In this document: piece after piece, positions 1-64,000 of the stretch
Layout of the letters: each line of letters starts with the position of its first letter
How positions within the stretch are numbered: position 1 is the first letter of the stretch
IMG/VR virus record: IMGVR_UViG_3300014613_000001
Coordinates: 64,001-128,000 of that record
DNA: 64,000 nt
DNA from: a virus
Reading direction: 5' to 3' (one strand)
Program-made: the position numbers and the translations under genes
The notes under the pieces: generated by a model
What the model saw: only the letters and a program-made list of their open reading frames with translations
Told to the model about the DNA's origin: nothing
Databases searched by the model: none

Positions 1-1422
1 CAAGCTGCGCAGGATGACAACGGCATCTACGTCGTGACCACGGTGGGCACCGGTGTCATCTTCCAGGTTCTGACCCGGGCCACCGACTTCGACGACGATG
101 CGGATGTGGTCTCCAACGTCACCTGCCGTGTCGAAGAGGGTGCCACCAACGCTCTCACCATGTGGTATCTCTCGACGGTCAACCCGATCGTCGTGGATAC
201 CACCAACCTGGTCTTCCTGAGCTCCCACGCTGCCGATCATATCGATGGAGCCCGGGACGCGATCGACGGTGACAACCTCGGCATCACCTGGGTTCCGGCC
301 ACCTACGCTCGTAACGCAGCTCCTGCTGAAGCAGCCAACGTCACTTCGTTGACCGCGCACCTTCGGGGTGTCGATGATCTGCTGACAACTCATGCGGCGA
401 CTCTCGCTGCTCGAGATCGGAAGGACAACGTCCGGTTGGCCACAGCCGCGGCCCTGGGCGCCTGTACCCCCACCGGCACCGGAGTCGGCAAGATCCTGAC
501 TCAAGATGCCGGAGCCGTTGAGGATATCGACGGCGTGGCGCTGGTGGTTGGCGACCGTATCTTGGTCAAAGATCAGGCGGCTCAGGATGACAACGGCATC
601 TACACGGTCACGGTCGTGGGTGATGCCACTCCCACTCAGCAGGTTCTGACCCGCGCAGTCGACGCCGACACGGATGCGAAGGTCACCGCGGGGATGTTCA
701 CCAGGGTCGAAGAGGGTACGGCCAACGCTGGTACCATCTGGTACCTCACCACGGTCAACCCGATCGTGTTGGATACGACCAACCTGGTTTTCTCCAACAT
801 CCCCAACCTGCACATGGCCACGCACCTTCCCGGTGGTGGCGATGCTCTGACCACGGCGGCCCCGGTCGATATCAGCGGAGCCAACGCCGAGGGTGCCGCG
901 GCCAGCTTCTCCCGGTCGAACCACGTCCATAAGCTGGCGCTCCTGAACTCCCACCTGGCTCACCAGATGATCGCGCCTTTCGGCGGCGTAGCGGCAGCGG
1001 CGGGCGCGATCAACGCGCGTCGGACCTTCGACTTCGATGATGGTCTCGGCGCCCCCGACGAGCAGATCTGCTGCGAAGGGATCATGCCAGAGCACTACAG
1101 CGGTGGGGACATCACCGTTGTGCTGACCTGGTATGGAACGGATGTGGCTCTCGGAGACGTCAAGTGGGATGTCTCCTGGGAGCGCATCGAGGCTGGGGTC
1201 CTGCTTCTCACTGGTGACAGCTTCGCCGGCGTGCAGACCTCGACTGTGACCCAGACGGCGATCAACGTGGCCCTGGAGACGCCGATCGTCTTCACGCAGG
1301 CTCAGGCTGACGGCATCGTCCCCGGCGACGCGTACCGGATTCTGATCATGCGTGATTCCAACGACGCCGGCGACACTTGCGTGGGCGATGTCGGTCTCCT
1401 TGCGGTCCACGTCTACCAGTAG
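1..1422 (+). CDS. Tail fibre/virion structural protein with repeated module (5' partial)
   Basis: The frame is open from base 1 (QAAQDDNGIY...). It has two copies of the module 'KDQ..QDDNGIY.V...VLTRA.D.D.DA.V...RVEEG..NA.T.WYL.TVNPIV.DTTNLVF' (about 1-216 and 574-792), typical of phage tail-fibre proteins. Confidence 0.6.
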   Translation, partial: QAAQDDNGIYVVTTVGTGVIFQVLTRATDFDDDADVVSNVTCRVEEGATNALTMWYLSTVNPIVVDTTNLVFLSSHAADHIDGARDAIDGDNLGITWVPATYARNAAPAEAANVTSLTAHLRGVDDLLTTHAATLAARDRKDNVRLATAAALGACTPTGTGVGKILTQDAGAVEDIDGVALVVGDRILVKDQAAQDDNGIYTVTVVGDATPTQQVLTRAVDADTDAKVTAGMFTRVEEGTANAGTIWYLTTVNPIVLDTTNLVFSNIPNLHMATHLPGGGDALTTAAPVDISGANAEGAAASFSRSNHVHKLALLNSHLAHQMIAPFGGVAAAAGAINARRTFDFDDGLGAPDEQICCEGIMPEHYSGGDITVVLTWYGTDVALGDVKWDVSWERIEAGVLLLTGDSFAGVQTSTVTQTAINVALETPIVFTQAQADGIVPGDAYRILIMRDSNDAGDTCVGDVGLLAVHVYQ

Positions 1423-1437
1423 GACTGAGGTTCCACC

Positions 1438-1897
1438 ATGATCGTTCACGACCAGCCTGTCGATCACGAAGACAGCGGAAGATCTCGCCTTGGCGGGTTC
1501 TTCACGCGTCTGATCAATAAGACCGGAGCCCCCTCGGTTATCGGTACGGTCGTCCGAGCATCCAAACTGCACGCTGAAGCGTTTGAGCTCGCCGGTGCCC
1601 AAGAGTATGACATGATCGGCATCGTTGCGGAGCTCGGCAAGAAGGACGGTGAGATGTGTTCGGTGTGCGTGTCGGGCAAGGTCTACGTCCTGCTGAAGGA
1701 TGGCACTGGCGACGATGGGGAACTGGGTGCGCACCTCCAACAGCGTGGCAGCTCGAGCAGATGCTACGTCAGCCGGTGTTCCTCATGCCCACCGCAACTT
1801 TGCGCAGGTCGAGACACTGCAAGAACTCGGGTACGCACTGGAGACAGTGGCGCCTGGTGTAAATGTCGTCTGCAAGATTCTGATGCCCGGTAAATGA
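1438..1897 (+). pseudogene. Small virion beta-protein apparently broken by a frameshift near 1709
   Basis: ORF 1438 reads protein-like up to VYVLLKDGT and then degenerates. The +1 frame (ORF 1700..1897) continues plausibly as ATMGNWVRTS...GYALETVAPGVNVVCKILMPGK. Confidence 0.45.
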
Positions 1898-1919
1898 CCA
1901 GGGGTGCTATCCTCGGTCT

Positions 1920-2438
1920 ATGATCCCACGTCTCTTGATCCTCATCCTGCTCTTTCTGCCTCAGACAGCCTCAGGCGAGTGTGCGCGCCAGGACTACGAC
2001 TCCAAGCAAGCTCCGGACTTCGACTGTCCTGGGCCGGAAGAGGAGGTGCTGACGCCAGATCTGCAGGCTCCACCGTCGATCCCTGTTCATCAGGATGAGG
2101 AGGTCGTGCCACAGTGGGATGGAGCTCTGGTGCACCGGGATCGTCTGGTGCTCATAGGATTGAAACTCCGGGCCGTACGCCAGATCCGCTGGGTTGAGCG
2201 GTTGAGGCTTTCTGAGCTCCATCAGATCGAGCTCGCCTATGTTCGAGAACAGAATGCCATCCGGGAAGAGCTGCTCGAGCGACAGGCTGTAGCTGCGAGG
2301 GAGAGAGCTCTTGCCGCCGAGTCGAGGACCGATCGGGCGCAGGCATGGTACCGATCTGTGTGGTTCGGTCTGATCTTGGGCTTTACGGCTGCGGCAGCCT
2401 TGGTCGTTGCTGCTGCGTACATTGTCACAGCGATTTGA
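1920..2438 (+). CDS. Membrane protein (signal peptide, coiled coil, C-terminal TM); possibly spanin-like/lysis-associated
   Basis: Hydrophobic N-terminus (LLILILLFLP), helical charged middle and C-terminal TM (VWFGLILGFTAAAALVVAAAYIVTAI). Confidence 0.45.
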   Translation: MIPRLLILILLFLPQTASGECARQDYDSKQAPDFDCPGPEEEVLTPDLQAPPSIPVHQDEEVVPQWDGALVHRDRLVLIGLKLRAVRQIRWVERLRLSELHQIELAYVREQNAIREELLERQAVAARERALAAESRTDRAQAWYRSVWFGLILGFTAAAALVVAAAYIVTAI

Positions 2439-2439
2439 T

Positions 2440-2879
2440 AGGTAGGCACGGCAGGTTTGTTAGATCTTTTCCTCTACCGTGGGGGGAATGGGCCTCAAGC
2501 GTTCAATGGTGTCTCCGTGATCATTGAGGATGAAGCCGCCGGTATTGAAGATGATGTTGTGCCATGAATTCTCACGTTCGAAGAAAACTCTGTGAGCGAT
2601 GAGTGTTGATTCTTCGACCTTGACCCCTGGCCCATAGTTCTCGTGCAGACTTTTCCAGCTTGGGTTACCCATGGGCGTGGCCCGTGGAGCGTGCGCACGG
2701 CCAGACTTGTCGATCTTTTCATAGGTCTCGTATGGCGGCTCGTCACCTCCGGGGTGGAAGGTCACCCTTGCCTCTCCGAAGTCGAGGTGTTGGATGTTGT
2801 CCCAGAGATGCCATGTGCCGGATTCGTCTTGAACTTTCAGAATCATGTCTACCTACCTTTCTACCTACCGTGCCTACCT
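2440..2879. repeat. Inverted repeat pair AGGTAGGCACGG(C/T)AGG
   Basis: 2440-2455 aggtaggcacggcagg versus the reverse complement of 2864-2879 aggtaggcacggtagg: 15/16 identical. Confidence 0.8.
2460..2846 (-). CDS. Hypothetical protein flanked by 16-bp inverted repeats
   Basis: 128-aa ORF with upstream AGGTAGG SD-like motifs. Inverted repeats lie at 2440-2455 and 2864-2879. Confidence 0.65.
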   Translation of the reverse strand: MILKVQDESGTWHLWDNIQHLDFGEARVTFHPGGDEPPYETYEKIDKSGRAHAPRATPMGNPSWKSLHENYGPGVKVEESTLIAHRVFFERENSWHNIIFNTGGFILNDHGDTIERLRPIPPTVEEKI

Positions 2880-2945
2880 GTTTTGCAGTATACTTGATCA
2901 GCAGTGTGATAGACAGCTAAGATTTGGTGCCCGGGGTGTTGGGCC

Positions 2946-2987
2946 AAAAGACGAGGCCGGGAGAGGTTGATTCCTCTTCCGGCCTCG
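2946..2987 (-). terminator. Intrinsic terminator ending the minus-strand replication block
   Basis: 15-bp stem CGAGGCCGGGAGAGG/CCTCTTCCGGCCTCG (2952-2987) with one non-Watson-Crick pair, 6-nt loop, followed by TCTTTT on the minus strand. Confidence 0.75.
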
Positions 2988-3013
2988 CCGTTTGGATGAG
3001 TCGAGGCGTTGGC

Positions 3014-3146
3014 GTCTGGGATCACTAAACCTCCCAGCTGGTGTTGTCGTCAGGATCGGCGTGTGGTCTGGGATCGCTAAACCTCCCAGCAGGTGTTGTC
3101 GCAGGATCTCAGAGTCTGAGATCAGTAAGCCTCTCAGCTGGCATTG
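3014..3146. repeat. Three tandem hairpin-containing repeats with covarying stem
   Basis: Units start at 3014, 3066 and 3114. Stems are CTGGGA/TCCCAG twice and CTGAGA/TCTCAG once, each with a 10-nt loop. Confidence 0.85.
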
Positions 3147-3479
3147 ATAGGAGGTCGATGGCTGTACGGCATCTTCTCCCCTTCTTATCGTGTCGACGGC
3201 GCAGATGAAAGGAGCAAAATTCTCGCCGCGAAAAGGGAGCTGATGCCGTACAGACATCTTCCTCGTTCAGATCACTTATACCACAGATTCTATGAATTTA
3301 GCGATCTCTGCAGCAGACATGAGGAGGGTGTGCCGATTTTTGATCGGGTCAGGCGTGACCAAGAGTCCTGCCTCGGTGCATAGGTCAGAGATCAACTTGT
3401 CGTCGAGGCCCTCGAGTTGGACCTTGAGCACTTGATCCAGTACCCCTATGCGCCGAACCCGCGGCGCGCTCTCGTTGGT

Positions 3480-4190
3480 TCACTTCGAACTCTTCGCGAC
3501 ATCGGGCCTGGCGAGTTTCTTGGCGATGGCCAGGATCTTCATGAACCCGGGAATCGGTGTCGTCTCGAAGAGGACGGCCCAGGCGCGTATCGCTGTCTCC
3601 TTGTGTTCCACGACGATGGCTTTGATGTCCTTGAGCTCGTCGTGGACGTCGAGGAGGAGACCAGCGACTTCAGTCATGAGATCGACAAGGCGGTCGATCT
3701 TCTCCTCGGCGCTGGAGATCTCGTCGCTCGAGGTCGGAGGGTCGCGGAACTGCATGCCGTCGGAGCGGTCTTCGGGCTCGAGATCGTGGCTGCTGAGAAT
3801 GTCCTCGAGACCCAGCTCTCTGGCAAGATCTTCGGTCTCGTCCCCATCCGTTTCCACTTCTGGCTCCGGATCTGGTTCTGGATCAGGCTCCGGATCGGGA
3901 TCGGGCTTGACCTTGTTTCGGTCGTTTTTCTTCGGGCGTGATCGCTTCTTGGTGGTCTCAGGAGCTTCGTCTGGGTTGACGGGAGCTCCGGCCGGCCGCC
4001 ATCCTGCGTCGTACTTCTCGAGGATGAGCTCGATCATCTTCTCGGGGCCGTCGACCTCGGCGGCTCGCATCACGGATACGTCGACCCCAGCCTTGGTGGT
4101 TCCTATCCAGGCGAGTCTTCTGGTACTCGAGGTGAGAAGCTGTTGTTTGTACACTTCACGCTCGACCTGATCATCAGTCTTTGTAGCCAT
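3480..4190 (-). CDS. Hypothetical acidic protein with (PD/PE)n linker
   Basis: 236-aa ORF with a PDPDPEPDPEPDPEPE tract, abutting its neighbours. Confidence 0.7.
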   Translation of the reverse strand: MATKTDDQVEREVYKQQLLTSSTRRLAWIGTTKAGVDVSVMRAAEVDGPEKMIELILEKYDAGWRPAGAPVNPDEAPETTKKRSRPKKNDRNKVKPDPDPEPDPEPDPEPEVETDGDETEDLARELGLEDILSSHDLEPEDRSDGMQFRDPPTSSDEISSAEEKIDRLVDLMTEVAGLLLDVHDELKDIKAIVVEHKETAIRAWAVLFETTPIPGFMKILAIAKKLARPDVAKSSK

Positions 4191-4584
4191 CTTCTCTTAC
4201 TGCCTTTCCTACGATGGAGTTGTTGTTGTAACAACATAGTACTTCTGAGTCATGCTTGTTGTGACACTGGCAGTCACAACCCGCAAGTAGTTGGTCTCTA
4301 ATTGTGTGCCTGCGCGTTTCTATAAACCAGAGTAGTCGTCTTCGCAGGTAGTCGAGTGGGTGCCAGACATCAGGCGTTTCGCCCCGGATGTCGCTCTGAA
4401 GAAGGTCTACGAGTTCGTTGTAATCCTGCCCCCTGTGCGCTCTGACGCCACGAAGGTTGAGAATCTCGACGAGCTCTGAGGAGTTCATCAGTAGTAGATC
4501 TTCGTCATAGATCGGAAGCGTACGGTTACGTATTTGCTCGTCCCAGTCGACCTTGTTCCAGCCCCAGCGTTTTCGGTTGCCCAT
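4174..4584 (-). CDS. Hypothetical protein (C-terminal CxCxC-H cluster)
   Basis: 136-aa ORF in the operon, containing GCDCQCHNKH. Confidence 0.7.
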   Translation of the reverse strand: MGNRKRWGWNKVDWDEQIRNRTLPIYDEDLLLMNSSELVEILNLRGVRAHRGQDYNELVDLLQSDIRGETPDVWHPLDYLRRRLLWFIETRRHTIRDQLLAGCDCQCHNKHDSEVLCCYNNNSIVGKAVREDGYKD

Positions 4585-4591
4585 GCTGTCC

Positions 4592-5011
4592 TCAGAATGC
4601 GCATTCCATGATCCGGACTTCGATTCGTGGATTATCGGGGTCGCACAGCTTGGTCACTAGCTTCTCCATGATATGGCTGTCGTCGACGCCGATTGCACCC
4701 ATGAATGAGTCGATGGTCAGCTTTTCTCTGTTTTGTGCATCAACCTTCTTGAACCTCCTTTTCGTCTTCGTGGTCTCGTTGGGGTTCCAACTCTTGTTCT
4801 CTATGGCGGTGAAGAACACTGCGAGCTCAATTCGGTAGGCTACGTCTTGACGGAAGTGTAGGCCAGATTGCCTCAACGCGGCGGTGCTGACAATGTCACT
4901 CACCTTTTTTTGAAACTGGCTCGCTTCCTTCGACAGCTTCCGCACTCCGTTACTGAGCGTAACATAGATCTTGTTGTCGGAGGGTGCCATGGGTAGGTCA
5001 ACTGTGAACAT
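4592..5011 (-). CDS. rusA: RusA-like Holliday junction resolvase
   Basis: N-terminal LPMAPSDN, core D..N..K...D......VDD..I and C-terminal PRIEVRI match the RusA family pattern. Confidence 0.8.
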   Translation of the reverse strand: MFTVDLPMAPSDNKIYVTLSNGVRKLSKEASQFQKKVSDIVSTAALRQSGLHFRQDVAYRIELAVFFTAIENKSWNPNETTKTKRRFKKVDAQNREKLTIDSFMGAIGVDDSHIMEKLVTKLCDPDNPRIEVRIMECAF

Positions 5012-5014
5012 TCT

Positions 5015-5653
5015 TTATCTTCCCCGCTCTCTTCTATCGCGGAATTCAGGGGGGTCGCTGTCTCGGAATTCGGGGGCTCCTCGACCCTTTCTCATGTTCT
5101 GGACGTTATGGGTTCGCCGAACACCGTCGATTTCTCGTGTACGGATTTCGATGTATCTCGAGACCACCTTTCGTTGATTGGTCAGCCCTTCGAGGGCTTG
5201 TTGAAGAGATCGTGCCGTCCCCTTCTGTACGAGGAACTCTTGGTGCGCTCGGACGTAGCGTGGATCTCCTTGGGCCTTGTCTGCTCTACCAGCAACGGGC
5301 CCTCCCGCTTCGTCTTTCAGTCGTGACATCAGGTGCTTGGATTCGGCTTCCATTGCCTGAGCTTGGGTCTCATGAAGAGCGAGCTGCTCCCCGATGAAGT
5401 CTTCCCACACAGAGAATTCACCCTGTATGTCGCCAAGCTCCGCGTCAGACATCTGGCTAACGGGTCCGCGGAGTCGTGGCCTTTCCATATTTGGTCGCCT
5501 CCTTGGGGTGATGCCGAGCTCCTGAAGATTGCGGACAACTTCGCTGCGGACAGAGCGGTAGAGGTCTCGGGCTCCTTCATAGTTTGTCAGGAGGGCGTCG
5601 AATCGGGCCAAGTTGACGCTGCTTCCGCGCCGTTCCTCGTCTTCTTCAGACAT
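5015..5653 (-). CDS. Coiled-coil protein, possibly a UvsY-like recombination mediator
   Basis: Long heptad-rich helices with 'DPRY', located in the RecA/resolvase module. Function is inferred only from context. Confidence 0.35.
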   Translation of the reverse strand: MSEEDEERRGSSVNLARFDALLTNYEGARDLYRSVRSEVVRNLQELGITPRRRPNMERPRLRGPVSQMSDAELGDIQGEFSVWEDFIGEQLALHETQAQAMEAESKHLMSRLKDEAGGPVAGRADKAQGDPRYVRAHQEFLVQKGTARSLQQALEGLTNQRKVVSRYIEIRTREIDGVRRTHNVQNMRKGRGAPEFRDSDPPEFRDRRERGR

Positions 5654-5654
5654 T

Positions 5655-6497
5655 TTACACCTTCAGTGCTCCGCGGCTATGCTGCCGCGGTTTGAGCGGA
5701 GGATCACATTCCTCAAAGAATTTACACCATCGGCATGACTTTCCAGGGCTACGCATCGGGATCTTGTACGTCTTCGCCACCTCGAGGATTTTTCTCAACC
5801 GTTGTTCGATCGGGGACCATGTGGCCTGACGGAATGGGACGAGGAAGTTCCTCATGAGCGAGGTGTCTTTGTTGTAGTACAGGATGCACGAGAGTGGAAC
5901 ATCAAGCGCCCACATGTAAGCCAGGGTCTGCTTGACGTAGGAGGAGTTGGGAGTTCGTCGGAGGGAGGAAAAGGCCGACGCCGACGCCGACTTGTAATCG
6001 AAGATCGCGCGAAGGTCGATTACAACCTTTTCTCCGTTGAACTGAAGACGGAGTAGCCGTTCGACATATCCGTCTGTACTTCCGCCAAGATGCAGATCTT
6101 GCGCGTGCTCGCTGTCCTTGGACACTGCGACCTCGTGGTCGTAGAAGAAGCCTTTCCGCTCGGCTAGTGTGTGTTGGTAGTACTGTAGCTGTTCATGGAT
6201 GACCGTCCCTGTGTCAAAGATCAACAGCTTCTGCGCGTTGAGCTTCTCCGTTTCGGGAGCCCCAACCAGTTCGTAGAAGAGAAATCGGTCGCAGGGGTTG
6301 GTCAGCGACGACGGGTGAAACACACAGCTCGTTCGCTGAACACCCCAATCGAGCACCGTTGTGTGGCGCATCGGGTTGTTTCCCAAGTGCCCGACGTGTT
6401 CCTCGATTTCGCTGCACACGTTCCAGCTCAGGAGGATGTCCAGTACACCTGGGTTTGCTTCCAGATCAGCCCGAGTTCGTAGCTTGATTTTTTTCAT
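5655..6497 (-). CDS. Cas4-like PD-(D/E)XK exonuclease with 4-Cys cluster
   Basis: HPSSL..PCDR, GTVIH, GSTDG, DYKS, QTLAY and C-terminal CRWC.....C. Start assigned to MKKIKL (6497), which has a GAGGGAG SD. Confidence 0.8.
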   Translation of the reverse strand: MKKIKLRTRADLEANPGVLDILLSWNVCSEIEEHVGHLGNNPMRHTTVLDWGVQRTSCVFHPSSLTNPCDRFLFYELVGAPETEKLNAQKLLIFDTGTVIHEQLQYYQHTLAERKGFFYDHEVAVSKDSEHAQDLHLGGSTDGYVERLLRLQFNGEKVVIDLRAIFDYKSASASAFSSLRRTPNSSYVKQTLAYMWALDVPLSCILYYNKDTSLMRNFLVPFRQATWSPIEQRLRKILEVAKTYKIPMRSPGKSCRWCKFFEECDPPLKPRQHSRGALKV

Positions 6498-7041
6498 GTA
6501 CTCCCTCGATGAAGTCGCTCCACAGCATGACTGCGAGTTCGGTACCGTCGGATAGGCCAACCTTGATCACGGCTTTGCGCCCCGTCTGTGCTGCCTGGCC
6601 GACTGCTTTTCCAACCGTGGCTCGACTGAGCTTGTATTCCTTTCCTGTTGATCCTTTGTCCTCCACCATCCAGTGCTCGTCTCGAGCATCACCTTTTTCG
6701 GTCCCTGATCCAGAGCCTGGGGTTCGTTTTCCGCAGATCTGTTCTGCGGCAGTACGCTCCCGCTGTTGAGACACTCGTACCTTGCGGCGCCCGGCGCTGG
6801 AGGGTTCGACGTCGATGACATCTCGGATGCGGATGTCGGTTCGGAGCTCGACGTGTGGGTGACCAACGCTCGTATTTCCACGCATCAGGAAGAGACAGAA
6901 CAGACAGCCCACCGCAGTCTTGCGCCTTTTGTCATCCAGTCCGTTGACGGCGACTGTGAGGCTGTACACGTAGCCAGCTCGAGCGCAGACCGGACAGACG
7001 TCAACGGTCTGAACGACCAGGGCTACAGCTTGTGTAGGCAT
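6466..7041 (-). CDS. Zn-finger plus Hjc-like PD-(D/E)XK resolvase/endonuclease
   Basis: N-terminal CPVC...CLFC, then SQQRE.....GKRTPGSGS...KGD......VEDK typical of small phage resolvase-like nucleases. ATG at 7041 has a GGAGG SD. Confidence 0.6.
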   Translation of the reverse strand: MPTQAVALVVQTVDVCPVCARAGYVYSLTVAVNGLDDKRRKTAVGCLFCLFLMRGNTSVGHPHVELRTDIRIRDVIDVEPSSAGRRKVRVSQQRERTAAEQICGKRTPGSGSGTEKGDARDEHWMVEDKGSTGKEYKLSRATVGKAVGQAAQTGRKAVIKVGLSDGTELAVMLWSDFIEGVHEKNQATNSG

Positions 7042-8280
7042 GAGACCTCCGCATGCTTCAGGCACGCATAGTACAGCTTCCAGAAGAGCTCTACGTCTGT
7101 GTGAAGCAGGTCTACGAGGGCGGATCCGTAGGGACCCCACGGCGCGTCATCCAAGAGCACTTCGCCCACGTCATCCACGAGTGTTGAGACTTTCGCCTTG
7201 TCTTCGTGGAGGATGAGCCCAAATCGCTTTGCGGTGATGAACAGATCAGAAGCGTGGTCAAAGCCGGTGTCAAAGTAGTACTTCAGCTCGCCGCGGCCTC
7301 CTTCATGGCATCCGGCCTTGCCCTTGCTGATGTGGTACTTGGCGACCTTACCGAGTTGCGGAAGACCCTCTGCCGGGATGTGATCACCTGACGTGAGCGT
7401 GATATCCAGGAGCTTTCCGTGTCGGATTGCATGTGGAGAGGCGTCTCCCCACTCGCGCATCTTCCGCGTTCGGTTCATACGCGATCGGACCTGATTCGTC
7501 ATGATCAATGTGGTGAGGTTCAGCGTACCCCGTTTTGGACTTGTGAGATACGGATACGCTTTGCGCATGAACTCGCTGAGCATGAAGGCAGTAGCGGCCT
7601 GCTTCGGCTCCTTGTCGAGCATGGTCTTCATGCGGTACTCAGTCGACGCCGCACCGAGGCTGTCGATGACGATGACCTGACAGTAGTTCTGCGCGAGCAG
7701 CTCGAGGACGCCCTCGAGACGTTGCTCATGGGTCCCGTCTCCGAAGACGAAGAATTCTCCGAGCTCGACCTTTCGTCTTTCGATCTCGAGCTCTGCCAGC
7801 GGGGGGAGCCCCCGCCTTTCAAGAAGTGCATCCTCGAACCTGAGATCCAGATCGGAGGAGGGCACGATGACACCTTGGATGCGAAGATGTTGCTTGTCGA
7901 TGGGGTGCTCGAGGCAGCACCATCCGATGCGCGAGTCTTGACCGTAGATCTCCTGGCAGGTAGAGACAACCTGCGCAGCCAGTGCATCCTTTCCAGCTCC
8001 AGCAGGGCCGTCAATCTGAGTGATACCACCGGCCGGCAGTCCCCCTCCGATGTCGCAGTCGATAGACGCAAGGCCGGTCGGGCGACGAAGGAGGAACGGG
8101 TTGGCCGCGTCGCGACCGAATCTGATAACGTCTCTCTTGTTTTTGTACCCCTCGTTGATCTTCTTGTTGATATAGGCTACGACCTCTTTGGCGGACAGAG
8201 GCGGAACCTCTTCATCAAAGAATCCGAGATCACTTGGGTCTCGGGGCTTTGAGTCTGTCGTGTCTTTCTTTTTTGCCATG
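7023..8280 (-). CDS. recA: RecA/UvsX-like recombinase
   Basis: TGLASID..IGGGLPAG.I..I.GPAGAGK, VIVIDSL, IMTNQVR and GDASPH match RecA. Likely start MAKKKD near 8280. Confidence 0.9.
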
Positions 8281-8622
8281 TCAGCCCCGTTTGTCGCAGC
8301 GGCTTGGATTTTTGTGATAGTGCAGCTTGACCGACACCTGCAGGTCAACCTTCGCGAGGGCCGGCAGGGGCCAGCCGGCGATAGGTTTTCCGGGGAGAGC
8401 GAGACCCATGTTGATACTTCGTAAGATCATCTTGCAGGCCGCTGTCAGTAGTTGCTCGAGGATCGTCTCGGCTTCAGCACGGTCCATGGCCATATGAAGG
8501 ACCATATCCCGAGGCCCCCATGATGGGCCGGTATCCGCTTCGATCAGCACCGGGTCATCGTCAAGAAGAGGAGCGGCCCACTTCTTATCGTGTGGCCAGT
8601 TACCTTTGTAGATTATGCTCAT
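8281..8622 (-). CDS. Hypothetical protein
   Basis: 113-aa ORF overlapping the HU-like gene stop and abutting recA. Confidence 0.6.
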   Translation of the reverse strand: MSIIYKGNWPHDKKWAAPLLDDDPVLIEADTGPSWGPRDMVLHMAMDRAEAETILEQLLTAACKMILRSINMGLALPGKPIAGWPLPALAKVDLQVSVKLHYHKNPSRCDKRG

Positions 8623-9086
8623 TTCTTTGTCTCCTCGAAGGGCTCAGATCCGCACTTCGAGCATACCGGGGGTTTACCAGAGAGCTCACCGCCGCACTTC
8701 GGACACTTGCCAGATTCGGAGGCATTCTTGATGAACGCCCCATTCTCGTCTGTTTCGTAGCCGTACTTTTCCATCTTCTTCCTCTTCATCTCTTCCTTGC
8801 TGATCGCCTCGGTCTTGAGCTTTCCCCGTCTCCGCCACCCGTAACATCGCTGCATAGAGACGTCCATCAGGCTGACTCGGACACCTCTTCTGGGCAGCGT
8901 GAAGACCCGTATGGCTGGGCGGAAGTTCGCGAATCCACGTATTCGCACCATCTCACCAGTGATCGTGGCGTCCATGATCTTGTGGAATGCGATCGTCAGC
9001 ACCTTTGTGATGATAGCCCGGTTGATATGTAGCCCGGACTTCTTCAGTTCGATCTGAACGTCTTTTACGAGACTTACCTTGTCCAC
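8619..9086 (-). CDS. HU/IHF-like DNA-binding protein with C-terminal zinc ribbon
   Basis: MDKVSLVKDV...I..A...GEMVRIRGFANF is the HU fold signature. C-terminus has CPKCGG...CSKCG. Confidence 0.7.
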   Translation of the reverse strand: MDKVSLVKDVQIELKKSGLHINRAIITKVLTIAFHKIMDATITGEMVRIRGFANFRPAIRVFTLPRRGVRVSLMDVSMQRCYGWRRRGKLKTEAISKEEMKRKKMEKYGYETDENGAFIKNASESGKCPKCGGELSGKPPVCSKCGSEPFEETKK

Positions 9087-9089
9087 CAG

Positions 9090-9323
9090 CTACTCCTTCT
9101 CCGCCCAATCCTTGAGCATTTCTTCAGGCAGGGGCATCGTCTCGATGAGTGGTACCTCCTCGATACAGAATGCCACGAAGTCGTGTTCATCCGGAGGGAT
9201 GTGCCTCTTGTAGTTTTCGAGGAGCTCTGGGTCGTATGCAGCGGCGACGGTTTCTCGGTACCGTTCATAGTAGTCGCCGTAATCTCCTTCCTGCTCTCCG
9301 ACCAACACGTACATAGCCCTCAT
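9090..9323 (-). CDS. Hypothetical small acidic protein
   Basis: 77-aa ORF with GAGG SD between polA and the HU-like gene. Confidence 0.6.
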   Translation of the reverse strand: MRAMYVLVGEQEGDYGDYYERYRETVAAAYDPELLENYKRHIPPDEHDFVAFCIEEVPLIETMPLPEEMLKDWAEKE

Positions 9324-9338
9324 TGAATTTTCCTCGCT

Positions 9339-9962
9339 TTACGCTTTTGCTGCATCCCAGTTGTCGCCGACTCCAGGAGGGGCCCGTAGTGGAACGCGAA
9401 GCGGCAGCCCGGGGTGCTCCATGTGATATCGGATGATCGGGCATGCCTCCTCTACGTTCTCGTCTGGTGCTTCGAACACCAGCTCGTCGTGAATCTGCAG
9501 GAGCAGGTGTACACCGAGTCGTCTGAGCTCTGGATCCTGAGAGCACCGGACCATAGCTATCATCACGATATCAGCGGCGGTGCCTTGTATTTTATGGTTC
9601 CTACCAGCTCTTTCGCCGTCGCGGGAGAGCTTACACTTAGGGCACCAACAGAGCTTCCTCCGTTTGGCCCGAGCTCTTTCGAGGTGTTCTTCACTGTCGT
9701 CCAAACTCATGGTGTCATAGAACCAACGCCGACGTCCGAGGATTGTAGCTACGAATTTGTTCCGCGCGAGTTGCTGGGTCATGTCGGTGATGAACGTTTC
9801 TGCTTCCGGGATGCCGGCGAAGAATTCTTTGATCTTGTCCTGCGCCATGAGCGTTGATTCGCGCATGACGGAGTCGTCACTCCAGTTCGGGTATTCTGCG
9901 CGGACCTGAGCTGGGTATCCGAGGTCAATCCCTAATGACCGTGCCGCTTTACCGTAAATCAG
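9339..9962 (-). CDS. polA: DNA polymerase I family (Pol A), exon 2
   Basis: Begins CTG ATT TAC GGT (LIYG, end of motif B). Contains GRRR, IQGTAAD and motif C LLLQIHDELVFE. Confidence 0.92.
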   Translation of the reverse strand: MIYGKAARSLGIDLGYPAQVRAEYPNWSDDSVMRESTLMAQDKIKEFFAGIPEAETFITDMTQQLARNKFVATILGRRRWFYDTMSLDDSEEHLERARAKRRKLCWCPKCKLSRDGERAGRNHKIQGTAADIVMIAMVRCSQDPELRRLGVHLLLQIHDELVFEAPDENVEEACPIIRYHMEHPGLPLRVPLRAPPGVGDNWDAAKA

Positions 9963-10239
9963 CAATTTCGTACACTTAGAACGTGCACTGTTCCCTTGTT
10001 TCCAAGGGCTCTGACTATCCCTTGACTCGTGGTTTGTGGCCTCCGCGAGTCCCCTCCGTGTCAACACTGCTTGCGGCATGACTAGCCCAGCCAATGAACA
10101 TGGCCACAGCGTTGAGTGGGCCCAGGATGGGCTACCACAAGTCGATACACCCTGGCTGGCGCCAGGACACGGGATTGCCTTATGCCGCAGCACTTAGGTT
10201 TCCCCGTTGAGAGGAGGGTTTCTCTTCGGCCTGATGTTG
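9963..10239 (-). ncRNA. Group I self-splicing intron (277 nt, no internal ORF; IA-like with P7.1/7.2 extension)
   Basis: The 5' exon ends in U (CUUCGGU) and pairs with IGS GCCGAAG (P1). AUCAG pairs with the 3' exon CUGAU (P10). P3 CCCUCC/GGAGGG, P4 ACGGG/CCCGU, P7 GACU/AGUC, P8 GACUCG/CGAGUC and P9 CCCUUG-GAAA-CAAGGG are present, with a terminal G. Removal restores KNIGFG-LIYG in frame. Confidence 0.93.
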
Positions 10240-11649
10240 ACCGAAGCCAATGTTCTTGATCGCGTCCCGGAGAGCCTTCAGGTATTTCTGCCGAGGTGTC
10301 CGCTGATCCCCCGGCGTCTTTTTGGCAGCTGCAACCTCGTCATATGGCTCGAGGTAGACCAGTTCGACGTTCGCGGTGTGGATGTCTCTGCCGCTTTTGG
10401 CAGCTTCGATGAGACCCTCGGCTCCGCTGAAATGCCCGAGGACGTACATCTCGAGCTGATCATAGTCGGCGACGATCAGCTTGTATCCTGGGGTGGCAAT
10501 GAACGCTTTTCGGATATCAAAAAGTGCAGAACCAGAACGAGTCTGATTTTGCAAATTCGGATCCGATGAGCTCAAACGTGCCGTGTCCGCGACATGCTGA
10601 TTGAAGGTTGTGTGGACGCGCCCGTTGACGGCCCGTGCCATCAGGCCGTCGATGTAGGTGCCAATGAGCTTGGACAAACCACGATGTTGAAGAATGAGGT
10701 CCGCGGCTTCGACGCCCTCGTCTCGAAGCTGCTTCAGCACCGACTTTTGTGTCGATGGCTTCTTTACGCCCGTCGAGCCTCCGGAGGTTTTCTTGATGGG
10801 TTCAATCTCGAGCTGATCAAACAAGAGACGAGCTAGCTGCGGGCCCGAGTTTGGGTTGATCTCCCAGCCGGCGATCTTGTTCAGCTTTGCCCCGATCTCG
10901 TTGATCTTTTGTTGCACACCGGGACGGATTTCAGAGAGGTAGTTCGTGTCCAGGAGAATCCCGCGCCGCTCCATCTCGAAGAGGACGCGTGTCATCGGTA
11001 CTTCCCAGCGTAGGAATACGTCCCAGAGCGTGTCTCCATACTCAGTCTCGATGAGCTGAAGGTGTCCAGCAAGTCGGTAGAAGAGTCGGAAGACGGCCCA
11101 GGCGTCCAGGCTCGCATAGTCGATAACGCGGTTAGGATCGCTCTCAAACCGCTCTAGAAGGATCTCGTACATCTCTTTGTTTTTTGGCTTGATCAACTTC
11201 CCCGTGGTTCCCTGCGGGTAGAATGTCTCCTTGAAGCCCATCATGATTTCGTTGAACTCTCTTGTGTATGCCTCTTTCAGTCCGTGCCCACGACCCGGGT
11301 CGATCAGTCGATCCATGGTCAGCGTGCACATGAGATCACCGCGAAGTTCGATACCGCAGTTCGCTAAGATGTTGGCGTCGTACTTGATCTGGCTTCCGAT
11401 CCATGCCTTTGTGGGGTCCTCGAGCACGGCTTTGAAGTTCCAAAGTCGATCTCGCTTCAAAAAGTAGCGGTCCTCGCCCGTAGAGAGCGACCAGAAGACG
11501 ACTCGGTCTCGAGCAATGTCGAGGCCTGTCGTCTCTGTGTCAACAGCGAGCAGGTCATGGTGTACCAAGAGCTCCTTCAGCCTGCTCTCTGCCCTGTCCG
11601 TATTGACGTATACTGGCACTGGCCTGTCTAATGTCCACTCTGCGTGCAC
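10240..11649 (-). CDS. polA: DNA polymerase I family (Pol A), exon 1 (3'-5' exonuclease plus polymerase N-terminal part)
   Basis: ExoI AVDTETTG, ExoII KYDANIL, ExoIII YASLDA, TARLSSSDPNLQN, motif A ADYDQLE and motif B start KNIGFG. 470 codons; the spliced product is 677 aa. Confidence 0.93.
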
Positions 11650-11668
11650 AGCTCCTCCGAGGGGGGTG

Positions 11669-11694
11669 CCCCACCCCGCCGAAACGGGGTGGGG
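11669..11694. promoter_or_regulatory. GC-rich 10-bp hairpin between SSB and polA
   Basis: CCCCACCCCG-ccgaaa-CGGGGTGGGG. There is no U-tract on the minus strand, so it may be a stabilising/processing stem rather than a terminator. Confidence 0.5.
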
Positions 11695-11712
11695 GCTTTG
11701 AGTCAGGTTGGT

Positions 11713-12795
11713 CTATCGCTCTTCGTGTCCTTGATCACTGCGACGTGCGCTGGTGTCGTTTTTGTTGAAGGGGTTTGGGATCTTGAACTTTTCCGCCTGC
11801 TCCTTGATGGAGACGATAGGGTAGATTCGTTCGATGTCCGCGGGGTCCATCAGGTGACGGACCCGCTCGAGCTCTGCTTTGGTCACGGGGCGGGACTTGG
11901 AGAATCCCAGTGAGGTGTTGACGCCTTCGCCGGAGCGGAACATCTCCATGACCGTGTTCCACATAGTGAGCGGACGCGGTTCACTGCAACTGTTGCACTC
12001 CGGTATCTCGTCCAGGTAGTCCGTCGTGTTGCACTTCGTGCAGGTGATCTCTCGATCTCTGAGATCGGCCAACCTCTCGTCGCTGATCTCTTCGTCTTCG
12101 AGGTTCACAAAGGTCTCGTGGCAGTGATGGCATTCGAAGCAGAACGGTTCGAGATCACCACCGCACTCGCACTGGGACGCGAGGGTCACGATGTCGTGAT
12201 TGGCGAGCTGCTCGACGAAGCTGGTACCGATCGGCCAATACACCGTCCGCCCGAACGTGATCTCTTTGCCGCTTCGGCAGTATGAGCAGCGACGTCCTTT
12301 GCACTGGATCAGCGACTTGTACGGCTTGCCGGTCTTCTCGCTCACCTTTTCGGACTCCACTTCGTGGAAGTCAGCGAGGAGCACGGCGTTGAAGATGTGC
12401 AGCTTTCGGGCGAAGCTGATCCCACCCTCTTTTCCGTTCTCGTTCGCAGAATGGCAGGGGACGCATGCTCCGTCACCGACGTCGATGACCTCTTCTCCGT
12501 TCTCGTAGTAGATAGCGAGGCCGGCCGAGCAGGTGAGGAACGTGTTGGCGGGCTTGGAGAAGTGTTGGAAAACCAGGCCGTATGGCCGCTCGATGACCTC
12601 ATCCCGGTTGTGCTCCGTGTCCAGGAGTGGGATGCGGTATTTCCCCTTGAAGAGGAGGATGGGGACCATGTGCTCCCCGGCCTTCGGTGGAGTCCACCGA
12701 TCACCAAAATTGGTACCACTACGCTTTCGCCCGCGTACTGATCCCTTTAGCTGACGTCCAGCTCGAACAGTTTTTCGTACTCTGTCCTCGTCCAT
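11713..12795 (-). CDS. T4 gp32-like single-stranded DNA-binding protein with extra zinc fingers
   Basis: QHF...TC...CVPC...RK...NAVL resembles the gp32 His/Cys3 Zn site and following strand. Located between primase and polymerase. Additional CxxC pairs occur in the C-terminal half. Confidence 0.6.
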   Translation of the reverse strand: MDEDRVRKTVRAGRQLKGSVRGRKRSGTNFGDRWTPPKAGEHMVPILLFKGKYRIPLLDTEHNRDEVIERPYGLVFQHFSKPANTFLTCSAGLAIYYENGEEVIDVGDGACVPCHSANENGKEGGISFARKLHIFNAVLLADFHEVESEKVSEKTGKPYKSLIQCKGRRCSYCRSGKEITFGRTVYWPIGTSFVEQLANHDIVTLASQCECGGDLEPFCFECHHCHETFVNLEDEEISDERLADLRDREITCTKCNTTDYLDEIPECNSCSEPRPLTMWNTVMEMFRSGEGVNTSLGFSKSRPVTKAELERVRHLMDPADIERIYPIVSIKEQAEKFKIPNPFNKNDTSARRSDQGHEER

Positions 12796-13811
12796 TGCAC
12801 ATACCTTACTTTCGACTCGATGATGTTTCTGAGTCCTGTGCGGTTCAAGTCTTCGAGCTCTTCTGCCCACGAGGGGTACTGTCCTACGTACACCTCGCGG
12901 GATTTGGAGAGCCACTTACCAATCTTCTCTGTCGCCGACACCCCGGCCGGATCGTTATCCAAAAGCAGGATGACGCACGAGGACGGGATGACGTGCAGCA
13001 CGCGGTGCTGCTCCTTCGTCATGTGGGACCCCATGAGGGCAACTGTGTTGGTGCAGCTGTTCTGGATCATCCAGATGCAGCCCTTGAACCCCTCCACGAT
13101 GATGAGGGGCTGTCGCCGTTTCCTGTGTTGAGCTTCCGCATAGACGCGGTAGCCGTTCCAGAGGTGGTGGTTCCCCAAGATGCTGTACTTAGGGTGGGCC
13201 TCGTCGAATTCTGGCCCATAATCCCCGGGGACGAACTCCCCTTTGTAGTCTCGATACCCTCCTGTGTACACCTTGTATCTCGGCGCATCTCCGCGAACCG
13301 TAGCCCGCCCAGAGTATCCGACGAGGTTCCCGTAGGTGTCTCGAATCGGGAACATGATTCTTTCATTACGACGGTCATAGCCGATATCGAGCTCGTGCAG
13401 CAGCTTTCGATCAAACCCCGCGCGCACAAGATCAAGCGGCGTCCAATCGAATATCCCAGTGATGGATTCCGGCAGGATGACCTCGCTGAGTCTGGGATCC
13501 TTGTGTGCATCAACGCGTTTTCGTCGTTGCCTTTTCCTTTCATAATTTTGCAGCTCGAGACGGACAGGCGCGGTCAACCTGTCGATGGTCTGTCGTCGAA
13601 GTCCGATCAGCCGTAGGAGTGTGGCAAGGTTACCGGACCTGTGACACCCATGACACATCCAGAGCCCGTTACGAACGTTGATGGCGAAGCTGGGGTCTCG
13701 GTCGTTATGGTCCGGTAGCGGGCAGCACGCGTAGACGTTGTCGCTGCCGCCAAGCCGCGCCTTCTCGAGGTATGGCTCGACCACGCTGAATACCGGGCCA
13801 AAGTCTCTCAT
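12747..13811 (-). CDS. dnaG: DnaG-type primase (CHC2 Zn finger plus TOPRIM)
   Basis: CCPLPDH.D..PSF.IN......CHGC, IIVEG and LLLDND..G. Confidence 0.9.
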   Translation of the reverse strand: MRDFGPVFSVVEPYLEKARLGGSDNVYACCPLPDHNDRDPSFAINVRNGLWMCHGCHRSGNLATLLRLIGLRRQTIDRLTAPVRLELQNYERKRQRRKRVDAHKDPRLSEVILPESITGIFDWTPLDLVRAGFDRKLLHELDIGYDRRNERIMFPIRDTYGNLVGYSGRATVRGDAPRYKVYTGGYRDYKGEFVPGDYGPEFDEAHPKYSILGNHHLWNGYRVYAEAQHRKRRQPLIIVEGFKGCIWMIQNSCTNTVALMGSHMTKEQHRVLHVIPSSCVILLLDNDPAGVSATEKIGKWLSKSREVYVGQYPSWAEELEDLNRTGLRNIIESKVRYVQWTRTEYEKLFELDVS

Positions 13812-16498
13812 TTGATCCTTTCCGGTGCGCTGATTTCTTCAGTTTGCACTTTGGCTGCTCTCTTCGCAGGCAGCTGGCGATCGTCTGGTCTGACTGATCG
13901 TTCTTGCCGAATTGGATTTAGACTCGATCGTCGAGTCCTGGGCGGCCCTGGCGCTGCCGGATCGGCTATGTCCCCCTTCACGATCTTTCCCTCCTCATCG
14001 AGCCAGGCGCGGACTCTCCATTTTGTGGAGAGTGTGACTTCCAAGATGAAGCCCCCGACCTGTGTCTCTCTCGAGGCGGCCATGTTGATCTTGAGCCGGG
14101 TTGAGATCCCGTCCTCACCCTTGCCCGCCTTCTTCACACGGTAGACTACGTCGGCTTCCTGCCCGACGGCATCCGCGTAGGCGATGTCGGCGACCTGCTC
14201 ATCCTCAGCTTTGTCTTCGTCCTCCTTCTTTCCGGGTCTGCTTCGTTGCGTGACGCCAATGACCGGTACATGCAGCGACGAGGATACTCCGCTGAGGTCC
14301 TGTACAATGTTGTACTGCGGCTCCCAACGAACCGATCGCTTTCCGGTCCTGTCGTCCTTCATCTTGTAGAAGGCATCCACGATGACGAAGTCCGCGCTGA
14401 ACTCGTCCATCTTCGCCATCAGGTGCGCGACACCGCCACCGTTGGGGTCGTCGTAGGCCGAGCAGAATTTTATGGCCCGACGTCGACCCGCGGTGGCGTC
14501 CATCTCCTCGTCTTTGCCCAGACGTCGAAGCGCGGCCTTGTAGTACTTCCAGTCCAGCTCGGATAGGTTGCCCTCCTTCAGCTCCGTGTAGCTGAGATTG
14601 AGCAGAGCACACGCGACTCGGTCTTCGAATAGAGCTGTGCTCATCTCGCAGGAATAGACGAGCACCCGACGATTCGCGTGCATGTAGGCGTGAGCAGCGA
14701 TCTTCGCGGCTACCCAGCTCTTCATAGAGTTCTTCACGATGAAGTTACTCACCACGAACATTGGGTGCCGATCGTCGTCCATGGTGATGTCCCAGCACCG
14801 CTTCGGTCCGAGACTCTCGATCGACGTGATGGGTTCCCACCTGATGTCCGAATCGGCCCACTCCAGAAGTTGTGGTGCGTCGAGGTGGCCAGCTAGAAGG
14901 CGCAGTAGGTGACGACTGATCTTTCCTGTCCGTCGGAACAGCTTTCCAACGGAAAATCCAGACCACAGACGCTTCCAAGGCCGGCTACCCTTGGCGGTGA
15001 GAATGGCATTCATGAGCTCATCGCTGTAGGGGATGCCGTCGTCTTGTCGTTTCTGAGTGACCCTGCTGCCCGCGAGACGTTGCAGCTGTAGCGACTTGTG
15101 TTGGCAGGCGAGATGGAGAGCCGTGTTTAGGATACGATGTTGCTCCTGGGAGTAGACATTCACGTACCAGGCTCGGGTACCGAGGTTGGTTCGGACCCTC
15201 TGCAGTACCCCTGTGACGCCGAATCGAAGGAGCAAGTGTTTGATGTCGGTTGCCAGGCTATAGCTCGCGGTCGACCAATAGATCTTGTTCCGTGCGACAC
15301 AGCCGTCGGTGTCAGTATAGCCCGATAGAAACTCGGCCACGATCCGATTGCTGCTCGAGAAGATGATGTCTGGCACTCGCTTCGCCGTCGATTTTTGCCC
15401 GTGGCAGCCGATCCGGCGTAGCCAATCTAGCACGGGGTTTGATCGGCCATTCCCGACGATCCTGTAGTGCATGGGCCTGTTGGCGCGAACTTGCGCACCC
15501 ATCGTGGCCGCGCAGTGTCTGAGCGATTCGATTACATCTTGATCTCCTTTGGTGAATTGCACCTCGTTCCGGGTGTAGTTTCCGTCTCCGACGAGCAGCC
15601 CGAGCAATCGTGCGTGCTCCTCCGGTATGTCCTTGGGCTCGGATGGTTCTGGGAGTTTTCGCGCTACGGCGACATGGTTACCTACCTGTAGCTTTGCCGC
15701 GGGCATGTAGGATAGGTTGGAGATCATCATTGGATGATCTTCTCCGACTTCAACGACATGTCCGCTGCGTGTTGTGATCCTGACAGCTTCCTTTGTTCCA
15801 GCGTAGGAGCCAGAGCACCCGCCCCAGTCGAGTCGCTGACCGCCCTTCAGGTACGCCAGCCGATCGGGGGGAGTCTCTATCGGACACAGGATTCCGGTGT
15901 CGGCCAGCACCTCTTGGCCCTCTACCACGCACTTCGGCCTGCCAAAGATGATGATGAAGTCTTCGGTCTGGATGCCCTGAGTTACATCGTTCAGCTCTTC
16001 CCACGGATACGGGATGCCGAGGATGTGCTCCTTGTCCCTTCGCATCCGTGCGCGTTCGATGATGTCCTCGGCGTCTTCGGCTAAGATCTTGTCCGAGCTA
16101 TTCGGGGTCATCTTCTGGAGCTGAATCGTGGCGCTTCGGAGGGTGTCGAGTGCTTTTTCCGGCTCGTCGGCGTCATTGAGGTCTAGAGCTTCGTCAATGG
16201 AGTCGAAGAGCGCCTGCCTTAGCGCAGCTCGTCGTACCTGGACGCAGAGCTCTTGGATGGTCTCCTGAACCTTGTTGAGCACGAACCCGGGGAACCTGGC
16301 GGCCATCCATCGTGCGGAAGGCACGCGTCCGTAGTGCTCTCGATGGTGGTAGTACTGATGGATGTCCTGGAACATGTCCTTCGCGACGGGGTTTCGCAGG
16401 ACATTGTGCCCAACGCCGCTAGACAGGACGGTGCGAAGATCGCTGGTCTCGACAATCTTTGAGATCAGGTCCAGCTCGATCATGTCGTCAGGGGGCAT
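13808..16498 (-). CDS. dnaB: DnaB-like replicative helicase interrupted by an intein in Walker A
   Basis: Spliced Walker A IIFGRPK|SMKSW, YSCEM, FVIVD and IAYADA..QEAD. Mature protein about 495 aa. Confidence 0.9.
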   Translation of the reverse strand: MPPDDMIELDLISKIVETSDLRTVLSSGVGHNVLRNPVAKDMFQDIHQYYHHREHYGRVPSARWMAARFPGFVLNKVQETIQELCVQVRRAALRQALFDSIDEALDLNDADEPEKALDTLRSATIQLQKMTPNSSDKILAEDAEDIIERARMRRDKEHILGIPYPWEELNDVTQGIQTEDFIIIFGRPKCVVEGQEVLADTGILCPIETPPDRLAYLKGGQRLDWGGCSGSYAGTKEAVRITTRSGHVVEVGEDHPMMISNLSYMPAAKLQVGNHVAVARKLPEPSEPKDIPEEHARLLGLLVGDGNYTRNEVQFTKGDQDVIESLRHCAATMGAQVRANRPMHYRIVGNGRSNPVLDWLRRIGCHGQKSTAKRVPDIIFSSSNRIVAEFLSGYTDTDGCVARNKIYWSTASYSLATDIKHLLLRFGVTGVLQRVRTNLGTRAWYVNVYSQEQHRILNTALHLACQHKSLQLQRLAGSRVTQKRQDDGIPYSDELMNAILTAKGSRPWKRLWSGFSVGKLFRRTGKISRHLLRLLAGHLDAPQLLEWADSDIRWEPITSIESLGPKRCWDITMDDDRHPMFVVSNFIVKNSMKSWVAAKIAAHAYMHANRRVLVYSCEMSTALFEDRVACALLNLSYTELKEGNLSELDWKYYKAALRRLGKDEEMDATAGRRRAIKFCSAYDDPNGGGVAHLMAKMDEFSADFVIVDAFYKMKDDRTGKRSVRWEPQYNIVQDLSGVSSSLHVPVIGVTQRSRPGKKEDEDKAEDEQVADIAYADAVGQEADVVYRVKKAGKGEDGISTRLKINMAASRETQVGGFILEVTLSTKWRVRAWLDEEGKIVKGDIADPAAPGPPRTRRSSLNPIRQERSVRPDDRQLPAKRAAKVQTEEISAPERIK
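14729..15931 (-). mobile_element. Intein with LAGLIDADG homing endonuclease (401 aa)
   Basis: Starts C(VVEGQEV), block B TRSGH..EV..DHP, LLGLLVGDG and FLSGYTDTDG motifs, ends FVVSNFIVKN followed by Ser. Confidence 0.93.
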
Positions 16499-16503
16499 GT
16501 ACC

Positions 16504-16779
16504 CTACCTCTCACAGAGTCTGGTCCTGATGATCTGTGACTTGTTGAGCAGGGACGCCTTTCCGTTGTTGTCTCTGATTTTCAGGGTGTACTTTGACACC
16601 TTGATGAGAACCCCGTAAACAGTCCAGCTCGGGTGCAGAACAATTTCGATCTCTTTTCCAATCCACTCTTTGTAGTCATCCTCGTTATCTTTTCCGTTGC
16701 TCTTGACCTTTCTGTTTTTCGGCGGACTCAATTGTCGCTTGATGCGCCGTAGTGTGTCATCATCTGTAGGCTCTGCCAT
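16504..16779 (-). CDS. Hfq/LSm-like RNA-binding protein
   Basis: GKEIEIVL...TVYGVLIKVSKYTLKI......SLLNKSQI fits the Sm1/Sm2 pattern (compare Hfq V.I.L..G..L.G.I..FD.Y.ILL......VYKHAI). Confidence 0.55.
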   Translation of the reverse strand: MAEPTDDDTLRRIKRQLSPPKNRKVKSNGKDNEDDYKEWIGKEIEIVLHPSWTVYGVLIKVSKYTLKIRDNNGKASLLNKSQIIRTRLCER

Positions 16780-16878
16780 GTTACCTCGGGGAACAGCTAT
16801 GGTAACCCATCTCAATAGGGAACCCAATTGCACACCAGATGTAGTGTGTGCACTGGTCTTGGCCTACTACGAGGTGTG

Positions 16879-18048
16879 TTAGGCCGCCTGTTGGAACGCC
16901 TGTTGGAACGCATGCAGCATGTAGGATCCCCCGAGCTCTTCGAGGTCATGCTGCCGTTCGGGGTTATCTCGAAGTGCGACGCCTGTTCTGGTGATCGCTT
17001 GAAGGACACCGTAAGCCGTATTGACCGGCTCCTCGTCGAAGGCGCGGATCACAGCATTTTGGACGTACTTGGGTTGAGCGCGCAGGAACTGTCGAATTTC
17101 AGTGGCTGGATCAGCGATCATCACGTCGTGGATGAGCTCGGTTTGTCCGGCGATGATCTCTTCTCGGATAGGAAGCTCGAGCCACATTTGTCGAAGAAGC
17201 CTCTCGAGCTCCCCATCCTCCATCGGTGTGTGCTTGCGATAGAGCAGCCGGTCACCGGGGACGTCGATCACCATCCCATTGGTACAGACGAGTCGGTGCA
17301 GGAACATCGCGGCCCCGATGGATCGTGATCCGACTTCACTGTTCCAGCATTTGAACCCGCCGAGCACCTCATCTCCTTTTTCATGGAGGATGGGGAGGTT
17401 CGTTGGTTTGTTCTTGACGAAGGTGAGGAAGGTCGTCGCCTCTGTCCGGCGATTGTAAGTCACCGAGTACTCCTCCATGGCGGATCCACCGGTCTTTTGC
17501 ATCGCCTCGAGCAGCTCAACATCACGGATCTCGGCGTACTTCGGTCCGACGATTCCGCGAAGGATACCGTCGACACCGATTTGCGGCTTCTTCTTCTCCT
17601 GATCATTGAGCTGGCGGGCTACAATTTTGACGATGAGCTCCTCGTCGTCCTTTCGGGCGCGTAGGTGGGGGGTCAGAGTTTGTTGAATGAGCTTGGGATC
17701 GCTCATGATGGGGCCGAGGAACTTCGGGACCTTGATCCCGATTTTAGCTCCTACCTGCCCCATGGAGTGGCTGTTCATCTTGAGGTTGCCGAAGCCGGGC
17801 ACGTATACCGTGCCGTTGGCCCACCAGCGCCATGACGACATGTGAGAGCACGCCCACGGGTGGTCCGAGTGCGGAAGTCCACGATCTTTGGATGCGATAT
17901 GCTGTGGCGTAATACGCAGGCTGTCGAACTGATGCGCCGTCTCAAGCACTGTGTCAAAGCTGGTCAGCTTCGTCGTCGGCCAGTCTTCCCAGTTCATCTG
18001 TAGGCGTGATGAGTCCGATTGGGTGTTGCTCGTCGTTTGTTCGTCCAT
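16879..18048 (-). CDS. DUF932-family protein
   Basis: WNSEVGSRS......HRLVCTNGM matches the DUF932 NS.DG...R.VC.NG signature. Confidence 0.7.
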   Translation of the reverse strand: MDEQTTSNTQSDSSRLQMNWEDWPTTKLTSFDTVLETAHQFDSLRITPQHIASKDRGLPHSDHPWACSHMSSWRWWANGTVYVPGFGNLKMNSHSMGQVGAKIGIKVPKFLGPIMSDPKLIQQTLTPHLRARKDDEELIVKIVARQLNDQEKKKPQIGVDGILRGIVGPKYAEIRDVELLEAMQKTGGSAMEEYSVTYNRRTEATTFLTFVKNKPTNLPILHEKGDEVLGGFKCWNSEVGSRSIGAAMFLHRLVCTNGMVIDVPGDRLLYRKHTPMEDGELERLLRQMWLELPIREEIIAGQTELIHDVMIADPATEIRQFLRAQPKYVQNAVIRAFDEEPVNTAYGVLQAITRTGVALRDNPERQHDLEELGGSYMLHAFQQAFQQAA

Positions 18049-18304
18049 CTGTCGATTCCTCTTCGTTGAAGAGAACACCTGCTACGTGATCTTCTACGGC
18101 AGATATGAACTCCTCAAGTGTGTCTCGCACGTTTTGGGGCCAGCCCCCGGCTGCTTGCATAACTCCGTATTTGATCTTGTTTTTCTTTTTCTCCCCTATG
18201 AGATCACATTGTACATCAATGATCGAGCCTGTGTCCTCGATTGTTATGAGCGCCTTCGCCAGAGAGACCGCGGTGACTCGGCACGTGGCGTCGCTACGTC
18301 GCAC
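17954..18304 (-). CDS. Hypothetical protein
   Basis: 116-aa ORF coupled to its neighbours. Confidence 0.55.
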   Translation of the reverse strand: MRRSDATCRVTAVSLAKALITIEDTGSIIDVQCDLIGEKKKNKIKYGVMQAAGGWPQNVRDTLEEFISAVEDHVAGVLFNEEESTDGRTNDEQHPIGLITPTDELGRLADDEADQL

Positions 18305-18638
18305 TCAGCTCCTCCTTTACCGCCTGAAGCAGCGCGAGCATCGTGATTTCATCGCGTTCCATCTCTGCATCTGCGATCTCCTGGCACGCCCTCAGTGCTG
18401 CCCCTATGGTTTTCTCATCCTGGTTGCATTTGATCTCAACGTAGCAGGATCCGCTGATCCCGAACTCCCCGTACCCAATACCGTGTGAGATGCGCCGTTC
18501 TCTGCCGACCTTGGCGAGTCCATCGCCGATGAGCACGTTTACGGGAACGCTCTTGGAGGATCCAGTGTATGCTCGCCCAGGTTCCCCCTTTTTCTTGGTT
18601 ACCAGCTTTCGCAGTACATCGGCCTTGTTGTTGGTCAT
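18294..18638 (-). CDS. Hypothetical protein
   Basis: 114-aa ORF in the operon. Confidence 0.65.
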   Translation of the reverse strand: MTNNKADVLRKLVTKKKGEPGRAYTGSSKSVPVNVLIGDGLAKVGRERRISHGIGYGEFGISGSCYVEIKCNQDEKTIGAALRACQEIADAEMERDEITMLALLQAVKEELSAT

Positions 18639-18642
18639 CTGT

Positions 18643-19071
18643 TCACCCTAAGAAGTTGATCTCTTTTGGCTTGTTCTTGATCTGAAGCCCACGAGCTATG
18701 TCCGTTATCGTTCGGCTGGCGACGGATTTGTCGAGCCGTCCGGTTCTCACAGCTTCGTCAAACTTCTTTGACTTGACCTGGTAGACAACCTCAACGAGCT
18801 CGTCCCGTAGGTCTTTGTCCTCCTCGAGCATGTAGTGGAGGTAGTTGCCGTCGAAGGTACGTTTGTTGGTTGGGACTGGGTTCATGCCGCCGCCAGCGAT
18901 CCCGGTCTCGGTCACGGCAATGATGAGCTGCTCGCGCGCGACCTCTCGCCGCATGACGTGCTCTTTGTACAGCTTCATCGTCTCCCAATTGTCGTCCTCA
19001 AAGGTCCGGAGTTTTTCTTCGGCCGCTTCAAATTCTTCTTCGGCGCGCTTTACCCTGTCAGCTGCTTTCAT
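18643..19071 (-). CDS. Hypothetical coiled-coil protein
   Basis: Start MKAADRV with AAGGAGAAGGA SD; helical N-terminus. Confidence 0.65.
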   Translation of the reverse strand: MKAADRVKRAEEEFEAAEEKLRTFEDDNWETMKLYKEHVMRREVAREQLIIAVTETGIAGGGMNPVPTNKRTFDGNYLHYMLEEDKDLRDELVEVVYQVKSKKFDEAVRTGRLDKSVASRTITDIARGLQIKNKPKEINFLG

Positions 19072-19081
19072 TTCCTTCTCC

Positions 19082-19711
19082 TTATTGTCGGTACAGTTCG
19101 CGGAGCATCGCAACATGCCTGTTGATGAAGGCGAAATCTCTCTTTGCCGTTTCATACGGCGTGGTCGGTCTTGGGTCCACTCCTTGTTTTAGGATATCAG
19201 CCGGATGATACGTTGTGAACATGGGGTACTTTACAAATTTCAGCTGCCCCGGCACCGACAGAAATTCCTGGGTGCTCCTGGCGTTACCTAAGCGAATCTT
19301 CTGCCCGAACAGCCCCTGTACGGCGTCGATCCCAAGAACTACGATGATGAGCGGGTCGACGTCATAGATGGTTCGCATGATACGAGTCCGGCACATCCTG
19401 ATGGATTCGGCATCCGCTTTTCCAGTGCTCAGGTATTTACCATCATCCTTAGGCGGCCAACAGGCGACGACGTTGTCGAGGAAGAGCTCCTCGCGTGCCC
19501 ATCCGACATCCCCAAGGAGCAGATCCAGCGCCTCACCCTCCATCCCCTGGAACGGAACGCCACACAGATCGTCCTGACTCACTGGCCAGCTACCTATGAT
19601 CATTATGTCGGCATCTGGATTCCCGTGTCCCAGAACGACATGTGACCGATACTGATGTAGCTCACATCTCGTGCAGTCGTACCAGTGCTCGTATCCCGGT
19701 AGCGGGCTCAC
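19082..19711 (-). CDS. Family 4 uracil-DNA glycosylase-like protein (Fe-S type) with altered active site
   Basis: CxxC...VLGHGNPDADIMIIG, PF.G..G..L, NVVACWP and TYHPA. The GEAPG motif reads GSWPV here. Confidence 0.85.
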   Translation of the reverse strand: MSPLPGYEHWYDCTRCELHQYRSHVVLGHGNPDADIMIIGSWPVSQDDLCGVPFQGMEGEALDLLLGDVGWAREELFLDNVVACWPPKDDGKYLSTGKADAESIRMCRTRIMRTIYDVDPLIIVVLGIDAVQGLFGQKIRLGNARSTQEFLSVPGQLKFVKYPMFTTYHPADILKQGVDPRPTTPYETAKRDFAFINRHVAMLRELYRQ

Positions 19712-20259
19712 TTCAGCCCCCCTCCTATGATGAGTTTTCTGAGCGGGTTGTTTGGATCTTCGAGCTCTTTATTGATCTCGTCGTGGAGCTGCTCCAGTGA
19801 CTTCAGATCTTGTGAGGTCGCGGTTTGCACGAGGTTCTGCTCCTGTGCGATCATTTGCTCCATGGCGTATCCGATTCCTACATATTCAGTGAAGAAGGCA
19901 TCCTGCGTTGCCTGAGATTGTGATTTGATCTCATAGAGGTAATCGGGCTTGATGAGTAGCCTGCGGATAGGCTCGAGCGCGCACCAGTGTAAGGTCCCGA
20001 GTCTTGGTACGGTGGTCGGCACGCTGTTTCCAGTGAGTGGGTCCTTCGCAAGATCCTGAGCCATTCCAATAGGATATGCGTCTCGAAGAAGCACGTATCC
20101 GTGTCCGGCCGGCGGGCTCCGCATCATGCCGAGAAACGCTTTTTGTCCAACGCCGCAGACGACGAGCATCGCGACGATACTGTCGTATTTACCGACAAGA
20201 TCTGGTGGGAGCTTTGCAATAAACTCACGGTGTGTCCTGGAGAACTTATCATGTGACAT
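19708..20259 (-). CDS. Hypothetical protein
   Basis: 183-aa ORF overlapping both neighbours. Confidence 0.65.
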   Translation of the reverse strand: MSHDKFSRTHREFIAKLPPDLVGKYDSIVAMLVVCGVGQKAFLGMMRSPPAGHGYVLLRDAYPIGMAQDLAKDPLTGNSVPTTVPRLGTLHWCALEPIRRLLIKPDYLYEIKSQSQATQDAFFTEYVGIGYAMEQMIAQEQNLVQTATSQDLKSLEQLHDEINKELEDPNNPLRKLIIGGGLK

Positions 20260-21640
20260 GCGTGACTCCTATTCCTCTTTTCTTGAGGTGCCCTATCAGC
20301 TTTTCCCCCATGCTCTTCATTGGAGGAATTTTCGTGTGGTGTATGACCACGACTCTCGGCGTCTCTTTACCTGCACAAAATCGCTGTATCCTCCCGATGG
20401 CTTGCTGTAGATTATTGGATGAGCTGAATTCGGTCAGGATGATCAATGAATCCAAGCTCTTCTTGTTTAGCGCCTCCCGCGCCATGTCGACAGTCGCAAA
20501 CGTGAGTGTGTTCTCCCTCAGAACGGCTAACCTCTTGCTCTCAGCGACATCTGCGTCCAACACTCCCGACTCGGGGTATAGCGTGTGAAGCTGACGAGAG
20601 TGGTCCTTCGACACTGCGAGGACGAGAATATCTCGTCCCGCCTGGACCTCATAGTCGATCACAGACTGCGCGAACTTGATCTCTTCTGGGCGCTGGCCGA
20701 CGTAGGCACAGATCCTTTTGTGGTGTACGTCGTGCAGTGACGTTTCGATGTGGTTCCGCACCTCGTCGCTTTGGAGGTCGATATGCGTCGGTGACGCCCT
20801 GAAGAACACGTTTGGGATCATGTCTTGTTCGAGGTTCTGATAGAAGACGGGCCCAATGTGCCAGAGATAGACGAGCTCCATGCCATCAGGCCTGTTGATC
20901 GTGGCGGAAGCCCCGATCCGGTCCCCCAAGAATAGGTCGGCGGTTTGCGCGTACCAGCTTGCGGCGAGATGGTGCACTTCATCCCAGATGATCGTCTGAA
21001 AGTAGGCGGCCATCTCTGGGGTCACAGCCTCCGGGTAAAGGGAAAGGGTCTTCAACGACGCAAACGTGATCGGGCACCCCCGCCACTTCCACTTCTTGGG
21101 GTTTCCTTGTATCCACCCGATGTCGCCATCTACACGCAGCTTGGGCAGCTCGGTGTCATTTCCGAGCACCTCCTCCTTCCATTGGAGGAGGATGTTGGCT
21201 TTGTCGTTGATAACAAGTACCGGTCCACCCTTTTGCGCCGCCGCGTGTAAGAGGATCACGGTTTTTCCGGATCCGCATCCCATATTCAGAATGCCTTCTC
21301 CTCCAGCTAGGAGAAGATCTTCATGGGCGTCCCGTTGGACTGTGCTGTCCGGGTCGAGGAAATCAAGTGTGATGAGACTTTCGAGACCCACTTGTGGGTA
21401 GGTGTGCGGCCGGAGGTCAACCGCGTCGCACCCGAACTCGGTCGGCTGCATCTTCCCTCGAGGGATGCCTATGTGGTGTTTAGATTCCCGCCACAGGTCC
21501 AGGTAGACGCCTTTTTCACTGGTCTCGAGGTGCAGACTGTGCCGAAGTATGCGCGGGCTTACGCGCTTTTTCGGCACCCATAACCAGTTGTCGATATACA
21601 CAGTGTCAGGATCACGTACCGGAATCGTGAGTGTTGTCAT
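20249..21640 (-). CDS. Superfamily 2 (DEAH) helicase, UvsW/XPB-like
   Basis: LNMGCGSGKT, IIWDEVHH, GASATINRPDG and QAIGRIQR. Confidence 0.9.
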   Translation of the reverse strand: MTTLTIPVRDPDTVYIDNWLWVPKKRVSPRILRHSLHLETSEKGVYLDLWRESKHHIGIPRGKMQPTEFGCDAVDLRPHTYPQVGLESLITLDFLDPDSTVQRDAHEDLLLAGGEGILNMGCGSGKTVILLHAAAQKGGPVLVINDKANILLQWKEEVLGNDTELPKLRVDGDIGWIQGNPKKWKWRGCPITFASLKTLSLYPEAVTPEMAAYFQTIIWDEVHHLAASWYAQTADLFLGDRIGASATINRPDGMELVYLWHIGPVFYQNLEQDMIPNVFFRASPTHIDLQSDEVRNHIETSLHDVHHKRICAYVGQRPEEIKFAQSVIDYEVQAGRDILVLAVSKDHSRQLHTLYPESGVLDADVAESKRLAVLRENTLTFATVDMAREALNKKSLDSLIILTEFSSSNNLQQAIGRIQRFCAGKETPRVVVIHHTKIPPMKSMGEKLIGHLKKRGIGVTHVT

Positions 21641-21996
21641 GATTTCTCCTTCTTGGGGGCGGCGAAGTCGTGGTTGTCGAAGAAGTCTCCGAACTCGTGC
21701 CCACCAGCAGCGAGTGAGGATGCTAGGATGTTCAACACGAGCCGTCCAGCCATGGATTCGTTATCGGCCGGGCTCGGCCGTCGTGACTTGATGCGAGCTG
21801 GTGTGTACCCCTCTCGGGGTGCTACTCGAAGCCCGCTTTGTACTCGATCTCGGCTGTGGCGTGATTGCCGCAGGTCGTTCATTCCTGTTTCTTCTTGGCA
21901 GGCCGCCTCGTTGGAGCAGAGCATGCAGTCCCGTTTTCCGGCCTTCCAGTTTCCGAGACCACCGCGGGCACATTCGTAAAAATCGTACTCGCCCAT
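21637..21996 (-). CDS. Hypothetical protein (Cys-rich N-terminus, C-terminal helix)
   Basis: 119-aa ORF with C..........C..C.....C; first gene of the minus block. Confidence 0.6.
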   Translation of the reverse strand: MGEYDFYECARGGLGNWKAGKRDCMLCSNEAACQEETGMNDLRQSRHSRDRVQSGLRVAPREGYTPARIKSRRPSPADNESMAGRLVLNILASSLAAGGHEFGDFFDNHDFAAPKKEKS

Positions 21997-22023
21997 GTAC
22001 TGATACTGTCCCTTTCATGTTTG

Positions 22024-22056
22024 GCTAGATTCGATCTCGTGGGATGTCCTTATACC
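22024..22056. promoter_or_regulatory. Bipartite motif GCTAGAT-N18-CTTATACC, copy 1 (candidate phage promoter)
   Basis: GCTAGAT 22024-22030 and CTTATACC 22049-22056, at a divergent junction. Confidence 0.7.
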
Positions 22057-22151
22057 TTTCCTGTGTCGGCCTTTGCCCAGCTCCTCCAGGGTGATAGACT
22101 TGATGCAGAAACCCCCGATGCTTGTTCGTTCGGGGTCCAACGAGGAGTCAC

Positions 22152-23354
22152 ATGCTACTTTCAGCCGGTTCCGTGATTGATCCGTATGACGATGGGTTCC
22201 GATCCCTCAAGAACTTCTTCGGCTCTGGGCGCGAGATGCCGGATTTCATCAAGACCGCTTCCATCCTTGATCAAGATCAGCTTTCCAAGCTGCCGGATCA
22301 TGCGTTCGCTGTGGTCATGGTCGGGCCTGATCGGATGCTGCGGAAGTACGCCTGTGTCGACAAGGCGCACACCGCCGTGAACGTCATGTACTTCCTGAAG
22401 TCAGAAGCTGATCTTCCGCCGTCGGCCCGTGTGAAGGTGGCGGAGAACCTCATCCGGGCTTGTCGGCACTTCAGTGTTCAGCCGCCGGCGCAGTTGAGCA
22501 AGATCGCTTCCTTGAACAAGAAGCGCCTGATCAAGACGGATGGCCCAGATATCATGGTGCCGGTTCAGGGCCGAGAGAAAGAATCAGATGTCCCGGTGAA
22601 CAGGAACGCGTACCCCACAGAAACCGGGCGTACAAAGCTGGCGTACGTCATGACGTCGCCGTACGTGGATCTCGATGAACCGTACCGCCCCGAGCGTAAC
22701 ATCGAAAAGACGGCGTCGAGCTCGGTCTCCGCACTTCCTGACGGGCGTTTTCCTCTCGATACTTTTTCTCAGGTGAAAGAGGCTGTTGAGTTCTTTCGGG
22801 AGACGGCGCGTACGATACACCCAAGAGTCCGTCGAGAGATGTGTGTGAAGATCGCATCGCGGGCCGAGGATCTGGGGGTGCAGATCCCGGATGTGATCCG
22901 GAAATACGGATCAACAGAGTGGGCCGCGAAAGGAGAGCGTGAAGCGACGTTGGTGTCCAGGCGTCAGGTGTGGGCTTCTTCAGGAAATGAAGAGGGTCCG
23001 GGAATGCTCGATCTGCTGATGGAGAAGCAGGCCAGCACGGATCCGGATGTCTTCGCCAATGTGTTGGCCGAGATCGACGCTCAGACTGGCATCGACCATC
23101 TGTGGGATCGTCATCTCGCTGATCCGTGGTTGTCGACTTTCGGCATTCGAAAGACAGCGGCCTGGAAATGGTCGGACAACGGGACGGAGGTCACCGAGCA
23201 GCAGTTGAAACGACTGGTCGGATCACGGATGGAGAAGGTCGCGGAAACCTTTGGGAGTCATCTTGCTGACGGGCTCGCGAGAGAAACCACTGTGGTTTTT
23301 GATTCGCTTCCTTTGGACACCAAGCGTATCTTGGCCAGGATGGCACAAGAGTAG
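22152..23354 (+). CDS. Virion head-associated protein with K-x-A motifs and two LPD..F modules (DUF6582-like)
   Basis: SKLPDHAFA...RKYA..D..H and [11 protein letters not shown] modules; repeated KTAS/KIAS/KTAA; GAGGAG SD. Confidence 0.55.
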
Positions 23355-23378
23355 GACGGGCAAGGATGAGGTATCGCC

Positions 23379-23712
23379 GTTTTCCCCACACGCGTGGGGA
23401 TGGACCGGTGGGAGTGGCTCGGAACCCCATGGGACCCAAGTTTTCCCCACACGCGTGGGGATGGACCGTCGGCGACGAGGGTGAGACCCGCCAGGGTCGA
23501 GTTTTCCCCACACGCGTGGGGATGGACCGCCGGGGCTGCTACCAGAGCTTCATTGTGCGAGGTTTTCCCCACACGCGTGGGGATGGACCGAAGATGGCCG
23601 AGCTCGAGAAGCTCTTCGGATTGTTTTCCCCACACGCGTGGGGATGGACCGTCGGACACCCAAGCCGACGAAGGTCGGTGCCCGTTTTCCCCACACGCGT
23701 GGGGCTGGATCT
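23379..23712 (+). CRISPR. Type I-E-like CRISPR mini-array: 6 repeats (last degenerate) and 5 spacers of 32 bp
   Basis: 29-bp repeat GTTTTCCCCACACGCGTGGGGATGGACCG at 23379, 23440, 23501, 23562 and 23623; degenerate copy ...GGGGCTGGATCT at 23684. 61-bp period with a CCCCAC/GTGGGG hairpin. Confidence 0.97.
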
Positions 23713-23718
23713 AAGAGG

Positions 23719-24603
23719 ATGACACGCCAAGGTGAAGAGCGTCTTTGGCAGCAACTTCAGGACGCCGAAGAGGAGAAGCCGATCGAGGAGGTCGAACCAC
23801 CGGCTGATCCGAAACCCGATAACGTCGAGAACGACAAGTCGGGAGATATGACGGTTTCGAATTTCTTGGCACACCACGATACCCATCCACTCGTGCTCGA
23901 CGCAGCTTGCCTGAAGGCGTTTCAGACGGACTGGTTGTGGTGGGAGCCTGAGATTATACACTCTGAGCTGCGGCGTGTGTTTGGGCAGTCAACGATCAGC
24001 ACCCTGAACTGGCAGCAGATCCAGGCGTGCAAGACCTGCCATGTTGTCCCGACCCCGTGGAAGGAGTGGGAGGTGTTCAACACTGTGATCATGGCGTTGA
24101 ACAACAACATCCCTGACTTTCACACCATGCAGAAGCCGAGCATCGCGCAGGTCATGGTGGGCCTGGATATCATGAGTCGGATCGACAGCCGACAGATGTT
24201 TTCGGAGGAAGTAGAGAAGTTCATTGCCGCCGTATTCTTGGAGGATGGCGTTTACTTCATGCCGCCTCCGGCAGATTTCGCGCAGGAGTGGGCGTCGAGG
24301 CCCGAGTACCGGTGCCGAAGGTGTGGACGCATTGATCGCGATGACATGAACGACATGTGCGATAGCTGCGGAGCGCCGGACAGTGAGTTGGAGCGGCAGT
24401 TGGCTTTCGACCCCGCCCCCGTCATGGCCAGGTACAATGAGTGTGTTCGTCTCGGAAACGATCGCGAGGACATGCTCGAGGAGACGATCATCGACGTTCA
24501 AACAGCGAAGCTCCTCCTCGCTCGAGAGTACATGCTGTTTCGGCGTCAGCAGTTGGAAGATCAGCTCAAGGTGGTGAACGATGCCAAGCCCATACGTGAT
24601 TGA
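23719..24603 (+). CDS. Hypothetical virion-region protein with C-terminal Zn finger
   Basis: Start at 23719 (AAGAGG SD) just after the array; CRRC...CDSC. Confidence 0.7.
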   Translation: MTRQGEERLWQQLQDAEEEKPIEEVEPPADPKPDNVENDKSGDMTVSNFLAHHDTHPLVLDAACLKAFQTDWLWWEPEIIHSELRRVFGQSTISTLNWQQIQACKTCHVVPTPWKEWEVFNTVIMALNNNIPDFHTMQKPSIAQVMVGLDIMSRIDSRQMFSEEVEKFIAAVFLEDGVYFMPPPADFAQEWASRPEYRCRRCGRIDRDDMNDMCDSCGAPDSELERQLAFDPAPVMARYNECVRLGNDREDMLEETIIDVQTAKLLLAREYMLFRRQQLEDQLKVVNDAKPIRD

Positions 24604-25489
24604 TCTGGCCTTCATCGACGCACAAGTTGACGAGATGGAGAAGATCGCCTTCCTCGGTAGCGCCTGGAAGGGTCTCCAGGCATCGAAACCTTTTGTGGGG
24701 CATCTTCTGGGAGCAGGTGCTGGAGCTGTAGCCGGTGGAGCAGCCGGAGCTGCGACAGCAGCTCCAGAGAATCGTGTTCGGCATGCTATCGGTGGTGCGG
24801 TGCTAGGTGGTATTGCTGGTCTGGTTCCAGGTCAGCTCGCTACGAAGGCTGGAAGGGCGGCTGTGGGGCGTCTTGGTCAACGTCAGCTCCACGGTCTGAC
24901 GGGCAAGCTGCCCGGGCACAGCTTCAAGAAGTCGCACGCGGTCGTAGGAGATGCTCGAACTGCTGCACTCGCCAAGATGAAATTCGACAACCCTGCTGTG
25001 CAAAGTGCCTCCGAGTTGAAAAAGGACATGTGGGGGCCCTTCAAGAATTTGCGCTCTAAGGCACAGTTTCGTGCACAGGAACATCAACGGTTTCTGGCAG
25101 CGAATGATCTGACGAACCTCCCCGGGTTGGTGAGGGGGTACGTGAAACCGGCTGCTGGTATTACACGTCGACAGATTCTGAAGTCCAATCTCCTGGCGCC
25201 TGGGATCGGTTTCGGCGTAGGTCTTCCGCTGGCCCTCACGGCTCCCTCCGCAGTGGAGTCTGTTCAGCAGCGGAGTATCAAGCCGCTGGCGCGCGGGGTG
25301 GTGGAGAACGCCAGCTTTGCGCTTGGCGGTGGCCTTCCGATTGGAGCCGCCATGGCTGCTGGGTATGGTGGATCTCGGCTCGCAGGGTTGATCGGTAAGG
25401 CTCCGCCAGTAACACAGCCAATCGCGCCCAACCGTACAACCAATCGTGCCCAACCGGCTATGCAGGGTCAAGTGATACCTGCGAGGTGA
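24581..25489 (+). CDS. DE(M)EKIA-leader, Gly-zipper membrane-like protein
   Basis: QVDEMEKIA followed by GAGAGAVAGGAAGAA, GGAVLGGIAG and further hydrophobic Gly-rich helices. Confidence 0.7.
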   Translation: MPSPYVIDLAFIDAQVDEMEKIAFLGSAWKGLQASKPFVGHLLGAGAGAVAGGAAGAATAAPENRVRHAIGGAVLGGIAGLVPGQLATKAGRAAVGRLGQRQLHGLTGKLPGHSFKKSHAVVGDARTAALAKMKFDNPAVQSASELKKDMWGPFKNLRSKAQFRAQEHQRFLAANDLTNLPGLVRGYVKPAAGITRRQILKSNLLAPGIGFGVGLPLALTAPSAVESVQQRSIKPLARGVVENASFALGGGLPIGAAMAAGYGGSRLAGLIGKAPPVTQPIAPNRTTNRAQPAMQGQVIPAR

Positions 25490-25493
25490 TCTG

Positions 25494-27359
25494 ATGTTTG
25501 GATATGGAGAACCGGTTGGTGCACAGCAGTCCCAGACCTCGGGCCGTATTCGGGGCTCGGGGAGGATCGAGGGGGTCAAGTACCCCTCGCCATTTTTTGA
25601 TCTGGCGCACACGTACCTGCCGAGCTCGGTCAAGCAGCTGTTTCAGTGGTGTCGGTATTTCTATCTGACAAACCCGCTGATCGCGACCGTCGTCAACAAA
25701 TTGGCCGAGTACCCGATCACCGATCTCGTGATCGACACTAATAATAAAGGGCTCAAGGACAAGTGGCAGGGGTTTTTTGATGACGACATCTTTTTGCAGC
25801 CGAGTCTGATCGACATCGGTCTGTTCTACACATGCTACGGGAACGCGTTGATATCCCTGAGCTTCCCGTTCGTCAAGTGGCTCAAGTGCGAGAAGTGCAA
25901 ACATGAGGTTCAGGCGAAGGAGGCGACGTACCAGTTTCGGGGGTGTAAGTTCCGCCTCACTTGCAAGAAGTGTGATCATCAAGGTGTAGCCGAGGTTCGT
26001 GATCAGTCGCTCTCCACAACATTCGGATCGCGTTTGATCCTCTGGAACCCAGAGGACATTGACATTCAGTACAACGATCTCACCGGAGAGACCGTGTACT
26101 ACTACACGCTCCCTGCGCATCTGAAGAGCGCCATTCGGGTCGGACGACGAGAAGTAGTCGACCGTTCTCCGCAGGTGTACATCGATGCGGTTCGTCTCAA
26201 TAAGTCGGTCGTCCTCGATGCTGACAACGTCTACCATCTCCGAAGGCCTTCGATCTTCACAGGTCGTTTGAACCGAGGATGGGGCACACCGCTTCTCATG
26301 CCGGTGCTGAAGGACACCTTCTATCTTCAGCTCATGAAGAAGGCGCAAGAGGCTGTGCTGCTCGAGCGCATGCTTCCTCTGAACGTCATATCCCCCGCCT
26401 CCGCAGCTCCAGGAGTGAATCCTTACGAGCTCACTAACCTGGATGATTGGCGAACTCACGTCATGGGGGAGATCATGAAGTGGCGGCGTGATCCTCTCTA
26501 CATCCCGGTCATGCCTCTGCCGCTCAATCACCAGGTCATCGGAGGGGATGGTCGAGCGTTGTTGCTCAACAACGAGATGCGTCAGATCTCGGATGTCATT
26601 GTGGCCGGGATCGGGTGCCCACCAGAGCTTGTCTACGGCGGGCTCTCTTGGTCGGGCTCCAACGTCAGTCTCCGGATCCTCGAGAACCAGTTTCTTAGGT
26701 ACCTGTCCGGCATGCTGCGCTTTATCAAGGTCTTCCTCATTCGACGAACCGCGGCGCACCTCGGTTGGCCGGCGGTGGATGCGCGGTTCAAGCCGTTCAA
26801 GATGGCTGACGATATCCAGCGCAAAGCGTTCATGCTGCAGGCCAATCAAGCGAAGTTGGTCAGCGACACGACTATGCGTGAAGAGATGGATCTCAGCCCG
26901 GATGGGGAAGATTCGCTCTTGAAGAGTGAGGTCAAGCGCCGTCTCGAGAGTATGGAAGAGCAGCAAATGGCCGAGGCCCAGATCGCCGGCAAAGCCAGTG
27001 TGCTCTCTGCGAAGTACGAGGCTCGTGCTCAGATGGCTCTGGCCGAAGAGCAGCAACAGATGAGTCAGGGAAGTTACGGTTCGGCTCAGGGCGAACCAGG
27101 CGCCGGCACAGCCGAGGCTCCGGTGTCTCCGGCACAGCCGGATGCAGCTCAGGGCGGATTCGCGCAGATGCTGCAGCGCCTACAACAGGTTTCTCCAGAC
27201 AGCCAGCAGGCGATCATCCAGCGCATCGCACAACAGAACCCACAGCTCGCCGAGACACTCTCCAAGCAGCTTCAGCCGGCCGCACCTTCCACAGACTCCT
27301 CTGCGGGTAAGCCCCTGCCAGAACAGCTTCCACCGCGGCGTGCAGCCAGCCCCGTGTGA
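25494..27359 (+). CDS. Portal protein (with Zn-finger insertion and Gln-rich tail)
   Basis: YLTNPLIATVVNKLAEYPITDL N-terminal portal-like motif, RGWGTP, IVAGIGCP.ELVYG and VDARFKPF.M.DD; size and context fit. Confidence 0.7.
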   Translation: MFGYGEPVGAQQSQTSGRIRGSGRIEGVKYPSPFFDLAHTYLPSSVKQLFQWCRYFYLTNPLIATVVNKLAEYPITDLVIDTNNKGLKDKWQGFFDDDIFLQPSLIDIGLFYTCYGNALISLSFPFVKWLKCEKCKHEVQAKEATYQFRGCKFRLTCKKCDHQGVAEVRDQSLSTTFGSRLILWNPEDIDIQYNDLTGETVYYYTLPAHLKSAIRVGRREVVDRSPQVYIDAVRLNKSVVLDADNVYHLRRPSIFTGRLNRGWGTPLLMPVLKDTFYLQLMKKAQEAVLLERMLPLNVISPASAAPGVNPYELTNLDDWRTHVMGEIMKWRRDPLYIPVMPLPLNHQVIGGDGRALLLNNEMRQISDVIVAGIGCPPELVYGGLSWSGSNVSLRILENQFLRYLSGMLRFIKVFLIRRTAAHLGWPAVDARFKPFKMADDIQRKAFMLQANQAKLVSDTTMREEMDLSPDGEDSLLKSEVKRRLESMEEQQMAEAQIAGKASVLSAKYEARAQMALAEEQQQMSQGSYGSAQGEPGAGTAEAPVSPAQPDAAQGGFAQMLQRLQQVSPDSQQAIIQRIAQQNPQLAETLSKQLQPAAPSTDSSAGKPLPEQLPPRRAASPV

Positions 27360-27368
27360 TAACCAGCT

Positions 27369-27408
27369 AAAAAGAAGGGGTGGGGAGGTCCGAAGACGTC
27401 CCCACCTC
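27369..27408 (-). terminator. Intrinsic terminator (minus strand)
   Basis: Stem GGGGTGGGGA (27377-86)/TCCCCACCTC (27399-408), then TTCTTTTT on the minus strand. Confidence 0.8.
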
Positions 27409-27424
27409 TGGCTGCACCGAGGAC

Positions 27425-27511
27425 TTAGTCCCGGTACAACCACTGTTCAGGCCGGCTCGTCAGCACCCTGAGAAAGGTAACGAGAAAAGCCAGCGCGAAC
27501 AGTGCCCACAC
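27425..27511 (-). CDS. 28-aa single-pass membrane micro-protein (not in ORF track)
   Basis: GTG start; MWALFALAFLVTFLRVLTSRPEQWLYRD*; coupled to the upstream acidic micro-ORF and followed by a terminator. Confidence 0.5.
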   Translation of the reverse strand: MWALFALAFLVTFLRVLTSRPEQWLYRD

Positions 27512-27513
27512 AG

Positions 27514-27636
27514 CTACTCGTCCTCGCCCGAGTAGCCCAGGGATTCATCCACGCTGTCTTCGAGATCCCCGCAGGGATCGTCGAAGACCTCCTCATCGTC
27601 GTCACCCCAGCGGGCGGCTCCTTTGTGCTCTTCCAT
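27514..27636 (-). CDS. 40-aa highly acidic micro-protein (not in ORF track)
   Basis: AGAGG SD; MEEHKGAARWGDDDEEVFDDPCGDLEDSVDESLGYSGEDE*. Confidence 0.55.
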   Translation of the reverse strand: MEEHKGAARWGDDDEEVFDDPCGDLEDSVDESLGYSGEDE

Positions 27637-27656
27637 TTTGACCTCTGATCTGGGCC

Positions 27657-27689
27657 GCTAGATAGGCCCGGTTCCATTGCTCTTATACC
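27657..27689. promoter_or_regulatory. Bipartite motif GCTAGAT-N18-CTTATACC, copy 2
   Basis: GCTAGAT 27657-27663 and CTTATACC 27682-27689, upstream of the RNAP gene (+) and the micro-ORFs (-). Confidence 0.7.
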
Positions 27690-27845
27690 TGTTGGCTTGT
27701 TCCATTTGCGTGGGGCTGGTAGAGTGAGATCAGGTTAGACAAGGAGCCGACATGGCCAGATTTGACCCCGAAGGCGGACGTAGCTCTGCCAATGACGGGG
27801 ACGAGGGCGCGAGGTCGGAGAGCCGGAAGCACATGGGGGCACGTC

Positions 27846-30800
27846 ATGTCACGGCTTGACCCGAAAGACAGCTTTGCGGCACTGAAGGAAGGGGTGAAGA
27901 CGTCGATCAGTAGCACCTTCCCACAGGTTGGCGAAAAGAACACTCTTGATCTCGAGGACATCGAGATCACCGATGACATAAACGAGGCTGACTACACCGG
28001 GCAGAAGGACGCCAAGATCAACGGGCGAACTTGGGGCGTTCCTGTACACGCCACGATGGTGCTCAAGGACAATAAGACCGGGAAGGTTCTTGATCGGAGG
28101 CGACAGAAGATCGCCACGCTCCCAAAGGTGACCAATCGTTACTCCTACGTCGTCCAAGGATCAGAGTATCAGATCGACGGACAGTGGCGCCTTCGTCCAG
28201 GTGTCTACACGAAGGTCAAAGAGAACGGGGAGCTTGACTCGTTCTTCAACATCAAAGGGCGCCCGCTTCACGTAGGATTTGATCCTAAAGAGCGGAAGTT
28301 CAACATTCAGCATGGGGGCGCGAAGCCCCCACTCTATCCCGTCATGAAAGCTCTTGGTATCAGTGACGATACGCTGGAGAAGAAGTGGGGGAAGGATATC
28401 CTGGCTGCGAACCGGACAGATGCTCGAGGTCGGCCGCTCAAGGTCGACAAGGTGGCCATCGACTTTGCTCGTCGCATTGACCCTCGTGCAGAGGTAGAGA
28501 CCTTTGAAGACGCCTCTAGGGTCATCCAGACCAACTTTGAGCAGTCGGAGCTCCACCCCGAATCGACAAAGCGCACACTTGGAAAAAAGATCGATCGCGT
28601 CACTCCCGAAGCAGTGCTTCTCTCGTCGGGAAGACTCCTGGGGGTGGCTCGAGGAACTGAGAAGCCTGATGTTCGGGATTCGCTGGTGTTCAAGGACTTC
28701 CACGGTGTGGAGGATTTCGTCGCGGAGAGGATCACTGGACACGCTCCGACGATCGCAAGGCGGGTTGGGAATAACCTGGATAAGACCGACAAGATCAAGG
28801 ACATCGTCGGGCCCGACATGTACGATCGTCCGATCAAAGAATTCTTTGGGAAGGTGTCCCTGGCCAGTACACCTCCTCAGACAAATCCACTTCGAATGAT
28901 CTCTGGTCAGATGAAGACCACCATTGCTGGCGAGGGTGGTGTATCTGATGCGAATCGGATCACTGATGACGCAAAGCTCGTTGACCCATCGCACTTCGGA
29001 GTCCTCGATCCTCTGCACACACCTGAGTCTGTGAGCACGGGCGTTACCCTCCAGCTCACGCTAGGAGCTCGAAAGAAGGGAACTCAGATCGTAGTACCCC
29101 TGTACGATGTCAAGTCTGGGAAGACGAAGTTGGTCGATACCGCAGAGGTTCACGACTCGATCGTCGCGCTCCCGGATGAGGTACAGAAAGTAGGGGGTGT
29201 GTACGTTCCGAAGAAGGGTAACCGGGTGTTGGCGAGCATCGCCGGAAACGACATGCGGCCCACGGCCATGAAAGATGTGAAGTACATCGTTCCCCACTCG
29301 AGTCAAATGTTCTCGCTGGCGACCAACATGGTGCCCTTCATCAACAGTGATTCTCCAAACCGCGCCACGATGGCTGGGCGCCATATGGAGCAGACGATAC
29401 CCGTCGTCGACGGCGAGGTCCCGCTTGTTCAGTCCACGATCGGGGGGAAATCGTTCGACGAAATTATCGGTCGTTTTGCTTCCAGCAACGCGCCGGTGGG
29501 CGGAAAGGTAACGAAGATCACTGAAGATGCCGTCATGATGAAGTCGGATGACGGCAAGTCACATAAAATCCCGATCTACAACCACTACCCGCTCAATGAC
29601 AAGAAGGGATTTATGCACAGCACACCGACGGTCCAGGTCGGTGAACAGATCAAGAAGGGTCAGCTGCTCGCAGATACGAACTTCACGAAAGGCGGAGTGT
29701 ACGCCCCCGGGAAAAATCTGACCGTGGCGTACATGCCGTGGAAGGGTCTGAACTTCGAAGACGGTGTTATCGTGAGCGAAGAGGCCGCGGCGAAGATGAC
29801 CTCGATGCACATGCACAAGAAGGGGCTCTCGACGCGGGATGCGACTCTTGATGGGAAGAAGAAGTACCAAGCCCACTACCCGAATCAGCTGACGAAGGAA
29901 CGGGCCGAGAAGCTCGACGATGATGGCATCGTCCGTATCGGGCAGAAGGTCAAGCCGGGGGATGTGCTGATCGCAGCTCTTGGCGAGCAGGTGCTGACGA
30001 CTGAGCAGCAGAAGATGCGGCTCCTCCATCGCAGTCTTGTACAACCGAAGAAGGACAAGGCTGTGACCTGGCAGGAGGACTTCGAGGGCGAGGTCGTGGG
30101 GGTGAACCGACGTGGGAAGCACGTCGATGTCCATGTAAAGACTATCGAGCCCATGGAGATCGGAGACAAGCTCGTAGGCCGCCACGGAAACAAGGCGATC
30201 GTCACTGGTATCCTCGCCAAGGGTGAGATGCCTCAGACTCAGGATGGCCGACCTGTCGAGATCCTCATGAATCCGATTGGTACTCCGGGCCGCATGAACG
30301 TCGGACAGGTACTCGAGACAGCGGCTGGGAAGCTGGCGGAACACCGGGGTTCTCCTTACAAGGTCGAGAACTTCTCCGAGGAGGACAACCTCGAATCCGT
30401 TCGTAGTCAGCTTGCGGCAGCTGGCCTCGACGATAAGGAGGATCTGATCGACCCCGGCACGGGGAAGAAGATCCCCGGGGTACAAGTCGGGAAACAGTAC
30501 ATCCTGAAGATGGAGCACCAGGTCGGGAAGAAAATGGCGTCTCGTGAGCGTGATGCTTATGACCAGAACATGGTCCCTCGAGGTGGTGGGAAGCACGGAG
30601 CCCAAGCTCTTGGTGGGCTCGGCGTGTACGCCATGCTGGCTCACGGCGCGCGTGAGAACCTGCGTGAGATGCAGGTGAGCAAGACCGACAAGGATCAGAC
30701 GGACGAGCTGTGGACTGCCATCCAGACCGGAGAGCTCCTCCCGCCACCGAAGACGACCTTCGCCTACAATAAATTCAACGGGTACCTCAATGGAATGGGG

Positions 30801-33800
30801 GTGAACGTACACAAGGACGGCAACAGTCTGAACCTGATGCCGATGACGGACGCCGACGTGCTCAAGCTCTCGAACGGGGAGTTGAAGGACGCTGGGCGTG
30901 CCCTGAAGGCCAAGACGCTGAAGCCGGAAAAGGGTGGTCTCTTCGACGAGAAGATCACAGGTGGGATGGACGGGAAGAAGTGGGGCCACATCAGGCTCGC
31001 TGTACCTGTTCCGAACCCACTGTTTGAAAAGGCCGTCATGAGTCTGACAGGCCTCCGAGGACCGCAGTTCAATCGCATCATCGACGGCGACGCTGGTGTC
31101 ACGGAAGATGGGAAGATTGTTGACGAGGTTGGCGTGAAGGGGGCGGTCTACGGTCCCCCGGCTGTTGGCCGTCTCCTTGATAAAGTTGATGTCACGGCAA
31201 GTCTTGCCGAGGAAGAGAGTCGTCTGCCCAAGCTGAAGGGCCAACTCTTGAACGAGTCGGCCAAGAAGGTCAAGTACCTTCGAGCGTTGAAGAAGCTGGA
31301 TATGACGCCGACCGCGGCGTACATGACGCAGAACGTCCCTGTGTTGCCGCCTTCGATGCGTCCGATCTCTGTGATGGAGGACGGAAGCCTTCAGACGGAC
31401 GACCTCAACGAGCTCTACAAGGGCCTAGCGATCGTGAACGCGAAGCAGAGAGAGTTTCCAGCCGGGACTCCTGAGTCGCTCAAGGCTCCTATCGCTGCGA
31501 GTGTGTACGATCATATGAAGGCGTTGACGGGTAATGGCGGGACGCTCAACGCGAAGCACCCTGGCCTTCTGGAGATAATTGCCGGGAAGAACGGGCCCAA
31601 GACGGGCTTCGTCCAGAAGACGTTGATCAAGCGAAAGCAGGATCTCTCGGCGCGCTCGACCATTGTTCCTGATCCGACTCTCGGGCTTGACGAGGCGGCC
31701 ATTCCGCGGAAGGCCGCAAAGGAGATCTACAAGCCATTCATCGTCAAGGAGCTTCGAGCTATGGCCGGTACCTCACCGAACGAAGCCCGGAGGATGATTG
31801 ACGAGGATGACCCTCTTGCTCGAAGAGCGCTCGAACGTGTGGTAGAGAAGCGTCCGATCATTTTGAAGAGGGATCCGGTTTTGCACCGATACGGCGTCCA
31901 GGCGTTTAAGCCCAAACTTGTGGACGGTAAGGCGATCAAAATTCACCCTCTGGTGTGCTCGGGCTACAACGCGGACTTCGATGGGGACACCATGAGCGCC
32001 TTCGTTCCGATCTCTGATAAAGCGGTCGCCGAGGCGCACAAGATGTTTCCGTCGAGCAACCTCTTCAGCCCCGCCACACACGGCGTCATGTACGCGCCAT
32101 CCCACGAGCAGCAGGTGGGGTTGTTCATGGCGACCCAGGTCGGGAAGAGTACGGGCAAGAAGTTCAAGGATCTGAAGGAGGCTGAGAAGGCGTTCAATGC
32201 TGATGAGGTCGGACTCACGGATGTGGTGAGTGTTGCCGGTGCGACGACGACGCTTGGGCGATCACGAATAGATGCCCAGTTACCGACGGAGATGAGAGGC
32301 GGCAAGATCCTGACGGATCTGCAGTACAACCTTACGAAGAAAGAGCAGGGGCAGCTATTCAACGAGATGGCGCGTGGCAATCCTAAGAAGTACCCAGATC
32401 GTGTCAATAAGCTCAAGGATATCGGGAATGACACCGCCTCTACCCAGGGGTTCAGTCTGGGGCTCGAGGACTTCAAAGTTCATAAGGAGATTCGTGATCC
32501 TATCCTTCTACATGCGGCCGCTAGATCAGCGAAGCTGGACTCGAACAAGCCTGCCGATGTCTCGAGAATAGTGGATATCTACGCTGACGCTATGGAGAAG
32601 ATCGAGACCGGTGTCATGGCCAAAGCGAAGCGCGGCACGTCTCAGCTTGACCGTCTTCAGAACGCAGCGGGTATCAAGGGCGGGGGTTATCGCCAGCTCA
32701 CTGCGGCCCCTGTGCTCTTTGTAGATGGAAAGGGAGACGTTGTCCCGAATCCCGTGACTCGCTCCTATGCTGAGGGGCTGTCCACAACGGCTTATTGGAG
32801 TGCAACGAGCGGCGGTCGTAAGGGCATCGTTCAGAAGGTGCAAAGCGTCTCGGAGCCAGGCTATCTCACCAAGATGATGACGAATTCTGTCATCGATCAG
32901 CTCGTCGACAAAGATGACTGCGGGACTGATCGCGGTATATCATTGTCCGTCGACGAGCCAGACGTGGTCGGTCGATATACAACAGCGGGGCTCAACCTCG
33001 GACGGGGAAAGGTGATCCCCGCGGGGACGATGCTCACACCCGACGTCCTGACAAAGATCAGGAACAGTAAGGCTTCAGCGAAGGTGGTCGTGCGCTCTCC
33101 GATGAGATGCACCCATACTCATGGCGTGTGCCAAAAGTGCATGGGGCTAAACGAAGACGGCCAGCTGAACGACTTTGGCACGAATGTCGGGGTTGCAGCT
33201 GCACAGGCTCTCGGGGAACGAGGCACACAATTAGCAATGAAGGCATTTCATTCTGGGGGTGTTTACGAGGGAAAGGGGACGAAGTCCTTGACCGGGGAGG
33301 GTCTTGATCAGGCGACGAGCATTCTGTACTTGAGACAGAAGGTGAAGGGGTCCGCGGTGCTCGCGGACATCGGGGGTAAGATTCGCAGGATCAAGAAGGA
33401 TCCTGCTGGCGGTGCTCGAGTAATGATCGGAGAGAACGAGGTCTATGTTCCCTCCGATCGGAAGATGCTCAAGAATATCCGTGTGGGCGAGACTGTGAAG
33501 CGCGGAGATCAGCTGACGTCCGGACCTGTGAACCCACACGAGCTTCTACCACTAACGAACGTGAACAAGGTGCAGGGACATCTAGCAGGGGAACTGCACA
33601 GCATCTACGGTAGTCAGGGTATCCGGCGTCGTAACTCTGAGGTGCTGGTACGCGCGATCTCAAGTGTGACGAAGGTGGAAGACTCCGGTGGCCACCCAGA
33701 TCTGCTTCGGGGGGATTTTGCCAACACGGCGATGATCCAGGACTGGAATAAGAAGCACAAGGACGCGGCTCCGGTTCGTCATGTGCCGGTCCTTCGGGGT

Positions 33801-33992
33801 GTCAAACAGGTGCCACTCGATGTTCAAGAGGATTGGATGGCGCGGCTGAATCACCAGAACCTGAAGTCCACGGTGATCGAAGCGGCACAGCAGGGGTGGT
33901 CCTCTGATCTTCATGGTACAAACCCCGTACCCTCGCTTGTGTATGGTGTAGAATTCGGGAAGGGCACGAAGGAAAAGCCCTGGAGGTACTGA
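27846..33992 (+). CDS. rpoBC: Single-chain beta-beta' fusion DNA-dependent RNA polymerase (probable virion RNAP)
   Basis: Beta motifs TPES, GDKLVGRHGNK and ILKMEH...ASR, then in the same frame beta' motifs KPEKGGLF, WGHIRL, RDPVLHR, catalytic YNADFDGD (about 31965-31988), SGGRKG..K and DCGT...RSP..C......CQKC. ORF track starts at 27762; likely ATG at 27846. Confidence 0.95.
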   Translation: MSRLDPKDSFAALKEGVKTSISSTFPQVGEKNTLDLEDIEITDDINEADYTGQKDAKINGRTWGVPVHATMVLKDNKTGKVLDRRRQKIATLPKVTNRYSYVVQGSEYQIDGQWRLRPGVYTKVKENGELDSFFNIKGRPLHVGFDPKERKFNIQHGGAKPPLYPVMKALGISDDTLEKKWGKDILAANRTDARGRPLKVDKVAIDFARRIDPRAEVETFEDASRVIQTNFEQSELHPESTKRTLGKKIDRVTPEAVLLSSGRLLGVARGTEKPDVRDSLVFKDFHGVEDFVAERITGHAPTIARRVGNNLDKTDKIKDIVGPDMYDRPIKEFFGKVSLASTPPQTNPLRMISGQMKTTIAGEGGVSDANRITDDAKLVDPSHFGVLDPLHTPESVSTGVTLQLTLGARKKGTQIVVPLYDVKSGKTKLVDTAEVHDSIVALPDEVQKVGGVYVPKKGNRVLASIAGNDMRPTAMKDVKYIVPHSSQMFSLATNMVPFINSDSPNRATMAGRHMEQTIPVVDGEVPLVQSTIGGKSFDEIIGRFASSNAPVGGKVTKITEDAVMMKSDDGKSHKIPIYNHYPLNDKKGFMHSTPTVQVGEQIKKGQLLADTNFTKGGVYAPGKNLTVAYMPWKGLNFEDGVIVSEEAAAKMTSMHMHKKGLSTRDATLDGKKKYQAHYPNQLTKERAEKLDDDGIVRIGQKVKPGDVLIAALGEQVLTTEQQKMRLLHRSLVQPKKDKAVTWQEDFEGEVVGVNRRGKHVDVHVKTIEPMEIGDKLVGRHGNKAIVTGILAKGEMPQTQDGRPVEILMNPIGTPGRMNVGQVLETAAGKLAEHRGSPYKVENFSEEDNLESVRSQLAAAGLDDKEDLIDPGTGKKIPGVQVGKQYILKMEHQVGKKMASRERDAYDQNMVPRGGGKHGAQALGGLGVYAMLAHGARENLREMQVSKTDKDQTDELWTAIQTGELLPPPKTTFAYNKFNGYLNGMGVNVHKDGNSLNLMPMTDADVLKLSNGELKDAGRALKAKTLKPEKGGLFDEKITGGMDGKKWGHIRLAVPVPNPLFEKAVMSLTGLRGPQFNRIIDGDAGVTEDGKIVDEVGVKGAVYGPPAVGRLLDKVDVTASLAEEESRLPKLKGQLLNESAKKVKYLRALKKLDMTPTAAYMTQNVPVLPPSMRPISVMEDGSLQTDDLNELYKGLAIVNAKQREFPAGTPESLKAPIAASVYDHMKALTGNGGTLNAKHPGLLEIIAGKNGPKTGFVQKTLIKRKQDLSARSTIVPDPTLGLDEAAIPRKAAKEIYKPFIVKELRAMAGTSPNEARRMIDEDDPLARRALERVVEKRPIILKRDPVLHRYGVQAFKPKLVDGKAIKIHPLVCSGYNADFDGDTMSAFVPISDKAVAEAHKMFPSSNLFSPATHGVMYAPSHEQQVGLFMATQVGKSTGKKFKDLKEAEKAFNADEVGLTDVVSVAGATTTLGRSRIDAQLPTEMRGGKILTDLQYNLTKKEQGQLFNEMARGNPKKYPDRVNKLKDIGNDTASTQGFSLGLEDFKVHKEIRDPILLHAAARSAKLDSNKPADVSRIVDIYADAMEKIETGVMAKAKRGTSQLDRLQNAAGIKGGGYRQLTAAPVLFVDGKGDVVPNPVTRSYAEGLSTTAYWSATSGGRKGIVQKVQSVSEPGYLTKMMTNSVIDQLVDKDDCGTDRGISLSVDEPDVVGRYTTAGLNLGRGKVIPAGTMLTPDVLTKIRNSKASAKVVVRSPMRCTHTHGVCQKCMGLNEDGQLNDFGTNVGVAAAQALGERGTQLAMKAFHSGGVYEGKGTKSLTGEGLDQATSILYLRQKVKGSAVLADIGGKIRRIKKDPAGGARVMIGENEVYVPSDRKMLKNIRVGETVKRGDQLTSGPVNPHELLPLTNVNKVQGHLAGELHSIYGSQGIRRRNSEVLVRAISSVTKVEDSGGHPDLLRGDFANTAMIQDWNKKHKDAAPVRHVPVLRGVKQVPLDVQEDWMARLNHQNLKSTVIEAAQQGWSSDLHGTNPVPSLVYGVEFGKGTKEKPWRY

Positions 33993-33993
33993 G

Positions 33994-34359
33994 ATGATCG
34001 ACTCGATCAACACGGTTCGCTACGACGCATTCTTTGATGAACTCGGGCAGATCGAGAAGAGAGCAATGTTGACCAGGGTCGCGGCTCTCAGTCCGGGCTT
34101 TGTTTCGCAAGTCGTTCGTGGCGGGAGGCAAATCCTCACCAAGCCCGGAAACGCGGTCAAGGCCGTCCGTACTGCCTACGGTCGTGGATCACGAGTTGCC
34201 GCACAAGCTGGAGGTGGTCGACTCTCACAGCTTGGCGGTGGTCTGGAGCGCGTGTGGAAAACCCCACAGGGCAAGGCAGCGGTGGTCGGCGCTGGCGCTC
34301 TTGCGGGTGGAGCCGGGCTGGTCGGTACCGGGGCTGTATTGGGCCGAGCTACCGCATAG
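33994..34359 (+). CDS. FDEL..IEKRA-leader small Gly-rich membrane-like protein
   Basis: DAFFDELGQIEKRA leader; C-terminal AAVVGAGALAGGAGLVGTGAVLG. Confidence 0.7.
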   Translation: MIDSINTVRYDAFFDELGQIEKRAMLTRVAALSPGFVSQVVRGGRQILTKPGNAVKAVRTAYGRGSRVAAQAGGGRLSQLGGGLERVWKTPQGKAAVVGAGALAGGAGLVGTGAVLGRATA

Positions 34360-34365
34360 AGGAAC

Positions 34366-35517
34366 ATGCCGGGAGCACACTCCAATTCCCAGGTCCAACG
34401 TGGGGTCAACGCCGTTCTCATCGAGACGGGGCAGATCATCAACGTGGATATTGATCACTGGACGGTGGATGTTCGCACGAAGCACACCTACAGGTTGCTG
34501 CTCGATCTCCAAGTAGGGGCTTCGTACCTGCACTTCCACTCTGGAGAAGGCATCTTCGTCATGCCAGAGGTGGGGGCGCTCGTGAAGGTCTGCATGCCGA
34601 GTGACGATACGCCCTTCGTTCTCTGCTTCGTCACGGCCTTCGAACGTGCTGCTGCCGCTGGTGCTCCAACGCAGGCAGGCGATGTGCCCGACGAGGAGGG
34701 TGGAGAAGAAAACGAGGTCACCTTCCGAGCTGGCCGCCCCAGGATACAGCAGGGCGACATCATGCTTCGCACCCGGGATGGCAACCAGCTATGGCTCCGA
34801 CGAGGTGGAGTTGTCGAGATCGGCGCGGGGCCCATGGCGAAGAGGGTGTACATCCCGATCACAAATATGCTTCGCGACGTCTTTGAGAACTACGAAGCTC
34901 TCTCCACTGCCGGCGAGATGCGATGGACGACGACGCGCTCTGATAGTGATCCGTCTGGAGAGGCGCAAGCGATCTTTACACTTGCGGCTCGTGATCATGC
35001 CCAGGACGAGAACACGACCGTCCTTGTGTCGGCCGGTCATGTGGATGATACGACTCGTCTTCGGTGTGTCGTTGCCCCAGACGCCATTGACTCGAGAACT
35101 GGTGAGGTCACGGGCAGCGCCGTGTATGAGTTCACTGTCAACGACGACGGTGATGTCGAGGTCACTGTGGCCGGGGACGTCACTGTCGAGGTCGAGGGCG
35201 CGGTCGACGTGACTGTGAGTGGGGATGGGCAGCTCACGTTCGGCAACCTGACAGAGACGGTCAACGGGGACCTGACCCATCGAGTGAGCGGTGGCCACAG
35301 TTTGACCGCCAACAGCAGTCGGGAAAGATTGAGCGGGACGAAGATCATTGATGCCCCCATGACCCAGATCGGTGGGAGCAAGCCGGTTATGCTGATGACA
35401 GGAGCAATGAGCGCGTTTCTTTACCATACGCACACTGTCGTCGGGGGCGTAACCAGCACTCCACTTCCTGCGGTCTCCCCGGATGACGTCGCAGCTACAA
35501 AATTGAGGAGTGGGTGA
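34366..35517 (+). CDS. Baseplate central spike/puncturing protein (gp5/gpV/VgrG-like)
   Basis: N-terminal OB-fold-like 'MPEVGALV' segment, beta-helix repeats (VTVAGDVTVEVEG...) and C-terminal HTH (HxH) metal-binding tip. Confidence 0.8.
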   Translation: MPGAHSNSQVQRGVNAVLIETGQIINVDIDHWTVDVRTKHTYRLLLDLQVGASYLHFHSGEGIFVMPEVGALVKVCMPSDDTPFVLCFVTAFERAAAAGAPTQAGDVPDEEGGEENEVTFRAGRPRIQQGDIMLRTRDGNQLWLRRGGVVEIGAGPMAKRVYIPITNMLRDVFENYEALSTAGEMRWTTTRSDSDPSGEAQAIFTLAARDHAQDENTTVLVSAGHVDDTTRLRCVVAPDAIDSRTGEVTGSAVYEFTVNDDGDVEVTVAGDVTVEVEGAVDVTVSGDGQLTFGNLTETVNGDLTHRVSGGHSLTANSSRERLSGTKIIDAPMTQIGGSKPVMLMTGAMSAFLYHTHTVVGGVTSTPLPAVSPDDVAATKLRSG

Positions 35518-35807
35518 TGGCGCTCAATGAAGCGGTTCTGGCTAACCTGATCGCTGACATCTATCATCTAGAGATGGTGGCTGCCTTCCCTACGGTGGTC
35601 AAAGGTGTTGAGGTCATCGAGGTCCCGCGAGAAGATGGGACGATGAGCTACGATGTGACACTGGTTCGAGGCCCGAATGAGCCAGACGAAGCGAGTATCC
35701 GCCCGATGGCCAATGCTATCGCACAAGCAGTGATTCGGCACATCAAGGCCCATGCAGAGGTGAATGACACTGATGCCGGCGCCGGAGGTAGTTGGAGGAT
35801 TTTATGA
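35514..35807 (+). CDS. Small baseplate-associated protein
   Basis: 97 aa, translationally coupled to the spike gene. Confidence 0.55.
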   Translation: MMALNEAVLANLIADIYHLEMVAAFPTVVKGVEVIEVPREDGTMSYDVTLVRGPNEPDEASIRPMANAIAQAVIRHIKAHAEVNDTDAGAGGSWRIL

Positions 35808-37819
35808 CTGCACTTTACCTGGATACAACGCCGCCGCCGGTTGACATGCCGAAGGTGGCCGCGGAAGCTCGACTCTCCGACTCTGCGGACTCGTGGCCCC
35901 GAGAGGTGCACAAGGAACTCTTGAGAGAGTGTCCGTACCTCGGAGCCTACGACGTGTCCCCACAGCTGACGAAGGTGGACGCAGAGCAGGGGTATGGTCT
36001 GGGTTTCGTCCGTGTGAGCAGTAAGTCGGCGACCATGCCGCTCGGACCCGGGTCCGATGCGGTGATGAAGTCGCAAGGTGTTCGCGCGATCCGAGTTCCC
36101 GTCATCATCAAGAACAAGAAACTCCAACCGATGGACGTGTTCTTGGGGGACAAGGGTATCTACCCGATGTCGGATGTCCGAGTCCGTGCGGCGCTCTTTC
36201 GTCCCCAGGTTTTTGACTCCGTGAAGAGCGGGCCTGGGGATACGTCGATATACGATCAGCTCTACCCGCCGTCGAGTCGGCAATCCGGAGGTGGTGGCGG
36301 GCAGGTCAGTTCTGTTTCGCAGACAAAGCTCGGATCAACGAAGCCGACTTTCCTGTTGGAGGCCATCTCCTCAACCATCACCGCGGACGACGTGGCGCGG
36401 ATCAAGCTGGCGATGTCAGAAGATCCGCAGCTCGTGCGCGCGTTGGTGCATAACGACTCGACGCGCCCTTTCATTGAGACCATCGTATCGTTGACACCGG
36501 TGACGACACAGGACGTCACCAAAGTCGCTTCGATGATCGCGCGTCCTACTATCTTCCAGGTGGAGAGGCTCAACGATTCTTACCTGCTGAAGACAGCTGA
36601 CGACACGGCATTTGATCCGCAGGTCACCGAGGTCGATCGGAACACGGCGGTGGAGATCGCTGGAAAAGATCTGGTCGAGCAAGCGGACAACTTCGGCGCC
36701 GGTACGGTCACCATGAACCCCGTCGTTCACGATGACAGCATCGAGGATGAAGAAATCGGCCCGATCACGTCCTTTGGCGAGTATCGAGTCAAGACGCCTG
36801 ACGGTCAGGAATATCTGGGCTGGGTCTTCCCTACCGTCCTCGACTTTGACGGCACATCGCTTCCGTTCATGCTCTTCACGAACGGGGCCGTGTCCGCCAT
36901 TCAGGAATCCATCGTCGGGAGCTTCGTCGGGAAAGGGGTCAACATCATCCGAGGGAAGCCGGAAGGCTATGGCTTCTTCTACCGGGTCACGACAAGTGGT
37001 GGGGTCATCGCTTTCCAGCCGCTCGAGATCGCCAGTAGTTTCTCAGACGAGTCCGGTTCCGGGTTCCTCGGTGAGACGATGATGGCCGAGCCCGTGAAGA
37101 TCGTGTTCAGTGCGGAAGTTCATGCCCCTGTTCATTTGGAAGGCACCACCTATGTTCTTCCATCGGATGTACGATGGGCACCTCTCGGGAAGAAGATGAC
37201 GACGAAGCTGATCAGGGATGCCACGGAGTTCATCAAGACCGCCATGGTGCGGGCCTCGATGAACATGGTCCGTGTCATCTCTGACGGGCACACCTGGTCT
37301 TTCAATGGCCCGCCGCTCGAGAAGGTAGCGTATCGGTGGCGCGAGGGTCTCGGCGGCGCTGACGCAGCTTTCATGGCCAGTGCGCTCGGGATGTCCAATG
37401 AGCTCGCCCTGAAGACGCTCATCAAGTCAGCTCGTGAGCGCGATGCCGTGTTCGTCCCGAACTGCCGAGCCATTGGTTCGCCAGGTGTAAAGCTGGCTGC
37501 GGCTCGTCAGAGGGCCAAGAGTTTGTGGGACGCCGTGCCCCGTCGCCGATCTCTGTTGAAGGAGGCGGCAGCGCTGGATGACGTGACGACCATCGACAAG
37601 ATTCTCAGCCTCGGTTTTATCAGCCCCGAGAATGCGCAGATCTTCGTGAGTTGGCTTCCGGACCTCGAGGAGGCACTCCAGAAGCTGGCTTCATTGCTGC
37701 TCGCCGCCCGTCTTGGGCAAGAGGATATCCCCGAACAAGCCTCCAAGAGTGCGATGCTTCAGCTCGAAGAGGTGATCATGGGCTTGAAGAAGCTCATGTT
37801 CCGGAAGGACGGAAAATGA
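35804..37819 (+). CDS. Large virion/head protein with multiple K-x-A motifs
   Basis: KVAA, KVAS, KTAD, KTAM and KEAAA motifs; GGAGG SD; ATGA overlaps with neighbours. Confidence 0.6.
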   Translation: MTALYLDTTPPPVDMPKVAAEARLSDSADSWPREVHKELLRECPYLGAYDVSPQLTKVDAEQGYGLGFVRVSSKSATMPLGPGSDAVMKSQGVRAIRVPVIIKNKKLQPMDVFLGDKGIYPMSDVRVRAALFRPQVFDSVKSGPGDTSIYDQLYPPSSRQSGGGGGQVSSVSQTKLGSTKPTFLLEAISSTITADDVARIKLAMSEDPQLVRALVHNDSTRPFIETIVSLTPVTTQDVTKVASMIARPTIFQVERLNDSYLLKTADDTAFDPQVTEVDRNTAVEIAGKDLVEQADNFGAGTVTMNPVVHDDSIEDEEIGPITSFGEYRVKTPDGQEYLGWVFPTVLDFDGTSLPFMLFTNGAVSAIQESIVGSFVGKGVNIIRGKPEGYGFFYRVTTSGGVIAFQPLEIASSFSDESGSGFLGETMMAEPVKIVFSAEVHAPVHLEGTTYVLPSDVRWAPLGKKMTTKLIRDATEFIKTAMVRASMNMVRVISDGHTWSFNGPPLEKVAYRWREGLGGADAAFMASALGMSNELALKTLIKSARERDAVFVPNCRAIGSPGVKLAAARQRAKSLWDAVPRRRSLLKEAAALDDVTTIDKILSLGFISPENAQIFVSWLPDLEEALQKLASLLLAARLGQEDIPEQASKSAMLQLEEVIMGLKKLMFRKDGK

Positions 37820-38007
37820 TCCAAACATTCACGAGAGAGGAATATCTGTACGCACTGGAGAAGACGGCCAAGGGATCTGTGCGAGACGTTGGTAGGGTTC
37901 AGAAGTTTCTGAAGAGCATCGTTGGAACGCGTCCGTCCCAGGCCAACCCACTCAGCCCCGGAAGGGGTCTCATGGGCTTCGTGGGCCGCCGGGCAAAGAC
38001 AATGTGA
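37816..38007 (+). CDS. 63-aa basic protein with LEKTA leader
   Basis: MIQTFTREEYLYALEKTAKG...; ATGA overlap. Confidence 0.55.
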   Translation: MIQTFTREEYLYALEKTAKGSVRDVGRVQKFLKSIVGTRPSQANPLSPGRGLMGFVGRRAKTM

Positions 38008-38015
38008 AGTGAGGT

Positions 38016-38882
38016 ATGGTTCGACATCCAGCAACCTATTGGGCGAAATTCTATCTGTCCCGCCGCACGCACAGCTATGAGCAGATAGAGGGTCTGCTCA
38101 CGTGCTATAACCTCCCTGGGTTTTCTGTAGACGATCTGCAAGAGCTCGATGCCTCCATGCAATACCCTCGGGTGTTTCGCCCACAGTTGAGAAATGATCG
38201 TACGAGTCAGCGGTTCATCCGCCAGGAGCAGATCTTCGAAGCGTGGCATCCGTGTGCGGACATGAAGGCCGCGATAGCGATCCTCGATGATCACACACTT
38301 CGTCAGCACATAGAGACATTGATCCTGTCACCCGTGCGTCCTGAGCAAGCAGTGAGGAAGTTGGCAGAGAGGCTCAAGGTCAATCTCACCGTGCGATCCT
38401 ACGAGTTCTTTCGCCATTACTTCTGGAACCCCCGGCTCCTGACCTCGACTGAGTGGGGGAGATTTATCCGCGAGCGCGAGAGCACGAACCAGGAGTGGCT
38501 CCAGCTCGCGAACAGCACGGACGGACCCGAGGGTGTGAAGCTCCTTCTGTGGAAGACCGGGCTGGGTGGCATATCGAAGATTGATTCGAATCAAGGGTTC
38601 GCCCGGGCGAAGGCCGTAGCTTTCCTCATGCTCGAGCAGCTCTACATGGATGCGCCATCCCCAGCTCACTCAAAGATGTTCCTGAGCTACCTTCAAGCTG
38701 CGAAGATGGCGCAGGAGGGAGAGGACGAGAGCGCAAACGCTGTTCAGGATATCGTGCAGGCGTTCAAGTCGTTCAAGCTGCGAACACAGATCGTGAAGAC
38801 CAAGACTGTGAAGCAGCTCACCGAGGGAAACTTTTCACCTCCGGAGATCGTGAACGACGACGATGAAGGGATGGTGTACTGA
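38016..38882 (+). CDS. Hypothetical protein
   Basis: 288-aa ORF with GAGG SD. Confidence 0.7.
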   Translation: MVRHPATYWAKFYLSRRTHSYEQIEGLLTCYNLPGFSVDDLQELDASMQYPRVFRPQLRNDRTSQRFIRQEQIFEAWHPCADMKAAIAILDDHTLRQHIETLILSPVRPEQAVRKLAERLKVNLTVRSYEFFRHYFWNPRLLTSTEWGRFIRERESTNQEWLQLANSTDGPEGVKLLLWKTGLGGISKIDSNQGFARAKAVAFLMLEQLYMDAPSPAHSKMFLSYLQAAKMAQEGEDESANAVQDIVQAFKSFKLRTQIVKTKTVKQLTEGNFSPPEIVNDDDEGMVY

Positions 38883-39247
38883 TGTTCAATGAACCGATTG
38901 AGCAGGTCAGTTCCGCAAACACGGGGGCTATCATTTTGACACCGGTCGACCTCACCCTGTTCACTGCTGAGTATGTTTCCCGTGTGCCTGATCTGATCAT
39001 ACACATTGGCCGGAAGGGTGAGCTCTTGTGGCGTCGACGTGATGCACAGCTCATCTGGGACGCCATGGTAGAAACTTTCCGCTTGCAAGATCGAGAGGAT
39101 CGTCTCCGTGTCGAGTTCGTTCCAGAGGCCTACGGGTGGTGTGTCATCGTCTTCGGGGTCGCGGCGATCATGCCCCCTTCGGATAAGATGATCATGAACT
39201 CGCTGTTGCGATTTGAGGAGATGTACCATGCCAGCCTGGATTCATAG
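38882..39247 (+). CDS. Hypothetical protein
   Basis: 121-aa coupled ORF. Confidence 0.6.
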   Translation: MFNEPIEQVSSANTGAIILTPVDLTLFTAEYVSRVPDLIIHIGRKGELLWRRRDAQLIWDAMVETFRLQDREDRLRVEFVPEAYGWCVIVFGVAAIMPPSDKMIMNSLLRFEEMYHASLDS

Positions 39248-39530
39248 CCGTGCTGAGAAGATGACCGGCGACATGGAGAAAACCTACGGCCCGGAAAAGG
39301 CCAAGCAGGTTGCGTTTGCTGTCGCGACCCAACAGGCACACCGGCTGGGTAAGAGCCCTAAGACTTTCAGAAGCAAGGTCACCGGAAAAAAGGAACGCTT
39401 CGGTACTCCAGAGGCCAAGAGAGAGGCCAAGCAAAAGTTCGACAAGCCGCTCAAGGAGTACAAGAAGACAGCCTCTGCGGCCGTGTTCGCCGGGTTCACC
39501 GACGAGCTCATAAAGATCATAACCAGCTAA
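39228..39530 (+). CDS. Small basic virion-region protein with KTAS and FTDELIKI motifs
   Basis: GAGGAG SD; C-terminus KKTASAAVFAGFTDELIKIITS. Confidence 0.65.
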   Translation: MPAWIHSRAEKMTGDMEKTYGPEKAKQVAFAVATQQAHRLGKSPKTFRSKVTGKKERFGTPEAKREAKQKFDKPLKEYKKTASAAVFAGFTDELIKIITS

Positions 39531-39570
39531 GGAAAAAGCCAGGATAGGATTCCCGAACGGGGTCCTGGCT
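39531..39570 (-). terminator. Intrinsic terminator (minus strand)
   Basis: AGCCAGG (39537-43)/CCTGGCT (39564-70), followed by TTTTCC on the minus strand. Confidence 0.65.
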
Positions 39571-39968
39571 CAGACTTCGATGTAGTTGACTTTCGCCTCC
39601 GCTTGCTGGATGAACCGGAGCGCCCACCCGGGGGCCTCTATCACCTGGACATATTGCGCGTCCAGGGTACCACCCGTTGATATCGTTTCGACGACTATTC
39701 TCGCCGATTCGAGGTAGTACGCGACGTCCAGAGCTCCACCTATCTTCTCGATGGTGAAGCACCGGTTCAGTCCAGCTCGACTCAGGATCCAGGTCCTGGC
39801 ACCGAACGGTCCTGGCCCCCCGCATGGCCGGAGTCTCCAGCCGCGGCGGGCCGGTTCGGTCGCGGTCGTATGGCCGCTCCCAGCCCATGGGGTGGAGCGG
39901 TGCCAGGCTTCTGCCGTGAATTTTGACAAATTTAGCATGTGATCTCCTTTCAGGGCAACATAAGTCAC
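39570..39968 (-). CDS. Hypothetical protein
   Basis: ORF with AAGGAG SD before MLNLSK. Confidence 0.55.
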   Translation of the reverse strand: MTYVALKGDHMLNLSKFTAEAWHRSTPWAGSGHTTATEPARRGWRLRPCGGPGPFGARTWILSRAGLNRCFTIEKIGGALDVAYYLESARIVVETISTGGTLDAQYVQVIEAPGWALRFIQQAEAKVNYIEV

Positions 39969-40020
39969 CCGAGTTCACATAATTCTTATCCCTGTTTTTG
40001 CTCGTGTTTTGCGGATCGCC

Positions 40021-40431
40021 CTACTCGATATCGACGTTGAGCCCCGGCTCACACACTTCTGGTTTTGATCGAGGAGGTTGTAGGAAGACCCACATCTCTG
40101 CGACCCCCTCTCCGATCCATCCCCAGTCACAGTAGTCGTGCTTTCCGCCAACCTTGGTCTCAACCAGAGGAGGATCCGCCTTTGCCCGACGAGCCGCATT
40201 CGCGATGAGATCCATTATCCGCTTCCCTTGATCATGCGGGAGCTGGGCTTGGGCCTGCGGCAATCCTTTGTGGTAGGCGCAGACGTAGGCGCAGCGCAAG
40301 CATCGGCCGTGCTTCTCGTTGTCTTGGAGCTCCTTTCCTCCCACGGTCATGATGAACAGGTCCGAGAAGGTGTTCCCTATCTGCTTCATGATCGTGTCGA
40401 GCCACGCATATCGTCTACTCTCTTCAGCCAT
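40021..40431 (-). CDS. Hypothetical protein (CxxC...C)
   Basis: 136-aa ORF with GGAAG SD. Confidence 0.55.
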   Translation of the reverse strand: MAEESRRYAWLDTIMKQIGNTFSDLFIMTVGGKELQDNEKHGRCLRCAYVCAYHKGLPQAQAQLPHDQGKRIMDLIANAARRAKADPPLVETKVGGKHDYCDWGWIGEGVAEMWVFLQPPRSKPEVCEPGLNVDIE

Positions 40432-40724
40432 TGTCTTCCTTTCTCATCTAGGAGGACGAACGCGCGTAGGCTTCGCGTCTCGCCCATCACTTCCTTCAGG
40501 GTTGTGTCAACCGCGGCTCGAAGTTCCTTTCGCGGCTTTGTCGAAAAATGGGTCAGTCTGTTGGGGGCATCGACGCGCACGATGAAGCTGCTCATGTCGT
40601 TCTTTGTAATCAGGGCTCCGAGATTATCGGGGCCCCACCAGATGAGCAGCTTTCCCTTGTCGATCCATATGAACCCTTCCTCCTTCATCAGCTTGGCGAC
40701 GAGTGCTTTTTTGATCATCTTCAT
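40386..40724 (-). CDS. Hypothetical protein
   Basis: 112-aa ORF with GGAGG SD. Confidence 0.6.
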   Translation of the reverse strand: MKMIKKALVAKLMKEEGFIWIDKGKLLIWWGPDNLGALITKNDMSSFIVRVDAPNRLTHFSTKPRKELRAAVDTTLKEVMGETRSLRAFVLLDEKGRQWLKRVDDMRGSTRS

Positions 40725-40743
40725 CTACCTCCAACCCTCCTTA

Positions 40744-40776
40744 GCTAGATAGTGACATCTGTCTGCCTCTTATACC
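40744..40776. promoter_or_regulatory. Bipartite motif GCTAGAT-N18-CTTATACC, copy 3
   Basis: GCTAGAT 40744-40750 and CTTATACC 40769-40776, 22 bp before the terminase ATG. Confidence 0.7.
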
Positions 40777-40798
40777 TTGTTTCTGCTATAGTCTGATC

Positions 40799-42658
40799 AT
40801 GTCTTTCGACAGTCTATCGTCCCCCGCCTCGAGCAGTTCTTTCTACGCCGGGATTGATGCCTACCTTGATTCTCTCCAGGCGCTCGAGGGTGGAGAGGAT
40901 CGTGTCTTCGAAGATGAGATCGACGCCCTCCTATGGGAGGCTGACCAGGCAGCTCGAAGGGAAGAGGAGGAGATCGAGGAGGTGCTCTTCGGTATAGAGG
41001 AGAGCGCTGCGTCATTGGAGAACGTGGTGAGCCCGTCGGAGTTCACTCAGTTCGCGATCAAGTTACCTGTTGAGGGGGATTATCTTCCGTTCTCTTTCGA
41101 TGGCCGTCGTTATCTGAAAGAGCCATACGATACGGCCGCGCGCCGTACGCTGCTCAAATGTTCGAGACAGACCGAAAAGTCGACCATGCTAGGTAACAAG
41201 AGCCTGGCCTACTGTGGGATCAACGTCGCTTTCAAGGTGCTCTATGTCAGCGCCACGGCGACACAGGCCCAGGTTTTCTCGGTGGATCGGCTCAAGGACC
41301 CCATTGAGACCTCTCCAGAGTTGAGCTTCCTCGTCGATTCCGGGCTCAGTCAGAACGTACTGTTCAAACAGTTCCGAAACCGATCACAGATCAGGATCAG
41401 GTACGCTTTCCTTCACGCTGACAGGACACGAGGCATTCCTGCGGATCTGATTCTAATAGATGAGATTCAAGATATAATCTTTTCTAACGTTCCGATCATC
41501 GAGCAGTGCGCCAGCCACTCTCCGTGGAAGCTCTACTGTTACAGCGGCACACCGAAGAGTCTGGACAACACCATCGAGGTTTATTGGTCGGAGCACTCGA
41601 CACAGAACGAGTGGGCTGTGCCGTGCGACCGTCACTCTCCCTACTTCTGGAATATCCTCGGTCGCCAGAACATCGGAAAGAAGGGGCCCATCTGCTCGAA
41701 GTGTGGTGCCCCGATCAACCCGGCACATCCGGACGCTCAATGGGTGAGTTTCCAGCCGATCACCAAGGACAACCATGAGCGCGTCACGTTCGAGGGATAC
41801 CGGATCAATCAGTTGATGGTGCCCTGGATCATCAACGATCAAGAGGCGTGGCACGACAGTATTCTCTTCCCGCTCGAGAACTATGGGTCAGCTCAGTTCA
41901 ATAATGAAGTCCTCGGTCTTTCCTTCGATAGCGGGCAGCGCCCCCTCACCCAGAGGATGGTCGCCGTGTGCTGTCAGGGGGACATACACTTCAACGATAT
42001 AGAAAAGAACGTGCTGAGGTGCCACCAACATGGTGGCGTCGCGGTTGGGATCGATTGGGGAAGCGGCGAGAGGGAATCTTACACAGTCCTCTCGCTCGGC
42101 GGATACATGGGCGGTGAGTTCCAGATTTTCTTCTGTCATCGGTTTGTCGCTGAGGATCTCAACGTCCAGCTTCAGATGCTGAAGATCGCCAAGCTCCTGA
42201 CCGATATCAACTTCACGATCTGCGGGACGGACTATGGTGGCGGGTTTGATCGCAACGATTGGTTGATCCGAAACTTCGGTCCTCGAAAGATCGTTCGCTA
42301 CCAGTACGCCTCCAACCCGAAGAAGAAAGTGAAGTGGGAACCGGAGCTTGGCCGCTTCATCCTGCACCGTACCGAGATCATGAGTGACATCTTCAACGCC
42401 ATTCGTCGAAGGAAGATCTGGTTCCCGCAGTTCGAAGAGTTCAGAGTGCTTCACGGTGCCGACATGCTGAACATCTTCAGCGAGTACAACATGAAGACGC
42501 ACATGACGCAGTATCAGGTGTCGCCCGGTAAGTCCGACGATACCTTCCACTCCGTCCTGTATTGTGTCCTGGCCTCCATGTTCTTCAAGCCGCGTCCTGA
42601 TCTGATCATTCCAACGAAGCCTGGTCATGTGGACTTCACCCCTGATCTTACAGCATGA
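40799..42658 (+). CDS. terL: Terminase large subunit
   Basis: KCSRQTEKST Walker A-like, LILIDEIQD Walker B, SGTP, RuvC-like GIDWG and C-terminal DDTFH. Confidence 0.85.
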   Translation: MSFDSLSSPASSSSFYAGIDAYLDSLQALEGGEDRVFEDEIDALLWEADQAARREEEEIEEVLFGIEESAASLENVVSPSEFTQFAIKLPVEGDYLPFSFDGRRYLKEPYDTAARRTLLKCSRQTEKSTMLGNKSLAYCGINVAFKVLYVSATATQAQVFSVDRLKDPIETSPELSFLVDSGLSQNVLFKQFRNRSQIRIRYAFLHADRTRGIPADLILIDEIQDIIFSNVPIIEQCASHSPWKLYCYSGTPKSLDNTIEVYWSEHSTQNEWAVPCDRHSPYFWNILGRQNIGKKGPICSKCGAPINPAHPDAQWVSFQPITKDNHERVTFEGYRINQLMVPWIINDQEAWHDSILFPLENYGSAQFNNEVLGLSFDSGQRPLTQRMVAVCCQGDIHFNDIEKNVLRCHQHGGVAVGIDWGSGERESYTVLSLGGYMGGEFQIFFCHRFVAEDLNVQLQMLKIAKLLTDINFTICGTDYGGGFDRNDWLIRNFGPRKIVRYQYASNPKKKVKWEPELGRFILHRTEIMSDIFNAIRRRKIWFPQFEEFRVLHGADMLNIFSEYNMKTHMTQYQVSPGKSDDTFHSVLYCVLASMFFKPRPDLIIPTKPGHVDFTPDLTA

Positions 42659-42664
42659 CCAGCT

Positions 42665-42699
42665 AAAAGAACCGCCCGCTGCAGAATTGCAGGGGCGGT
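42665..42699 (-). terminator. Intrinsic terminator (minus strand)
   Basis: ACCGCCC/GGGCGGT outer and TGCA/TGCA inner stem, then TCTTTT on the minus strand. Confidence 0.75.
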
Positions 42700-42710
42700 C
42701 ACGCGGCAGG

Positions 42711-43337
42711 CTACGGGGCGGGATGCTGCGCGAGTTGGGCCCTGGCCTGTGCCAGTTCGGCGCGCATGCGGTTGAAATCCGCTTGAGAGATCCCGGCTTC
42801 AACCGCATTCTGGAGCAGCTCCTGGATCTGGCTCAGCTGGGCAGGAGTAACGACCGGAGCTGCCGGAGCTGCCGGAGCCGGGGGTGTCGCCGGGGTGCTG
42901 GCTTGCGCTGCCTTCACCGCCGCAGCGATCTGCTCCATCACCGTCAGCTCTTTGGTCGTGGAGACGGCGGGCCTTGTCGCGTACGCGATCAGCGATCGCG
43001 TACGTCCCTCCAGCCGACGCAGGCCTTGCGCCTGCACTTCGTGGAGACGGTGAGCTTCATACGTTGCCACCGTCCCTCCGACGGCTGCCCCAGCTACCCC
43101 GCCTACGACCAAGCTGGCCGTCATCGGGGTCCCGGCCAGCTGGGAGACGACGGCCCCGCCGCCGACTCCCACTGCCCCGCCCAGGACTACGCCGGCCACT
43201 ATCAGGCCGGCTTCGTCCTTGCTCGACTCCCAGACGCTCTGGGAGAAGAGCTTCTCAGCGTCAAATTCTTCTTCTTCTTTCTCGTACATTTTTCCTCCTG
43301 CAGGAAGGTTTAGCGGAGCACCTAAGTGCTCCTTCAA
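42711..43337 (-). CDS. Gly-zipper membrane protein with Pro/Ala tail
   Basis: LIVAGVVLGGAVGVGGG and LVVGGVAGAAVGG segments, coiled coil, PAPPAPAAPAAP. Confidence 0.65.
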   Translation of the reverse strand: MKEHLGAPLNLPAGGKMYEKEEEEFDAEKLFSQSVWESSKDEAGLIVAGVVLGGAVGVGGGAVVSQLAGTPMTASLVVGGVAGAAVGGTVATYEAHRLHEVQAQGLRRLEGRTRSLIAYATRPAVSTTKELTVMEQIAAAVKAAQASTPATPPAPAAPAAPVVTPAQLSQIQELLQNAVEAGISQADFNRMRAELAQARAQLAQHPAP

Positions 43338-43388
43338 CTATTATCCTTATCACCATAAAGATGTTGGTTTTGCACGATTTATGTGATC

Positions 43389-44117
43389 TTAGTTGGGTAG
43401 CGGGCGGGTGACTTTGAGTTGTCTGAGGATGTCGTCGAAGCCCTCTATGTCCGCGGACGCGAGTCGTTCCATGAGGTTACGACTCGGAGTGAGCTGGGCT
43501 TCGTACTCGATGAACAAGATGGCGAGTTCTTTTACGTTCCTTCGCGCGTGCACGAGGATGTCGCGCAAGCGTTGGAGGTCCAGGTCGGTGTCGAGGTCTT
43601 TGCGCTTGCGGATGAAGTGACTCATGCGCAGCGCGAGATCCAAGAAGACCTTCCATGAATCCCCGACGCAACGTAGGTTGTTGAGCCGGTCGATCTCCTC
43701 TTCGGTAAGCCGCATCAGCATCTCGCACAGGGAGAACATTCGCGACACGGGCCAGTCATCTTGACGAAGCTCGAGCTCGACGTTGCTGTAGAGACTCGAC
43801 AGTTCGTCGTCTGTCATGGACGGGAAGCGGGCCGAGCCAAGATCGTTTACTTGGTAGAGAAGATCGAGGGCGGATTCGAGTCGGTCGACTCTGTTCTCCA
43901 GGAACTTGAGCCGTTTGACAAGCTCTCCTGATCTGATCTCCCCGACGAGCCCATCGCGCAGTACCTCTTCGACGTCTGATCGTCGGACGAGGATCACGCC
44001 TCCCCGTTCTGTCCTTCTGATCAATCCCTCGGCCCAGAGTTGTGTTACCCGATCCTCTGTTGTATCGAGGAGCTCGGCAGCTTCCGAAACCGTTATGAGT
44101 TGGCTGTTGCTTTCCAT
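43389..44117 (-). CDS. HTH (excisionase/MerR-like) DNA-binding protein with coiled coil
   Basis: LITVSEAAELL......V..L...GLI...GG..LVRRSDVE is an HTH_17-like pattern. Confidence 0.65.
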   Translation of the reverse strand: MESNSQLITVSEAAELLDTTEDRVTQLWAEGLIRRTERGGVILVRRSDVEEVLRDGLVGEIRSGELVKRLKFLENRVDRLESALDLLYQVNDLGSARFPSMTDDELSSLYSNVELELRQDDWPVSRMFSLCEMLMRLTEEEIDRLNNLRCVGDSWKVFLDLALRMSHFIRKRKDLDTDLDLQRLRDILVHARRNVKELAILFIEYEAQLTPSRNLMERLASADIEGFDDILRQLKVTRPLPN

Positions 44118-44190
44118 AGGATCATTGCTGTGCTACGTTGATATTAGCAAAGGACCGGGTCTGACGCCCATAGAGAATAGGACGGGGCTT

Positions 44191-45069
44191 ATGGAGACAC
44201 CAGGATACGCGGTGGGCCAATCGTCTGGCGTTGATCCCGAGCGCCTTCGACTTCTAGGAAAACGCGCGAGCGCGATCCACACGGAGTCGGGTCGGCCTCT
44301 GACCGAATCTGTCGTTGAGATTCTCGGTCCGGAGATGGGTTTGACGCCTGAGCACGTGCGCCGGGTCACAGAGCATGCCAACAACCATATGTTCGAGCAG
44401 GCGTTCGCGAAGAGCACCGGAGATCACAGAGTGATCAACTTTGAAGGTGGGCCAGCAGATTCGGCTCTTATTCTTCAGGAGTTGAAGTCAAGAGGTCGGG
44501 AGGATGTCATGAAGACCGCATCCCGCAAGATCATGAAACCTAACGAACTGTTCGTTCCGGGAGCGGACGGTTTGAACTATCATCAGATGGAGAAAACAGC
44601 CTCGCCCCGTATCGAAGATCCATGGCTCAACCCGCATCGAGAGCTCTTCGAACTGCGTGAGAAGCTGAAGACCGCACAGAGCGAGCTCTCCTCTCGGATG
44701 TTCGGTCTCCAGACTCGGTACGATGCCGCTGTCCGTAGCATGCGGAAGGAAGCTCGAGCTGTGGTCATGGAGGGGTACTCTCCCGTAGAGGTGTCCCGGG
44801 TGTATCTTGAGCGTGCTTCGAAGCCGGCGATGGCAAAGCTGGCGCTGAAGTTGGCCGCCGAAGGCGTTGATGATCTGCCGGCCGTCTCCATGACGAAGAA
44901 GGCCTCGGCTTTCGCGAACCGAACTGTGAACCCTGAGCACCCGCTTTGCACGAGCTTTGATACGTTCGCCAAAGTCGCTGAAGAGTTCTACGGGACCGCG
45001 GCGGCTGTCGAGAACATCAAGGTGCAGCTCGGGCGCGTGAATGCTGAGGTTCGAAGGGTCATCCAATGA
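44191..45069 (+). CDS. Head-associated protein with K-x-A motifs
   Basis: Likely start METPG (44191); KTAS, EKTAS and KKASA motifs. Confidence 0.6.
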   Translation: METPGYAVGQSSGVDPERLRLLGKRASAIHTESGRPLTESVVEILGPEMGLTPEHVRRVTEHANNHMFEQAFAKSTGDHRVINFEGGPADSALILQELKSRGREDVMKTASRKIMKPNELFVPGADGLNYHQMEKTASPRIEDPWLNPHRELFELREKLKTAQSELSSRMFGLQTRYDAAVRSMRKEARAVVMEGYSPVEVSRVYLERASKPAMAKLALKLAAEGVDDLPAVSMTKKASAFANRTVNPEHPLCTSFDTFAKVAEEFYGTAAAVENIKVQLGRVNAEVRRVIQ

Positions 45070-45437
45070 TCTTGAAGATCGGAGCAGAGCTCGCCGGCGC
45101 CGAGATGCTTGTTCGGATCATCATGGAAAACGGCGTTGGTGATCTGGGCAAGACAGCTTCGGTGTACGGAGAGATCGGGGCTGCAACAAAAGGGCTCGGC
45201 TCCGGAGTTCAGTCGGTCCTTAGCAAGATCCCGAAGGTCGGACCGGCGTTAGGGACAGCAGGAAATCTTGCTGTTCGTGCCGCACCCTGGGCAGCGGGGG
45301 CATACGGTGCATCCGAGTTGGAGAAAGCTGTCGGCAGTCCCGTTCGTCGACTCGTTCGCCGGAAGACCGATGAGCACAACTATCGGCAGGCCCAGGGTCG
45401 TGCACACTGGAATCCTCAACGAGGGGTGATGATCTGA
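45066..45437 (+). CDS. Small KTAS-leader Gly-rich protein
   Basis: LGKTAS followed by a Gly/Ala hydrophobic stretch. Confidence 0.65.
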   Translation: MILKIGAELAGAEMLVRIIMENGVGDLGKTASVYGEIGAATKGLGSGVQSVLSKIPKVGPALGTAGNLAVRAAPWAAGAYGASELEKAVGSPVRRLVRRKTDEHNYRQAQGRAHWNPQRGVMI

Positions 45438-46006
45438 TGAACCCAGTAGATCAGTTCTTAGCAAATGAAGGTCACGAAAAGTCGGCAGGGTTCGAATCCT
45501 TCATGAAGGGAACTTACGGACCGTTGGCGGCGGGCTTGGGTACAGCTATCGTCGCGCCTATCGCGCTCGCTGCGGCGCAGGATGGCTACAACCAAGTCAA
45601 GGGCATGATCAACAAGAGTCGAAACTTCAAAGCCATGCTCGAGTACAATCCGAGTATCAAGAAGCTGCCAGACCAAAAGGTCAAAGCGCTCTTCGGGACC
45701 CTGCACAACGTGGCTCCTGATCTCGCAAGGGATCCTGTCGTGGCGAGCTCGTGGGTCACGCGCATGTACGACAAGGATGAATACGTCGATCCGAAAACAA
45801 TCTCTGATCTCGCCGCCGCGCAAAGCCGCATGCCTCGAGGCACGGAGCTTCCCATCCAGGCCATGTCCAGCGGGATCATGTCGAGTGTTTCAGACTATGG
45901 TCGCGACGTCGGCCGTCGTGAGCTCGACACGAGTACCCTGGAGAAGAATAGGGCTCAGACGGAAAAAGCCCGATGGGATATGACGCAACCTAGAAAAACG
46001 CCATGA
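45437..46006 (+). CDS. EKSA-leader protein with hydrophobic helix
   Basis: MNPVDQFLANEGHEKSA then GPLAAGLGTAIVAPIALAA. Confidence 0.65.
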   Translation: MNPVDQFLANEGHEKSAGFESFMKGTYGPLAAGLGTAIVAPIALAAAQDGYNQVKGMINKSRNFKAMLEYNPSIKKLPDQKVKALFGTLHNVAPDLARDPVVASSWVTRMYDKDEYVDPKTISDLAAAQSRMPRGTELPIQAMSSGIMSSVSDYGRDVGRRELDTSTLEKNRAQTEKARWDMTQPRKTP

Positions 46007-47880
46007 TCACGAAGCAATGCCAGTTCTCTGGGCGCGATGAGAGGGGTGAGTATATTCACCTTCTCCGAGCCGGGTATGACAACGAGCAGCTGGTCAAGAC
46101 AGCTGCAGCGAGTCCACCCCAGCTCGCCCGCATTCGCGCTTTCATGAAGGACCGGCCGCGCACTCCTGATCGAATCTACACGCTCATCAGCGCTCTCGGA
46201 GCTGGAGAGTTCTGGGGTTCGAACAGCAACGCTGACTACTTCGGCGTGGAGCCCCTGCTGCACACGCCCCCCAGTTGGGACGCTATGCCGCTCGAGCAGC
46301 AGCGCTTGGTCGGGGCTCGGTGGGAGTGGGGCTACCCCACCTTCTACAACGCACATGCCTTTGCCCATCATGTGAACAAGGATCCGAACAGGGCGTTTGG
46401 GTTCATCGAATATGCCATGTGGGACTCAGCCATGAAGCGAGTCCTACTGACCGTGGCGTACGATCGAGCTCGTGCGCGCCAGTTTGGATCTATCGGAGTG
46501 CTGGACCGAATTGAAAACGGAGAGTTCCCCTCGGTCAGTATGGGGACACGTGTCCCGTTTGACTGCTGCAGTATCTGCTGTAATCTCGATGCTCTTCGTC
46601 CTTATTTGGCCACGCCCCAGAAGATTGTGGCCATGCACCGACAGAACCCCATCAGGGGTCTGAGCACAGACGAAAAAAAGTACTGTGTCCATCTGAGGAC
46701 CGAGCTCAACAAGATTTATCCTGATGGCCGTAAGGTCATGATGCTCAACCTCCACCCCCGGTTCTTCGACCTCTCGGTGGTGTTCATCGGGGCGGACAAG
46801 ACTTCCTACATCCTGGCCAAGCTCGCGAATGAGTGTCCGATTCAGCCCGGTCAAAAATCATGCTCAAACTGTTCTCACACCGAGTGCGTACCCTCTGCCC
46901 ACGTGCATGAGGTCTGGAGTCGGAAGATGGAGAAGACTGCGGAGTGTACCGCGGCATCACCCAAAGGCCAGACGACACGAGAGTTGGCAAAGCATTATGC
47001 TGGTCAGATCAGGGGTGCGGTGGTAGCTGCCCGTCAGGAGAAGCGAGCCAACATCGACTTCAATGATGTTGATCCGCAAACTGAACGGGAGATCAATACC
47101 TACCTCATGAAGCAGAGGACCAAGCTGGGTGCGATTCCAAAGGGTGCGGAGATCACCAAGCACGTTGCATCCAGCTTTCGTAGGAATCTTCCGACGCTCA
47201 CAAGTCACGAACCTGATCTTCCTGAAGAGGTTCAGAATCGGATGTCTGAGAATCCGAGAGATTCTCTCAGGACTGCCGGCTCCATGGGCATTGTGCTCAA
47301 GCCGCATGAGTTTCAGCGTATGATGATCCGTAATCTCGGACGTCCCGAGCTGGCAGATGATCTTGATTCGAAGGGGTTGACGTTCCGCCCCGGCGCAGAG
47401 CCCAGTGATTTTCGTCTCGGGGATTCGATCGTACCGAAGATCCTCGAAGCCCTTCTCCCGCTCATGCGCGGAAGGAGTGCGATGACGCCGGCCCTTGGTC
47501 AGCGTACGATCATCATCATCAAGAGTTCAGCAGCTCCGCAGGATACCCCGAGATGTCTGGATGATCCTTTCTTGGACAAGATCAGTAGCGACTACACAGC
47601 GTATCGACGCGCTCTGTTGTACAACGCACCTGGACTGATTCGGGAGTCGATTTTTACCCGACCGAAGGTCGCGTCAGCCCTCTACCATGATCAAATTTTG
47701 GATCCTGGACTTGCGAAGATCGGGGGCGATGTGATGGAATCAATGATTGGAATGCTATCCTCAATTTACATGAACGAGGCTCACATGGAGAAACCGGTCT
47801 CGATGTACGTGAGGGAGCACTCCAGCCTGGCAGGTCTGGAGAAGGCTTCAGGCTTTGCATTGCTAGGCGGGGTAGCGTAG
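46003..47880 (+). CDS. Prohead (capsid maturation) protease
   Basis: N.N.DYF, AFAHHVNKD...AFG, VSMG (candidate catalytic Ser), Cys cluster and F.DLSVV..GAD are typical of prohead proteases. Upstream of scaffold and MCP. Confidence 0.7.
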   Translation: MITKQCQFSGRDERGEYIHLLRAGYDNEQLVKTAAASPPQLARIRAFMKDRPRTPDRIYTLISALGAGEFWGSNSNADYFGVEPLLHTPPSWDAMPLEQQRLVGARWEWGYPTFYNAHAFAHHVNKDPNRAFGFIEYAMWDSAMKRVLLTVAYDRARARQFGSIGVLDRIENGEFPSVSMGTRVPFDCCSICCNLDALRPYLATPQKIVAMHRQNPIRGLSTDEKKYCVHLRTELNKIYPDGRKVMMLNLHPRFFDLSVVFIGADKTSYILAKLANECPIQPGQKSCSNCSHTECVPSAHVHEVWSRKMEKTAECTAASPKGQTTRELAKHYAGQIRGAVVAARQEKRANIDFNDVDPQTEREINTYLMKQRTKLGAIPKGAEITKHVASSFRRNLPTLTSHEPDLPEEVQNRMSENPRDSLRTAGSMGIVLKPHEFQRMMIRNLGRPELADDLDSKGLTFRPGAEPSDFRLGDSIVPKILEALLPLMRGRSAMTPALGQRTIIIIKSSAAPQDTPRCLDDPFLDKISSDYTAYRRALLYNAPGLIRESIFTRPKVASALYHDQILDPGLAKIGGDVMESMIGMLSSIYMNEAHMEKPVSMYVREHSSLAGLEKASGFALLGGVA

Positions 47881-47952
47881 GGCCTCGAGGTCCCGGGATC
47901 GTTCGACCTTGCCGGTGTAGGTGTCACCAAACCGAAAGGGAAGAGAGACAAA

Positions 47953-48798
47953 ATGGACGACTTTCTTGCGAATTACTACGGAACAGGGACCGGAGCAGCC
48001 GAAACCACCAACGACGAGATCGAGAAGCTGGCGCAGCTCACCCTCCTGGCTCAGGAGGCTGAGGAGCAAGGCATCGATCTCGGTCAGTTCACCGAGGAAG
48101 AGATCATGAAGGTCGCCTCCGAGCGCTACGGTGGCGGCGAAGCTCAACCCGAGTACGACCTCGAGAAAGAGGCCGCGGCCAAGTTCGAAGAGGCCGACTT
48201 CCTCGGCCGTGTCATGGCGCACAGCATGGTGCAAGAGCTGGGTGAGATCGAGAAGCAGGCCAACTGGGCCGGGGATCTCGCGCGCAAGGGGTGGGCGGCC
48301 ACCAAGGCAGCTCCGGGCAAGGCGTATGGGAGTACCCTCGGAGCCGTTGGTGGGAAAGCTGAAGAAGCCGTCGCCAAGAGTCTCCGTGAGGGTGGCAAGG
48401 GCAAGACATTCAAGTCCCTCATCCATCGTCTTGGTGGGGGCAAGGGCCTCAAGAGCGGAGACACCTATCGAAAAGGCTCCGAGCGCCTGGCTCGCGGTGC
48501 CAACATCGCCGCTCAGGTCGGTACCGGTGCTGCTGCTGCCGGCGCTGCCGGGGGTCTCGGCTACGGCGGCTACCGGGGCGTCAAGGCTCTGAGAGACAAG
48601 AAGTCCGCCGACTCGGCCTTCGAGCAGGTCGTCATGCAGCGGGCATACGATCACCTGGCATCGGGCGGCTACGACGCGGACGCTTTCTTCGGTGTCGGGC
48701 AGGAGAAGACGGCCGCCGACGAGTTCGAAGCCACCGTGGATCGCGCTGCCCTCGAGTTCCTCGAGGCCAACGGTGTTCCCATCGCGTGGAACGAGTAG
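47953..48798 (+). CDS. Acidic scaffold-like head protein with several K-x-A motifs and a Gly-rich insert
   Basis: EIEKLA, EKEAA, EIEKQA, KKSA and EKTAA motifs. Confidence 0.6.
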   Translation: MDDFLANYYGTGTGAAETTNDEIEKLAQLTLLAQEAEEQGIDLGQFTEEEIMKVASERYGGGEAQPEYDLEKEAAAKFEEADFLGRVMAHSMVQELGEIEKQANWAGDLARKGWAATKAAPGKAYGSTLGAVGGKAEEAVAKSLREGGKGKTFKSLIHRLGGGKGLKSGDTYRKGSERLARGANIAAQVGTGAAAAGAAGGLGYGGYRGVKALRDKKSADSAFEQVVMQRAYDHLASGGYDADAFFGVGQEKTAADEFEATVDRAALEFLEANGVPIAWNE

Positions 48799-48813
48799 GT
48801 CGGGAGTAGGCGG

Positions 48814-49095
48814 ATGATCGGAGCGGTAACCATGACGGCAATGGCGGATGAGATGTTGAAGATCTCAGCAGTTTCAGCGCCATCCGTCGTGGCCCCTCCG
48901 GCTCCGGGTGGGCTTACAGGAGCTCTCAATGCGAAACCTGCGGCTCCTGTCAGTCCGGGAACGATCCAGGCCAAGGCGCTCAAGAGTACGAACTTGCAGA
49001 AGACAAACTACACGACGGTGAGCACAAAGCTCCCGACGCCGAACTTCAGTATGACGGCCGGGCAAAAGGCGATGACGCCACCGCCCGTCGGCTGA
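48814..49095 (+). CDS. Small DEMLKIS-leader protein
   Basis: MADEMLKISA then a Pro/Ala/Thr-rich tail. Confidence 0.6.
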   Translation: MIGAVTMTAMADEMLKISAVSAPSVVAPPAPGGLTGALNAKPAAPVSPGTIQAKALKSTNLQKTNYTTVSTKLPTPNFSMTAGQKAMTPPPVG

Positions 49096-49111
49096 TAACG
49101 GAGGTACCCAC

Positions 49112-50155
49112 ATGGGGTTCGATCTGAATCAAATGATCCAGCAGGCGCTCAACGAAGGTCGGGCCTCGGGGCATACGAAAATCGCCGAGGAGGTCGAAGG
49201 CGGCGCCTGCGTGAGTTGCGGCCGACCGGCTGTGGCAGATTCGAAGTACTGCCGAGAGTGCGCCGAGAAGAAAGCCAAGAAGGAGCAGCAGCAAGCTGCC
49301 CCCGGAGGCGAAGAAACGGAGAAGACTTCTTCGGAGCGCGTGGAGAAGTTGGCAGCCGCCGTCGAGTACGCCCTGTACAACCGATCTTGGATGGGTTCTG
49401 CAGGCCACGTCAAGGCAGCTGAGGGAGAGGGGGTCAACACGACTGGCCCTGCTCGCGGCCCCAACACGCTCCCAACTAACATCGCGTCTCCGACCACCGA
49501 CAAGATGCCGGAGCAATTCGGCGGCGGGGCCAAGACTGTCCCGCCCGTGAAGCCGGCGCTCGAGGCGGGTGCCAGTCCGAAAGCAGCGACCAACGCTATG
49601 CAGACGGACATGAATGCCCGTCCCGGCGGACCCGGGAACTACCCAGAGGATGGAGTTCTCGTGCAGAAGACAGGGGCTGCTGCGGCCATCAAACAGGCCA
49701 TGCTGAAGCGAGCGCAAGACGGCGACTCCACGACCATCACGACACCCAAGACCCAGACCCCGACGACACCTGAGGACCAACCTTCTCAGATGGCACGTCC
49801 TGCAGAGGTCACCAGCCAGGAGAAGATGATCGCCTCGAACGAAGCGGCCATCGACTTCACCAAACGAGATGCCAAGGCGGTACCGAAGAAGCGGATGGGA
49901 GAGGTTCTGGATGAACCCGCCCAGAGCAAGAGCGGAGACAGTGTGCTCCAAGATGCTCTGGGGTCGGACCTGGTGAACCAGGCTGGGGCCAAAGTGGCTT
50001 CTGCTCTGGACGCCGTGCAGAAGATCGCAAGTGAAGGTTGCCAATGCGGCGGCCAAGGAGCTTGTAACTTCTGCAAGATCGCTTCTCGAGTCGAGCAGAA
50101 GAGGCAGGGACTGGTTGGCTCCCGCGCCGTCGCTGCTCATGGTATGGGCCGGTAA
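49112..50155 (+). CDS. Scaffold-like disordered head protein with two Cys clusters
   Basis: CVSC...YCREC and CQC....C..C; KIA/KVAS/KIAS motifs; GGAGG SD. Confidence 0.55.
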   Translation: MGFDLNQMIQQALNEGRASGHTKIAEEVEGGACVSCGRPAVADSKYCRECAEKKAKKEQQQAAPGGEETEKTSSERVEKLAAAVEYALYNRSWMGSAGHVKAAEGEGVNTTGPARGPNTLPTNIASPTTDKMPEQFGGGAKTVPPVKPALEAGASPKAATNAMQTDMNARPGGPGNYPEDGVLVQKTGAAAAIKQAMLKRAQDGDSTTITTPKTQTPTTPEDQPSQMARPAEVTSQEKMIASNEAAIDFTKRDAKAVPKKRMGEVLDEPAQSKSGDSVLQDALGSDLVNQAGAKVASALDAVQKIASEGCQCGGQGACNFCKIASRVEQKRQGLVGSRAVAAHGMGR

Positions 50156-50164
50156 GGAGGACAC

Positions 50165-50527
50165 ATGGAAAAGCTCAGCGCAGACAAAGTCCTTGCCGTC
50201 TTCGGATCGGTTCCTTCGACGCTCAGAAAGCTGGCCTCGGAGCGGGACGCGGCACAGGTCGAAAACCTGGAGCTCAAGCGTCAGCTTCGTGAACTCCGGC
50301 TGAATGAGCGTGTGGAGAAGATCGCTCAGGAGGTTCACGACAAGGGCATTCAGCAGGGCCGAACCGTGGAAGAGACGAGAGAGTTCCTGCTTCAAAAGGC
50401 TGCTGCGGGGAAGCTCGACATCATCGAGCAGGCCGTCGACATGACGTCCCGTCAAGCAAGTCTTGGAATCCTTGGGGATCTTCCCAAGGGTGGGGAGAGC
50501 TCTCTCGACGAATTCGTCGTCAGCTGA
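50165..50527 (+). CDS. Coiled-coil scaffold/head assembly protein
   Basis: AAGGAGG SD; EKLSA, RKLAS and EKIAQ; ends LDEFV. Confidence 0.6.
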   Translation: MEKLSADKVLAVFGSVPSTLRKLASERDAAQVENLELKRQLRELRLNERVEKIAQEVHDKGIQQGRTVEETREFLLQKAAAGKLDIIEQAVDMTSRQASLGILGDLPKGGESSLDEFVVS

Positions 50528-50560
50528 ACCGGTTCTCTGGCAAGGGTGAGGTGAAAGGCT

Positions 50561-51034
50561 ATGATTCAGACATTCAGAATCGTCGGTGAGTCGCACGCCA
50601 ACCTACTCATCAGATCCTATCTCGTAGAGACGGCAGCGCTGTTGGACTTCAACAACGCCAACCCCCTCGAGATGGGCGAGTGGTTGACGATCAACGCGAG
50701 CAACCGGCTTGCGAGGGCCGCAAACCCAGGTGTCACTCCGGGACCCTTCGTGATGTACGCGGAGAAGGGCCGGTCGGATACCCAGGGTATCAGCGGCAGG
50801 GGCAAGGTCCCGATCATCATGGGCGGGGTCTATATCGGTGAGACGCTCATCTGGAATACAGGAGCGCCTCCGGTTCTCGGCGCTCGACTCGAGGTGGCGG
50901 ACGTGACGTACGACGCCTTGACGAAGTCGGGACTTCAAACACACGCAGCTGGTGCGAACCCTCGGGTAGGCCACGTCCTTCGGACGGGGGCTTCCAACGG
51001 CGGTTGGCTTCAGTTCCTGTCGGTGTGGGAGTAG
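50561..51034 (+). CDS. Capsid decoration/cement protein
   Basis: 157-aa beta-rich protein directly upstream of the MCP. Confidence 0.6.
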   Translation: MIQTFRIVGESHANLLIRSYLVETAALLDFNNANPLEMGEWLTINASNRLARAANPGVTPGPFVMYAEKGRSDTQGISGRGKVPIIMGGVYIGETLIWNTGAPPVLGARLEVADVTYDALTKSGLQTHAAGANPRVGHVLRTGASNGGWLQFLSVWE

Positions 51035-51043
51035 GAGGAGATC

Positions 51044-52174
51044 ATGAACAACCTACCTGCAGAGGTGTGGAACGGCATGTTCCTCGACAAACTCAACACC
51101 GCGGAGGGCAAGGAGAAAGTCGCCGAGTTCGGTGGCGAATACATCCGTGACCACCTGCGTGAGGTTGCGTTCTGTCGGAACATCATTCCGCCGGTCAACG
51201 TGACAAAGAGCGACGCCCGCGCGTCGATCCACCACGATACCCTCGTGATGGTCGAGGAGATCGAGCCTCAAAGCCGCGCGATGACGCTCAACTTCCGCGG
51301 CCAACCCGATGTCCGCATCATCCGTGCCGACAGATGCGAAGTTCCCTTCTTCATGATCAGCTCCGAGCGGTTCGAGAAGTGGGAAGAAGAGCTTCTCGTC
51401 TACCGGATGAAGATCACCAAGGTGATCGAAGACAACAGCATCAAGGACATCCAGGAGATCGAGGACCGCGAGTTCTTGATCCACTGCGAGGCGGCATGCC
51501 AGGCGCTCCAACAGGAAGCCAACGGCGGCGCCGTTACGTCTTTGCATCAGACCACCATCCTCGCCGGCACCGTCGTGGAGAGCTCCATCCGCAAGGGTGC
51601 GCTCGCCCGCGTCGATGCCAACAACGACAGCTTCGTCTGGCCGCTGCAACGCCAAGACATCATCAACGGCCACAAGCTCCTGGATGGCAACCGTCTCCGC
51701 TGCGAGAAGGCTCTGCTCACCGAGTCGGACTTCGACGACGTGAACCAGTGGACAGTCGAGGACTTCGGCGACAAGCTCCAGTCCGAGACCGCCGTGGAGG
51801 GCTACAAGTACTCCACCCTGATCGGACGTGGGTTCGTCCGGACCATAAAGACGGACATCCTTCGCCCCGGGAACGTGTACTTCTTCACGTCCCCGGACTT
51901 CCTGGGCCGGTTCTACATCTTGAACCAGGTCAAGTTCTACATCGACAAGGTGGTGAACTTGATCACGTGGCAGGCGTGGGAGACCATCGCAATGGCGATC
52001 CTCAACGTCGCCGCGGTTCGAAAGATCGAGCTGTACAGCGGTGATGCCACTGCCAACGACACCGACGGTATCGTGGCGGCGGGGACTGTCACACCGGTGG
52101 CCGAGGAGGATCTCGGGGCCATGAACAACCGAGTCGCGGACGAGGTGTTCTTCCCCGCGATACACTTCTTCTAG
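51044..52174 (+). CDS. Major capsid protein (HK97-like fold)
   Basis: 376 aa with very strong C/G-ending codon bias, AGGAGGAG SD and a downstream terminator. Motifs IRDHLRE..FCR.IIPP, IQEIEDREF and LRPGNVY. Confidence 0.85.
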   Translation: MNNLPAEVWNGMFLDKLNTAEGKEKVAEFGGEYIRDHLREVAFCRNIIPPVNVTKSDARASIHHDTLVMVEEIEPQSRAMTLNFRGQPDVRIIRADRCEVPFFMISSERFEKWEEELLVYRMKITKVIEDNSIKDIQEIEDREFLIHCEAACQALQQEANGGAVTSLHQTTILAGTVVESSIRKGALARVDANNDSFVWPLQRQDIINGHKLLDGNRLRCEKALLTESDFDDVNQWTVEDFGDKLQSETAVEGYKYSTLIGRGFVRTIKTDILRPGNVYFFTSPDFLGRFYILNQVKFYIDKVVNLITWQAWETIAMAILNVAAVRKIELYSGDATANDTDGIVAAGTVTPVAEEDLGAMNNRVADEVFFPAIHFF

Positions 52175-52203
52175 GCCGAACTGGTCGACTGCACGCGCAC
52201 AAC

Positions 52204-52239
52204 GGGCGCGGCGTCAACGCGGCGTCGCGCCCTTTTTTT
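52204..52239 (+). terminator. Intrinsic terminator after MCP
   Basis: GGGCGCG (52204-10)/CGCGCCC (52226-32) followed by T7. Confidence 0.85.
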
Positions 52240-52250
52240 CGGAGGTAGCG

Positions 52251-52727
52251 ATGCCCAGAATCAGCAATCCAATCATCATTCTCAGCACTGTTCGTCGTGT
52301 GCAGACACGTACGACCAGGATTCAGCAACCGACCAGGACGCCCTTCAAGCAGTATGTGTGCGGTGGTCGACACCGTCTCGTGCGGAATCAGCATGTCGTG
52401 GTCACCGAAGAAGAGATTCTTGCACACCGTCCGGAGCTCGAGAACTTGATCTCGACCGGCGTTATCGAGATCCGAGTGGGTTCTCCTGTCGGTCCCCTCT
52501 ACGAGTTTGCTACACTCGTGGAGGACCCAGAGGAGGATGAAACGAATCCGGAGCCTGCTATCGCTGAACTCGAGGAGTCGGACTCCGCGGTTGAGCGGCA
52601 GGACACACCGAATTTCCGCGCCATGGCGAAGGCCAAGCTGGTGGAGTACTTGGTCGAGCACACGGGAGAAGATCCCGAGGTGCTGGCAGCTATGAAGAAA
52701 TCCCAGCTGCTGGAGATCGTTGAATGA
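52251..52727 (+). CDS. Virion-region protein with C-terminal HeH/Rho-N-like motif
   Basis: AMAKAKLVEYL......AMKKSQLLEIV; typical post-MCP position. Confidence 0.55.
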   Translation: MPRISNPIIILSTVRRVQTRTTRIQQPTRTPFKQYVCGGRHRLVRNQHVVVTEEEILAHRPELENLISTGVIEIRVGSPVGPLYEFATLVEDPEEDETNPEPAIAELEESDSAVERQDTPNFRAMAKAKLVEYLVEHTGEDPEVLAAMKKSQLLEIVE

Positions 52728-53020
52728 GGGTGTACAACCTTACGGATCAGAGACTCGGGCCTGGGAAACCTTTTCCGCAGGTTCTGAGGATCAGTGGATT
52801 CGAAATTCAACCCGGTGGCCACACGGATTTCCCGGACAGCTTCCCGCTCCACCGCATCTCAGGATGGATGCGCGCGATTTGGGTCAGTGTGGATCACCTT
52901 CCGACCTGGTACCAGCAAGCCAGACGGACTCCTCGGCCATCTTCGACTGTGGTTACTGACGCGCCGCTCGAAGAGGACGAGAAGCTGAAAAAGCAAAGGA
53001 AGCGGAAGAAGGATGACTAG
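52724..53020 (+). CDS. Hypothetical protein with basic tail
   Basis: 98-aa coupled ORF. Confidence 0.6.
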   Translation: MRVYNLTDQRLGPGKPFPQVLRISGFEIQPGGHTDFPDSFPLHRISGWMRAIWVSVDHLPTWYQQARRTPRPSSTVVTDAPLEEDEKLKKQRKRKKDD

Positions 53021-53537
53021 GCTTCAGGGTCTGGATCAGCCGAATATCCCCGGCGCGACTGCCGTGTTCAACCACTTCGTGGCGCGTGTTCGGCTCTTCA
53101 TGAGGGACTACGCTGAGCTCAATCGGCTTGTCGAAGGGGAGGAGAGCAACGATCGTATGATCGCTTTCGCCGTCTACGACGCCCTGAGCGATTTCAATTC
53201 GACGCCTCCGTTCATTGGGACCTATGGCTTCACCGAGTTCATGACGAACAACTGGCACCACCCTCTCATGCTCAAGACCTGCGTCTGTTTGATGGAGTCC
53301 GTGGGGATATTGCAGACGAGAAATCATCTTCCGTTTTCAGATGGCGGCCTGAACGTGTCCGTATCCGACAAGACACCGCTCCTCCAGTCCTGGATCCAGC
53401 TCTTCAACATGCGGTGGGAGCGGTTCAAATCACAGACAAAAATGGCGAAGAACATCGCGCTGCTCTTCTCTGAGCCCGGAGGGGTCTCCAGCGAGCTCTT
53501 CATCGTGAATGGGTATTGGAGCTCAGAGTACAGCTAG
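53013..53537 (+). CDS. Head-tail adaptor/neck protein
   Basis: Position after MCP; ALSDFN..PP and GG..VSVSD patterns typical of adaptors. Confidence 0.6.
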   Translation: MTRLQGLDQPNIPGATAVFNHFVARVRLFMRDYAELNRLVEGEESNDRMIAFAVYDALSDFNSTPPFIGTYGFTEFMTNNWHHPLMLKTCVCLMESVGILQTRNHLPFSDGGLNVSVSDKTPLLQSWIQLFNMRWERFKSQTKMAKNIALLFSEPGGVSSELFIVNGYWSSEYS

Positions 53538-53546
53538 GAGACGAGA

Positions 53547-54025
53547 TGGCACATTGGACTGTGAGTCAGTTTTCCCGGGAGGAGGATCTTCAAGACTTCC
53601 TCAATGGGGCTATGATCGGTAACGTGAATCTCAACACTGCAGGGGCTGACGTCGACGGCAAGACGTTTATCGTCCACAACGGTACCGGCGACAAGACGAC
53701 GACCTTCGCGCCGGCCAAGGGGCGGAACTGGACCCTCAACGAGATCTTGGACGCGATCAATGCCACTATCGGTCTCGAAGGGGTGGCGACTGCCAAAGTA
53801 TTCCCATCTCAGGGTGCCGGGATTGTGGCCAAGCGGAAGCTCCGCATCATGGGTGATCCGTTTCACACCATCCGGGGCAACGGTACGGCGAACGCCGAGC
53901 TCGGTTTCACTGAAGGGGCCACGCCGGCAGATGACACGATTCAGACGATCTTCGCGATGACGACGATCAACATATATGCTCTGAGCGATCCGAATACGCA
54001 GTGGATCGTTGTTCGCTACGCATAA
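53547..54025 (+). CDS. Virion structural protein
   Basis: GGAG SD; beta-rich; resembles segments of the sheath insertion. Confidence 0.55.
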
Positions 54026-54037
54026 GAGGAGGCGCAG

Positions 54038-55303
54038 ATGTCCCTTGATGATTTTGTGACTGAGGGTACGGGCCTTCCGTGGGTAGAGGCGGCGGCCTTC
54101 TGGGTTGATCTTCATCGACCGTATAGACAACCAGTTTTGACAAAGAGCGCGGCTCTGGGGATGCTCAAGCTCGGGTACATCCGCAAGCGGGCCATAAGCG
54201 AAGAGGAAGCGATCAAGGAGCAGCAACGCGCTGCCATGACCGATCCGAACGTCGTCTCCGCTCTGGACTACCAGGAGCAGCAGGCGGAACGAGAAGAGCT
54301 GCAGATGGCCGTGCAGCAGCTTCAGCAGCAGCTCGAGCAGACTCAGCAATCCGCGGCTCAAGCCGATCAGATGGCGCAAGAGCAATCTGCTGCAAACCAG
54401 GAGCTGCAAGCACAGGTGCAGCAGGCAGCGGTCGCACAGCAGGCCGCAACAGAGCAGATGATCGCGGCCAAAGATACGGCGATGCAGGAGCAGGTGACCA
54501 GCCAGCAGAACAGAGAGCAGCTCATGCAGGCGGCTGATCAGCTGGCGCTGCAGCTCAAGCAGGTCGCCGCCCAACCTACGCAGTCCGAGCAGACTGCGAC
54601 GGCTGAACAGCAGCAGATGCAGCAGCAGGCACAGGCCGCTGGTGCACCAGCAGAGGGTGAGCAGCCTCCGCCCTCCTCGCGTACTGAGAAAGAGGTCACA
54701 GAGGCTCAGAAGGCCCAGGAGCAGGCAGCACGGCAGACAGAGCAGGCCCAGCAGTCCGCAGCCCAGGACCAGGCCAAGGTCCAGGTCAACGTCGGCGGGG
54801 CACCTCAGCCTCCAACCACCGCCGCCAGTCCGGTGAAGACCGGATCGGATCGTTCTGTCGAGCTCATGGCCTTGCTCGATGGTCACGTGAAACAAGGTTT
54901 CGACAAGGTCCGAGCGGCCTATGCAGGAGGGGGCGCAGTTCTTGGTGCCGGTCAAGCGGGCCTCGAACAGATGCTCAATCGGCGGAAGCACGGGAAGGAC
55001 GCGCCGTCTGACAAGGAGATTGATCTGTCGGCCAAGCTCCAGGCGGCGCAGACCAAAGTGAAAAGGGATCCGACCTATGCGAACAAGGGGGTCGTCAGCG
55101 CACTCCGGTTCCGTCACGACCTTGCGCAATCTGGAAGAGAGCACCCTCTCGGTGCCATGGGTAGGGGTGCAGTGCAGGGAGCTGTCCTGGGTTCTATCGC
55201 CGGTCCAAGCGCCCATAGACTGGGAGGCTGGGTCAAGAAGCTCGTCCAGGCCCGGGGTGCAGCAGCCGCCGCCGCGAAGGCTGCCAAAGGAGCCGTGTCA
55301 TGA
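54038..55303 (+). CDS. Gln/Ala-rich coiled-coil protein with C-terminal Gly-zipper helices
   Basis: Long QQ/AQ coiled coil; YAGGGAVLGAG and GAVQGAVLG. Confidence 0.7.
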   Translation: MSLDDFVTEGTGLPWVEAAAFWVDLHRPYRQPVLTKSAALGMLKLGYIRKRAISEEEAIKEQQRAAMTDPNVVSALDYQEQQAEREELQMAVQQLQQQLEQTQQSAAQADQMAQEQSAANQELQAQVQQAAVAQQAATEQMIAAKDTAMQEQVTSQQNREQLMQAADQLALQLKQVAAQPTQSEQTATAEQQQMQQQAQAAGAPAEGEQPPPSSRTEKEVTEAQKAQEQAARQTEQAQQSAAQDQAKVQVNVGGAPQPPTTAASPVKTGSDRSVELMALLDGHVKQGFDKVRAAYAGGGAVLGAGQAGLEQMLNRRKHGKDAPSDKEIDLSAKLQAAQTKVKRDPTYANKGVVSALRFRHDLAQSGREHPLGAMGRGAVQGAVLGSIAGPSAHRLGGWVKKLVQARGAAAAAAKAAKGAVS

Positions 55304-56715
55304 ATGCGTTTGACCAAGAAATCGAGCTTTTGAGCTCACGAGAAACTGCCGGTGATCAGTTCCGTAAGCTGGCCGCGGAGATCGACACGGCGAACTTCAT
55401 GAACAAGAAGAACCCTGTCACCGGTCATTCCGGTGTCGACGCCGCCTCTGTCGAGGAAGGTCTGGCTGCGGTCTTAGCCCGGAAGGGTAAGCGGAGCTTC
55501 GACGACACCATTCCGAAGGAGCGCAAAGAGTTCACCCCCCGATACGATGAGATGCCCATCATCACCCCGGCACTGGGGGCACCCCTCGCTGGCAATCCCA
55601 AGGGCTCGGCTGTGGTCAAGACGGCCTTGGAGATGGAAAAGAAGGCGTGGTTTCACCTCAAGCGCGAGGGGGATGTACAACGCCAACGGCTCACTATGGT
55701 CAGAGACCGCATCAGCGCCCCTGACTGGGATCGTGAAGTGGGCCGGAAGAAGATGGATCACTTCAACAACTTCCTGGCCATGGCCGAGCAGAGAAAGGGG
55801 AAGGCGCTCACCAAAGAAGAAGTAGACATCTTGATCACGTCCTATAACAAGGCGACGGGCACCAGCGTGCCACTGACCGAGGATTGGCACGGTGGCAGCG
55901 TCCCCTATGAAGCCTTCGAGGGTTCGAAGACGAAGACCGCCGGAGGTATCCTGCGCCCTTTTGATCCTTCTTTTCTAAAAAAGTTGGGTGAAGAAGCGGA
56001 AAGGGCGACTGAGTTTCACATCCCCACCAAGTTCACCCCAAAGCAGAAGGCCGGTTTGATCGCGGGTGGAGCTCTTACGGCCGGAACCGGCCTCGGTCTC
56101 GGTGCACTCGGGGTTCATCGGGCCGCAAGAGCTGAGAAGGATGTTCGAGATCTTTCAAAGAAAACGATCGCCGCACTTGGCACCGCGGGGTCGGATGTCA
56201 GTAAAGAGGTGATGCGGGTAGGCGGAGCGATGGCGGGAGGTGCTGATAGTTTACGAGAGGCCAGTGAAAACGTGAACAAGGTCGTGAAACCGATCGCAGA
56301 CACCGTAGAAAAGGTGCAAGGGGGGAAGAAGGCTATCGTCGATGCTGTCGAAAAGACACTGGCCAAGGCGCCGCAAGCTCAGAAAGTTGTGGCTGATACG
56401 GCTAGGAGTGGTGGAAGAGTCATTGCTAATGCCGCGCACGGCGGAAAACAGGCTATCGTCGATGCCGTTCACAGCGGGGGCAAAGCTGTGATCAGCAAAG
56501 CTCACAGTGGGAGAAAGGTTGTTTCGAACGTCGCCCGGGGTGGGAAACAGGCGGTCGTCAATACGGCTCAAGCTGCGAAAGCCGGGACGGGTAAAGCGCT
56601 GTTCCGTGTGCTCAGTCGCATAGCGAAGTACAGCCACGACACGAACTCCCGTGACATGTACATCAAGCTCGCCTCAGCGGGGCAGCTTAGGACTTTGGAG
56701 GGGTGGAACCAATGA
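55300..56715 (+). CDS. K-x-A protein with TM helix and ~11-residue amphipathic repeats
   Basis: RKLAA, EKKA and KTAG; GLIAGGALTAGTGLGLGALG; GGK(Q/K)AIVDAV-type repeats. Confidence 0.65.
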   Translation: MNAFDQEIELLSSRETAGDQFRKLAAEIDTANFMNKKNPVTGHSGVDAASVEEGLAAVLARKGKRSFDDTIPKERKEFTPRYDEMPIITPALGAPLAGNPKGSAVVKTALEMEKKAWFHLKREGDVQRQRLTMVRDRISAPDWDREVGRKKMDHFNNFLAMAEQRKGKALTKEEVDILITSYNKATGTSVPLTEDWHGGSVPYEAFEGSKTKTAGGILRPFDPSFLKKLGEEAERATEFHIPTKFTPKQKAGLIAGGALTAGTGLGLGALGVHRAARAEKDVRDLSKKTIAALGTAGSDVSKEVMRVGGAMAGGADSLREASENVNKVVKPIADTVEKVQGGKKAIVDAVEKTLAKAPQAQKVVADTARSGGRVIANAAHGGKQAIVDAVHSGGKAVISKAHSGRKVVSNVARGGKQAVVNTAQAAKAGTGKALFRVLSRIAKYSHDTNSRDMYIKLASAGQLRTLEGWNQ

Positions 56716-57089
56716 TCAGTTTTATCTCGTTCAGTGATGAGCTACAGAAGATCGCCGCGGAGGGTGCTGGGTATCGAGCTCCCACCACTTGGGATCGTCT
56801 TGGCCCAGAAGGGTATCTTGGAGAGGCGATCCCTAACGATCCTGAAGAGCGTAAGCAGAGGTATCTTAGCCGAACTAAATTTCTTCCCGTGACTTCGGGA
56901 CTTCTTGGAGGAGCTGGTATGGCGCTTGCCGGGGGGTCGCATGCTGGGGGAAAGGGCGCGCTTATCGGCGGTGCTCTCGGAGCTGCAGCCGGTGCAGGAG
57001 GATCGCTTCTTGGTAGATATCTGGCAGGGAGACATATAAAGACCAAGGCAATGGAAGAAGCTCTGGTTCGAAATACGAAGGCAAAGTAG
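56712..57089 (+). CDS. FSDELQKIA-leader Gly-zipper protein (paralog 1)
   Basis: MISFISFSDELQKIAA; GLLGGAGMALAGG...GALIGGALGAAAGAGG. Confidence 0.75.
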   Translation: MISFISFSDELQKIAAEGAGYRAPTTWDRLGPEGYLGEAIPNDPEERKQRYLSRTKFLPVTSGLLGGAGMALAGGSHAGGKGALIGGALGAAAGAGGSLLGRYLAGRHIKTKAMEEALVRNTKAK

Positions 57090-57970
57090 TGCTCCGTGTC
57101 AAAAACCTCGTTGTGAAGTCCCTCGATGTTGATCACCTGGACTTGTTCTGGGAGATTGGGGACACCTATGCGGACCCATACGACTACACGTTCGTCGTGG
57201 AACGGAGTGAGTCACCCGAGGGCCCGTGGGATCAACTGAGCGAGGCCTTCTCGGACAAGTATTTCTTCCGAGATGTGATGACCCGGCAGTTTCACCGCCA
57301 TCGGCAGCTCTGGTATCGGATCAAGATTACACGGCTGTCGGACAGCAACGTGGTCTACTCTGGTCCTTCGGCCCGACAGCCCCAGCCCGACCTCATCGCA
57401 CAAGAAGTTCGTAGGCTGGAGTTCCTTTTGTTGAAGGAGCATGTCGGTCGGACCGTATGGCTCTTCCCAGTTCGAACATTTGGCCAGCGCTGCCGCGCAT
57501 GCTACGATCCGGTCTCCAAGACGCGGACACGATCCAACTGTCTCACGTGCTACGACACAACCTACGTTCGCGGGTATCTTGATCCCATTGCACTTCCGAT
57601 CCAGATCGACCCCTCGCCAAAGGTCACACAGCAGACGGCGATGATGGAGTCTCAAGAGCAGAATGTGACGGCGCGGACGTCGTATTACCCGCCCATCAAG
57701 CCACGTGATCTGATCGTCGAGGCCGAGAACATTCGGTGGCAGGTCTACTCGGTGTCAACGACACAGCGTCTCCGAGCTGTGTTGCACCAAGAGCTCACCA
57801 TGCACCGGGTACCGGAGACGGACATCGAGTTCCGGCTTCCGATCAACATCGACAGTCTCCGGGATCTCCAGCCGAGCCCGGGGCGCACTTTTACGAATCC
57901 GCATCACCTCGAGTGCGAACGCGGGGCTGATCTACGCACGAGCATGTTGAAAGGACACGGTCATGATTAG
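57089..57970 (+). CDS. Neck/head-closure protein with Cys cluster
   Basis: GQRC.AC.D......NCLTCY.T.YV.GY and GDL-like RDLIVE...RWQV patterns of myovirus head-closure proteins. Confidence 0.65.
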   Translation: MLRVKNLVVKSLDVDHLDLFWEIGDTYADPYDYTFVVERSESPEGPWDQLSEAFSDKYFFRDVMTRQFHRHRQLWYRIKITRLSDSNVVYSGPSARQPQPDLIAQEVRRLEFLLLKEHVGRTVWLFPVRTFGQRCRACYDPVSKTRTRSNCLTCYDTTYVRGYLDPIALPIQIDPSPKVTQQTAMMESQEQNVTARTSYYPPIKPRDLIVEAENIRWQVYSVSTTQRLRAVLHQELTMHRVPETDIEFRLPINIDSLRDLQPSPGRTFTNPHHLECERGADLRTSMLKGHGHD

Positions 57971-58256
57971 TTTCACAGCATTCAGTGACGAGCTACAGAA
58001 GATCGCGCAGTACGACCAACAGTACGATCCCGACAAAGGGGCCAAGATAGTCGGTGCGCTGACAGGTATGGGTTTGGGGGCAGCCGGCGGAGCGAAGCTG
58101 GTAGGGAAGTCGTTGGGGGGCAAGGCACGCATCCCTGCTGCTGTTCTCGGAGCTCTTGTCGGTGGTCTCGGAGGACGAGAGGTCGGTGAGGGGGCGGCCA
58201 CGGCAGGACGCGGTCTCCGCATGACGGCCGCGGGAACAAGGCAGGCGTTGAGGTGA
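57963..58256 (+). CDS. FSDELQKIA-leader Gly-zipper protein (paralog 2)
   Basis: MISFTAFSDELQKIAQ; GALTGMGLGAAGG and AVLGALVGGLGG. Confidence 0.75.
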   Translation: MISFTAFSDELQKIAQYDQQYDPDKGAKIVGALTGMGLGAAGGAKLVGKSLGGKARIPAAVLGALVGGLGGREVGEGAATAGRGLRMTAAGTRQALR

Positions 58257-58594
58257 TCGACTTCTCCTCATTCTCAGACGAGCTGCAGAAGATCGCGGCG
58301 GATACGGGGCCGACAAAGCCGATCAACAAAGAGCTCTTCATCCAGTTCTTGAAGAACACCGGGGCCATTGCTGCTGGTACGGGCCTCGGGTATGGGGCTG
58401 GGTCGCTTGCTCGAAATGCACTCAGTAGATATGCCGGACCCCGCTCGAGCTCGTGGAGAAAGCCGCTGGCTATCGGTCTTCCGATCGCGGGTGGCATGGC
58501 TGCTATGCTGTACAAGAGTGTGCTCGATAAGAAGAAGAACGAGCTCTTGGACGAGGCGTACCAGCGGGGGCTGAAAGAACGAAGTGCCAAGTAA
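58253..58594 (+). CDS. FSDELQKIA-leader Gly-zipper protein (paralog 3)
   Basis: MIDFSSFSDELQKIAA; GAIAAGTGLGYGAG and LAIGLPIAGGMAAML. Confidence 0.75.
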   Translation: MIDFSSFSDELQKIAADTGPTKPINKELFIQFLKNTGAIAAGTGLGYGAGSLARNALSRYAGPRSSSWRKPLAIGLPIAGGMAAMLYKSVLDKKKNELLDEAYQRGLKERSAK

Positions 58595-59426
58595 GGTTCA
58601 AGTTTCGGACCCGACTCCGGGGACGCTGAGCAGCTGGGCGGACAGCCCTCTGCGCCACCTTATGCGCATTTGCATCCTTTTTTTGCAGGCACTATACACG
58701 TCGGCCCCCAAGGGTCACTTCCATTGGTCGGACGACGATGAGCTCTCGGAGATCCTGATCACGAAAGAAGTGCCCATCGAATCAGATGTGGTTCACAAAC
58801 GACCGGTCATCGTCTTGGTCCGTTCTCCAGTAGCGTGGCAGGGCCTTGGCCTTGATCAGTTAGATTCCGAAAGCATCAAGACCGGAGCACGTGATCACGT
58901 TGACATGCTCTCGGGTAATCTGACGTTCAACTGCCTGTCCGCAGTACCTGACGAGGCAGAGGTCATCGCATGGCTGACGGCGTCCCATACCTGGCTTCTG
59001 CGGCGTGTTCTGATGAAGCTGGGCTTTCACGACATCGGGCAGCGAATGCAGATCGGTTCACCTACACCTCCAGGGCAACTCGTTCGCGGGTCATCCAAGA
59101 GCGAGATCGTCAACGTCCCCGCGTTCACGACCTTCCAGTTTGGGTGGGGTGCCCGTGTGCTCGAAGAGGATGTCCCGGTTCTGCGGCAGATCGAGACAAC
59201 TCTGGTCGCCTCCATGCTGCCAGCATTTCGGCCTACCAACACAATAATGGAGGGTGGGTGGGGCACAGGTCTGGTGCAGGTAGACGGCTCTCCTATAGAA
59301 TTTGAGAACATGAAACGGCCGATTCGCTCTCCTACTGTCCGAGGGCGGCCGGCGACGGTTACGCAGGTGCTTGGGAATGATCCCAGCCCGTTGACACAGC
59401 GAATCATCATTGATGACAAGGGGTAA
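58584..59426 (+). CDS. Tail terminator/completion protein
   Basis: Directly upstream of the sheath; P(V)IV..RS and G.L.FNC patterns. Confidence 0.55.
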   Translation: MPSKVQVSDPTPGTLSSWADSPLRHLMRICILFLQALYTSAPKGHFHWSDDDELSEILITKEVPIESDVVHKRPVIVLVRSPVAWQGLGLDQLDSESIKTGARDHVDMLSGNLTFNCLSAVPDEAEVIAWLTASHTWLLRRVLMKLGFHDIGQRMQIGSPTPPGQLVRGSSKSEIVNVPAFTTFQFGWGARVLEEDVPVLRQIETTLVASMLPAFRPTNTIMEGGWGTGLVQVDGSPIEFENMKRPIRSPTVRGRPATVTQVLGNDPSPLTQRIIIDDKG

Positions 59427-59429
59427 CCC

Positions 59430-62400
59430 ATGGCAGCCATCGCAGAGCTCCCGCAGCCGGGAGTCAAAGTCATTCAGGAATACACGGCGTCGGCGCCGAC
59501 CATTGTGGTACCGACACTGGCCCCGGTCATCGTTGGTGCGTGCTACGAGATCAACGAGCTGACCGATACAGACGGGGCACTCAACGCTGAGATCCTCGTG
59601 TCGGGTCCCGCTATCGCCACAGCGCCGAACGATGATGCCAGTTATACGGCGATGTCGGCGAAGACTCTGCTGGTCAGGGTCAGCGGAGGTCCGATCCAGA
59701 CCTTCACGATGCCGGCGACCGCGTCGCTCACGGCGACTCAGGTTGCGGCGGCCATCAACGGCGCCAGCGTGGCTCCGGTTGGGTTTGCTGCCTATGTCTA
59801 CCAGGACGTTGCCTCGGATGATTTTCTCCAGCTGCGGACTACCGCTTCGGGCTCGAATGTCACTCTCACGATCGTGGGCGGGACACTGCTCGATGCTCCG
59901 AACCAACTCGGCTGGGGAAAGGGGTACACCTACTACGGACTCGGGACCTACATCCAAGATCAGGTCTACCTGAAGCAGGAGTCCTTCCCTGATCCACTGG
60001 ATATCGGCGACGAGCGCGACATCATCGAGGCCTCTATCCGGGTGTTCGTGGACCTATCTACTGAGAGTCGGGAGATTCTGCGCACGGAGTCTTTTCTCCG
60101 GGGTGACAACTACAACGTCGCCCTCAACTACGGCGTCATGGCCGTGGACGACGGAGACGGGGATCAGACCACGCCGTACGTGAAGCTCCTCGGCACGGGC
60201 GGGGCGATCCCGAACCTCTTGGCAGCCCCCGGGTCAGCGGTCGTCACGAGCACGGTGGTCGACTACACCGCGGACCTGCTGGACATCAACAACAAGACCC
60301 TGATCCTCCAGCTCAACGGATCCGGCAAGCAGACCGTGGTCTTTCAAGGTGACCCGGTCGTCTCCGAAGCGGTCGGCGCGCTCATCCCCTACACGGGGAC
60401 GATCACCATGACCGTCAACGGGGTCACCGGTGTTGCCGTCAGTGTTGTGGCCGCGGGCTCTCTGGCTGCTCTCGTGACGGCCATCAACACGGATGCGGGT
60501 GTCGTTGCACTCGGTGTGGGGTCCATCGCCTTCGCCGCAGATGCCAATGGCAACGCGGGCGCCACACATCTCGGTCTCCTGGTGGGCGCTAACCCGCTGG
60601 CCCCCGTGGACAACAGTGACGTCAAGGTCACGGCCGAGACCGGAGCAGCATTGTTCTTGGCTCCGAGCCTACCCTACCAGCAGACACTGCAGATCGGTGG
60701 AGCCGGACCTCGAGATACAGCGTGGGGCCAGATCAACAACGTCATGGGCGTCACTCTCGGAGCGCTCTCCGCGACGAACATGACGCTGACCAGCGCGACC
60801 TCGGGCTACGAGTCGAAGATCGAGATCGACTCGTTGAGCACGGCGCTGACTGCTCTCGGTCTGGCGGCTGGTTCGACCTATGGAGCTCCGTTCGTCACCC
60901 GTGTCGGTGACTACTTGTACGGAAACGGGACCTTGGTCGGCATGGTCACAGAGGTTCATGCCGGCGGTGTCTCGGGCAGACTGAAGTTGGATCGTGAGGT
61001 GCTGCTGACTCTCACGGCCAAGTTCTGGTACATCATCTCCAAGAACCTGGACACGGTGGTCTCGACCCAGTGGGGCGTTAGCGTCCCGATTCCTGATCTT
61101 CGCCTCGATACGAACGGGGATGTGCTGATCAAGCACGACTTCCTTCGCGACACCGGAGGTGCCCCTGTCGGGGTGACTTCGGTGAACGCCTACTGCATGT
61201 ACAGCGCGCTGCGAACGGACGTGTCTCCTGCCGCAGCCAGCCCGGCGCTTCTCAGCTTCTCGGACTACGACGACCTCGAGGCTGCGCTGCCTCCGGTCAC
61301 CCCGGACAACCCGCTCTCCTACGGGCTCTACGTAGCCATGCAGAACTGTCCCGGGTGCGAGGTCTACGGAACCGGTGTCTCGGCGATCTCGGCTGACGCA
61401 CCCTACGGAACCACGGCGGCGTTCTCTTCGGCCCTCGATTTCCTCGAGAGCAAAGAGGTCTATGGTATCGCCTGCATGACTTCCGAGCCCGACGTCGCCT
61501 CGATTCTCTACACTCATGTCGAGGCCATGAGCGAGCCCGATCAAAAGATGGAGCGCATCGGTGTCATCCATCTGGGCCTGCCGACCAGTGAGTTGAGCAC
61601 GATCGTCATCTCCGGAAGCGATGGAGATTACGTGGCGGGTCCAGCCTTCGATACGAAGATGGCGTCCCTGTCTGCTGCTCTGTTGGCAGAGGGTATCGAC
61701 CCGACCAACATCACGGTCTCGGATGGGGTCTTCCTCGACATCGCCGAAGACGACTACAAGTGGAACATCACAGGGCCGCTCATCACCGGTACTACGGTGT
61801 CGATCAACACGACTTTCGCAGCCGGTGAGAACGACGATGCCTACTACGCGACCGGCACATTCCCGATCACTCTGGTGAGCGAGACTTTCAGTGTGAGCAT
61901 CCGTGGGGCAGCCATCACAACCAAGGCCAAGGAAGTGGAGACGGTCTACAACCGTGGTCAGAGCTTCTCCAGCCGCAGAATCTGGATGGTTCAGTGCGAC
62001 GAGCTTCGAGCCAGTGTCGACGGAGTGGACTCGGCCATCGAAGGCTTCTACGGATGCGCCGCCAAGGTCGGCATGGTTGCCGGCCTGAACCCCGCGCTGC
62101 CGATGACCAACAGAAGCATCGCGGTCTTCACCGGGGTCACCGGGACGAAGGATCGATACAAGAACAGCGAGCTCAACCAGATGGCTGCTGGCGGGGCTGA
62201 CCTGATCATACAGGATTCGGCTGGCGCTTCTTGCTACTCGCGTATGCAGGTCACCACCAAGCTGACCAGCATCGCGGAGCGCGAGCAGAGTGTGGTGAAG
62301 GCCGTGGACTACTGCGCCAAGTTCTACCGTGCCACTCTGCGGCGCTACATCGGCAGCTACAACATCACCCAGTCCTTCCTCGATACCCTGTCGGCTGTCA

Positions 62401-62564
62401 CCGAGGCCCTGAGCCGGTGGTTGGTCGAAGAGGGCAAGGTTGTGGCCGGTGCGAACATGAGCAACCTTCTGCAGGACAGCGTCCAGACAGACACGGTTCT
62501 CGCAGATATCAGTTTGACGATGTTGTACCCGAATAACTATTTGCAAATTACTTTGCTGATATAG
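59430..62564 (+). CDS. Contractile tail sheath protein with large insertion domains
   Basis: N-terminal QPGVKVIQEY...PVIVG; C-terminal ALDFLESKEVY, ERIG, SRRIW, LNQMAAGG, REQSVVKAVDY and P.NY.QITL. Confidence 0.9.
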   Translation: MAAIAELPQPGVKVIQEYTASAPTIVVPTLAPVIVGACYEINELTDTDGALNAEILVSGPAIATAPNDDASYTAMSAKTLLVRVSGGPIQTFTMPATASLTATQVAAAINGASVAPVGFAAYVYQDVASDDFLQLRTTASGSNVTLTIVGGTLLDAPNQLGWGKGYTYYGLGTYIQDQVYLKQESFPDPLDIGDERDIIEASIRVFVDLSTESREILRTESFLRGDNYNVALNYGVMAVDDGDGDQTTPYVKLLGTGGAIPNLLAAPGSAVVTSTVVDYTADLLDINNKTLILQLNGSGKQTVVFQGDPVVSEAVGALIPYTGTITMTVNGVTGVAVSVVAAGSLAALVTAINTDAGVVALGVGSIAFAADANGNAGATHLGLLVGANPLAPVDNSDVKVTAETGAALFLAPSLPYQQTLQIGGAGPRDTAWGQINNVMGVTLGALSATNMTLTSATSGYESKIEIDSLSTALTALGLAAGSTYGAPFVTRVGDYLYGNGTLVGMVTEVHAGGVSGRLKLDREVLLTLTAKFWYIISKNLDTVVSTQWGVSVPIPDLRLDTNGDVLIKHDFLRDTGGAPVGVTSVNAYCMYSALRTDVSPAAASPALLSFSDYDDLEAALPPVTPDNPLSYGLYVAMQNCPGCEVYGTGVSAISADAPYGTTAAFSSALDFLESKEVYGIACMTSEPDVASILYTHVEAMSEPDQKMERIGVIHLGLPTSELSTIVISGSDGDYVAGPAFDTKMASLSAALLAEGIDPTNITVSDGVFLDIAEDDYKWNITGPLITGTTVSINTTFAAGENDDAYYATGTFPITLVSETFSVSIRGAAITTKAKEVETVYNRGQSFSSRRIWMVQCDELRASVDGVDSAIEGFYGCAAKVGMVAGLNPALPMTNRSIAVFTGVTGTKDRYKNSELNQMAAGGADLIIQDSAGASCYSRMQVTTKLTSIAEREQSVVKAVDYCAKFYRATLRRYIGSYNITQSFLDTLSAVTEALSRWLVEEGKVVAGANMSNLLQDSVQTDTVLADISLTMLYPNNYLQITLLI

Positions 62565-62567
62565 CTA

Positions 62568-62597
62568 TTGCAATACAGTTATCCTGTGTAGTATAAT
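62568..62597 (+). promoter_or_regulatory. Sigma70-type promoter for the HNH gene
   Basis: TTGCAA (62568-73), 18 nt, TATAAT (62592-97); AGGAGGA SD before the ATG at 62635. Confidence 0.7.
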
Positions 62598-62634
62598 GCT
62601 CTTGTAGGCAAATTGTTGTCTGCAGGAGGATTAG

Positions 62635-63558
62635 ATGAAGGGTACCTGCAAAGTTGATGATTGCTCCAATCCTATCCGGTATGGCTCGGGTTTCTGCGCC
62701 AAGCATCACGCTCAATTCCAAAACAAAATCCTAGATAAAGACGGTTTGCAGCTGCGTCCTCTTCGAAGGACAGTGCAGCAAGAGACGTGCATTGCTCTTG
62801 GATGCTCAGGCAGTCCAATATCAAGGCAATTTTGCAATGCGCACTACAAGCAGTGGCGCAACGGAATTATCGACGAGAGTGGAGTGTCGATCCGGGAGGT
62901 GCAGGTAAAGCACATACAGATTGGGAGGTGCCTTGTTGCCGATTGCTCTGAAAAACAAAAATCAAGAGGGTTTTGTCGCAAGCATTACAGCCAGTGGAAG
63001 TACGGAATTATTGACGAAACGGGGAACCAGCTTAGGGAGCTAACTCGTGTTGGTACTTACGATGGCGCTTTGTGTAAGATTGATGGATGCAATGTCAATG
63101 CGAAGAGCCGAGGATTTTGTGAACGACATCATCAGCAGTTTCTACGGAGACGTATTGACATCGAGGGTAATGAGCTTCGAAAAAAGTGGGCTCGTCATCC
63201 GAGGAATGGATATAGATATGTTTCTGGAGGTTATGTAAAAATCATGGCTAAGAACCATCCAAACAAGGATAGAGACGGATATGTCTTTGAACATCGGCTT
63301 GTGATGGAAGAGCATCTCGAACGGCACCTTGATCCTACGGAACGGGTACACCACCTCAATGGGCAAAAAGATGACAATCGACTTGAGAATCTTCAGTTGA
63401 TGTCATCCATGCACGATCATCCTCCCTTCCTCGAGCATCTTGATGACATTGATTCTGCTGTGGATGTGCTCGATCAACTGATCAACAAAAATGTTACCAA
63501 TGGACCTGCGATCAAGGCTCGTTTGCAGAAGATAGCCAAGCGCTTGCCTACCAGATAG
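62635..63558 (+). CDS. Free-standing HNH homing endonuclease with four tandem Cys3His repeats
   Basis: Four C....C........FC..H repeats, then GYV...HP......[10 protein letters not shown].......VHH.NG.K.DNR.ENL (HNH_3). Markedly AT-richer than flanks; inserted between sheath and tube. Confidence 0.85.
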
Positions 63559-63598
63559 AATGGAGGTTGTGCTAGTATACGAGAGGTAGGAGGCCACC

Positions 63599-64000
63599 AT
63601 GGCAGGACCGTTTGAGAGCTGGAACCCGATGAACCACTACGTCCAGAACGGGCTGACGGACGGTCGGTTCGTGGCGGGTGGGCTCACCATGATCGCTGCG
63701 GGGCCTCCGCGCCTCAAGCAGCTGGGAGGGGCGTCGGCGATCAGTCTCAGCGAGAATGATCGCGATATTGTCTATCCAATCGGCGTCACACAGAACTTCA
63801 ACCTGCAGCAGAACAAGCAGTTCATGCGGGTCTTCGAGCTTGGCAGCGAGCGTAGCTACTGGATCGGCGGTCGGGCGACCGGCAGTCTCCAGCTGTCTCG
63901 CGTGTACTACCACGGCATGTCTCTGCTTCGGATCCTGTATGCCTACTACCAGGATCTGGTAGGCGATGTGCAGGTTCCGTGGGTCTTCCCGAACCCTGGT
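63599..64000 (+). CDS. Tail tube protein (3' partial; not in ORF track)
   Basis: AGGAGG SD; MAGPFESWNP...YPIGVTQNFNLQQNKQFMRVFELGSERSY... is open to the window end and follows the sheath. Confidence 0.75.
   Translation, partial: MAGPFESWNPMNHYVQNGLTDGRFVAGGLTMIAAGPPRLKQLGGASAISLSENDRDIVYPIGVTQNFNLQQNKQFMRVFELGSERSYWIGGRATGSLQLSRVYYHGMSLLRILYAYYQDLVGDVQVPWVFPNPG

Follow-up and report, generated by a model that had tools for sequence, protein, structure and literature searches.

The window analysed here is a stretch of 64,000 nucleotides corresponding to bases 64001-128000 of a 177,773-bp virus record in IMG/VR (IMGVR_UViG_3300014613_000001). This phage genome has direct terminal repeats (123 bp by our own count) and a CheckV completeness of 100%, and the genes found in it include those for a large terminase, a major head protein and a probable portal. 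A type I-E CRISPR mini-array was located between two genes of the window, and the features of the locus are listed below; positions here and in the text are those of the window unless they are given as genome positions.

22024..22056, plus strand: motif GCTAGAT-N18-CTTATACC, a candidate promoter of the phage, preceding the array-holding operon
22122..23354, plus strand: gene upstream of the array (410 aa), part of the conserved core and of no known family
23355..23378, plus strand: gap of 24 bp from the upstream stop codon to repeat 1, with no leader
23379..23712, plus strand: type I-E CRISPR mini-array, consisting of five exact repeats, one degenerate repeat and five spacers
23379..23651, plus strand: repeats 1-5 (29 nt, identical) with spacers 1-4
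23652..23683, plus strand: spacer 5
23684..23712, plus strand: terminal repeat 6, whose last 8 nt are CTGGATCT instead of ATGGACCG; hairpin intact
23719..24603, plus strand: gene downstream of the array, encoding a Zn-ribbon protein of 294 aa and likewise part of the conserved core
25494..27359, plus strand: probable portal protein, fourth gene of the array-holding block

When the array was recounted, all coordinates and counts given in the preliminary description of this DNA proved to be correct. Exact 29-nt copies of the repeat GTTTTCCCCACACGCGTGGGGATGGACCG occupy positions 23379-23407, 23440-23468, 23501-23529, 23562-23590 and 23623-23651, and the sixth repeat (23684-23712) differs from them by 3 mismatches, all inside its last 8 nt. 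The repeat period is exactly 61, and the six repeats enclose five spacers of 32 nt each (23408-23439, 23469-23500, 23530-23561, 23591-23622 and 23652-23683), which are unique and mutually unrelated. The array was also reported by Tandem Repeats Finder, and chance cannot account for five perfect copies of a 29-mer at constant spacing. Searching the whole 178-kb genome revealed no further copies of the repeat beyond these six, even at 8 mismatches; the Rfam scan returned no match to a CRISPR-DR family at E values up to 1, and no DNA match to the array region was found among the INPHARED phages. The repeat is predicted to fold, at -14.1 kcal/mol (z = -2.9), into a hairpin in which a loop of 4 nt caps a core stem of 7 bp (CCCCACA/GUGGGGA), and the 8 nt that remain on the 3' side of the hairpin, AUGGACCG, are the predicted 5' handle, so that the handle proposed earlier follows directly from the repeat. 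The Cas6e proteins of Thermus (Cse3) and E. coli cut after the stem and thereby generate an 8-nt handle. Since the degenerate handle part of repeat 6 precedes no spacer, each of the five spacers still has an undamaged handle on its 5' side and an undamaged hairpin on its 3' side. The array thus contains just the parts required for function.

The degenerate repeat marks the downstream end of the array, and the repeat has its crRNA sense on the same strand as the neighbouring genes. The array fills a same-strand intergenic gap, beginning 24 bp after the stop codon that ends at 23354 and ending 6 bp before the ATG at 23719. The 24 bp before repeat 1 contain no AT-rich leader with a promoter, and no sigma-70-like promoter was found on the plus strand between 21500 and 28000; the array thus has no conventional leader, as had been described, and it is co-oriented with its neighbours. 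The phage flanks of the array showed no similarity to the flanks of host arrays, and the possibility that a host leader or trailer had been captured with it was rejected. An open frame of 118 codons on the plus strand (23366-23722) spans the whole array. This frame is a by-product of GC-rich, stop-poor sequence and is no sign of a gene. For the same reason, no weight can be given to the earlier observation that the spacers read as coding fragments, as an open frame is expected from their GC-richness.

We also considered whether the array could be an assembly chimera, and this was rejected on the basis of Logan contigs, in which unitigs join the array to both flanking genes at equal depth. In two groundwater runs (X1 and X2), single unitigs extend from the upstream gene through repeat 1 and spacer 1 into repeat 2, while at the other end repeat 5, spacer 5, repeat 6 and the downstream gene are likewise joined within single unitigs. 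All array unitigs, including short ones covering the inner spacers, have the depth of the phage flanks (33-36x in X1 and 84-88x in X2), with the proviso that the phage record may itself derive from these runs, which are therefore not independent of it. A third run (X3), from another study and year, contains the junction of spacer 5 with the downstream gene at low depth and letter-identical. In all, the array was seen in runs from three studies, dating from 2018-2019. Runs X2 and X3 additionally contain low-depth contigs with the same repeat and other spacers (e.g., an AT-rich 32-mer), and other arrays of this repeat family, possibly those of the host, thus co-occur with the phage in the groundwater samples.

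The preliminary description placed the array inside a virion operon, and this is only partly supported: a probable portal gene lies in the same block, and the two flanking genes have no known family or fold. The upstream gene (22122-23354) had no Pfam or PHROG match; Foldseek searches with its AF2 model (pLDDT 84) matched uncharacterised phage proteins only (BFVD) and found no fold match in the PDB. For the downstream gene (23719-24603), Pfam and PHROGs were uninformative, and its AF2 model (pLDDT 88) gave only a local match to a rubredoxin-like zinc ribbon. This gene has 44 homologues of about equal length, many of them on contigs of 100-190 kb and the closest with 68% identity, and their length supports the ATG at 23719 as the start. 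The product of the fourth gene (25494-27359), which had no Pfam or PHROG match, was identified as a probable portal by an ESM Atlas structure search (TM 0.61-0.69 to portal clusters) and by a feature search (0.93-0.94 to portal families). Just downstream of the array-containing block lies an ORF of 2076 aa (27762-33992) in which RNA polymerase beta (Rpb2 domains 3 and 6) is fused to beta' (Rpb1 domains 1, 2 and 5).

Upstream of the block, the motif GCTAGAT-N18-CTTATACC is found at 22024-22056, and it recurs exactly at 27657-27689 and 40744-40776, each time ahead of a rightward gene block. Allowing up to 1 mismatch, there are five copies in the 178-kb genome, the additional two lying on the minus strand at genome positions 131082 and 172875. 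The motif is a candidate promoter for the phage's own polymerase, and its positions are consistent with one transcript that would extend from about 22060 to about 27400 and include the array.

In order to relate the repeat to host arrays, as had been recommended in the preliminary description, one genome per GTDB species was scanned, and at least 120 stretches from many phyla matched. Among the matches listed, the exact 29-mer was present in three genomes, Ardenticatenaceae FR_9, Chloroflexota AS08sgBPME_257 and Longilinea sp. R89_285, all of which are Chloroflexota; one-mismatch variants among the matches listed were commonest in Anaerolineae and occurred in other phyla too. The FR_9 array lies ~1.3 kb downstream of cas6e, the last confirmed gene of a cas3-cse1-cse2-cas7-cas5-cas6e operon, and its genes from cas3 to cas6e all pass the NCBIfam type I-E models. 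In AS08sgBPME_257, a complete operon (cas3...cas6e-cas1e-cas2e) is followed by the array (L131:7957-9229), which begins ~50 nt beyond cas2e. Because the identical 29-mer adjoins full I-E cas operons, the phage repeat can be assigned to type I-E, and the phage carries a genuine type I-E array, as first thought. The I-E arrays of the candidate Chloroflexota hosts apparently have no long leader, and that of AS08sgBPME_257 has almost none, which makes a leaderless phage array less odd. In Longilinea R89_285, a 5-repeat I-E array (L134:6876-7150) directly follows repeats of a different type, GTCGCCTCCCTCGCGGAGGCGTGGATTGAAAC. The Cas6e HMM had no match in this 2.8-Mb MAG.

The repeat is not exclusive to one host, since its family is spread over several phyla and the Thermus repeats are only 2 nt different. 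The type I-E repeat of Thermus thermophilus is among the closest known counterparts, and the Thermus genomes that we fetched carry GTAGTCCCCACACGCGTGGGGATGGACCG, which agrees with the phage repeat in its stem and in the terminal ATGGACCG on the 3' side; the exact identity of the phage repeat, in contrast, is with Chloroflexota arrays and not with Thermus. Arrays of this repeat family yielded 1474 spacers, none of which matched the phage, and none of the five phage spacers was present in the host arrays fetched. A Deinococcus spacer that matched the loci of phage relatives at 21 of 22 nt at best was judged to be a chance match. The mean GC content of the phage spacers is 0.64, that of the spacers in the FR_9 and AS08sgBPME_257 arrays is 0.63 and that of the phage genome is 0.57, which, with n = 5, is a weak hint that the spacers may have been acquired in or from an array of the host type. 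The repeat makes members of the Chloroflexota, probably of the class Anaerolineae, the candidate hosts.

We examined whether the phage itself encodes the proteins that such an array requires. HMMs for Cas6e, Cas7e and the Cas3 core, the three models used, had no match in the complete phage genome, and tblastn with six FR_9 proteins (Cas3, Cse1, Cse2, Cas7, Cas5 and Cas6e) gave no match below E = 0.09. The claim that cas3, cascade and cas6 genes are absent, made earlier for the window, therefore extends to the complete genome; a complete cognate cas operon elsewhere in the genome, which was to be searched for, was not found, and the array stays an orphan. The term "cas-less" holds for type I-E genes but not for cas genes in general, as an ORF at genome positions 3329-5305 (L221:3329-5305) encodes a Cas12m (type V-M) effector, with E = 4e-78 to PADLOC Cas12u1/Cas12f and E = 4e-40 to solved Cas12m structures. 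The hairpin CTGGGATCACTAAACCTCCCAG, the handle of Cas12m, recurs between genes at least 32 times in the genome, with three copies at window positions 3016-3116, and has nothing in common with the I-E repeat. By these searches, the array is orphan with respect to its own type I-E only.

The preliminary description also expected the spacers to target phage or host genes, but no protospacer was found for any spacer in the searches that were run. Pattern scans used the first 29 nt of a spacer and left every sixth base free, as Cascade allows, a design that diverged or unsampled targets could escape. These scans found no protospacer for any of the five spacers in IMG/VR and none for spacers 1 and 4 in JGI metagenome contigs. 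None of the spacers matched the five candidate Chloroflexota hosts at up to 3 mismatches, and spacer 1 had no match in 301 genomes sampled from the class of FR_9. Self-targeting was not indicated either, the best match within the phage having 10 mismatches. We further compared the PAM-proximal seeds with ~80 kb of sequence surrounding the cas loci in three candidate hosts, whose loci may differ from that of the true host. Seed matches there were at chance level (best run, 11 nt), and they did not lie at cas promoters.

When the array was compared by BLAST with the full records of 40 relatives of the phage, partial matches were almost only to spacer 4. The best of these (G317:C1:87722-87742; L215) comprises 21 contiguous nt, positions 2-22 of the spacer, with 22 of 32 positions identical overall and ATG at the PAM position, and it falls within a gene of 827 aa in a relative of 202 kb; the N-terminus of this gene is homologous to a gene of our phage (genome 30471-31001). 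This site was rejected as a functional target, as position 1 and the last 10 nt are mismatched and the match falls on the common coding motif AELEK. Spacer 4 encodes this common helical peptide motif in GC-rich codons, which explains the many weaker matches in relatives. A shared N-terminal tag was also considered as the target of this spacer and was dropped. Since published mini-arrays mostly target relatives of their carrier and no such target was found here among the 40 relatives, the array departs from the usual pattern of orphan mini-arrays.

To trace the origin of the array, a profile of the homologues of the downstream gene was used, which identified at least 138 IMG/VR loci, and 80 of the 138 were fetched. 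The family consists of phages with genomes of ~130-210 kb, and in most of the 80 loci the upstream and downstream genes are syntenic and co-oriented. The slot between these two core genes is hypervariable: the genes nearly abut in some relatives, where the slot is empty, and lie up to 2.7 kb apart in others, and in at least 23 relatives (among loci L135-L214) the slot holds a variable gene of 240-826 aa. IPT/TIG Ig-like repeats were detected in one of five examples of this slot gene that were scanned, and its nearest homologue in our phage begins at genome position 63293 (window 1-1422). The I-E repeat was absent from all 80 loci, even with 7 mismatches allowed, and no other array was present in any of them within a distance of 5 kb. 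The array is therefore a lineage-specific, recent gain in a slot that tolerates variable cargo. A same-repeat array, with 5 repeats and 4 spacers, was found at 5494-5768 of an unrelated 38.7-kb virus (IMGVR_UViG_3300009136_000020); its repeats degenerate toward the 3' end, and its spacers had no match to our phage. As this virus is unrelated and yet carries the same repeat, viruses have acquired this repeat at least twice.

From the existence of the array and its match to host I-E repeats, we infer its transcription, processing, loading, targets and host. The reading that we favour, and hold to be somewhat better than an even bet, is that the array is co-transcribed with the surrounding genes, processed by host Cas6e and loaded into host Cascade, and is aimed at competing elements. 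The plus strand of the array would be transcribed within an operon running from near 22060 to the probable portal gene, and host Cas6e would cleave after each repeat hairpin to release five 61-nt crRNAs, each consisting of a spacer of 32 nt between the 5' handle AUGGACCG (8 nt) and a 3' hairpin of 21 nt. These crRNAs would join host Cascade and steer host Cas3 onto DNA that carries the five protospacers, the likeliest targets being competing phages or mobile elements of the same Chloroflexota (class Anaerolineae) host. Processing of the array by Cas6e would necessarily also cut the operon mRNA at six places, a side effect that the preliminary description had pointed out.

The main rival to this reading is that the array acts as an RNA decoy or RNA anti-CRISPR, in which crRNAs strongly expressed from a phage promoter would either, irrespective of their sequence, swamp Cas6e and Cascade and so dilute host crRNAs directed at this phage (Racr-like) or reprogramme Cascade to repress host cas or defence promoters (Cracr-like), and we give it a modest chance of being correct. 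Racrs, including two against I-E systems, have been documented (PMC10651486), as have viral Cracr arrays, 20 of 30 of which are I-E (bioRxiv 10.1101/2024.10.29.618823); the repeat agrees letter by letter with those of the candidate hosts, the searches revealed no conventional target of the spacers, and high expression of the array would automatically compete for Cas proteins. However, Racrs are solitary repeat units that usually have their own promoter, while six repeats are clustered with spacers here, and Cracrs combine spacers of 21-24 nt with degenerate pseudo-repeats and a match to a cas promoter, whereas the present spacers have the canonical 32 nt, the repeats are perfect and the best seed at the three cas loci that were inspected (11 nt) lies off the promoter. 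The single occurrence of the array in one lineage also fits accidental capture, and a fragment of a host I-E array may have entered the permissive slot recently by illegitimate recombination and be functionless as yet. The slot does accept variable cargo in relatives, no targets were found, and the GC content of the spacers fits that of candidate-host spacers and not that of the phage. Nevertheless, the five working repeats are perfect and degeneracy is confined to the dispensable part of the last one, the insertion is precise and co-oriented and leaves both neighbouring genes undisturbed, the array recurs in runs from all three studies, and none of its five spacers occurs in the host arrays fetched, so that we regard an inert passenger as rather unlikely.

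The position of the array within an operon, where only 24 bp separate it from the preceding gene and 6 bp from the next, would also suit an element for mRNA processing, with the repeats serving as Cas6e sites that split the operon transcript or as a 3' hairpin that stabilises the upstream mRNA, in parallel to the intergenic Cas12m handles, of which the same phage has at least 32. One repeat would be enough for cleavage, though, and five unique spacers of canonical length are left unexplained; at least 80 relatives, moreover, have the same two genes and lack such an element, and this explanation is highly improbable. Similarly, we consider it very unlikely that the spacers are directed at the host chromosome, its prophages or its defence islands in order to shut down or remodel the host. 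Host-targeting arrays have been reported for huge phages (PMC7162821), and the spacer GC content of 0.64 is near that of the candidate-host cas regions (0.65-0.69), but neither the five candidate hosts nor, for spacer 1, the 301 genomes from the class of FR_9 contained a match. Processing of the message can also be combined with the reading that we favour, so that the phage would possess two CRISPR-derived RNA layers, its own Cas12m with dispersed handles and a borrowed I-E array, and host Cas6e would both make crRNAs and cut the polycistronic mRNA. This combination seems doubtful to us; if true, a Cas6e-bound hairpin would be left on the upstream message and a new 5' end would be created 14 nt before the next start codon, coupling CRISPR hijacking to the control of phage gene expression.

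Returning to the use of host Cas6e and Cascade by the array, orphan mini-arrays in phages are a known strategy, and this array, for which the searches found no target, leaves the existing picture of phage mini-arrays unchanged. What the locus does provide is the first concrete host lead (Chloroflexota, probably Anaerolineae, with a type I-E system) for a large family of uncultivated phages with at least 138 IMG/VR loci. It is also a clean case of a phage that has taken only the RNA part of a host immune system, and one that can be compared with 80 relatives lacking the array. With Cas12m and an I-E array in one genome, the phage should further be a good model for the combination of its own and borrowed CRISPR components.

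Large and huge phages have been described that carry compact arrays, with a median of six repeats, which share repeats with the host and lack cas genes, and use of the host machinery against competitors has been proposed for them (PMC7162821). Such behaviour has been demonstrated for mini-arrays of archaeal viruses, which serve in interviral conflict (PMC6858448; reviewed in PMC11656645). The present array resembles those described by Al-Shayeb et al. 2020 in that it belongs to a large environmental phage, has six repeats, lacks genes for adaptation and cognate interference, and has a repeat identical to that of a candidate host (PMC7162821). It differs from them in the size of its genome, which at 178 kb is under the 200-kb cut-off for huge phages, in its location between two core genes of a gene block and in its candidate hosts, the Chloroflexota; their cases also include targets in phages and hosts, and none was found for this array (PMC7162821). 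Like the mini-arrays of Medvedeva et al. 2019, it is a viral orphan array for which the use of host Cas proteins is presumed, its repeats being identical to those of candidate hosts (PMC6858448; PMC11656645). Those mini-arrays contain 1-2 spacers and mostly target close relatives of the carrier (PMC6858448; PMC11656645), whereas this one has 5 spacers, none of which matched the full records of the 40 relatives or, in the pattern scans, any IMG/VR contig. In contrast to Racrs and Cracrs, repeats and spacers alike have the canonical form in this array, and no match to a cas promoter was found; what it would share with Racrs (PMC10651486) and Cracrs (bioRxiv 10.1101/2024.10.29.618823), among which I-E examples exist, is the use of phage-borne CRISPR repeats without cas genes to engage the Cas6 and Cascade of the host.

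Follow-up and report, generated by a model that had tools for sequence, protein, structure and literature searches.

A short tag on unrelated basic proteins of an uncultured phage as a candidate T4-like signal for head loading

Three small genes of an uncultured phage, at 56712, 57963, and 58253 of the window analyzed here (64,000 nucleotides of a 177,773-bp genome), begin almost identically and continue into proteins that do not resemble one another, raising the question of what a common start does for unrelated proteins. The initial annotation read these starts, together with a list of looser variants, as a modular address tag plus cleavage site, analogous to the capsid-targeting leaders of T4, that loads membrane-active proteins into the head. 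That interpretation is partly supported: the tag and its T4 analogy hold up, with cleavage and targeting being what we infer from them, and the membrane-related proposals fare poorly.

The tag family

Searching all 2,529 stop-to-stop frames of the genome with a leader profile gives five strong matches, each with an E value of about 1e-10, bearing out the near-identical N termini and unrelated bodies described for the three genes and adding two tagged ORFs, at genome positions 62251 and 63068, that lie shortly before the window begins. All five copies are on the + strand at ORF starts and share a 15-residue consensus, M-I-x-F-x-x-F-S-D-E-L-Q-K-I-A, followed in every case by an unrelated body. 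The two added copies (genome positions 62-63 kb) are not in the virion modules, which counts against the explanation that we favor below. After the five strong copies, the next match of this profile in the whole genome reaches only E=0.19. Training the profile on the whole clade puts ORFs 39228, 24581, 48814, and 33994 in the four places after these (E values of 0.03 to 1.4); the following match drops to E=23, and the genome is counted as having nine tag copies, five strong and four weaker. The listed variants therefore divide evenly: these four stand, whereas 37816, 45066, 45437, and 47953 have no tag-profile match and carry E-K-x-A or L-G-K-x-A only. Six minus-strand matches of an iterated profile (FSNFSDEMVKK), five of them in frames of 32 aa and the sixth in a frame of 60 aa, look like false positives.

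Alignment of the tag DNA shows Ser codons of both families (AGY and TCN), further synonymous changes, and unrelated upstream DNA, so the conservation of the tag acts on the protein and not on the DNA. Positions F4, F7, D9, and E10 are invariant or nearly so. The helical hydrophobic moment of the leader is not above that of shuffled sequences (p about 0.2), and we therefore make no claim that the leader is amphipathic. A double-glycine bacteriocin leader was considered and rejected; its E-L-x-x-I spacing comes close, but further upstream the spacing is one residue off, and in place of a final G-G, G-A, or G-S the tag ends in K-I-A, with A, Q, N, G, T, or L as the next residue.

Tagged genes are found in tandem, as they would be if the shared start were a functionless leftover of recent gene duplication. 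That explanation is strongly disfavored and has next to no credibility: the tag is 80-100% identical while the bodies are unalignable, both families of Ser codons are used, and the tag persists in relatives with about 60% capsid identity.

The tagged genes and their relatives

The first tagged gene (56712..57089, +; 125 aa) starts at the ATG at 56712 and not at the GTG at 56703; its tag occupies residues 1-15 (56712-56756), and the putative mature part (110 aa, pI 9.9) includes a Gly/Ala-rich segment. The second (57963..58256, +; 97 aa; tag at 57963-58007; putative mature part of pI 10.4) has orthologs in five other contigs that are 60-70% identical, and the third (58253..58594, +; 113 aa, GTG start; tag at 58253-58297; putative mature part of pI 10.1) has a body that clusters with six tagged proteins of relatives.

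The weaker copies are more varied. The basic, glycine-zipper-rich protein encoded by 24581..25489 (+; 302 aa) has a weaker tag, FIDAQVDEMEKIA, at residues 11-23 (24611-24649), and its apparent ortholog in relative G002, recognized by eye through a body stretch that both have, matches the tag better, with MMQSFADELKKLA. In the basic 121-aa product of 33994..34359 (+) the tag is split (FFDELGQIEKRA, residues 13-24, 34030-34065); its ortholog in the sister phage reads FFDELGEIEKRR, in which the helix is kept and K-x-A is lost (K-R-R for K-R-A), so cutting need not apply to all tags. The Pro-rich head-module protein encoded by 48814..49095 (+; 93 aa) has the variant MADEMLKIS (48841-48867), and its orthologs, 2.2 kb upstream of the capsid gene, show AF-x-DE-L/M-x-KI across the clade. 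ORF 39228..39530 (+; 100 aa) had been listed as a leader variant; it does match the tag, but at its C-terminal end and not its start, where K-T-A is followed by FAGFTDELIKI (39465-39518). We first read this as a mirror-image C-terminal tag, a reading now weakened because in relatives this tag is found within longer proteins: in three of the five relatives checked the shared N-domain is followed by Y-x-K-T-A, and a tag and variable body come directly after K-T-A in G003 and further downstream in G005. The internal tag in these two relatives suggests, from the arrangement of the sequences, that the tag may be a separable module. Pfam and PHROGs searches gave nothing significant for any tagged protein.

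The clade comprises at least 235 IMG/VR contigs. The 168-kb sister phage also has nine tag copies, six of them in tandem, and four complete relatives with capsid identity of about 61% carry shorter [FLM]-x-DEL-x-KI tags at the start of diverse proteins. A database-wide search with the tag returned at least 14 proteins at E values of 10 or less, and among those listed none is named and none has a Pfam domain. The tag profile has no match in Salmonella phage Arash, and we regard the tag as apparently specific to the clade, which, on the sequences compared, the short K-x-A motif is not.

Properties of the tagged bodies

Across the clade, 41 tagged bodies fall into 20 unrelated clusters and 40 are basic (median pI, 10.5). 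The putative mature parts of the eight N-tagged proteins in this genome all have a pI of at least 9.9, whereas in the genome as a whole about one protein in four exceeds 9.5. Hydrophobicity is a different matter: taking a 19-residue Kyte-Doolittle mean of 1.6 as transmembrane grade, on what is a crude scale, 2 of the 41 bodies qualify, the three leader genes in the window (56712, 57963, and 58253) peak below it at 1.39-1.42, and several bodies have no hydrophobic stretch whatever.

The leaders had been described as mostly followed by GxxxG-rich hydrophobic helices, and this holds in part. Small-xxx-small-xxx-small repeats exceed compositional expectation in three of the eight N-tagged proteins (56712, p=0.004; 24581, p=0.01; 57963, p=0.03) and are not above it in the other five. 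None of the Pfam glycine-zipper models PF13488, PF13441, and PF05433 scores above threshold, the best match reaching 9.9 bits (E=0.94) against a cutoff of 25. Weak structural look-alikes in the Atlas are glycine-zipper families, matched by a query model that is itself of low confidence, with a pLDDT of 0.57.

These repeats and look-alikes, the latter a lead only given the model behind them, are what would point to a capsid-independent role, in which the leader sends small glycine-zipper proteins to the host membrane to bring about lysis, exclude superinfecting phages, or form an entry channel. We think this very improbable. A Sec or Tat signal is rejected from the sequence, the leader being short and acidic with neither a basic n-region nor a hydrophobic core; the leader ends instead in a motif of the head module, and the scarcity of transmembrane hydrophobicity among the bodies and the subthreshold Pfam score point the same way. 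With so few bodies at transmembrane hydrophobicity and the bodies so strongly basic, the proposal that the cargo is membrane active is unsupported. The further suggestion, that the virion RNA polymerase is served by a channel across the envelope or by a lipid compartment, likewise finds no backing. In five relatives the N terminus of that polymerase was checked for a tag or K-x-A, and neither is conserved.

The end of the tag recurs in head proteins

The end of the tag, L-Q-K-I-A, fits a wider motif, [LMIV]-x-K-x-A, which was defined post hoc on this genome, where it occurs 16 times in the head core against 3.5 expected (z=7.3) and is not enriched in the rest of the genome (z=1.0), and was then tested on two others. 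In the head modules of Salmonella phage Arash (36 against 5.0 expected; z=15) and Vibrio phage D69 (35 against 5.1; z=12.9) it is strongly enriched, and it is flat in their flanking genes. A lack of any excess of K-x-A in head genes over replication genes had been set beforehand as grounds for refutation; the motif is in fact far denser in head genes than in the rest. The recurrence of K-x-A in head proteins is also orientation specific, with no enrichment of the reversed pattern A-x-K, and is concentrated near N termini: of the 30 virion and head proteins, 14 have K-x-A within residues 8-33, compared with 13 of 174 others (Fisher p=6e-7). Many proteins, the capsid protein among them, have their sites clustered at residues 13-31, and in relatives the sites are conserved well above the Lys background. 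The Arash paper does not mention processing, and its proteome table is at the protein level only (PMC10585845).

The major capsid protein (51044..52174, +) has an N-terminal stretch, FLDKLNTAEGKEKVA (51080-51124), that includes K25-V-A27, kept in 62 of 62 relatives, and the Arash and D69 capsid proteins have the same N-terminal layout, F-I-D-K-L/I ... K-E-A. The scaffold-like protein (47953..48798, +; 281 aa) has motif sites at K25, K53, K72, K101, and K252, with sites 25 and 252 conserved in >90% of relatives and sites 72 and 101 locally present in all. Conserved sites are also found in a 347-aa head-module protein with Cys-rich ends (49112..50155, +; K-x-A at 23, 79, 101, 294, and 304), whose family profile gave nothing credible against PDB sequences, and in a 120-aa coiled-coil-like head protein (50165..50527, +; K3 and K52, the latter VEKIA). 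The 123-aa product of 45066..45437 (+) has DLGKTA at residues 26-31, a K-x-A element with no tag. Its neighbor (45437..46006, +; 189 aa) has MNPV-D/E-x-FL at its N terminus and, after a spacer whose length varies, E-K-x-A (89% conserved), and is the only one of the listed proteins with a transmembrane-grade hydrophobic stretch (Kyte-Doolittle value of 1.81). A 675-aa virion-module protein (35792..37819, +) carries an N-terminal DMPKVA (35843-35860) and three more motif sites, and a 471-aa protein (55300..56715, +) with no ortholog in the fetched loci of relatives has an N-terminal FRKLA (55360-55374).

The K-x-A end is the only part of the tag common to other head proteins, which fits a leader that is an extended protease recognition and cleavage site and nothing else, the bodies themselves bringing the proteins to the head or elsewhere. 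This is unlikely in our view, because conservation, with F4, F7, D9, and E10 invariant or nearly so, extends 8 to 12 residues back from the putative cut, beyond the usual protease subsites, because unrelated bodies offer no common route into the head, and because the internal tag in the 39228 family suggests a separable module.

A predicted gp21-fold protease

ORF 46003..47880 (+), in the head module upstream of the scaffold-like and capsid genes, had been annotated as the prohead protease, and structure prediction agrees. Residues 1-262 are modeled with the fold of the T4 gp21/assemblin-type prohead serine proteases, and the C-terminal ~360 aa are helical with low model confidence. The modeled N-domain superimposes on T4 gp21 (5jbl) with a Z of 12.0 and an rmsd of 2.7 A over 150 of 165 residues, the top three Foldseek matches are gp21 chains, and the second-best structural matches are herpesvirus proteases (VZV, Z of 5.6; CMV, Z of 4.2). 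A profile of the family against PDB sequences gave nothing credible. S179, H87, H122, and H123 are invariant in 24 sequences, and a weak hhalign alignment (E=0.31) pairs S179 with T4 S140 and places H122/H123 no more than a few residues from T4 H85. The protease has conserved K-x-A/S sites of its own at 32, 266, 273, 311, and 380, and those beyond residue 262 fall in stretches modeled with a pLDDT below 50. T4 gp21 and the known gp21-type proteases cut after Glu; to our knowledge, a phage enzyme of the gp21 fold that cuts after Ala would have no precedent, and this weighs against the explanation that we favor.

The tag and K-x-A could alternatively be docking motifs that stay uncleaved and bind a common head partner, such as the scaffold, the capsid interior, or the portal. 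The motif is indeed dense in helical scaffold-like proteins, and the sister-phage ortholog of 33994 loses the Ala and keeps the helix. Against this, a gp21-fold protease is present in the module, the sites cluster at residues 13-31, the usual place for maturation cuts, and the protease's own sites are in low-confidence linkers; we rate such docking as improbable.

A load-then-clip reading

A tag that sits on unrelated basic proteins and ends in a head-assembly motif is most likely a T4-like load-then-clip signal. The 15-residue leader is probably an N-terminal propeptide of the T4 capsid targeting sequence (CTS) type, with a docking part and an end cut by the prohead protease, that brings basic cargo into the head. 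The upstream part, F-x-x-F-S-D-E-L, would be the docking element, taking unrelated small proteins, fast evolving and strongly basic, into the core of the assembling prohead. The end, L-Q-K-I-A, is a strong copy of [LMIV]-x-K-x-A, after which the gp21-type protease would cut. The same motif marks the N-terminal arm of the capsid protein, the scaffold-like protein in several places, the protease linker, and other head-core proteins, so that during maturation the capsid protein would be trimmed, the scaffold cut up, the protease released, and the cargo relieved of its tag. The clipped basic cargo would then stay in the head with the DNA, like the T4 internal proteins.

A broader joint reading, which we consider unlikely, makes the tag a portable loading module, N-terminal or internal beside a cut site, that resembles the N-terminal propeptide of the capsid protein (F-L-D-K-L ... 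K-V-A against F-S-D-E-L-Q-K-I-A), with a co-ejected and rapidly changing set of basic glycine-zipper proteins helping the DNA and the packaged RNA polymerase across the envelope, and with an Ala-cutting gp21-fold protease resembling assemblin. If true, that specificity would connect the phage and herpesvirus branches.

Confirmation of the load-then-clip reading would make the tag a ready-made packaging signal and provide a simple sequence rule predicting head-internal proteins in a large environmental clade of phages of about 170-190 kb (at least 235 contigs) with no cultured member. It would also establish a new substrate specificity, cutting after Ala with Lys at P3, for gp21-type prohead proteases. 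Since the motif is present in the isolated phages Arash and D69, the cleavage rule is testable on isolates and on Arash virion mass-spectrometry data that already exist. As a mechanism this is familiar from T4, and the conceptual surprise is moderate.

Comparison with known systems

Encapsulin cargo-loading peptides are usually C terminal, are not removed, and load cargo into an HK97-fold shell. The resemblance here is functional, in that a short portable peptide would bring diverse cargo into such a shell; the tag is unrelated in sequence, would be removed, and is mostly N terminal. Herpesvirus assemblin cuts after Ala (V/L-x-A then S), and the putative cut here is also after Ala; assemblin is a far weaker structural match to the protease N-domain than T4 gp21 is, with no sequence similarity. 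SPN3US and phiKZ-like giant phages have head and ejection proteins with N-terminal propeptides that are cut by gp245-type proteases at A-X-E, a motif called reminiscent of T4 in SPN3US, and a targeting role has been proposed for these propeptides (PMC7411985, PMC10052503). The phage described here is like them in having one motif on many head proteins, the capsid protein and the protease among them, and in packaging an RNA polymerase, but their propeptides are long (111-130 residues), with no shared short tag and with another motif.

The closest parallel is T4, in which the internal proteins IPI, IPII, IPIII, and Alt carry a CTS that is removed by gp21 (Mullaney and Black 1996, via PMC7411985, PMC3012670). 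The likeness, for a phage known from sequence alone, lies in a short N-terminal peptide common to unrelated, diverse, basic proteins, which ends in a motif recurring across head-assembly proteins and is accompanied by a gp21-fold protease in the head module, and in cargo that varies among related phages while the tag stays constant. The tag differs from the T4 CTS in its unrelated sequence, in a putative cut after Ala with Lys at P3 where T4 cuts after Glu, in its larger copy number (nine here and nine in the sister phage), and in that it can be internal, after another site.

A conserved tag on unrelated proteins

The phage genome is complete (177,773 bp, the window covering positions 64001-128000) and is that of a myovirus, with PHROGs matches in the window for the large terminase (40799-42658), the major capsid protein (51044-52174), and the tail sheath (59430-62564). 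Capsid relatives are encoded on at least 235 IMG/VR stretches; 80 relatives with identities of 59 to 82% were kept, several of them from complete genomes of 167 to 193 kb. The closest isolates are remote, Salmonella phage Arash and Vibrio phages such as D69, with capsid identities of 25 to 27%. We note that a 621-residue protein (25494-27359) has a weak portal match only (PHROG E = 0.0035). The terminase gene begins ∼13 kb downstream of it, and the protease and capsid genes are 19 kb away.

The tag-and-motif observation made in the initial annotation is real and non-random. As described there, three proteins start almost identically, at 56712 (MISFISFSDELQKIA), 57963 (MISFTAFSDELQKIA), and 58253 (GTG start; IDFSSFSDELQKIA), sharing a 15-residue tag (M-I-x-F-x-x-F-S-D-E-L-Q-K-I-A) ahead of bodies that are mutually unalignable. 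A leader profile run against all genomic stop-to-stop frames detects five copies, with E values of about 1e-10 and the runner-up at 0.19; two of the five, at genome positions 62251 and 63068, fall shortly before the window starts. The copies differ synonymously at the DNA level, including Ser encoded by both AGY and TCN, and have unrelated DNA upstream, and conservation therefore acts on the peptide. A clade-trained profile ranks the five strong copies first, then weak ones at the 39228 C terminus (E = 0.03), 24581 (0.12), 48814 (0.39), and 33994 (1.4), before a gap to E = 23. These four had been listed as variants and are retained; the other listed sites (37816, 45066, 45437, and 47953) have no tag and share only its closing element, E-K-x-A or L-G-K-x-A. 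Two tagged genes, those upstream of the window, are located outside the virion modules. In the segment at genome positions 56001-64000, these two genes (6251-6745 and 7056-7256 of that segment) close a plus-strand block just before the window and adjoin proteins of 628 and 801 residues, neither with a family match.

The tag is a clade-level property. Strong copies number nine in the sister phage (167,832 bp), with six in tandem, and in four complete relatives (∼61% capsid identity) a shorter form, [FLM]-x-DEL-x-KI-[AGS], begins many different proteins. Comparative support exists for every weak copy, with uneven strength: throughout the clade, tagged 48814 orthologues lie 2.2 kb upstream of the capsid gene, a protein in relative G002 that by eye, from a shared body stretch, resembles a 24581 orthologue begins MMQSFADELKKLA, and the 33994 orthologue in the sister phage retains FFDELGEIEK, without the Ala. 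The 39228 family has a conserved N domain (MPxWIHxRA...ATQQAH.LGK.PK), which in relatives continues into a long variable C-terminal body of up to about 380 residues, in some cases with glycine-zipper repeats. The copy in this genome (39228-39530) terminates at a strand switch, with nothing beyond the tag. Of five relatives checked, three have Y-x-K-T-A after the N domain. In relative G003 it is succeeded by the tag and then a variable body; in relative G005 the tag lies well downstream of it. Placed internally after the N domain, the tag therefore behaves as a separable module.

A head-enriched motif and a gp21-like protease

The short motif at the tag end, [LMIV]-x-K-x-A, is a more general signal than the tag. 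Nine head-core proteins (45066-52174) hold 16 sites versus 3.5 expected from shuffling of each protein (z = 7.3), compared with z = 1.0 for the remainder of the genome, in agreement with the earlier claim that K-x-A recurs in head proteins; the reversed pattern, A-x-K, shows no enrichment. Among the virion and head proteins, 14 of 30 have a K-x-A within residues 8 to 33, versus 13 of 174 among the others (P = 6e-7). Relatives keep motif sites far above the Lys background, as for capsid K25-V-A27 (62/62 relatives) and 45437 K15 (89%), and other conserved sites are protease K32, K266/K273, K311, and K380, scaffold-like protein K25 and K252, and five in the 49112 family. The 49112-50155 head-module protein has no family match and carries a Cys-rich motif at each end (CVSCGRP...CREC and CQCGGQGACNFC). 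The N termini of the 45437-46006 family (M-N-P-V-[DE]-x-F-L) and of 47953-48798 (M-D-D-F-L-A-N) hold a second element, which has E-K-x-A beyond it at variable distance and may be another docking element; the Arash gp220 N terminus, MDMSVDFLKN, can be compared with it.

AlphaFold modelling of the protease (46003-47880), based on 24 relatives, gives high confidence for residues 1 to 262, which match T4 gp21 (Z = 12.0; rmsd, 2.7 Å; 150 of 165 residues), with herpesvirus proteases as the next structural matches (Z = 5.6 and 4.2); the best three Foldseek matches are gp21 chains. A weak profile alignment places the invariant S179 on T4 S140 and H122/H123 beside H85. The model is poor for the C-terminal 360 residues, which are helical, and the conserved sites of the protease itself beyond residue 262 sit in these low-confidence stretches, which is consistent with self-release, as known for gp21-type enzymes (PMC7411985).

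Properties of the tagged proteins

Clade-wide, the 41 distinct tagged bodies fall into 20 unrelated clusters, and all but one are basic (40 of 41; median pI, 10.5; net charge, +3 to +28). A Kyte-Doolittle mean of 1.6 over 19 residues is reached by only two. In this genome, the eight N-tagged proteins have predicted mature pIs of at least 9.9, whereas roughly one in four of all its proteins has a pI above 9.5. Glycine-zipper bodies had been proposed, and small-xxx-small zippers are indeed more frequent than composition predicts in three of these proteins; the other five show no such excess, and no Pfam glycine-zipper model matched. Atlas look-alikes depend on a low-confidence model. Basic bodies, few hydrophobic spans, and the lack of a Pfam glycine-zipper match thus favor "basic internal head protein" as the description that would fit better than "membrane protein," and both could hold together.

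The further proposals of a membrane-active ejection channel and an RNA polymerase compartment are unsupported. At the N terminus of the 2,076-residue RNA polymerase, a check of five relatives showed neither a tag nor a K-x-A to be conserved. This fused beta-beta' polymerase (27846-33992) is encoded within the virion module; the Arash beta and beta' subunits are among its most detected virion proteins (PMC10585845).

Comparison with Arash, D69, and T4

The motif defined on this genome was then tried on Arash and D69 (loci compared, 141714-160568 and 149362-168294, respectively). The Arash head module (gp218-226) has 36 sites versus 5.0 expected (z = 15) and that of D69 has 35 versus 5.1 (z = 12.9), and the motif is flat in the first 50 kb and tail genes of Arash and in the downstream genes of D69. 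Both capsid proteins start ...F-I-D-K-[IL]-D-Q-G-L-x-K-E-A, the same layout as F-L-D-K-L-...-K-V-A of this phage; that the tag resembles this N-terminal arm of the phage's capsid protein is no more than suggestive. The paper on the Arash virion proteome makes no mention of proteolytic processing (PMC10585845), and either isolate would now allow a direct test of the reading.

The overall pattern is, by analogy, that of T4, in which internal proteins and Alt have a capsid targeting sequence of 10 to 20 residues, a prohead core-binding peptide that gp21 removes (PMC7411985). Here, the end of the tag would be the cleavage motif and its upstream part would serve in docking; tag conservation extends 8 to 12 residues upstream of the putative cut, farther than protease subsites would explain, and so favors a role in docking. 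The core of the initial interpretation, a T4-like tag plus cleavage site, is probably right; cleavage, packaging, and ejection of the tagged proteins are all inferred. The T4 internal proteins are highly diverse, with the tag as the sole conserved part (PMC3012670), and this phage likewise places a common tag on unrelated bodies.

Follow-up and report, generated by a model that had tools for sequence, protein, structure and literature searches.

Cellular-type RNA polymerases (RNAPs) consist of several subunits assembled on an alpha-dimer scaffold. Natural rpoBC fusions in Helicobacter and Wolbachia, like an engineered E. coli beta::beta' tether, join the beta C-terminus to the beta' N-terminus; these enzymes are full-size, keep the beta' Zn ribbon, and assemble with alpha2 and omega. 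Among phages, the jumbo phages phiKZ and AR9 encode RNAPs related to bacterial beta/beta', one set of which is packaged in the virion (PMC7598289, PMC7824862). In the mReC phages beta has ~890-1000 aa and beta' ~1000 aa (Weinheimer & Aylward 2020, PMC7481178), the two being separate ORFs in the available rows of that paper's metagenomic phage table; in the same paper, the crAss RNAP is considered too divergent for COG/Pfam models of beta and beta', and the words "fused" and "fusion" are applied only to crAssphage, never to mReC. Finally, Salmonella phage Arash carries an RNAP in two pieces, Gp206 and Gp216, together with a sigma factor, Gp10 (PMC10585845), and shares a lineage with Vibrio phages D69, D148, and D181 and with the phage described here (~31-32% identity). 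The accessible part of the Arash paper names the pieces beta and beta', without comment on a fusion (PMC10585845).

Here we analyse a window of 64,000 nucleotides (positions 64,001 to 128,000 of IMG/VR record IMGVR_UViG_3300014613_000001) from a complete uncultured groundwater phage genome of 178 kb with a terminal repeat. At this locus beta and beta' form one continuous chain, and we follow up an earlier, sequence-only reading of the window. The features are collected in table 1.

Results

The fused gene was listed as an ORF at 27762..33992 from a TTG start. The ATG at 27846 is the likely start, since the N-terminus that it gives, MSRLDPKDSF, fits the family consensus MARLxPxEGF with an invariant M1; the first residues of the short upstream ORF, MARFDPEG, copy this family N-terminus, and that ORF extends across the RNAP ATG in a different frame. 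The chain has a mass of 228 kDa. Pfam models for both subunits fall on it (Rpb2_3 and Rpb2_6 at aa 344-906; Rpb1_1, Rpb1_2, and Rpb1_5 at aa 1160-1941) with E-values of 1e-62 and 1e-28, the match to solved bacterial beta' reaching 1e-106, and BLASTP against Salmonella RpoB and RpoC aligns aa 8-989 with beta 33-1338 and aa 1009-2024 with beta' 34-1346. The earlier description of beta and beta' as a single chain of ~2050 aa is thus confirmed, in contrast to the separate polypeptides of the bacterial core. Both halves are trimmed: in the beta module the first ~40 aa of E. coli beta are missing, as are SI1, SI2, and the insert at 1122-1180, and the beta' module begins near E. coli residue 17, with no SI3 and with a shorter C-terminal tail.

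The residues expected of an active enzyme are in place. E638, D639, K775, K783, H891, and K896 correspond to E. coli beta E813, D814, K1065, K1073, H1237, and K1242, all of them kept, and M1798 and H1802 are the equivalents of trigger-loop M932 and H936; catalytic and trigger-loop residues are invariant in 21 relatives. The retention of NADFDGD and of the second beta' Zn site, proposed earlier, is borne out by the family alignment, as is the deletion of the N-terminal beta' Zn domain: E. coli beta' residues ~67-99, including the Zn ligands C70, C72, C85, and C88, are absent, with a gap in 21/21 members, and the whole fused RNAP contains only five cysteines. To judge from sequence, the product is a catalytically competent bacterial-type two-barrel RNAP with beta and beta' in one polypeptide. 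Relative to E. coli, the rifampicin pocket carries G for H526, T for S531, and P for D516, and phage transcription would probably be insensitive to rifampicin.

Table 1. Features of the fused RNAP locus and of the phage sigma gene (window positions unless marked G000).
Feature	Position	Strand	Basis
Fused beta-beta' RNAP ORF (P0001)	27846..33992	+	uninterrupted, 2,048 aa from ATG
Beta module, aa 1-~993	27846..30824	+	alignment with Salmonella RpoB
Flap-tip helix equivalent, aa 719-729, TEQQKMRLLHR	30000..30032	+	alignment
Beta active-site motif GDKLVGRHGNK, aa 773-783	30162..30194	+	alignment
Beta/beta' junction, aa 985-1000, GVNVHKDGNSLNLMPM	30798..30845	+	alignment; modelled beta-hairpin
Beta' module, aa ~994-2048	30825..33992	+	alignment with RpoC
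Site of deleted beta' Zn ribbon, between aa 1043/1044	30972..30977	+	alignment
Clamp coiled-coil, aa 1184-1232	31395..31541	+	alignment; model high-confidence here
Beta' catalytic NADFDGD, aa 1375-1381	31968..31988	+	double-psi barrel; invariant 21/21
Second Zn site, C1692, C1755, C1762, C1765	32919..33140	+	all four invariant
Portal protein gene, 621 aa	25494..27359	+	tblastn to Arash gp204, 31.6% identity, E 1e-76
GCTAGAT-N18-CTTATACC motif	27657..27689	+	upstream of RNAP gene
Promoter-like element TTGTTC-N17-TAGAGT	27697..27725	+	sigma70 geometry
35-codon upstream ORF	27752..27859	+	AAGGAG ribosome-binding site
383-aa baseplate-hub/tail-lysozyme-like protein	34366..35517	+	weak match, phrog_430, E 8.8e-6
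Large terminase subunit	40799..42658	+	phrog_675 3e-49, PF05876; homologous to Arash gp1
Sigma70-family factor, 251 aa	G000 38657-39412 (outside window, 25 kb upstream)		Pfam, PHROG, profile, fold

The junction, expected near 30790-30850, was placed within those limits, at aa ~985-1000 (window ~30798-30845); it reads ...NGMGVNV-HKDGNS-LNLMPMT..., without a linker between beta and beta', and G992 and N993 are invariant in the 21 relatives. Alignment with bacterial beta and beta' sets the last strand of the one beside the first strand of the other, and the predicted structure of aa 900-1470, confident over the junction and clamp, has two strands linked by a turn, its best fold matches being bacterial beta' chains. 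The genome is a metagenome assembly, and an assembly error had been named as a possible cause of the fusion. Nothing was found in support of such an artefact, in which misassembly or a frameshift would unite two separate genes, and we consider it vanishingly improbable: the frame is continuous across invariant junction residues, hundreds of independent contigs have the same layout, and the cultured phages Arash and D69 have their fusion at this very junction, which Arash gp206 spans. Two metagenome (Logan) assemblies also have zero differences over 27600-34100, a weak independent support because they possibly represent the source samples themselves.

The fused RNAP is widespread. It is carried by more than 120 protein clusters (~2,040-2,080 aa, 44-73% identity), many of them with inteins, and by at least 525 IMG/VR contigs when the family alignment serves as query, a single-protein query having given none; in most of the best 80 loci of these at least 525 contigs, the match is continuous over aa 1-2048. 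Where relatives are short, the break falls at aa ~1090 or ~1460, and in no case at the beta/beta' boundary. The lineage occurs in groundwater, sediments, and marine samples, with isolates on Salmonella and Vibrio, and is a large, barely studied one. Arash-type phages share with the present phage the beta/beta' junction, a portal gene just upstream, a homologous terminase, and a homologous sigma gene placed after a large virion protein gene. In Arash and the Vibrio phages, however, a further break near aa 1460-1510 puts the rest of beta' in a separate gene of ~600 aa, with intervening genes (4.7 kb between the RNAP pieces in Arash), whereas the chain is continuous in the present phage and most relatives.

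The surroundings of the gene are conserved as well. The sequence-only reading had placed the RNAP between portal and baseplate genes, a position that holds, with the portal identified through Arash gp204 and the hub through a weak phrog_430 match. Among the best 80 of at least 525 loci, the portal is syntenic with the RNAP in 65 and the hub-like gene in 72, and the order portal-RNAP-hub-like-675aa-288aa-TerL is kept across the 80.

Discussion

Which partners does such a chain work with? Pfam searches of the complete phage genome detected no alpha, omega (PF01192), or second RNAP, and with one Rpb2_6 locus and one Rpb1_2 locus there is a single RNAP set. An alpha-like PF01000 match at G000 60189-60470 was treated as chance, because it scores 12.5 bits and lies inside an 801-aa ORF without a Pfam family. 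A sigma factor, on the other hand, is present: the earlier statement that alpha, omega, and sigma genes are missing is correct for the window but fails for the genome, where the sigma gene lies 25 kb upstream, and the proposed search of the remaining genome for a second RNAP or a sigma-like factor thus yielded only the latter. The gene passes the Pfam cut-off for Sigma70_r3 and matches phrog_351; its family profile matches SigA and RpoS in the PDB over regions 2-4 (E ~1e-14), and its predicted structure aligns over ~245 columns with chains of sigma-S, SigA, and SigB. The models PF04542 (sigma region 2) and PF04545 (sigma region 4) missed it, and the conserved W433/W434 pair of E. coli sigma70 region 2.3 is missing. 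The gene is homologous to Arash gp10 and occurs in single copy in 12/13 large related genomes with the fused RNAP.

In bacteria, the flap-tip helix docks sigma region 4 and the clamp coiled-coil docks sigma region 2. The fused RNAP keeps both elements, with H728 and S730 by the flap-tip helix invariant in the family and a clamp coiled-coil with 8 aa fewer than that of E. coli. Given that the genome encodes a sigma70-family factor, kept in 12/13 related genomes, fused RNAP and phage sigma probably form a two-protein holoenzyme, and the idea of a minimal sigma-less enzyme finds no support. That these two proteins are partners we hold to be likely; that they need neither alpha nor omega is plausible, since neither was detected in the phage, and slightly less likely, as Pfam searches could miss an alpha- or omega-like partner that has diverged strongly and host alpha might be used.

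The phage sigma could just as well act by redirecting the host RNAP. Phage sigma factors that do so, such as T4 gp55 and SPO1 gp28, are common, and the fused RNAP might then be sigma-independent like those of phiKZ/AR9, leaving the phage sigma to reprogram the host polymerase; the missing beta' Zn ribbon would agree with this, as would the lack of sigma in known phage multisubunit RNAPs (PMC7824862). We find this quite unlikely, considering that the sigma is a single-copy core gene of genomes with the fused RNAP, that the RNAP keeps both main docking elements, and that Arash virions yielded both sigma and RNAP (PMC10585845).

The mass spectrometry of Arash virions also bears on when and where the enzyme would act. 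Gp206 gave the most spectra, Gp216 and sigma Gp10 were also detected, and both RNAP pieces and the sigma were among the most abundant proteins of the virion preparation; the 116 proteins listed include ribonucleotide reductases, so that carry-over of abundant intracellular proteins is possible (PMC10585845). Taken with the portal-RNAP-hub-terminase synteny, these data make packaging of the RNAP in the virion the favoured reading, by a modest degree. An N-terminal capsid-targeting leader on the RNAP was sought and none was obvious. The SFSDELxKIA leader family is clear in six small head-region proteins; we make no leader claim for the RNAP because its N-terminus is homologous to that of beta. 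The sigma N-terminus has only a loose resemblance to this leader (LDFLQDEKDRIEKEA).

Two elements lie upstream of the gene. The GCTAGAT-N18-CTTATACC motif has five copies in the genome, and further copies stand ahead of the terminase gene (40744-40776) and of the 22122 gene block. With up to one mismatch per half, the motif is not found in front of the RNAP gene in 37 relatives; of its two parts, just the 3' half, (c)TTATAnC, is seen again there. An element of the form TTGnnn-N16-18-TAnnnT precedes the RNAP gene in 44/73 relatives versus 2% of control windows, several with the TTGAC -35 typical of bacteria, and its -10-like hexamer differs by subclade (TAGAGT, TACGCT, TATCAT). Its conserved sigma70 geometry would be readable by host RNAP and would suit early, non-virion expression. 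One could accordingly picture a T7-like strategy, in which host RNAP reads the gene early, the phage enzyme then transcribes middle and late genes, and the gene lies among particle genes by historical accident. For this speak the conserved element itself, its bacterial-type -35 in several relatives, and an Arash virion list apparently contaminated with metabolic enzymes (PMC10585845). Yet the gene is locked between portal and hub/terminase in 80 loci (the best 80 of at least 525), RNAP and terminase genes share a GCTAGAT-N18 motif that is rare in the genome, and the RNAP has the highest spectral counts of all in Arash virions, with sigma present (PMC10585845). Moreover, window 20001-40000 shows no enrichment of sigma70-consensus promoters, and the subclade variation of the hexamer is explained no less well by a phage sigma that co-evolves than by a host sigma. 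Overall, we regard a non-virion enzyme as doubtful.

In the reading that we prefer, a tight conserved turn (KDGN) joins the last strand of beta to the first strand of beta', so that the two halves need not find each other. The chain, without lineage-specific inserts and without the beta' Zn ribbon, would form a holoenzyme with the 251-aa phage sigma, initiate at phage promoters of -35/-10 geometry, and require neither alpha nor omega; made late with portal, hub, and terminase, it would be packaged in the capsid and delivered along with the DNA, making phage transcription independent of host polymerase. We assign this whole explanation a probability of about 0.6.

Compared with other systems, the enzyme stands apart, as had been claimed for both the phiKZ-type split RNAPs and the divergent crAss-type chain. 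With phiKZ/AR9 it shares phage-encoded relatives of beta/beta' and the lack of alpha or omega; those phages, however, use 4-5 polypeptides in two paralogous sets without sigma, and their enzymes have diverged much further (PHROG matches of 1e-27 or weaker), against one chain, one set, and a sigma gene here. Like the crAss-like virion RNAP described in PMC7481178, it holds both barrels in a single polypeptide, but it is readily detected by Pfam. The mReC phages are likewise uncultured tailed phages with compact bacterial-like subunits and flanking particle genes (PMC7481178). Membership in that group was rejected: mReC phages have a gp23-type capsid (PF07068) and a PF03237 terminase, whereas the present chain is fused, a PF07068 search of the genome gave no match, and the terminase belongs to PF05876/phrog_675. 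It differs from the cellular rpoBC fusions in the trimming of both halves and in that the phage encodes neither alpha nor omega. We found no description of a fused phage beta-beta' RNAP in the literature searched, an absence that is no proof.

A two-polypeptide, virion-delivered, self-sufficient holoenzyme, without alpha, omega, or Zn ribbon and with its own -35/-10-type promoters, is at this stage a tentative proposal. If true, no smaller sigma-dependent transcription machine of the bacterial type would be known, and a very large lineage of uncultured phages would have it as its core transcription system. A single trimmed chain with bacterial-level similarity and apparent sigma dependence would offer a compact model for the study of assembly; it would also suit the study of promoter recognition and of how sigma docks when the Zn ribbon is missing, and could serve as an orthogonal transcription tool. 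The fused RNAP marks a phage lineage of at least several hundred members, with genomes of ~165-200 kb, that unites features otherwise met separately, a multisubunit-type RNAP as in phiKZ and an own sigma as in T4-like jumbo phages.

Results and Discussion

The phage encodes a single-chain bacterial-type RNA polymerase (RNAP) that is real and conserved. Pfam places Rpb2 domains 3 and 6 (aa 344-906) and Rpb1 domains 1, 2 and 5 (aa 1160-1941) in one chain, and aa ~1100-2035 match solved bacterial β′ chains with E values down to 1e-106. We aligned 21 family members with Salmonella RpoB and RpoC, using E. coli numbering because the lengths are those of E. coli (1,342 and 1,407 aa). In this alignment the β part (aa 1-~993) is without the first ~40 residues, SI1, SI2 and the 1122-1180 insert, and the β′ part (aa ~994-2048) begins near residue 17, is without residues ~67-99 (the N-terminal Zn ribbon), 127-151 and SI3, and ends in a shorter C-terminal tail. 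The β end, ...YLNGMGVNV, aligns to E. coli ...IRSLGINIELEDE and the β′ start, SLNLMPMTDADVLKLSNGELK, to a 21-residue E. coli stretch; the turn HKDGN alone separates them, so there is no linker, and the junction residues G992 and N993 are invariant in the family. Residue mapping finds the equivalents of β E813, D814, K1065, K1073, H1237 and K1242, together with β′ NADFDGD, trigger-loop M932 and H936, and the second Zn-site ligands C814, C888, C895 and C898, kept in 20-21 of the 21 sequences; all four Zn-ribbon cysteines are gapped in every one, and the fused chain has five cysteines in total. Since Pfam, alignment and residue mapping agree, the sequence-only reading was correct in all that it said of the sequence, including the fusion, its junction, the retained NADFDGD and second Zn site, and the deleted ribbon. 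At aa 918-927 (window 30597-30626) the universally conserved β motif GGQRFGEME has become GAQALGGLG, a change conserved in the family. In the rifampicin pocket, H526 is replaced by G (19/21) and S531 by T (21/21), and the window phage also has P for D516; given these substitutions, we expect the enzyme to be insensitive to rifampicin.

Features of the RNAP locus and the phage sigma gene
Feature	Position	Strand	Remarks
Portal gene	25494-27359		Upstream of RNAP; homologous to annotated Arash portal, E 1e-76
TTGTTC-N17-TAGAGT	27697-27725		Directly after CTTATACC element
Fused RNAP ORF	27846-33992	+	Single open frame, 2,048 codons
383-aa gene			Downstream of RNAP; weak baseplate-hub match
Terminase gene	40799		
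Sigma70-family gene, 251 aa	G000 (complete genome record) 38657-39412, outside window	+	Pfam, PHROG, PDB profile, fold

The ATG start yields MSRLDPKDSF, in agreement with the family N-terminal consensus MARLxPxEGF, of which M1 is invariant; a TTG start at 27762 is mechanically possible. An assembly artefact as the source of the fusion is ruled out in practice by protein clusters, contigs, cultured relatives, metagenome assemblies and a structural model. The identical layout occurs in >120 protein clusters (~2,040-2,080 aa, 44-73% identity), on contigs up to 197 kb. An IMG/VR profile scan confirmed at least 525 relatives, and most of the best 80 of these match continuously over aa 1-2048. A cut at aa ~1090 occurs in some of the shorter relatives, and some have ~740-816-aa pieces spanning the β/β′ junction (e.g. 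family proteins P0124, P0127, P0131 and P0139, aa ~635-1520); thus, the enzyme has been re-split at non-canonical places in some phages. No family-level protein ending at the β/β′ boundary was found among the shorter relatives. The cultured relatives, Salmonella phage Arash (gp206, 1,525 aa, and gp216, 606 aa) and Vibrio phage D69, have the fusion at this very junction, with the only cut further on, within β′. Groundwater metagenomes contain the window stretch, and two Logan assemblies of groundwater runs, possibly the source samples, carry 27600-34100 with zero differences. An AlphaFold model of aa 900-1470 (17-sequence alignment, mean pLDDT 68.6) has bacterial β′ chains as best fold matches and renders the junction as two strands and a connecting turn, after which come the clamp and the coiled-coil within it; pLDDT is mostly >85 over about aa 1000-1230 and drops to 67-86 in the junction hairpin. 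Many clusters with the fused layout carry inteins or homing endonucleases, whose typical targets are conserved genes: PF14528, PF14890, PF05204 and PF03161 occur in many relatives (P0003-P0046 and others), extending them to 2,250-3,370 aa. The window copy has no such domain.

The genome of which the window forms bases 64001-128000 in IMG/VR has 177,773 bp, 57% G+C, a 124-bp terminal repeat and a CheckV completeness of 100%. It holds one Rpb2_6 and one Rpb1_2 locus; no omega was found in it, and its sole alpha-like match (12.5 bits) lies inside an ORF without any Pfam family. The sequence-only reading saw no sigma gene in the window, which stands, but overlooked the one outside it. Its product exceeds the Pfam cut-off for Sigma70_r3 and has a match to phrog_351 ("RNA polymerase sigma factor"); its family profile (12 sequences) matches PDB SigA, RpoS and SigB chains over regions 2 to 4 (E ~1e-14), and its model (pLDDT 80) aligns over ~245 columns with structures of sigma-S, SigA and SigB. 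Identity to Arash sigma gp10 is 31%, and the gene, as in Arash, comes after that for a large multidomain protein. Of 13 large genomes with the fused RNAP, 12 have one homologue each, and no second sigma-like gene was detected elsewhere in the phage genome. In bacteria sigma is held by two elements, the clamp coiled-coil and the flap-tip helix; in the alignment both are kept, at aa 1184-1232 (8 residues shorter) and aa 719-729, respectively. The fused RNAP probably works with the phage sigma. The multidomain protein (1,111 aa, G000 35322-38657 or L005:5322-8657, outside the window) has a P-loop kinase (AAA_18) and a GNAT acetyltransferase, together with a KLDG motif resembling that of ligases and capping enzymes, and is similar to injected "polyvalent" phage proteins; the counterpart position in Arash holds a 1,165-aa virion protein.

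How the enzyme is deployed can be read in two ways. Of 73 related loci, 44 have (c)TTATAnC and then TTGnnn-N16-18-TAnnnT, positioned at -38 to -130 relative to the start codon of the RNAP. Such a match turned up in just 2.1% of 1,600 stretches of 130 nt drawn at random from these loci; since the loci share ancestry and the regions compared are intergenic, the enrichment is no more than a rough guide. The -10-like hexamer depends on the subclade (TAGAGT, TAAGGT, TACGCT or TATCAT). This two-part region (window 27681-27725; related loci L009-L088) is a candidate tandem promoter pair, whose geometry fits sigma70-family initiation by a phage or host sigma. Such a sigma70-type element is the main support for a rival reading, in which the RNAP is an early, host-transcribed, non-virion enzyme. 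Virion packaging is the best-supported reading, and probably the right one, because of conserved gene order, a shared motif and Arash virion mass spectrometry. The one-strand order 410aa-321aa-portal-RNAP-383aa-675aa-288aa-TerL is conserved in nearly all of 80 related loci, and copies of the rare motif GCTAGAT-N18-CTTATACC, of which the genome has 5, are found ahead of the RNAP and terminase genes and of the gene block at 22122. In the virion data of PMC10585845, Gp206 tops all proteins (3,516 spectra), accompanied by Gp216 (1,210 spectra) and sigma Gp10 (467 spectra, 100% coverage); the list there comprises 116 proteins including metabolic enzymes, so carry-over is possible.

Further features were observed around these genes. 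A 35-codon upstream ORF (MARFDPEGG..., window 27752-27859) with a strong AAGGAG ribosome-binding site repeats the RNAP family N-terminus in its first eight residues, and stops 14 nt into the RNAP ORF, out of frame. Its 55-nt spacing from the TTGTTC element is what relatives usually show between promoter and start. This small ORF resembles a short duplicated copy of the RNAP gene 5′ end and may serve translational coupling. A G+C-rich hairpin, GGGGTGGGGA...TCCCCACC (window 27370-27430), separates the stop codon of the portal gene from a short acidic minus-strand ORF and is likely a bidirectional terminator. Six proteins (window 24581, 47953, 56703, 57963 and 58253, and G000 62251) begin with nearly the same leader, (S)F(S)DEL(Q/V)KIA or (D/N)E(M/I)EK(I/L)A, a possible signal for capsid targeting or protease processing; the phage sigma resembles it only loosely.

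Among known systems, the phiKZ/AR9 enzymes comprise 4-5 pieces each, in two sets, without sigma (PMC7598289, PMC7824862), and the fused RNAP is much closer to bacterial RNAP. The crAss single chain, in the account of PMC7481178, escapes COG and Pfam models, whereas the fused RNAP is found by Pfam. The same account gives mReC phages compact but separate β and β′ ORFs, a gp23-type capsid and a PF03237 terminase; the window phage genome, in contrast, has no gp23-type capsid match and no PF03237 terminase. No description of a fused phage β-β′ form was found in the literature searched. Overall, a large phage lineage has the fused RNAP among its core genes; the virion probably delivers the enzyme, which is clearly relevant to structural and mechanistic work on transcription.
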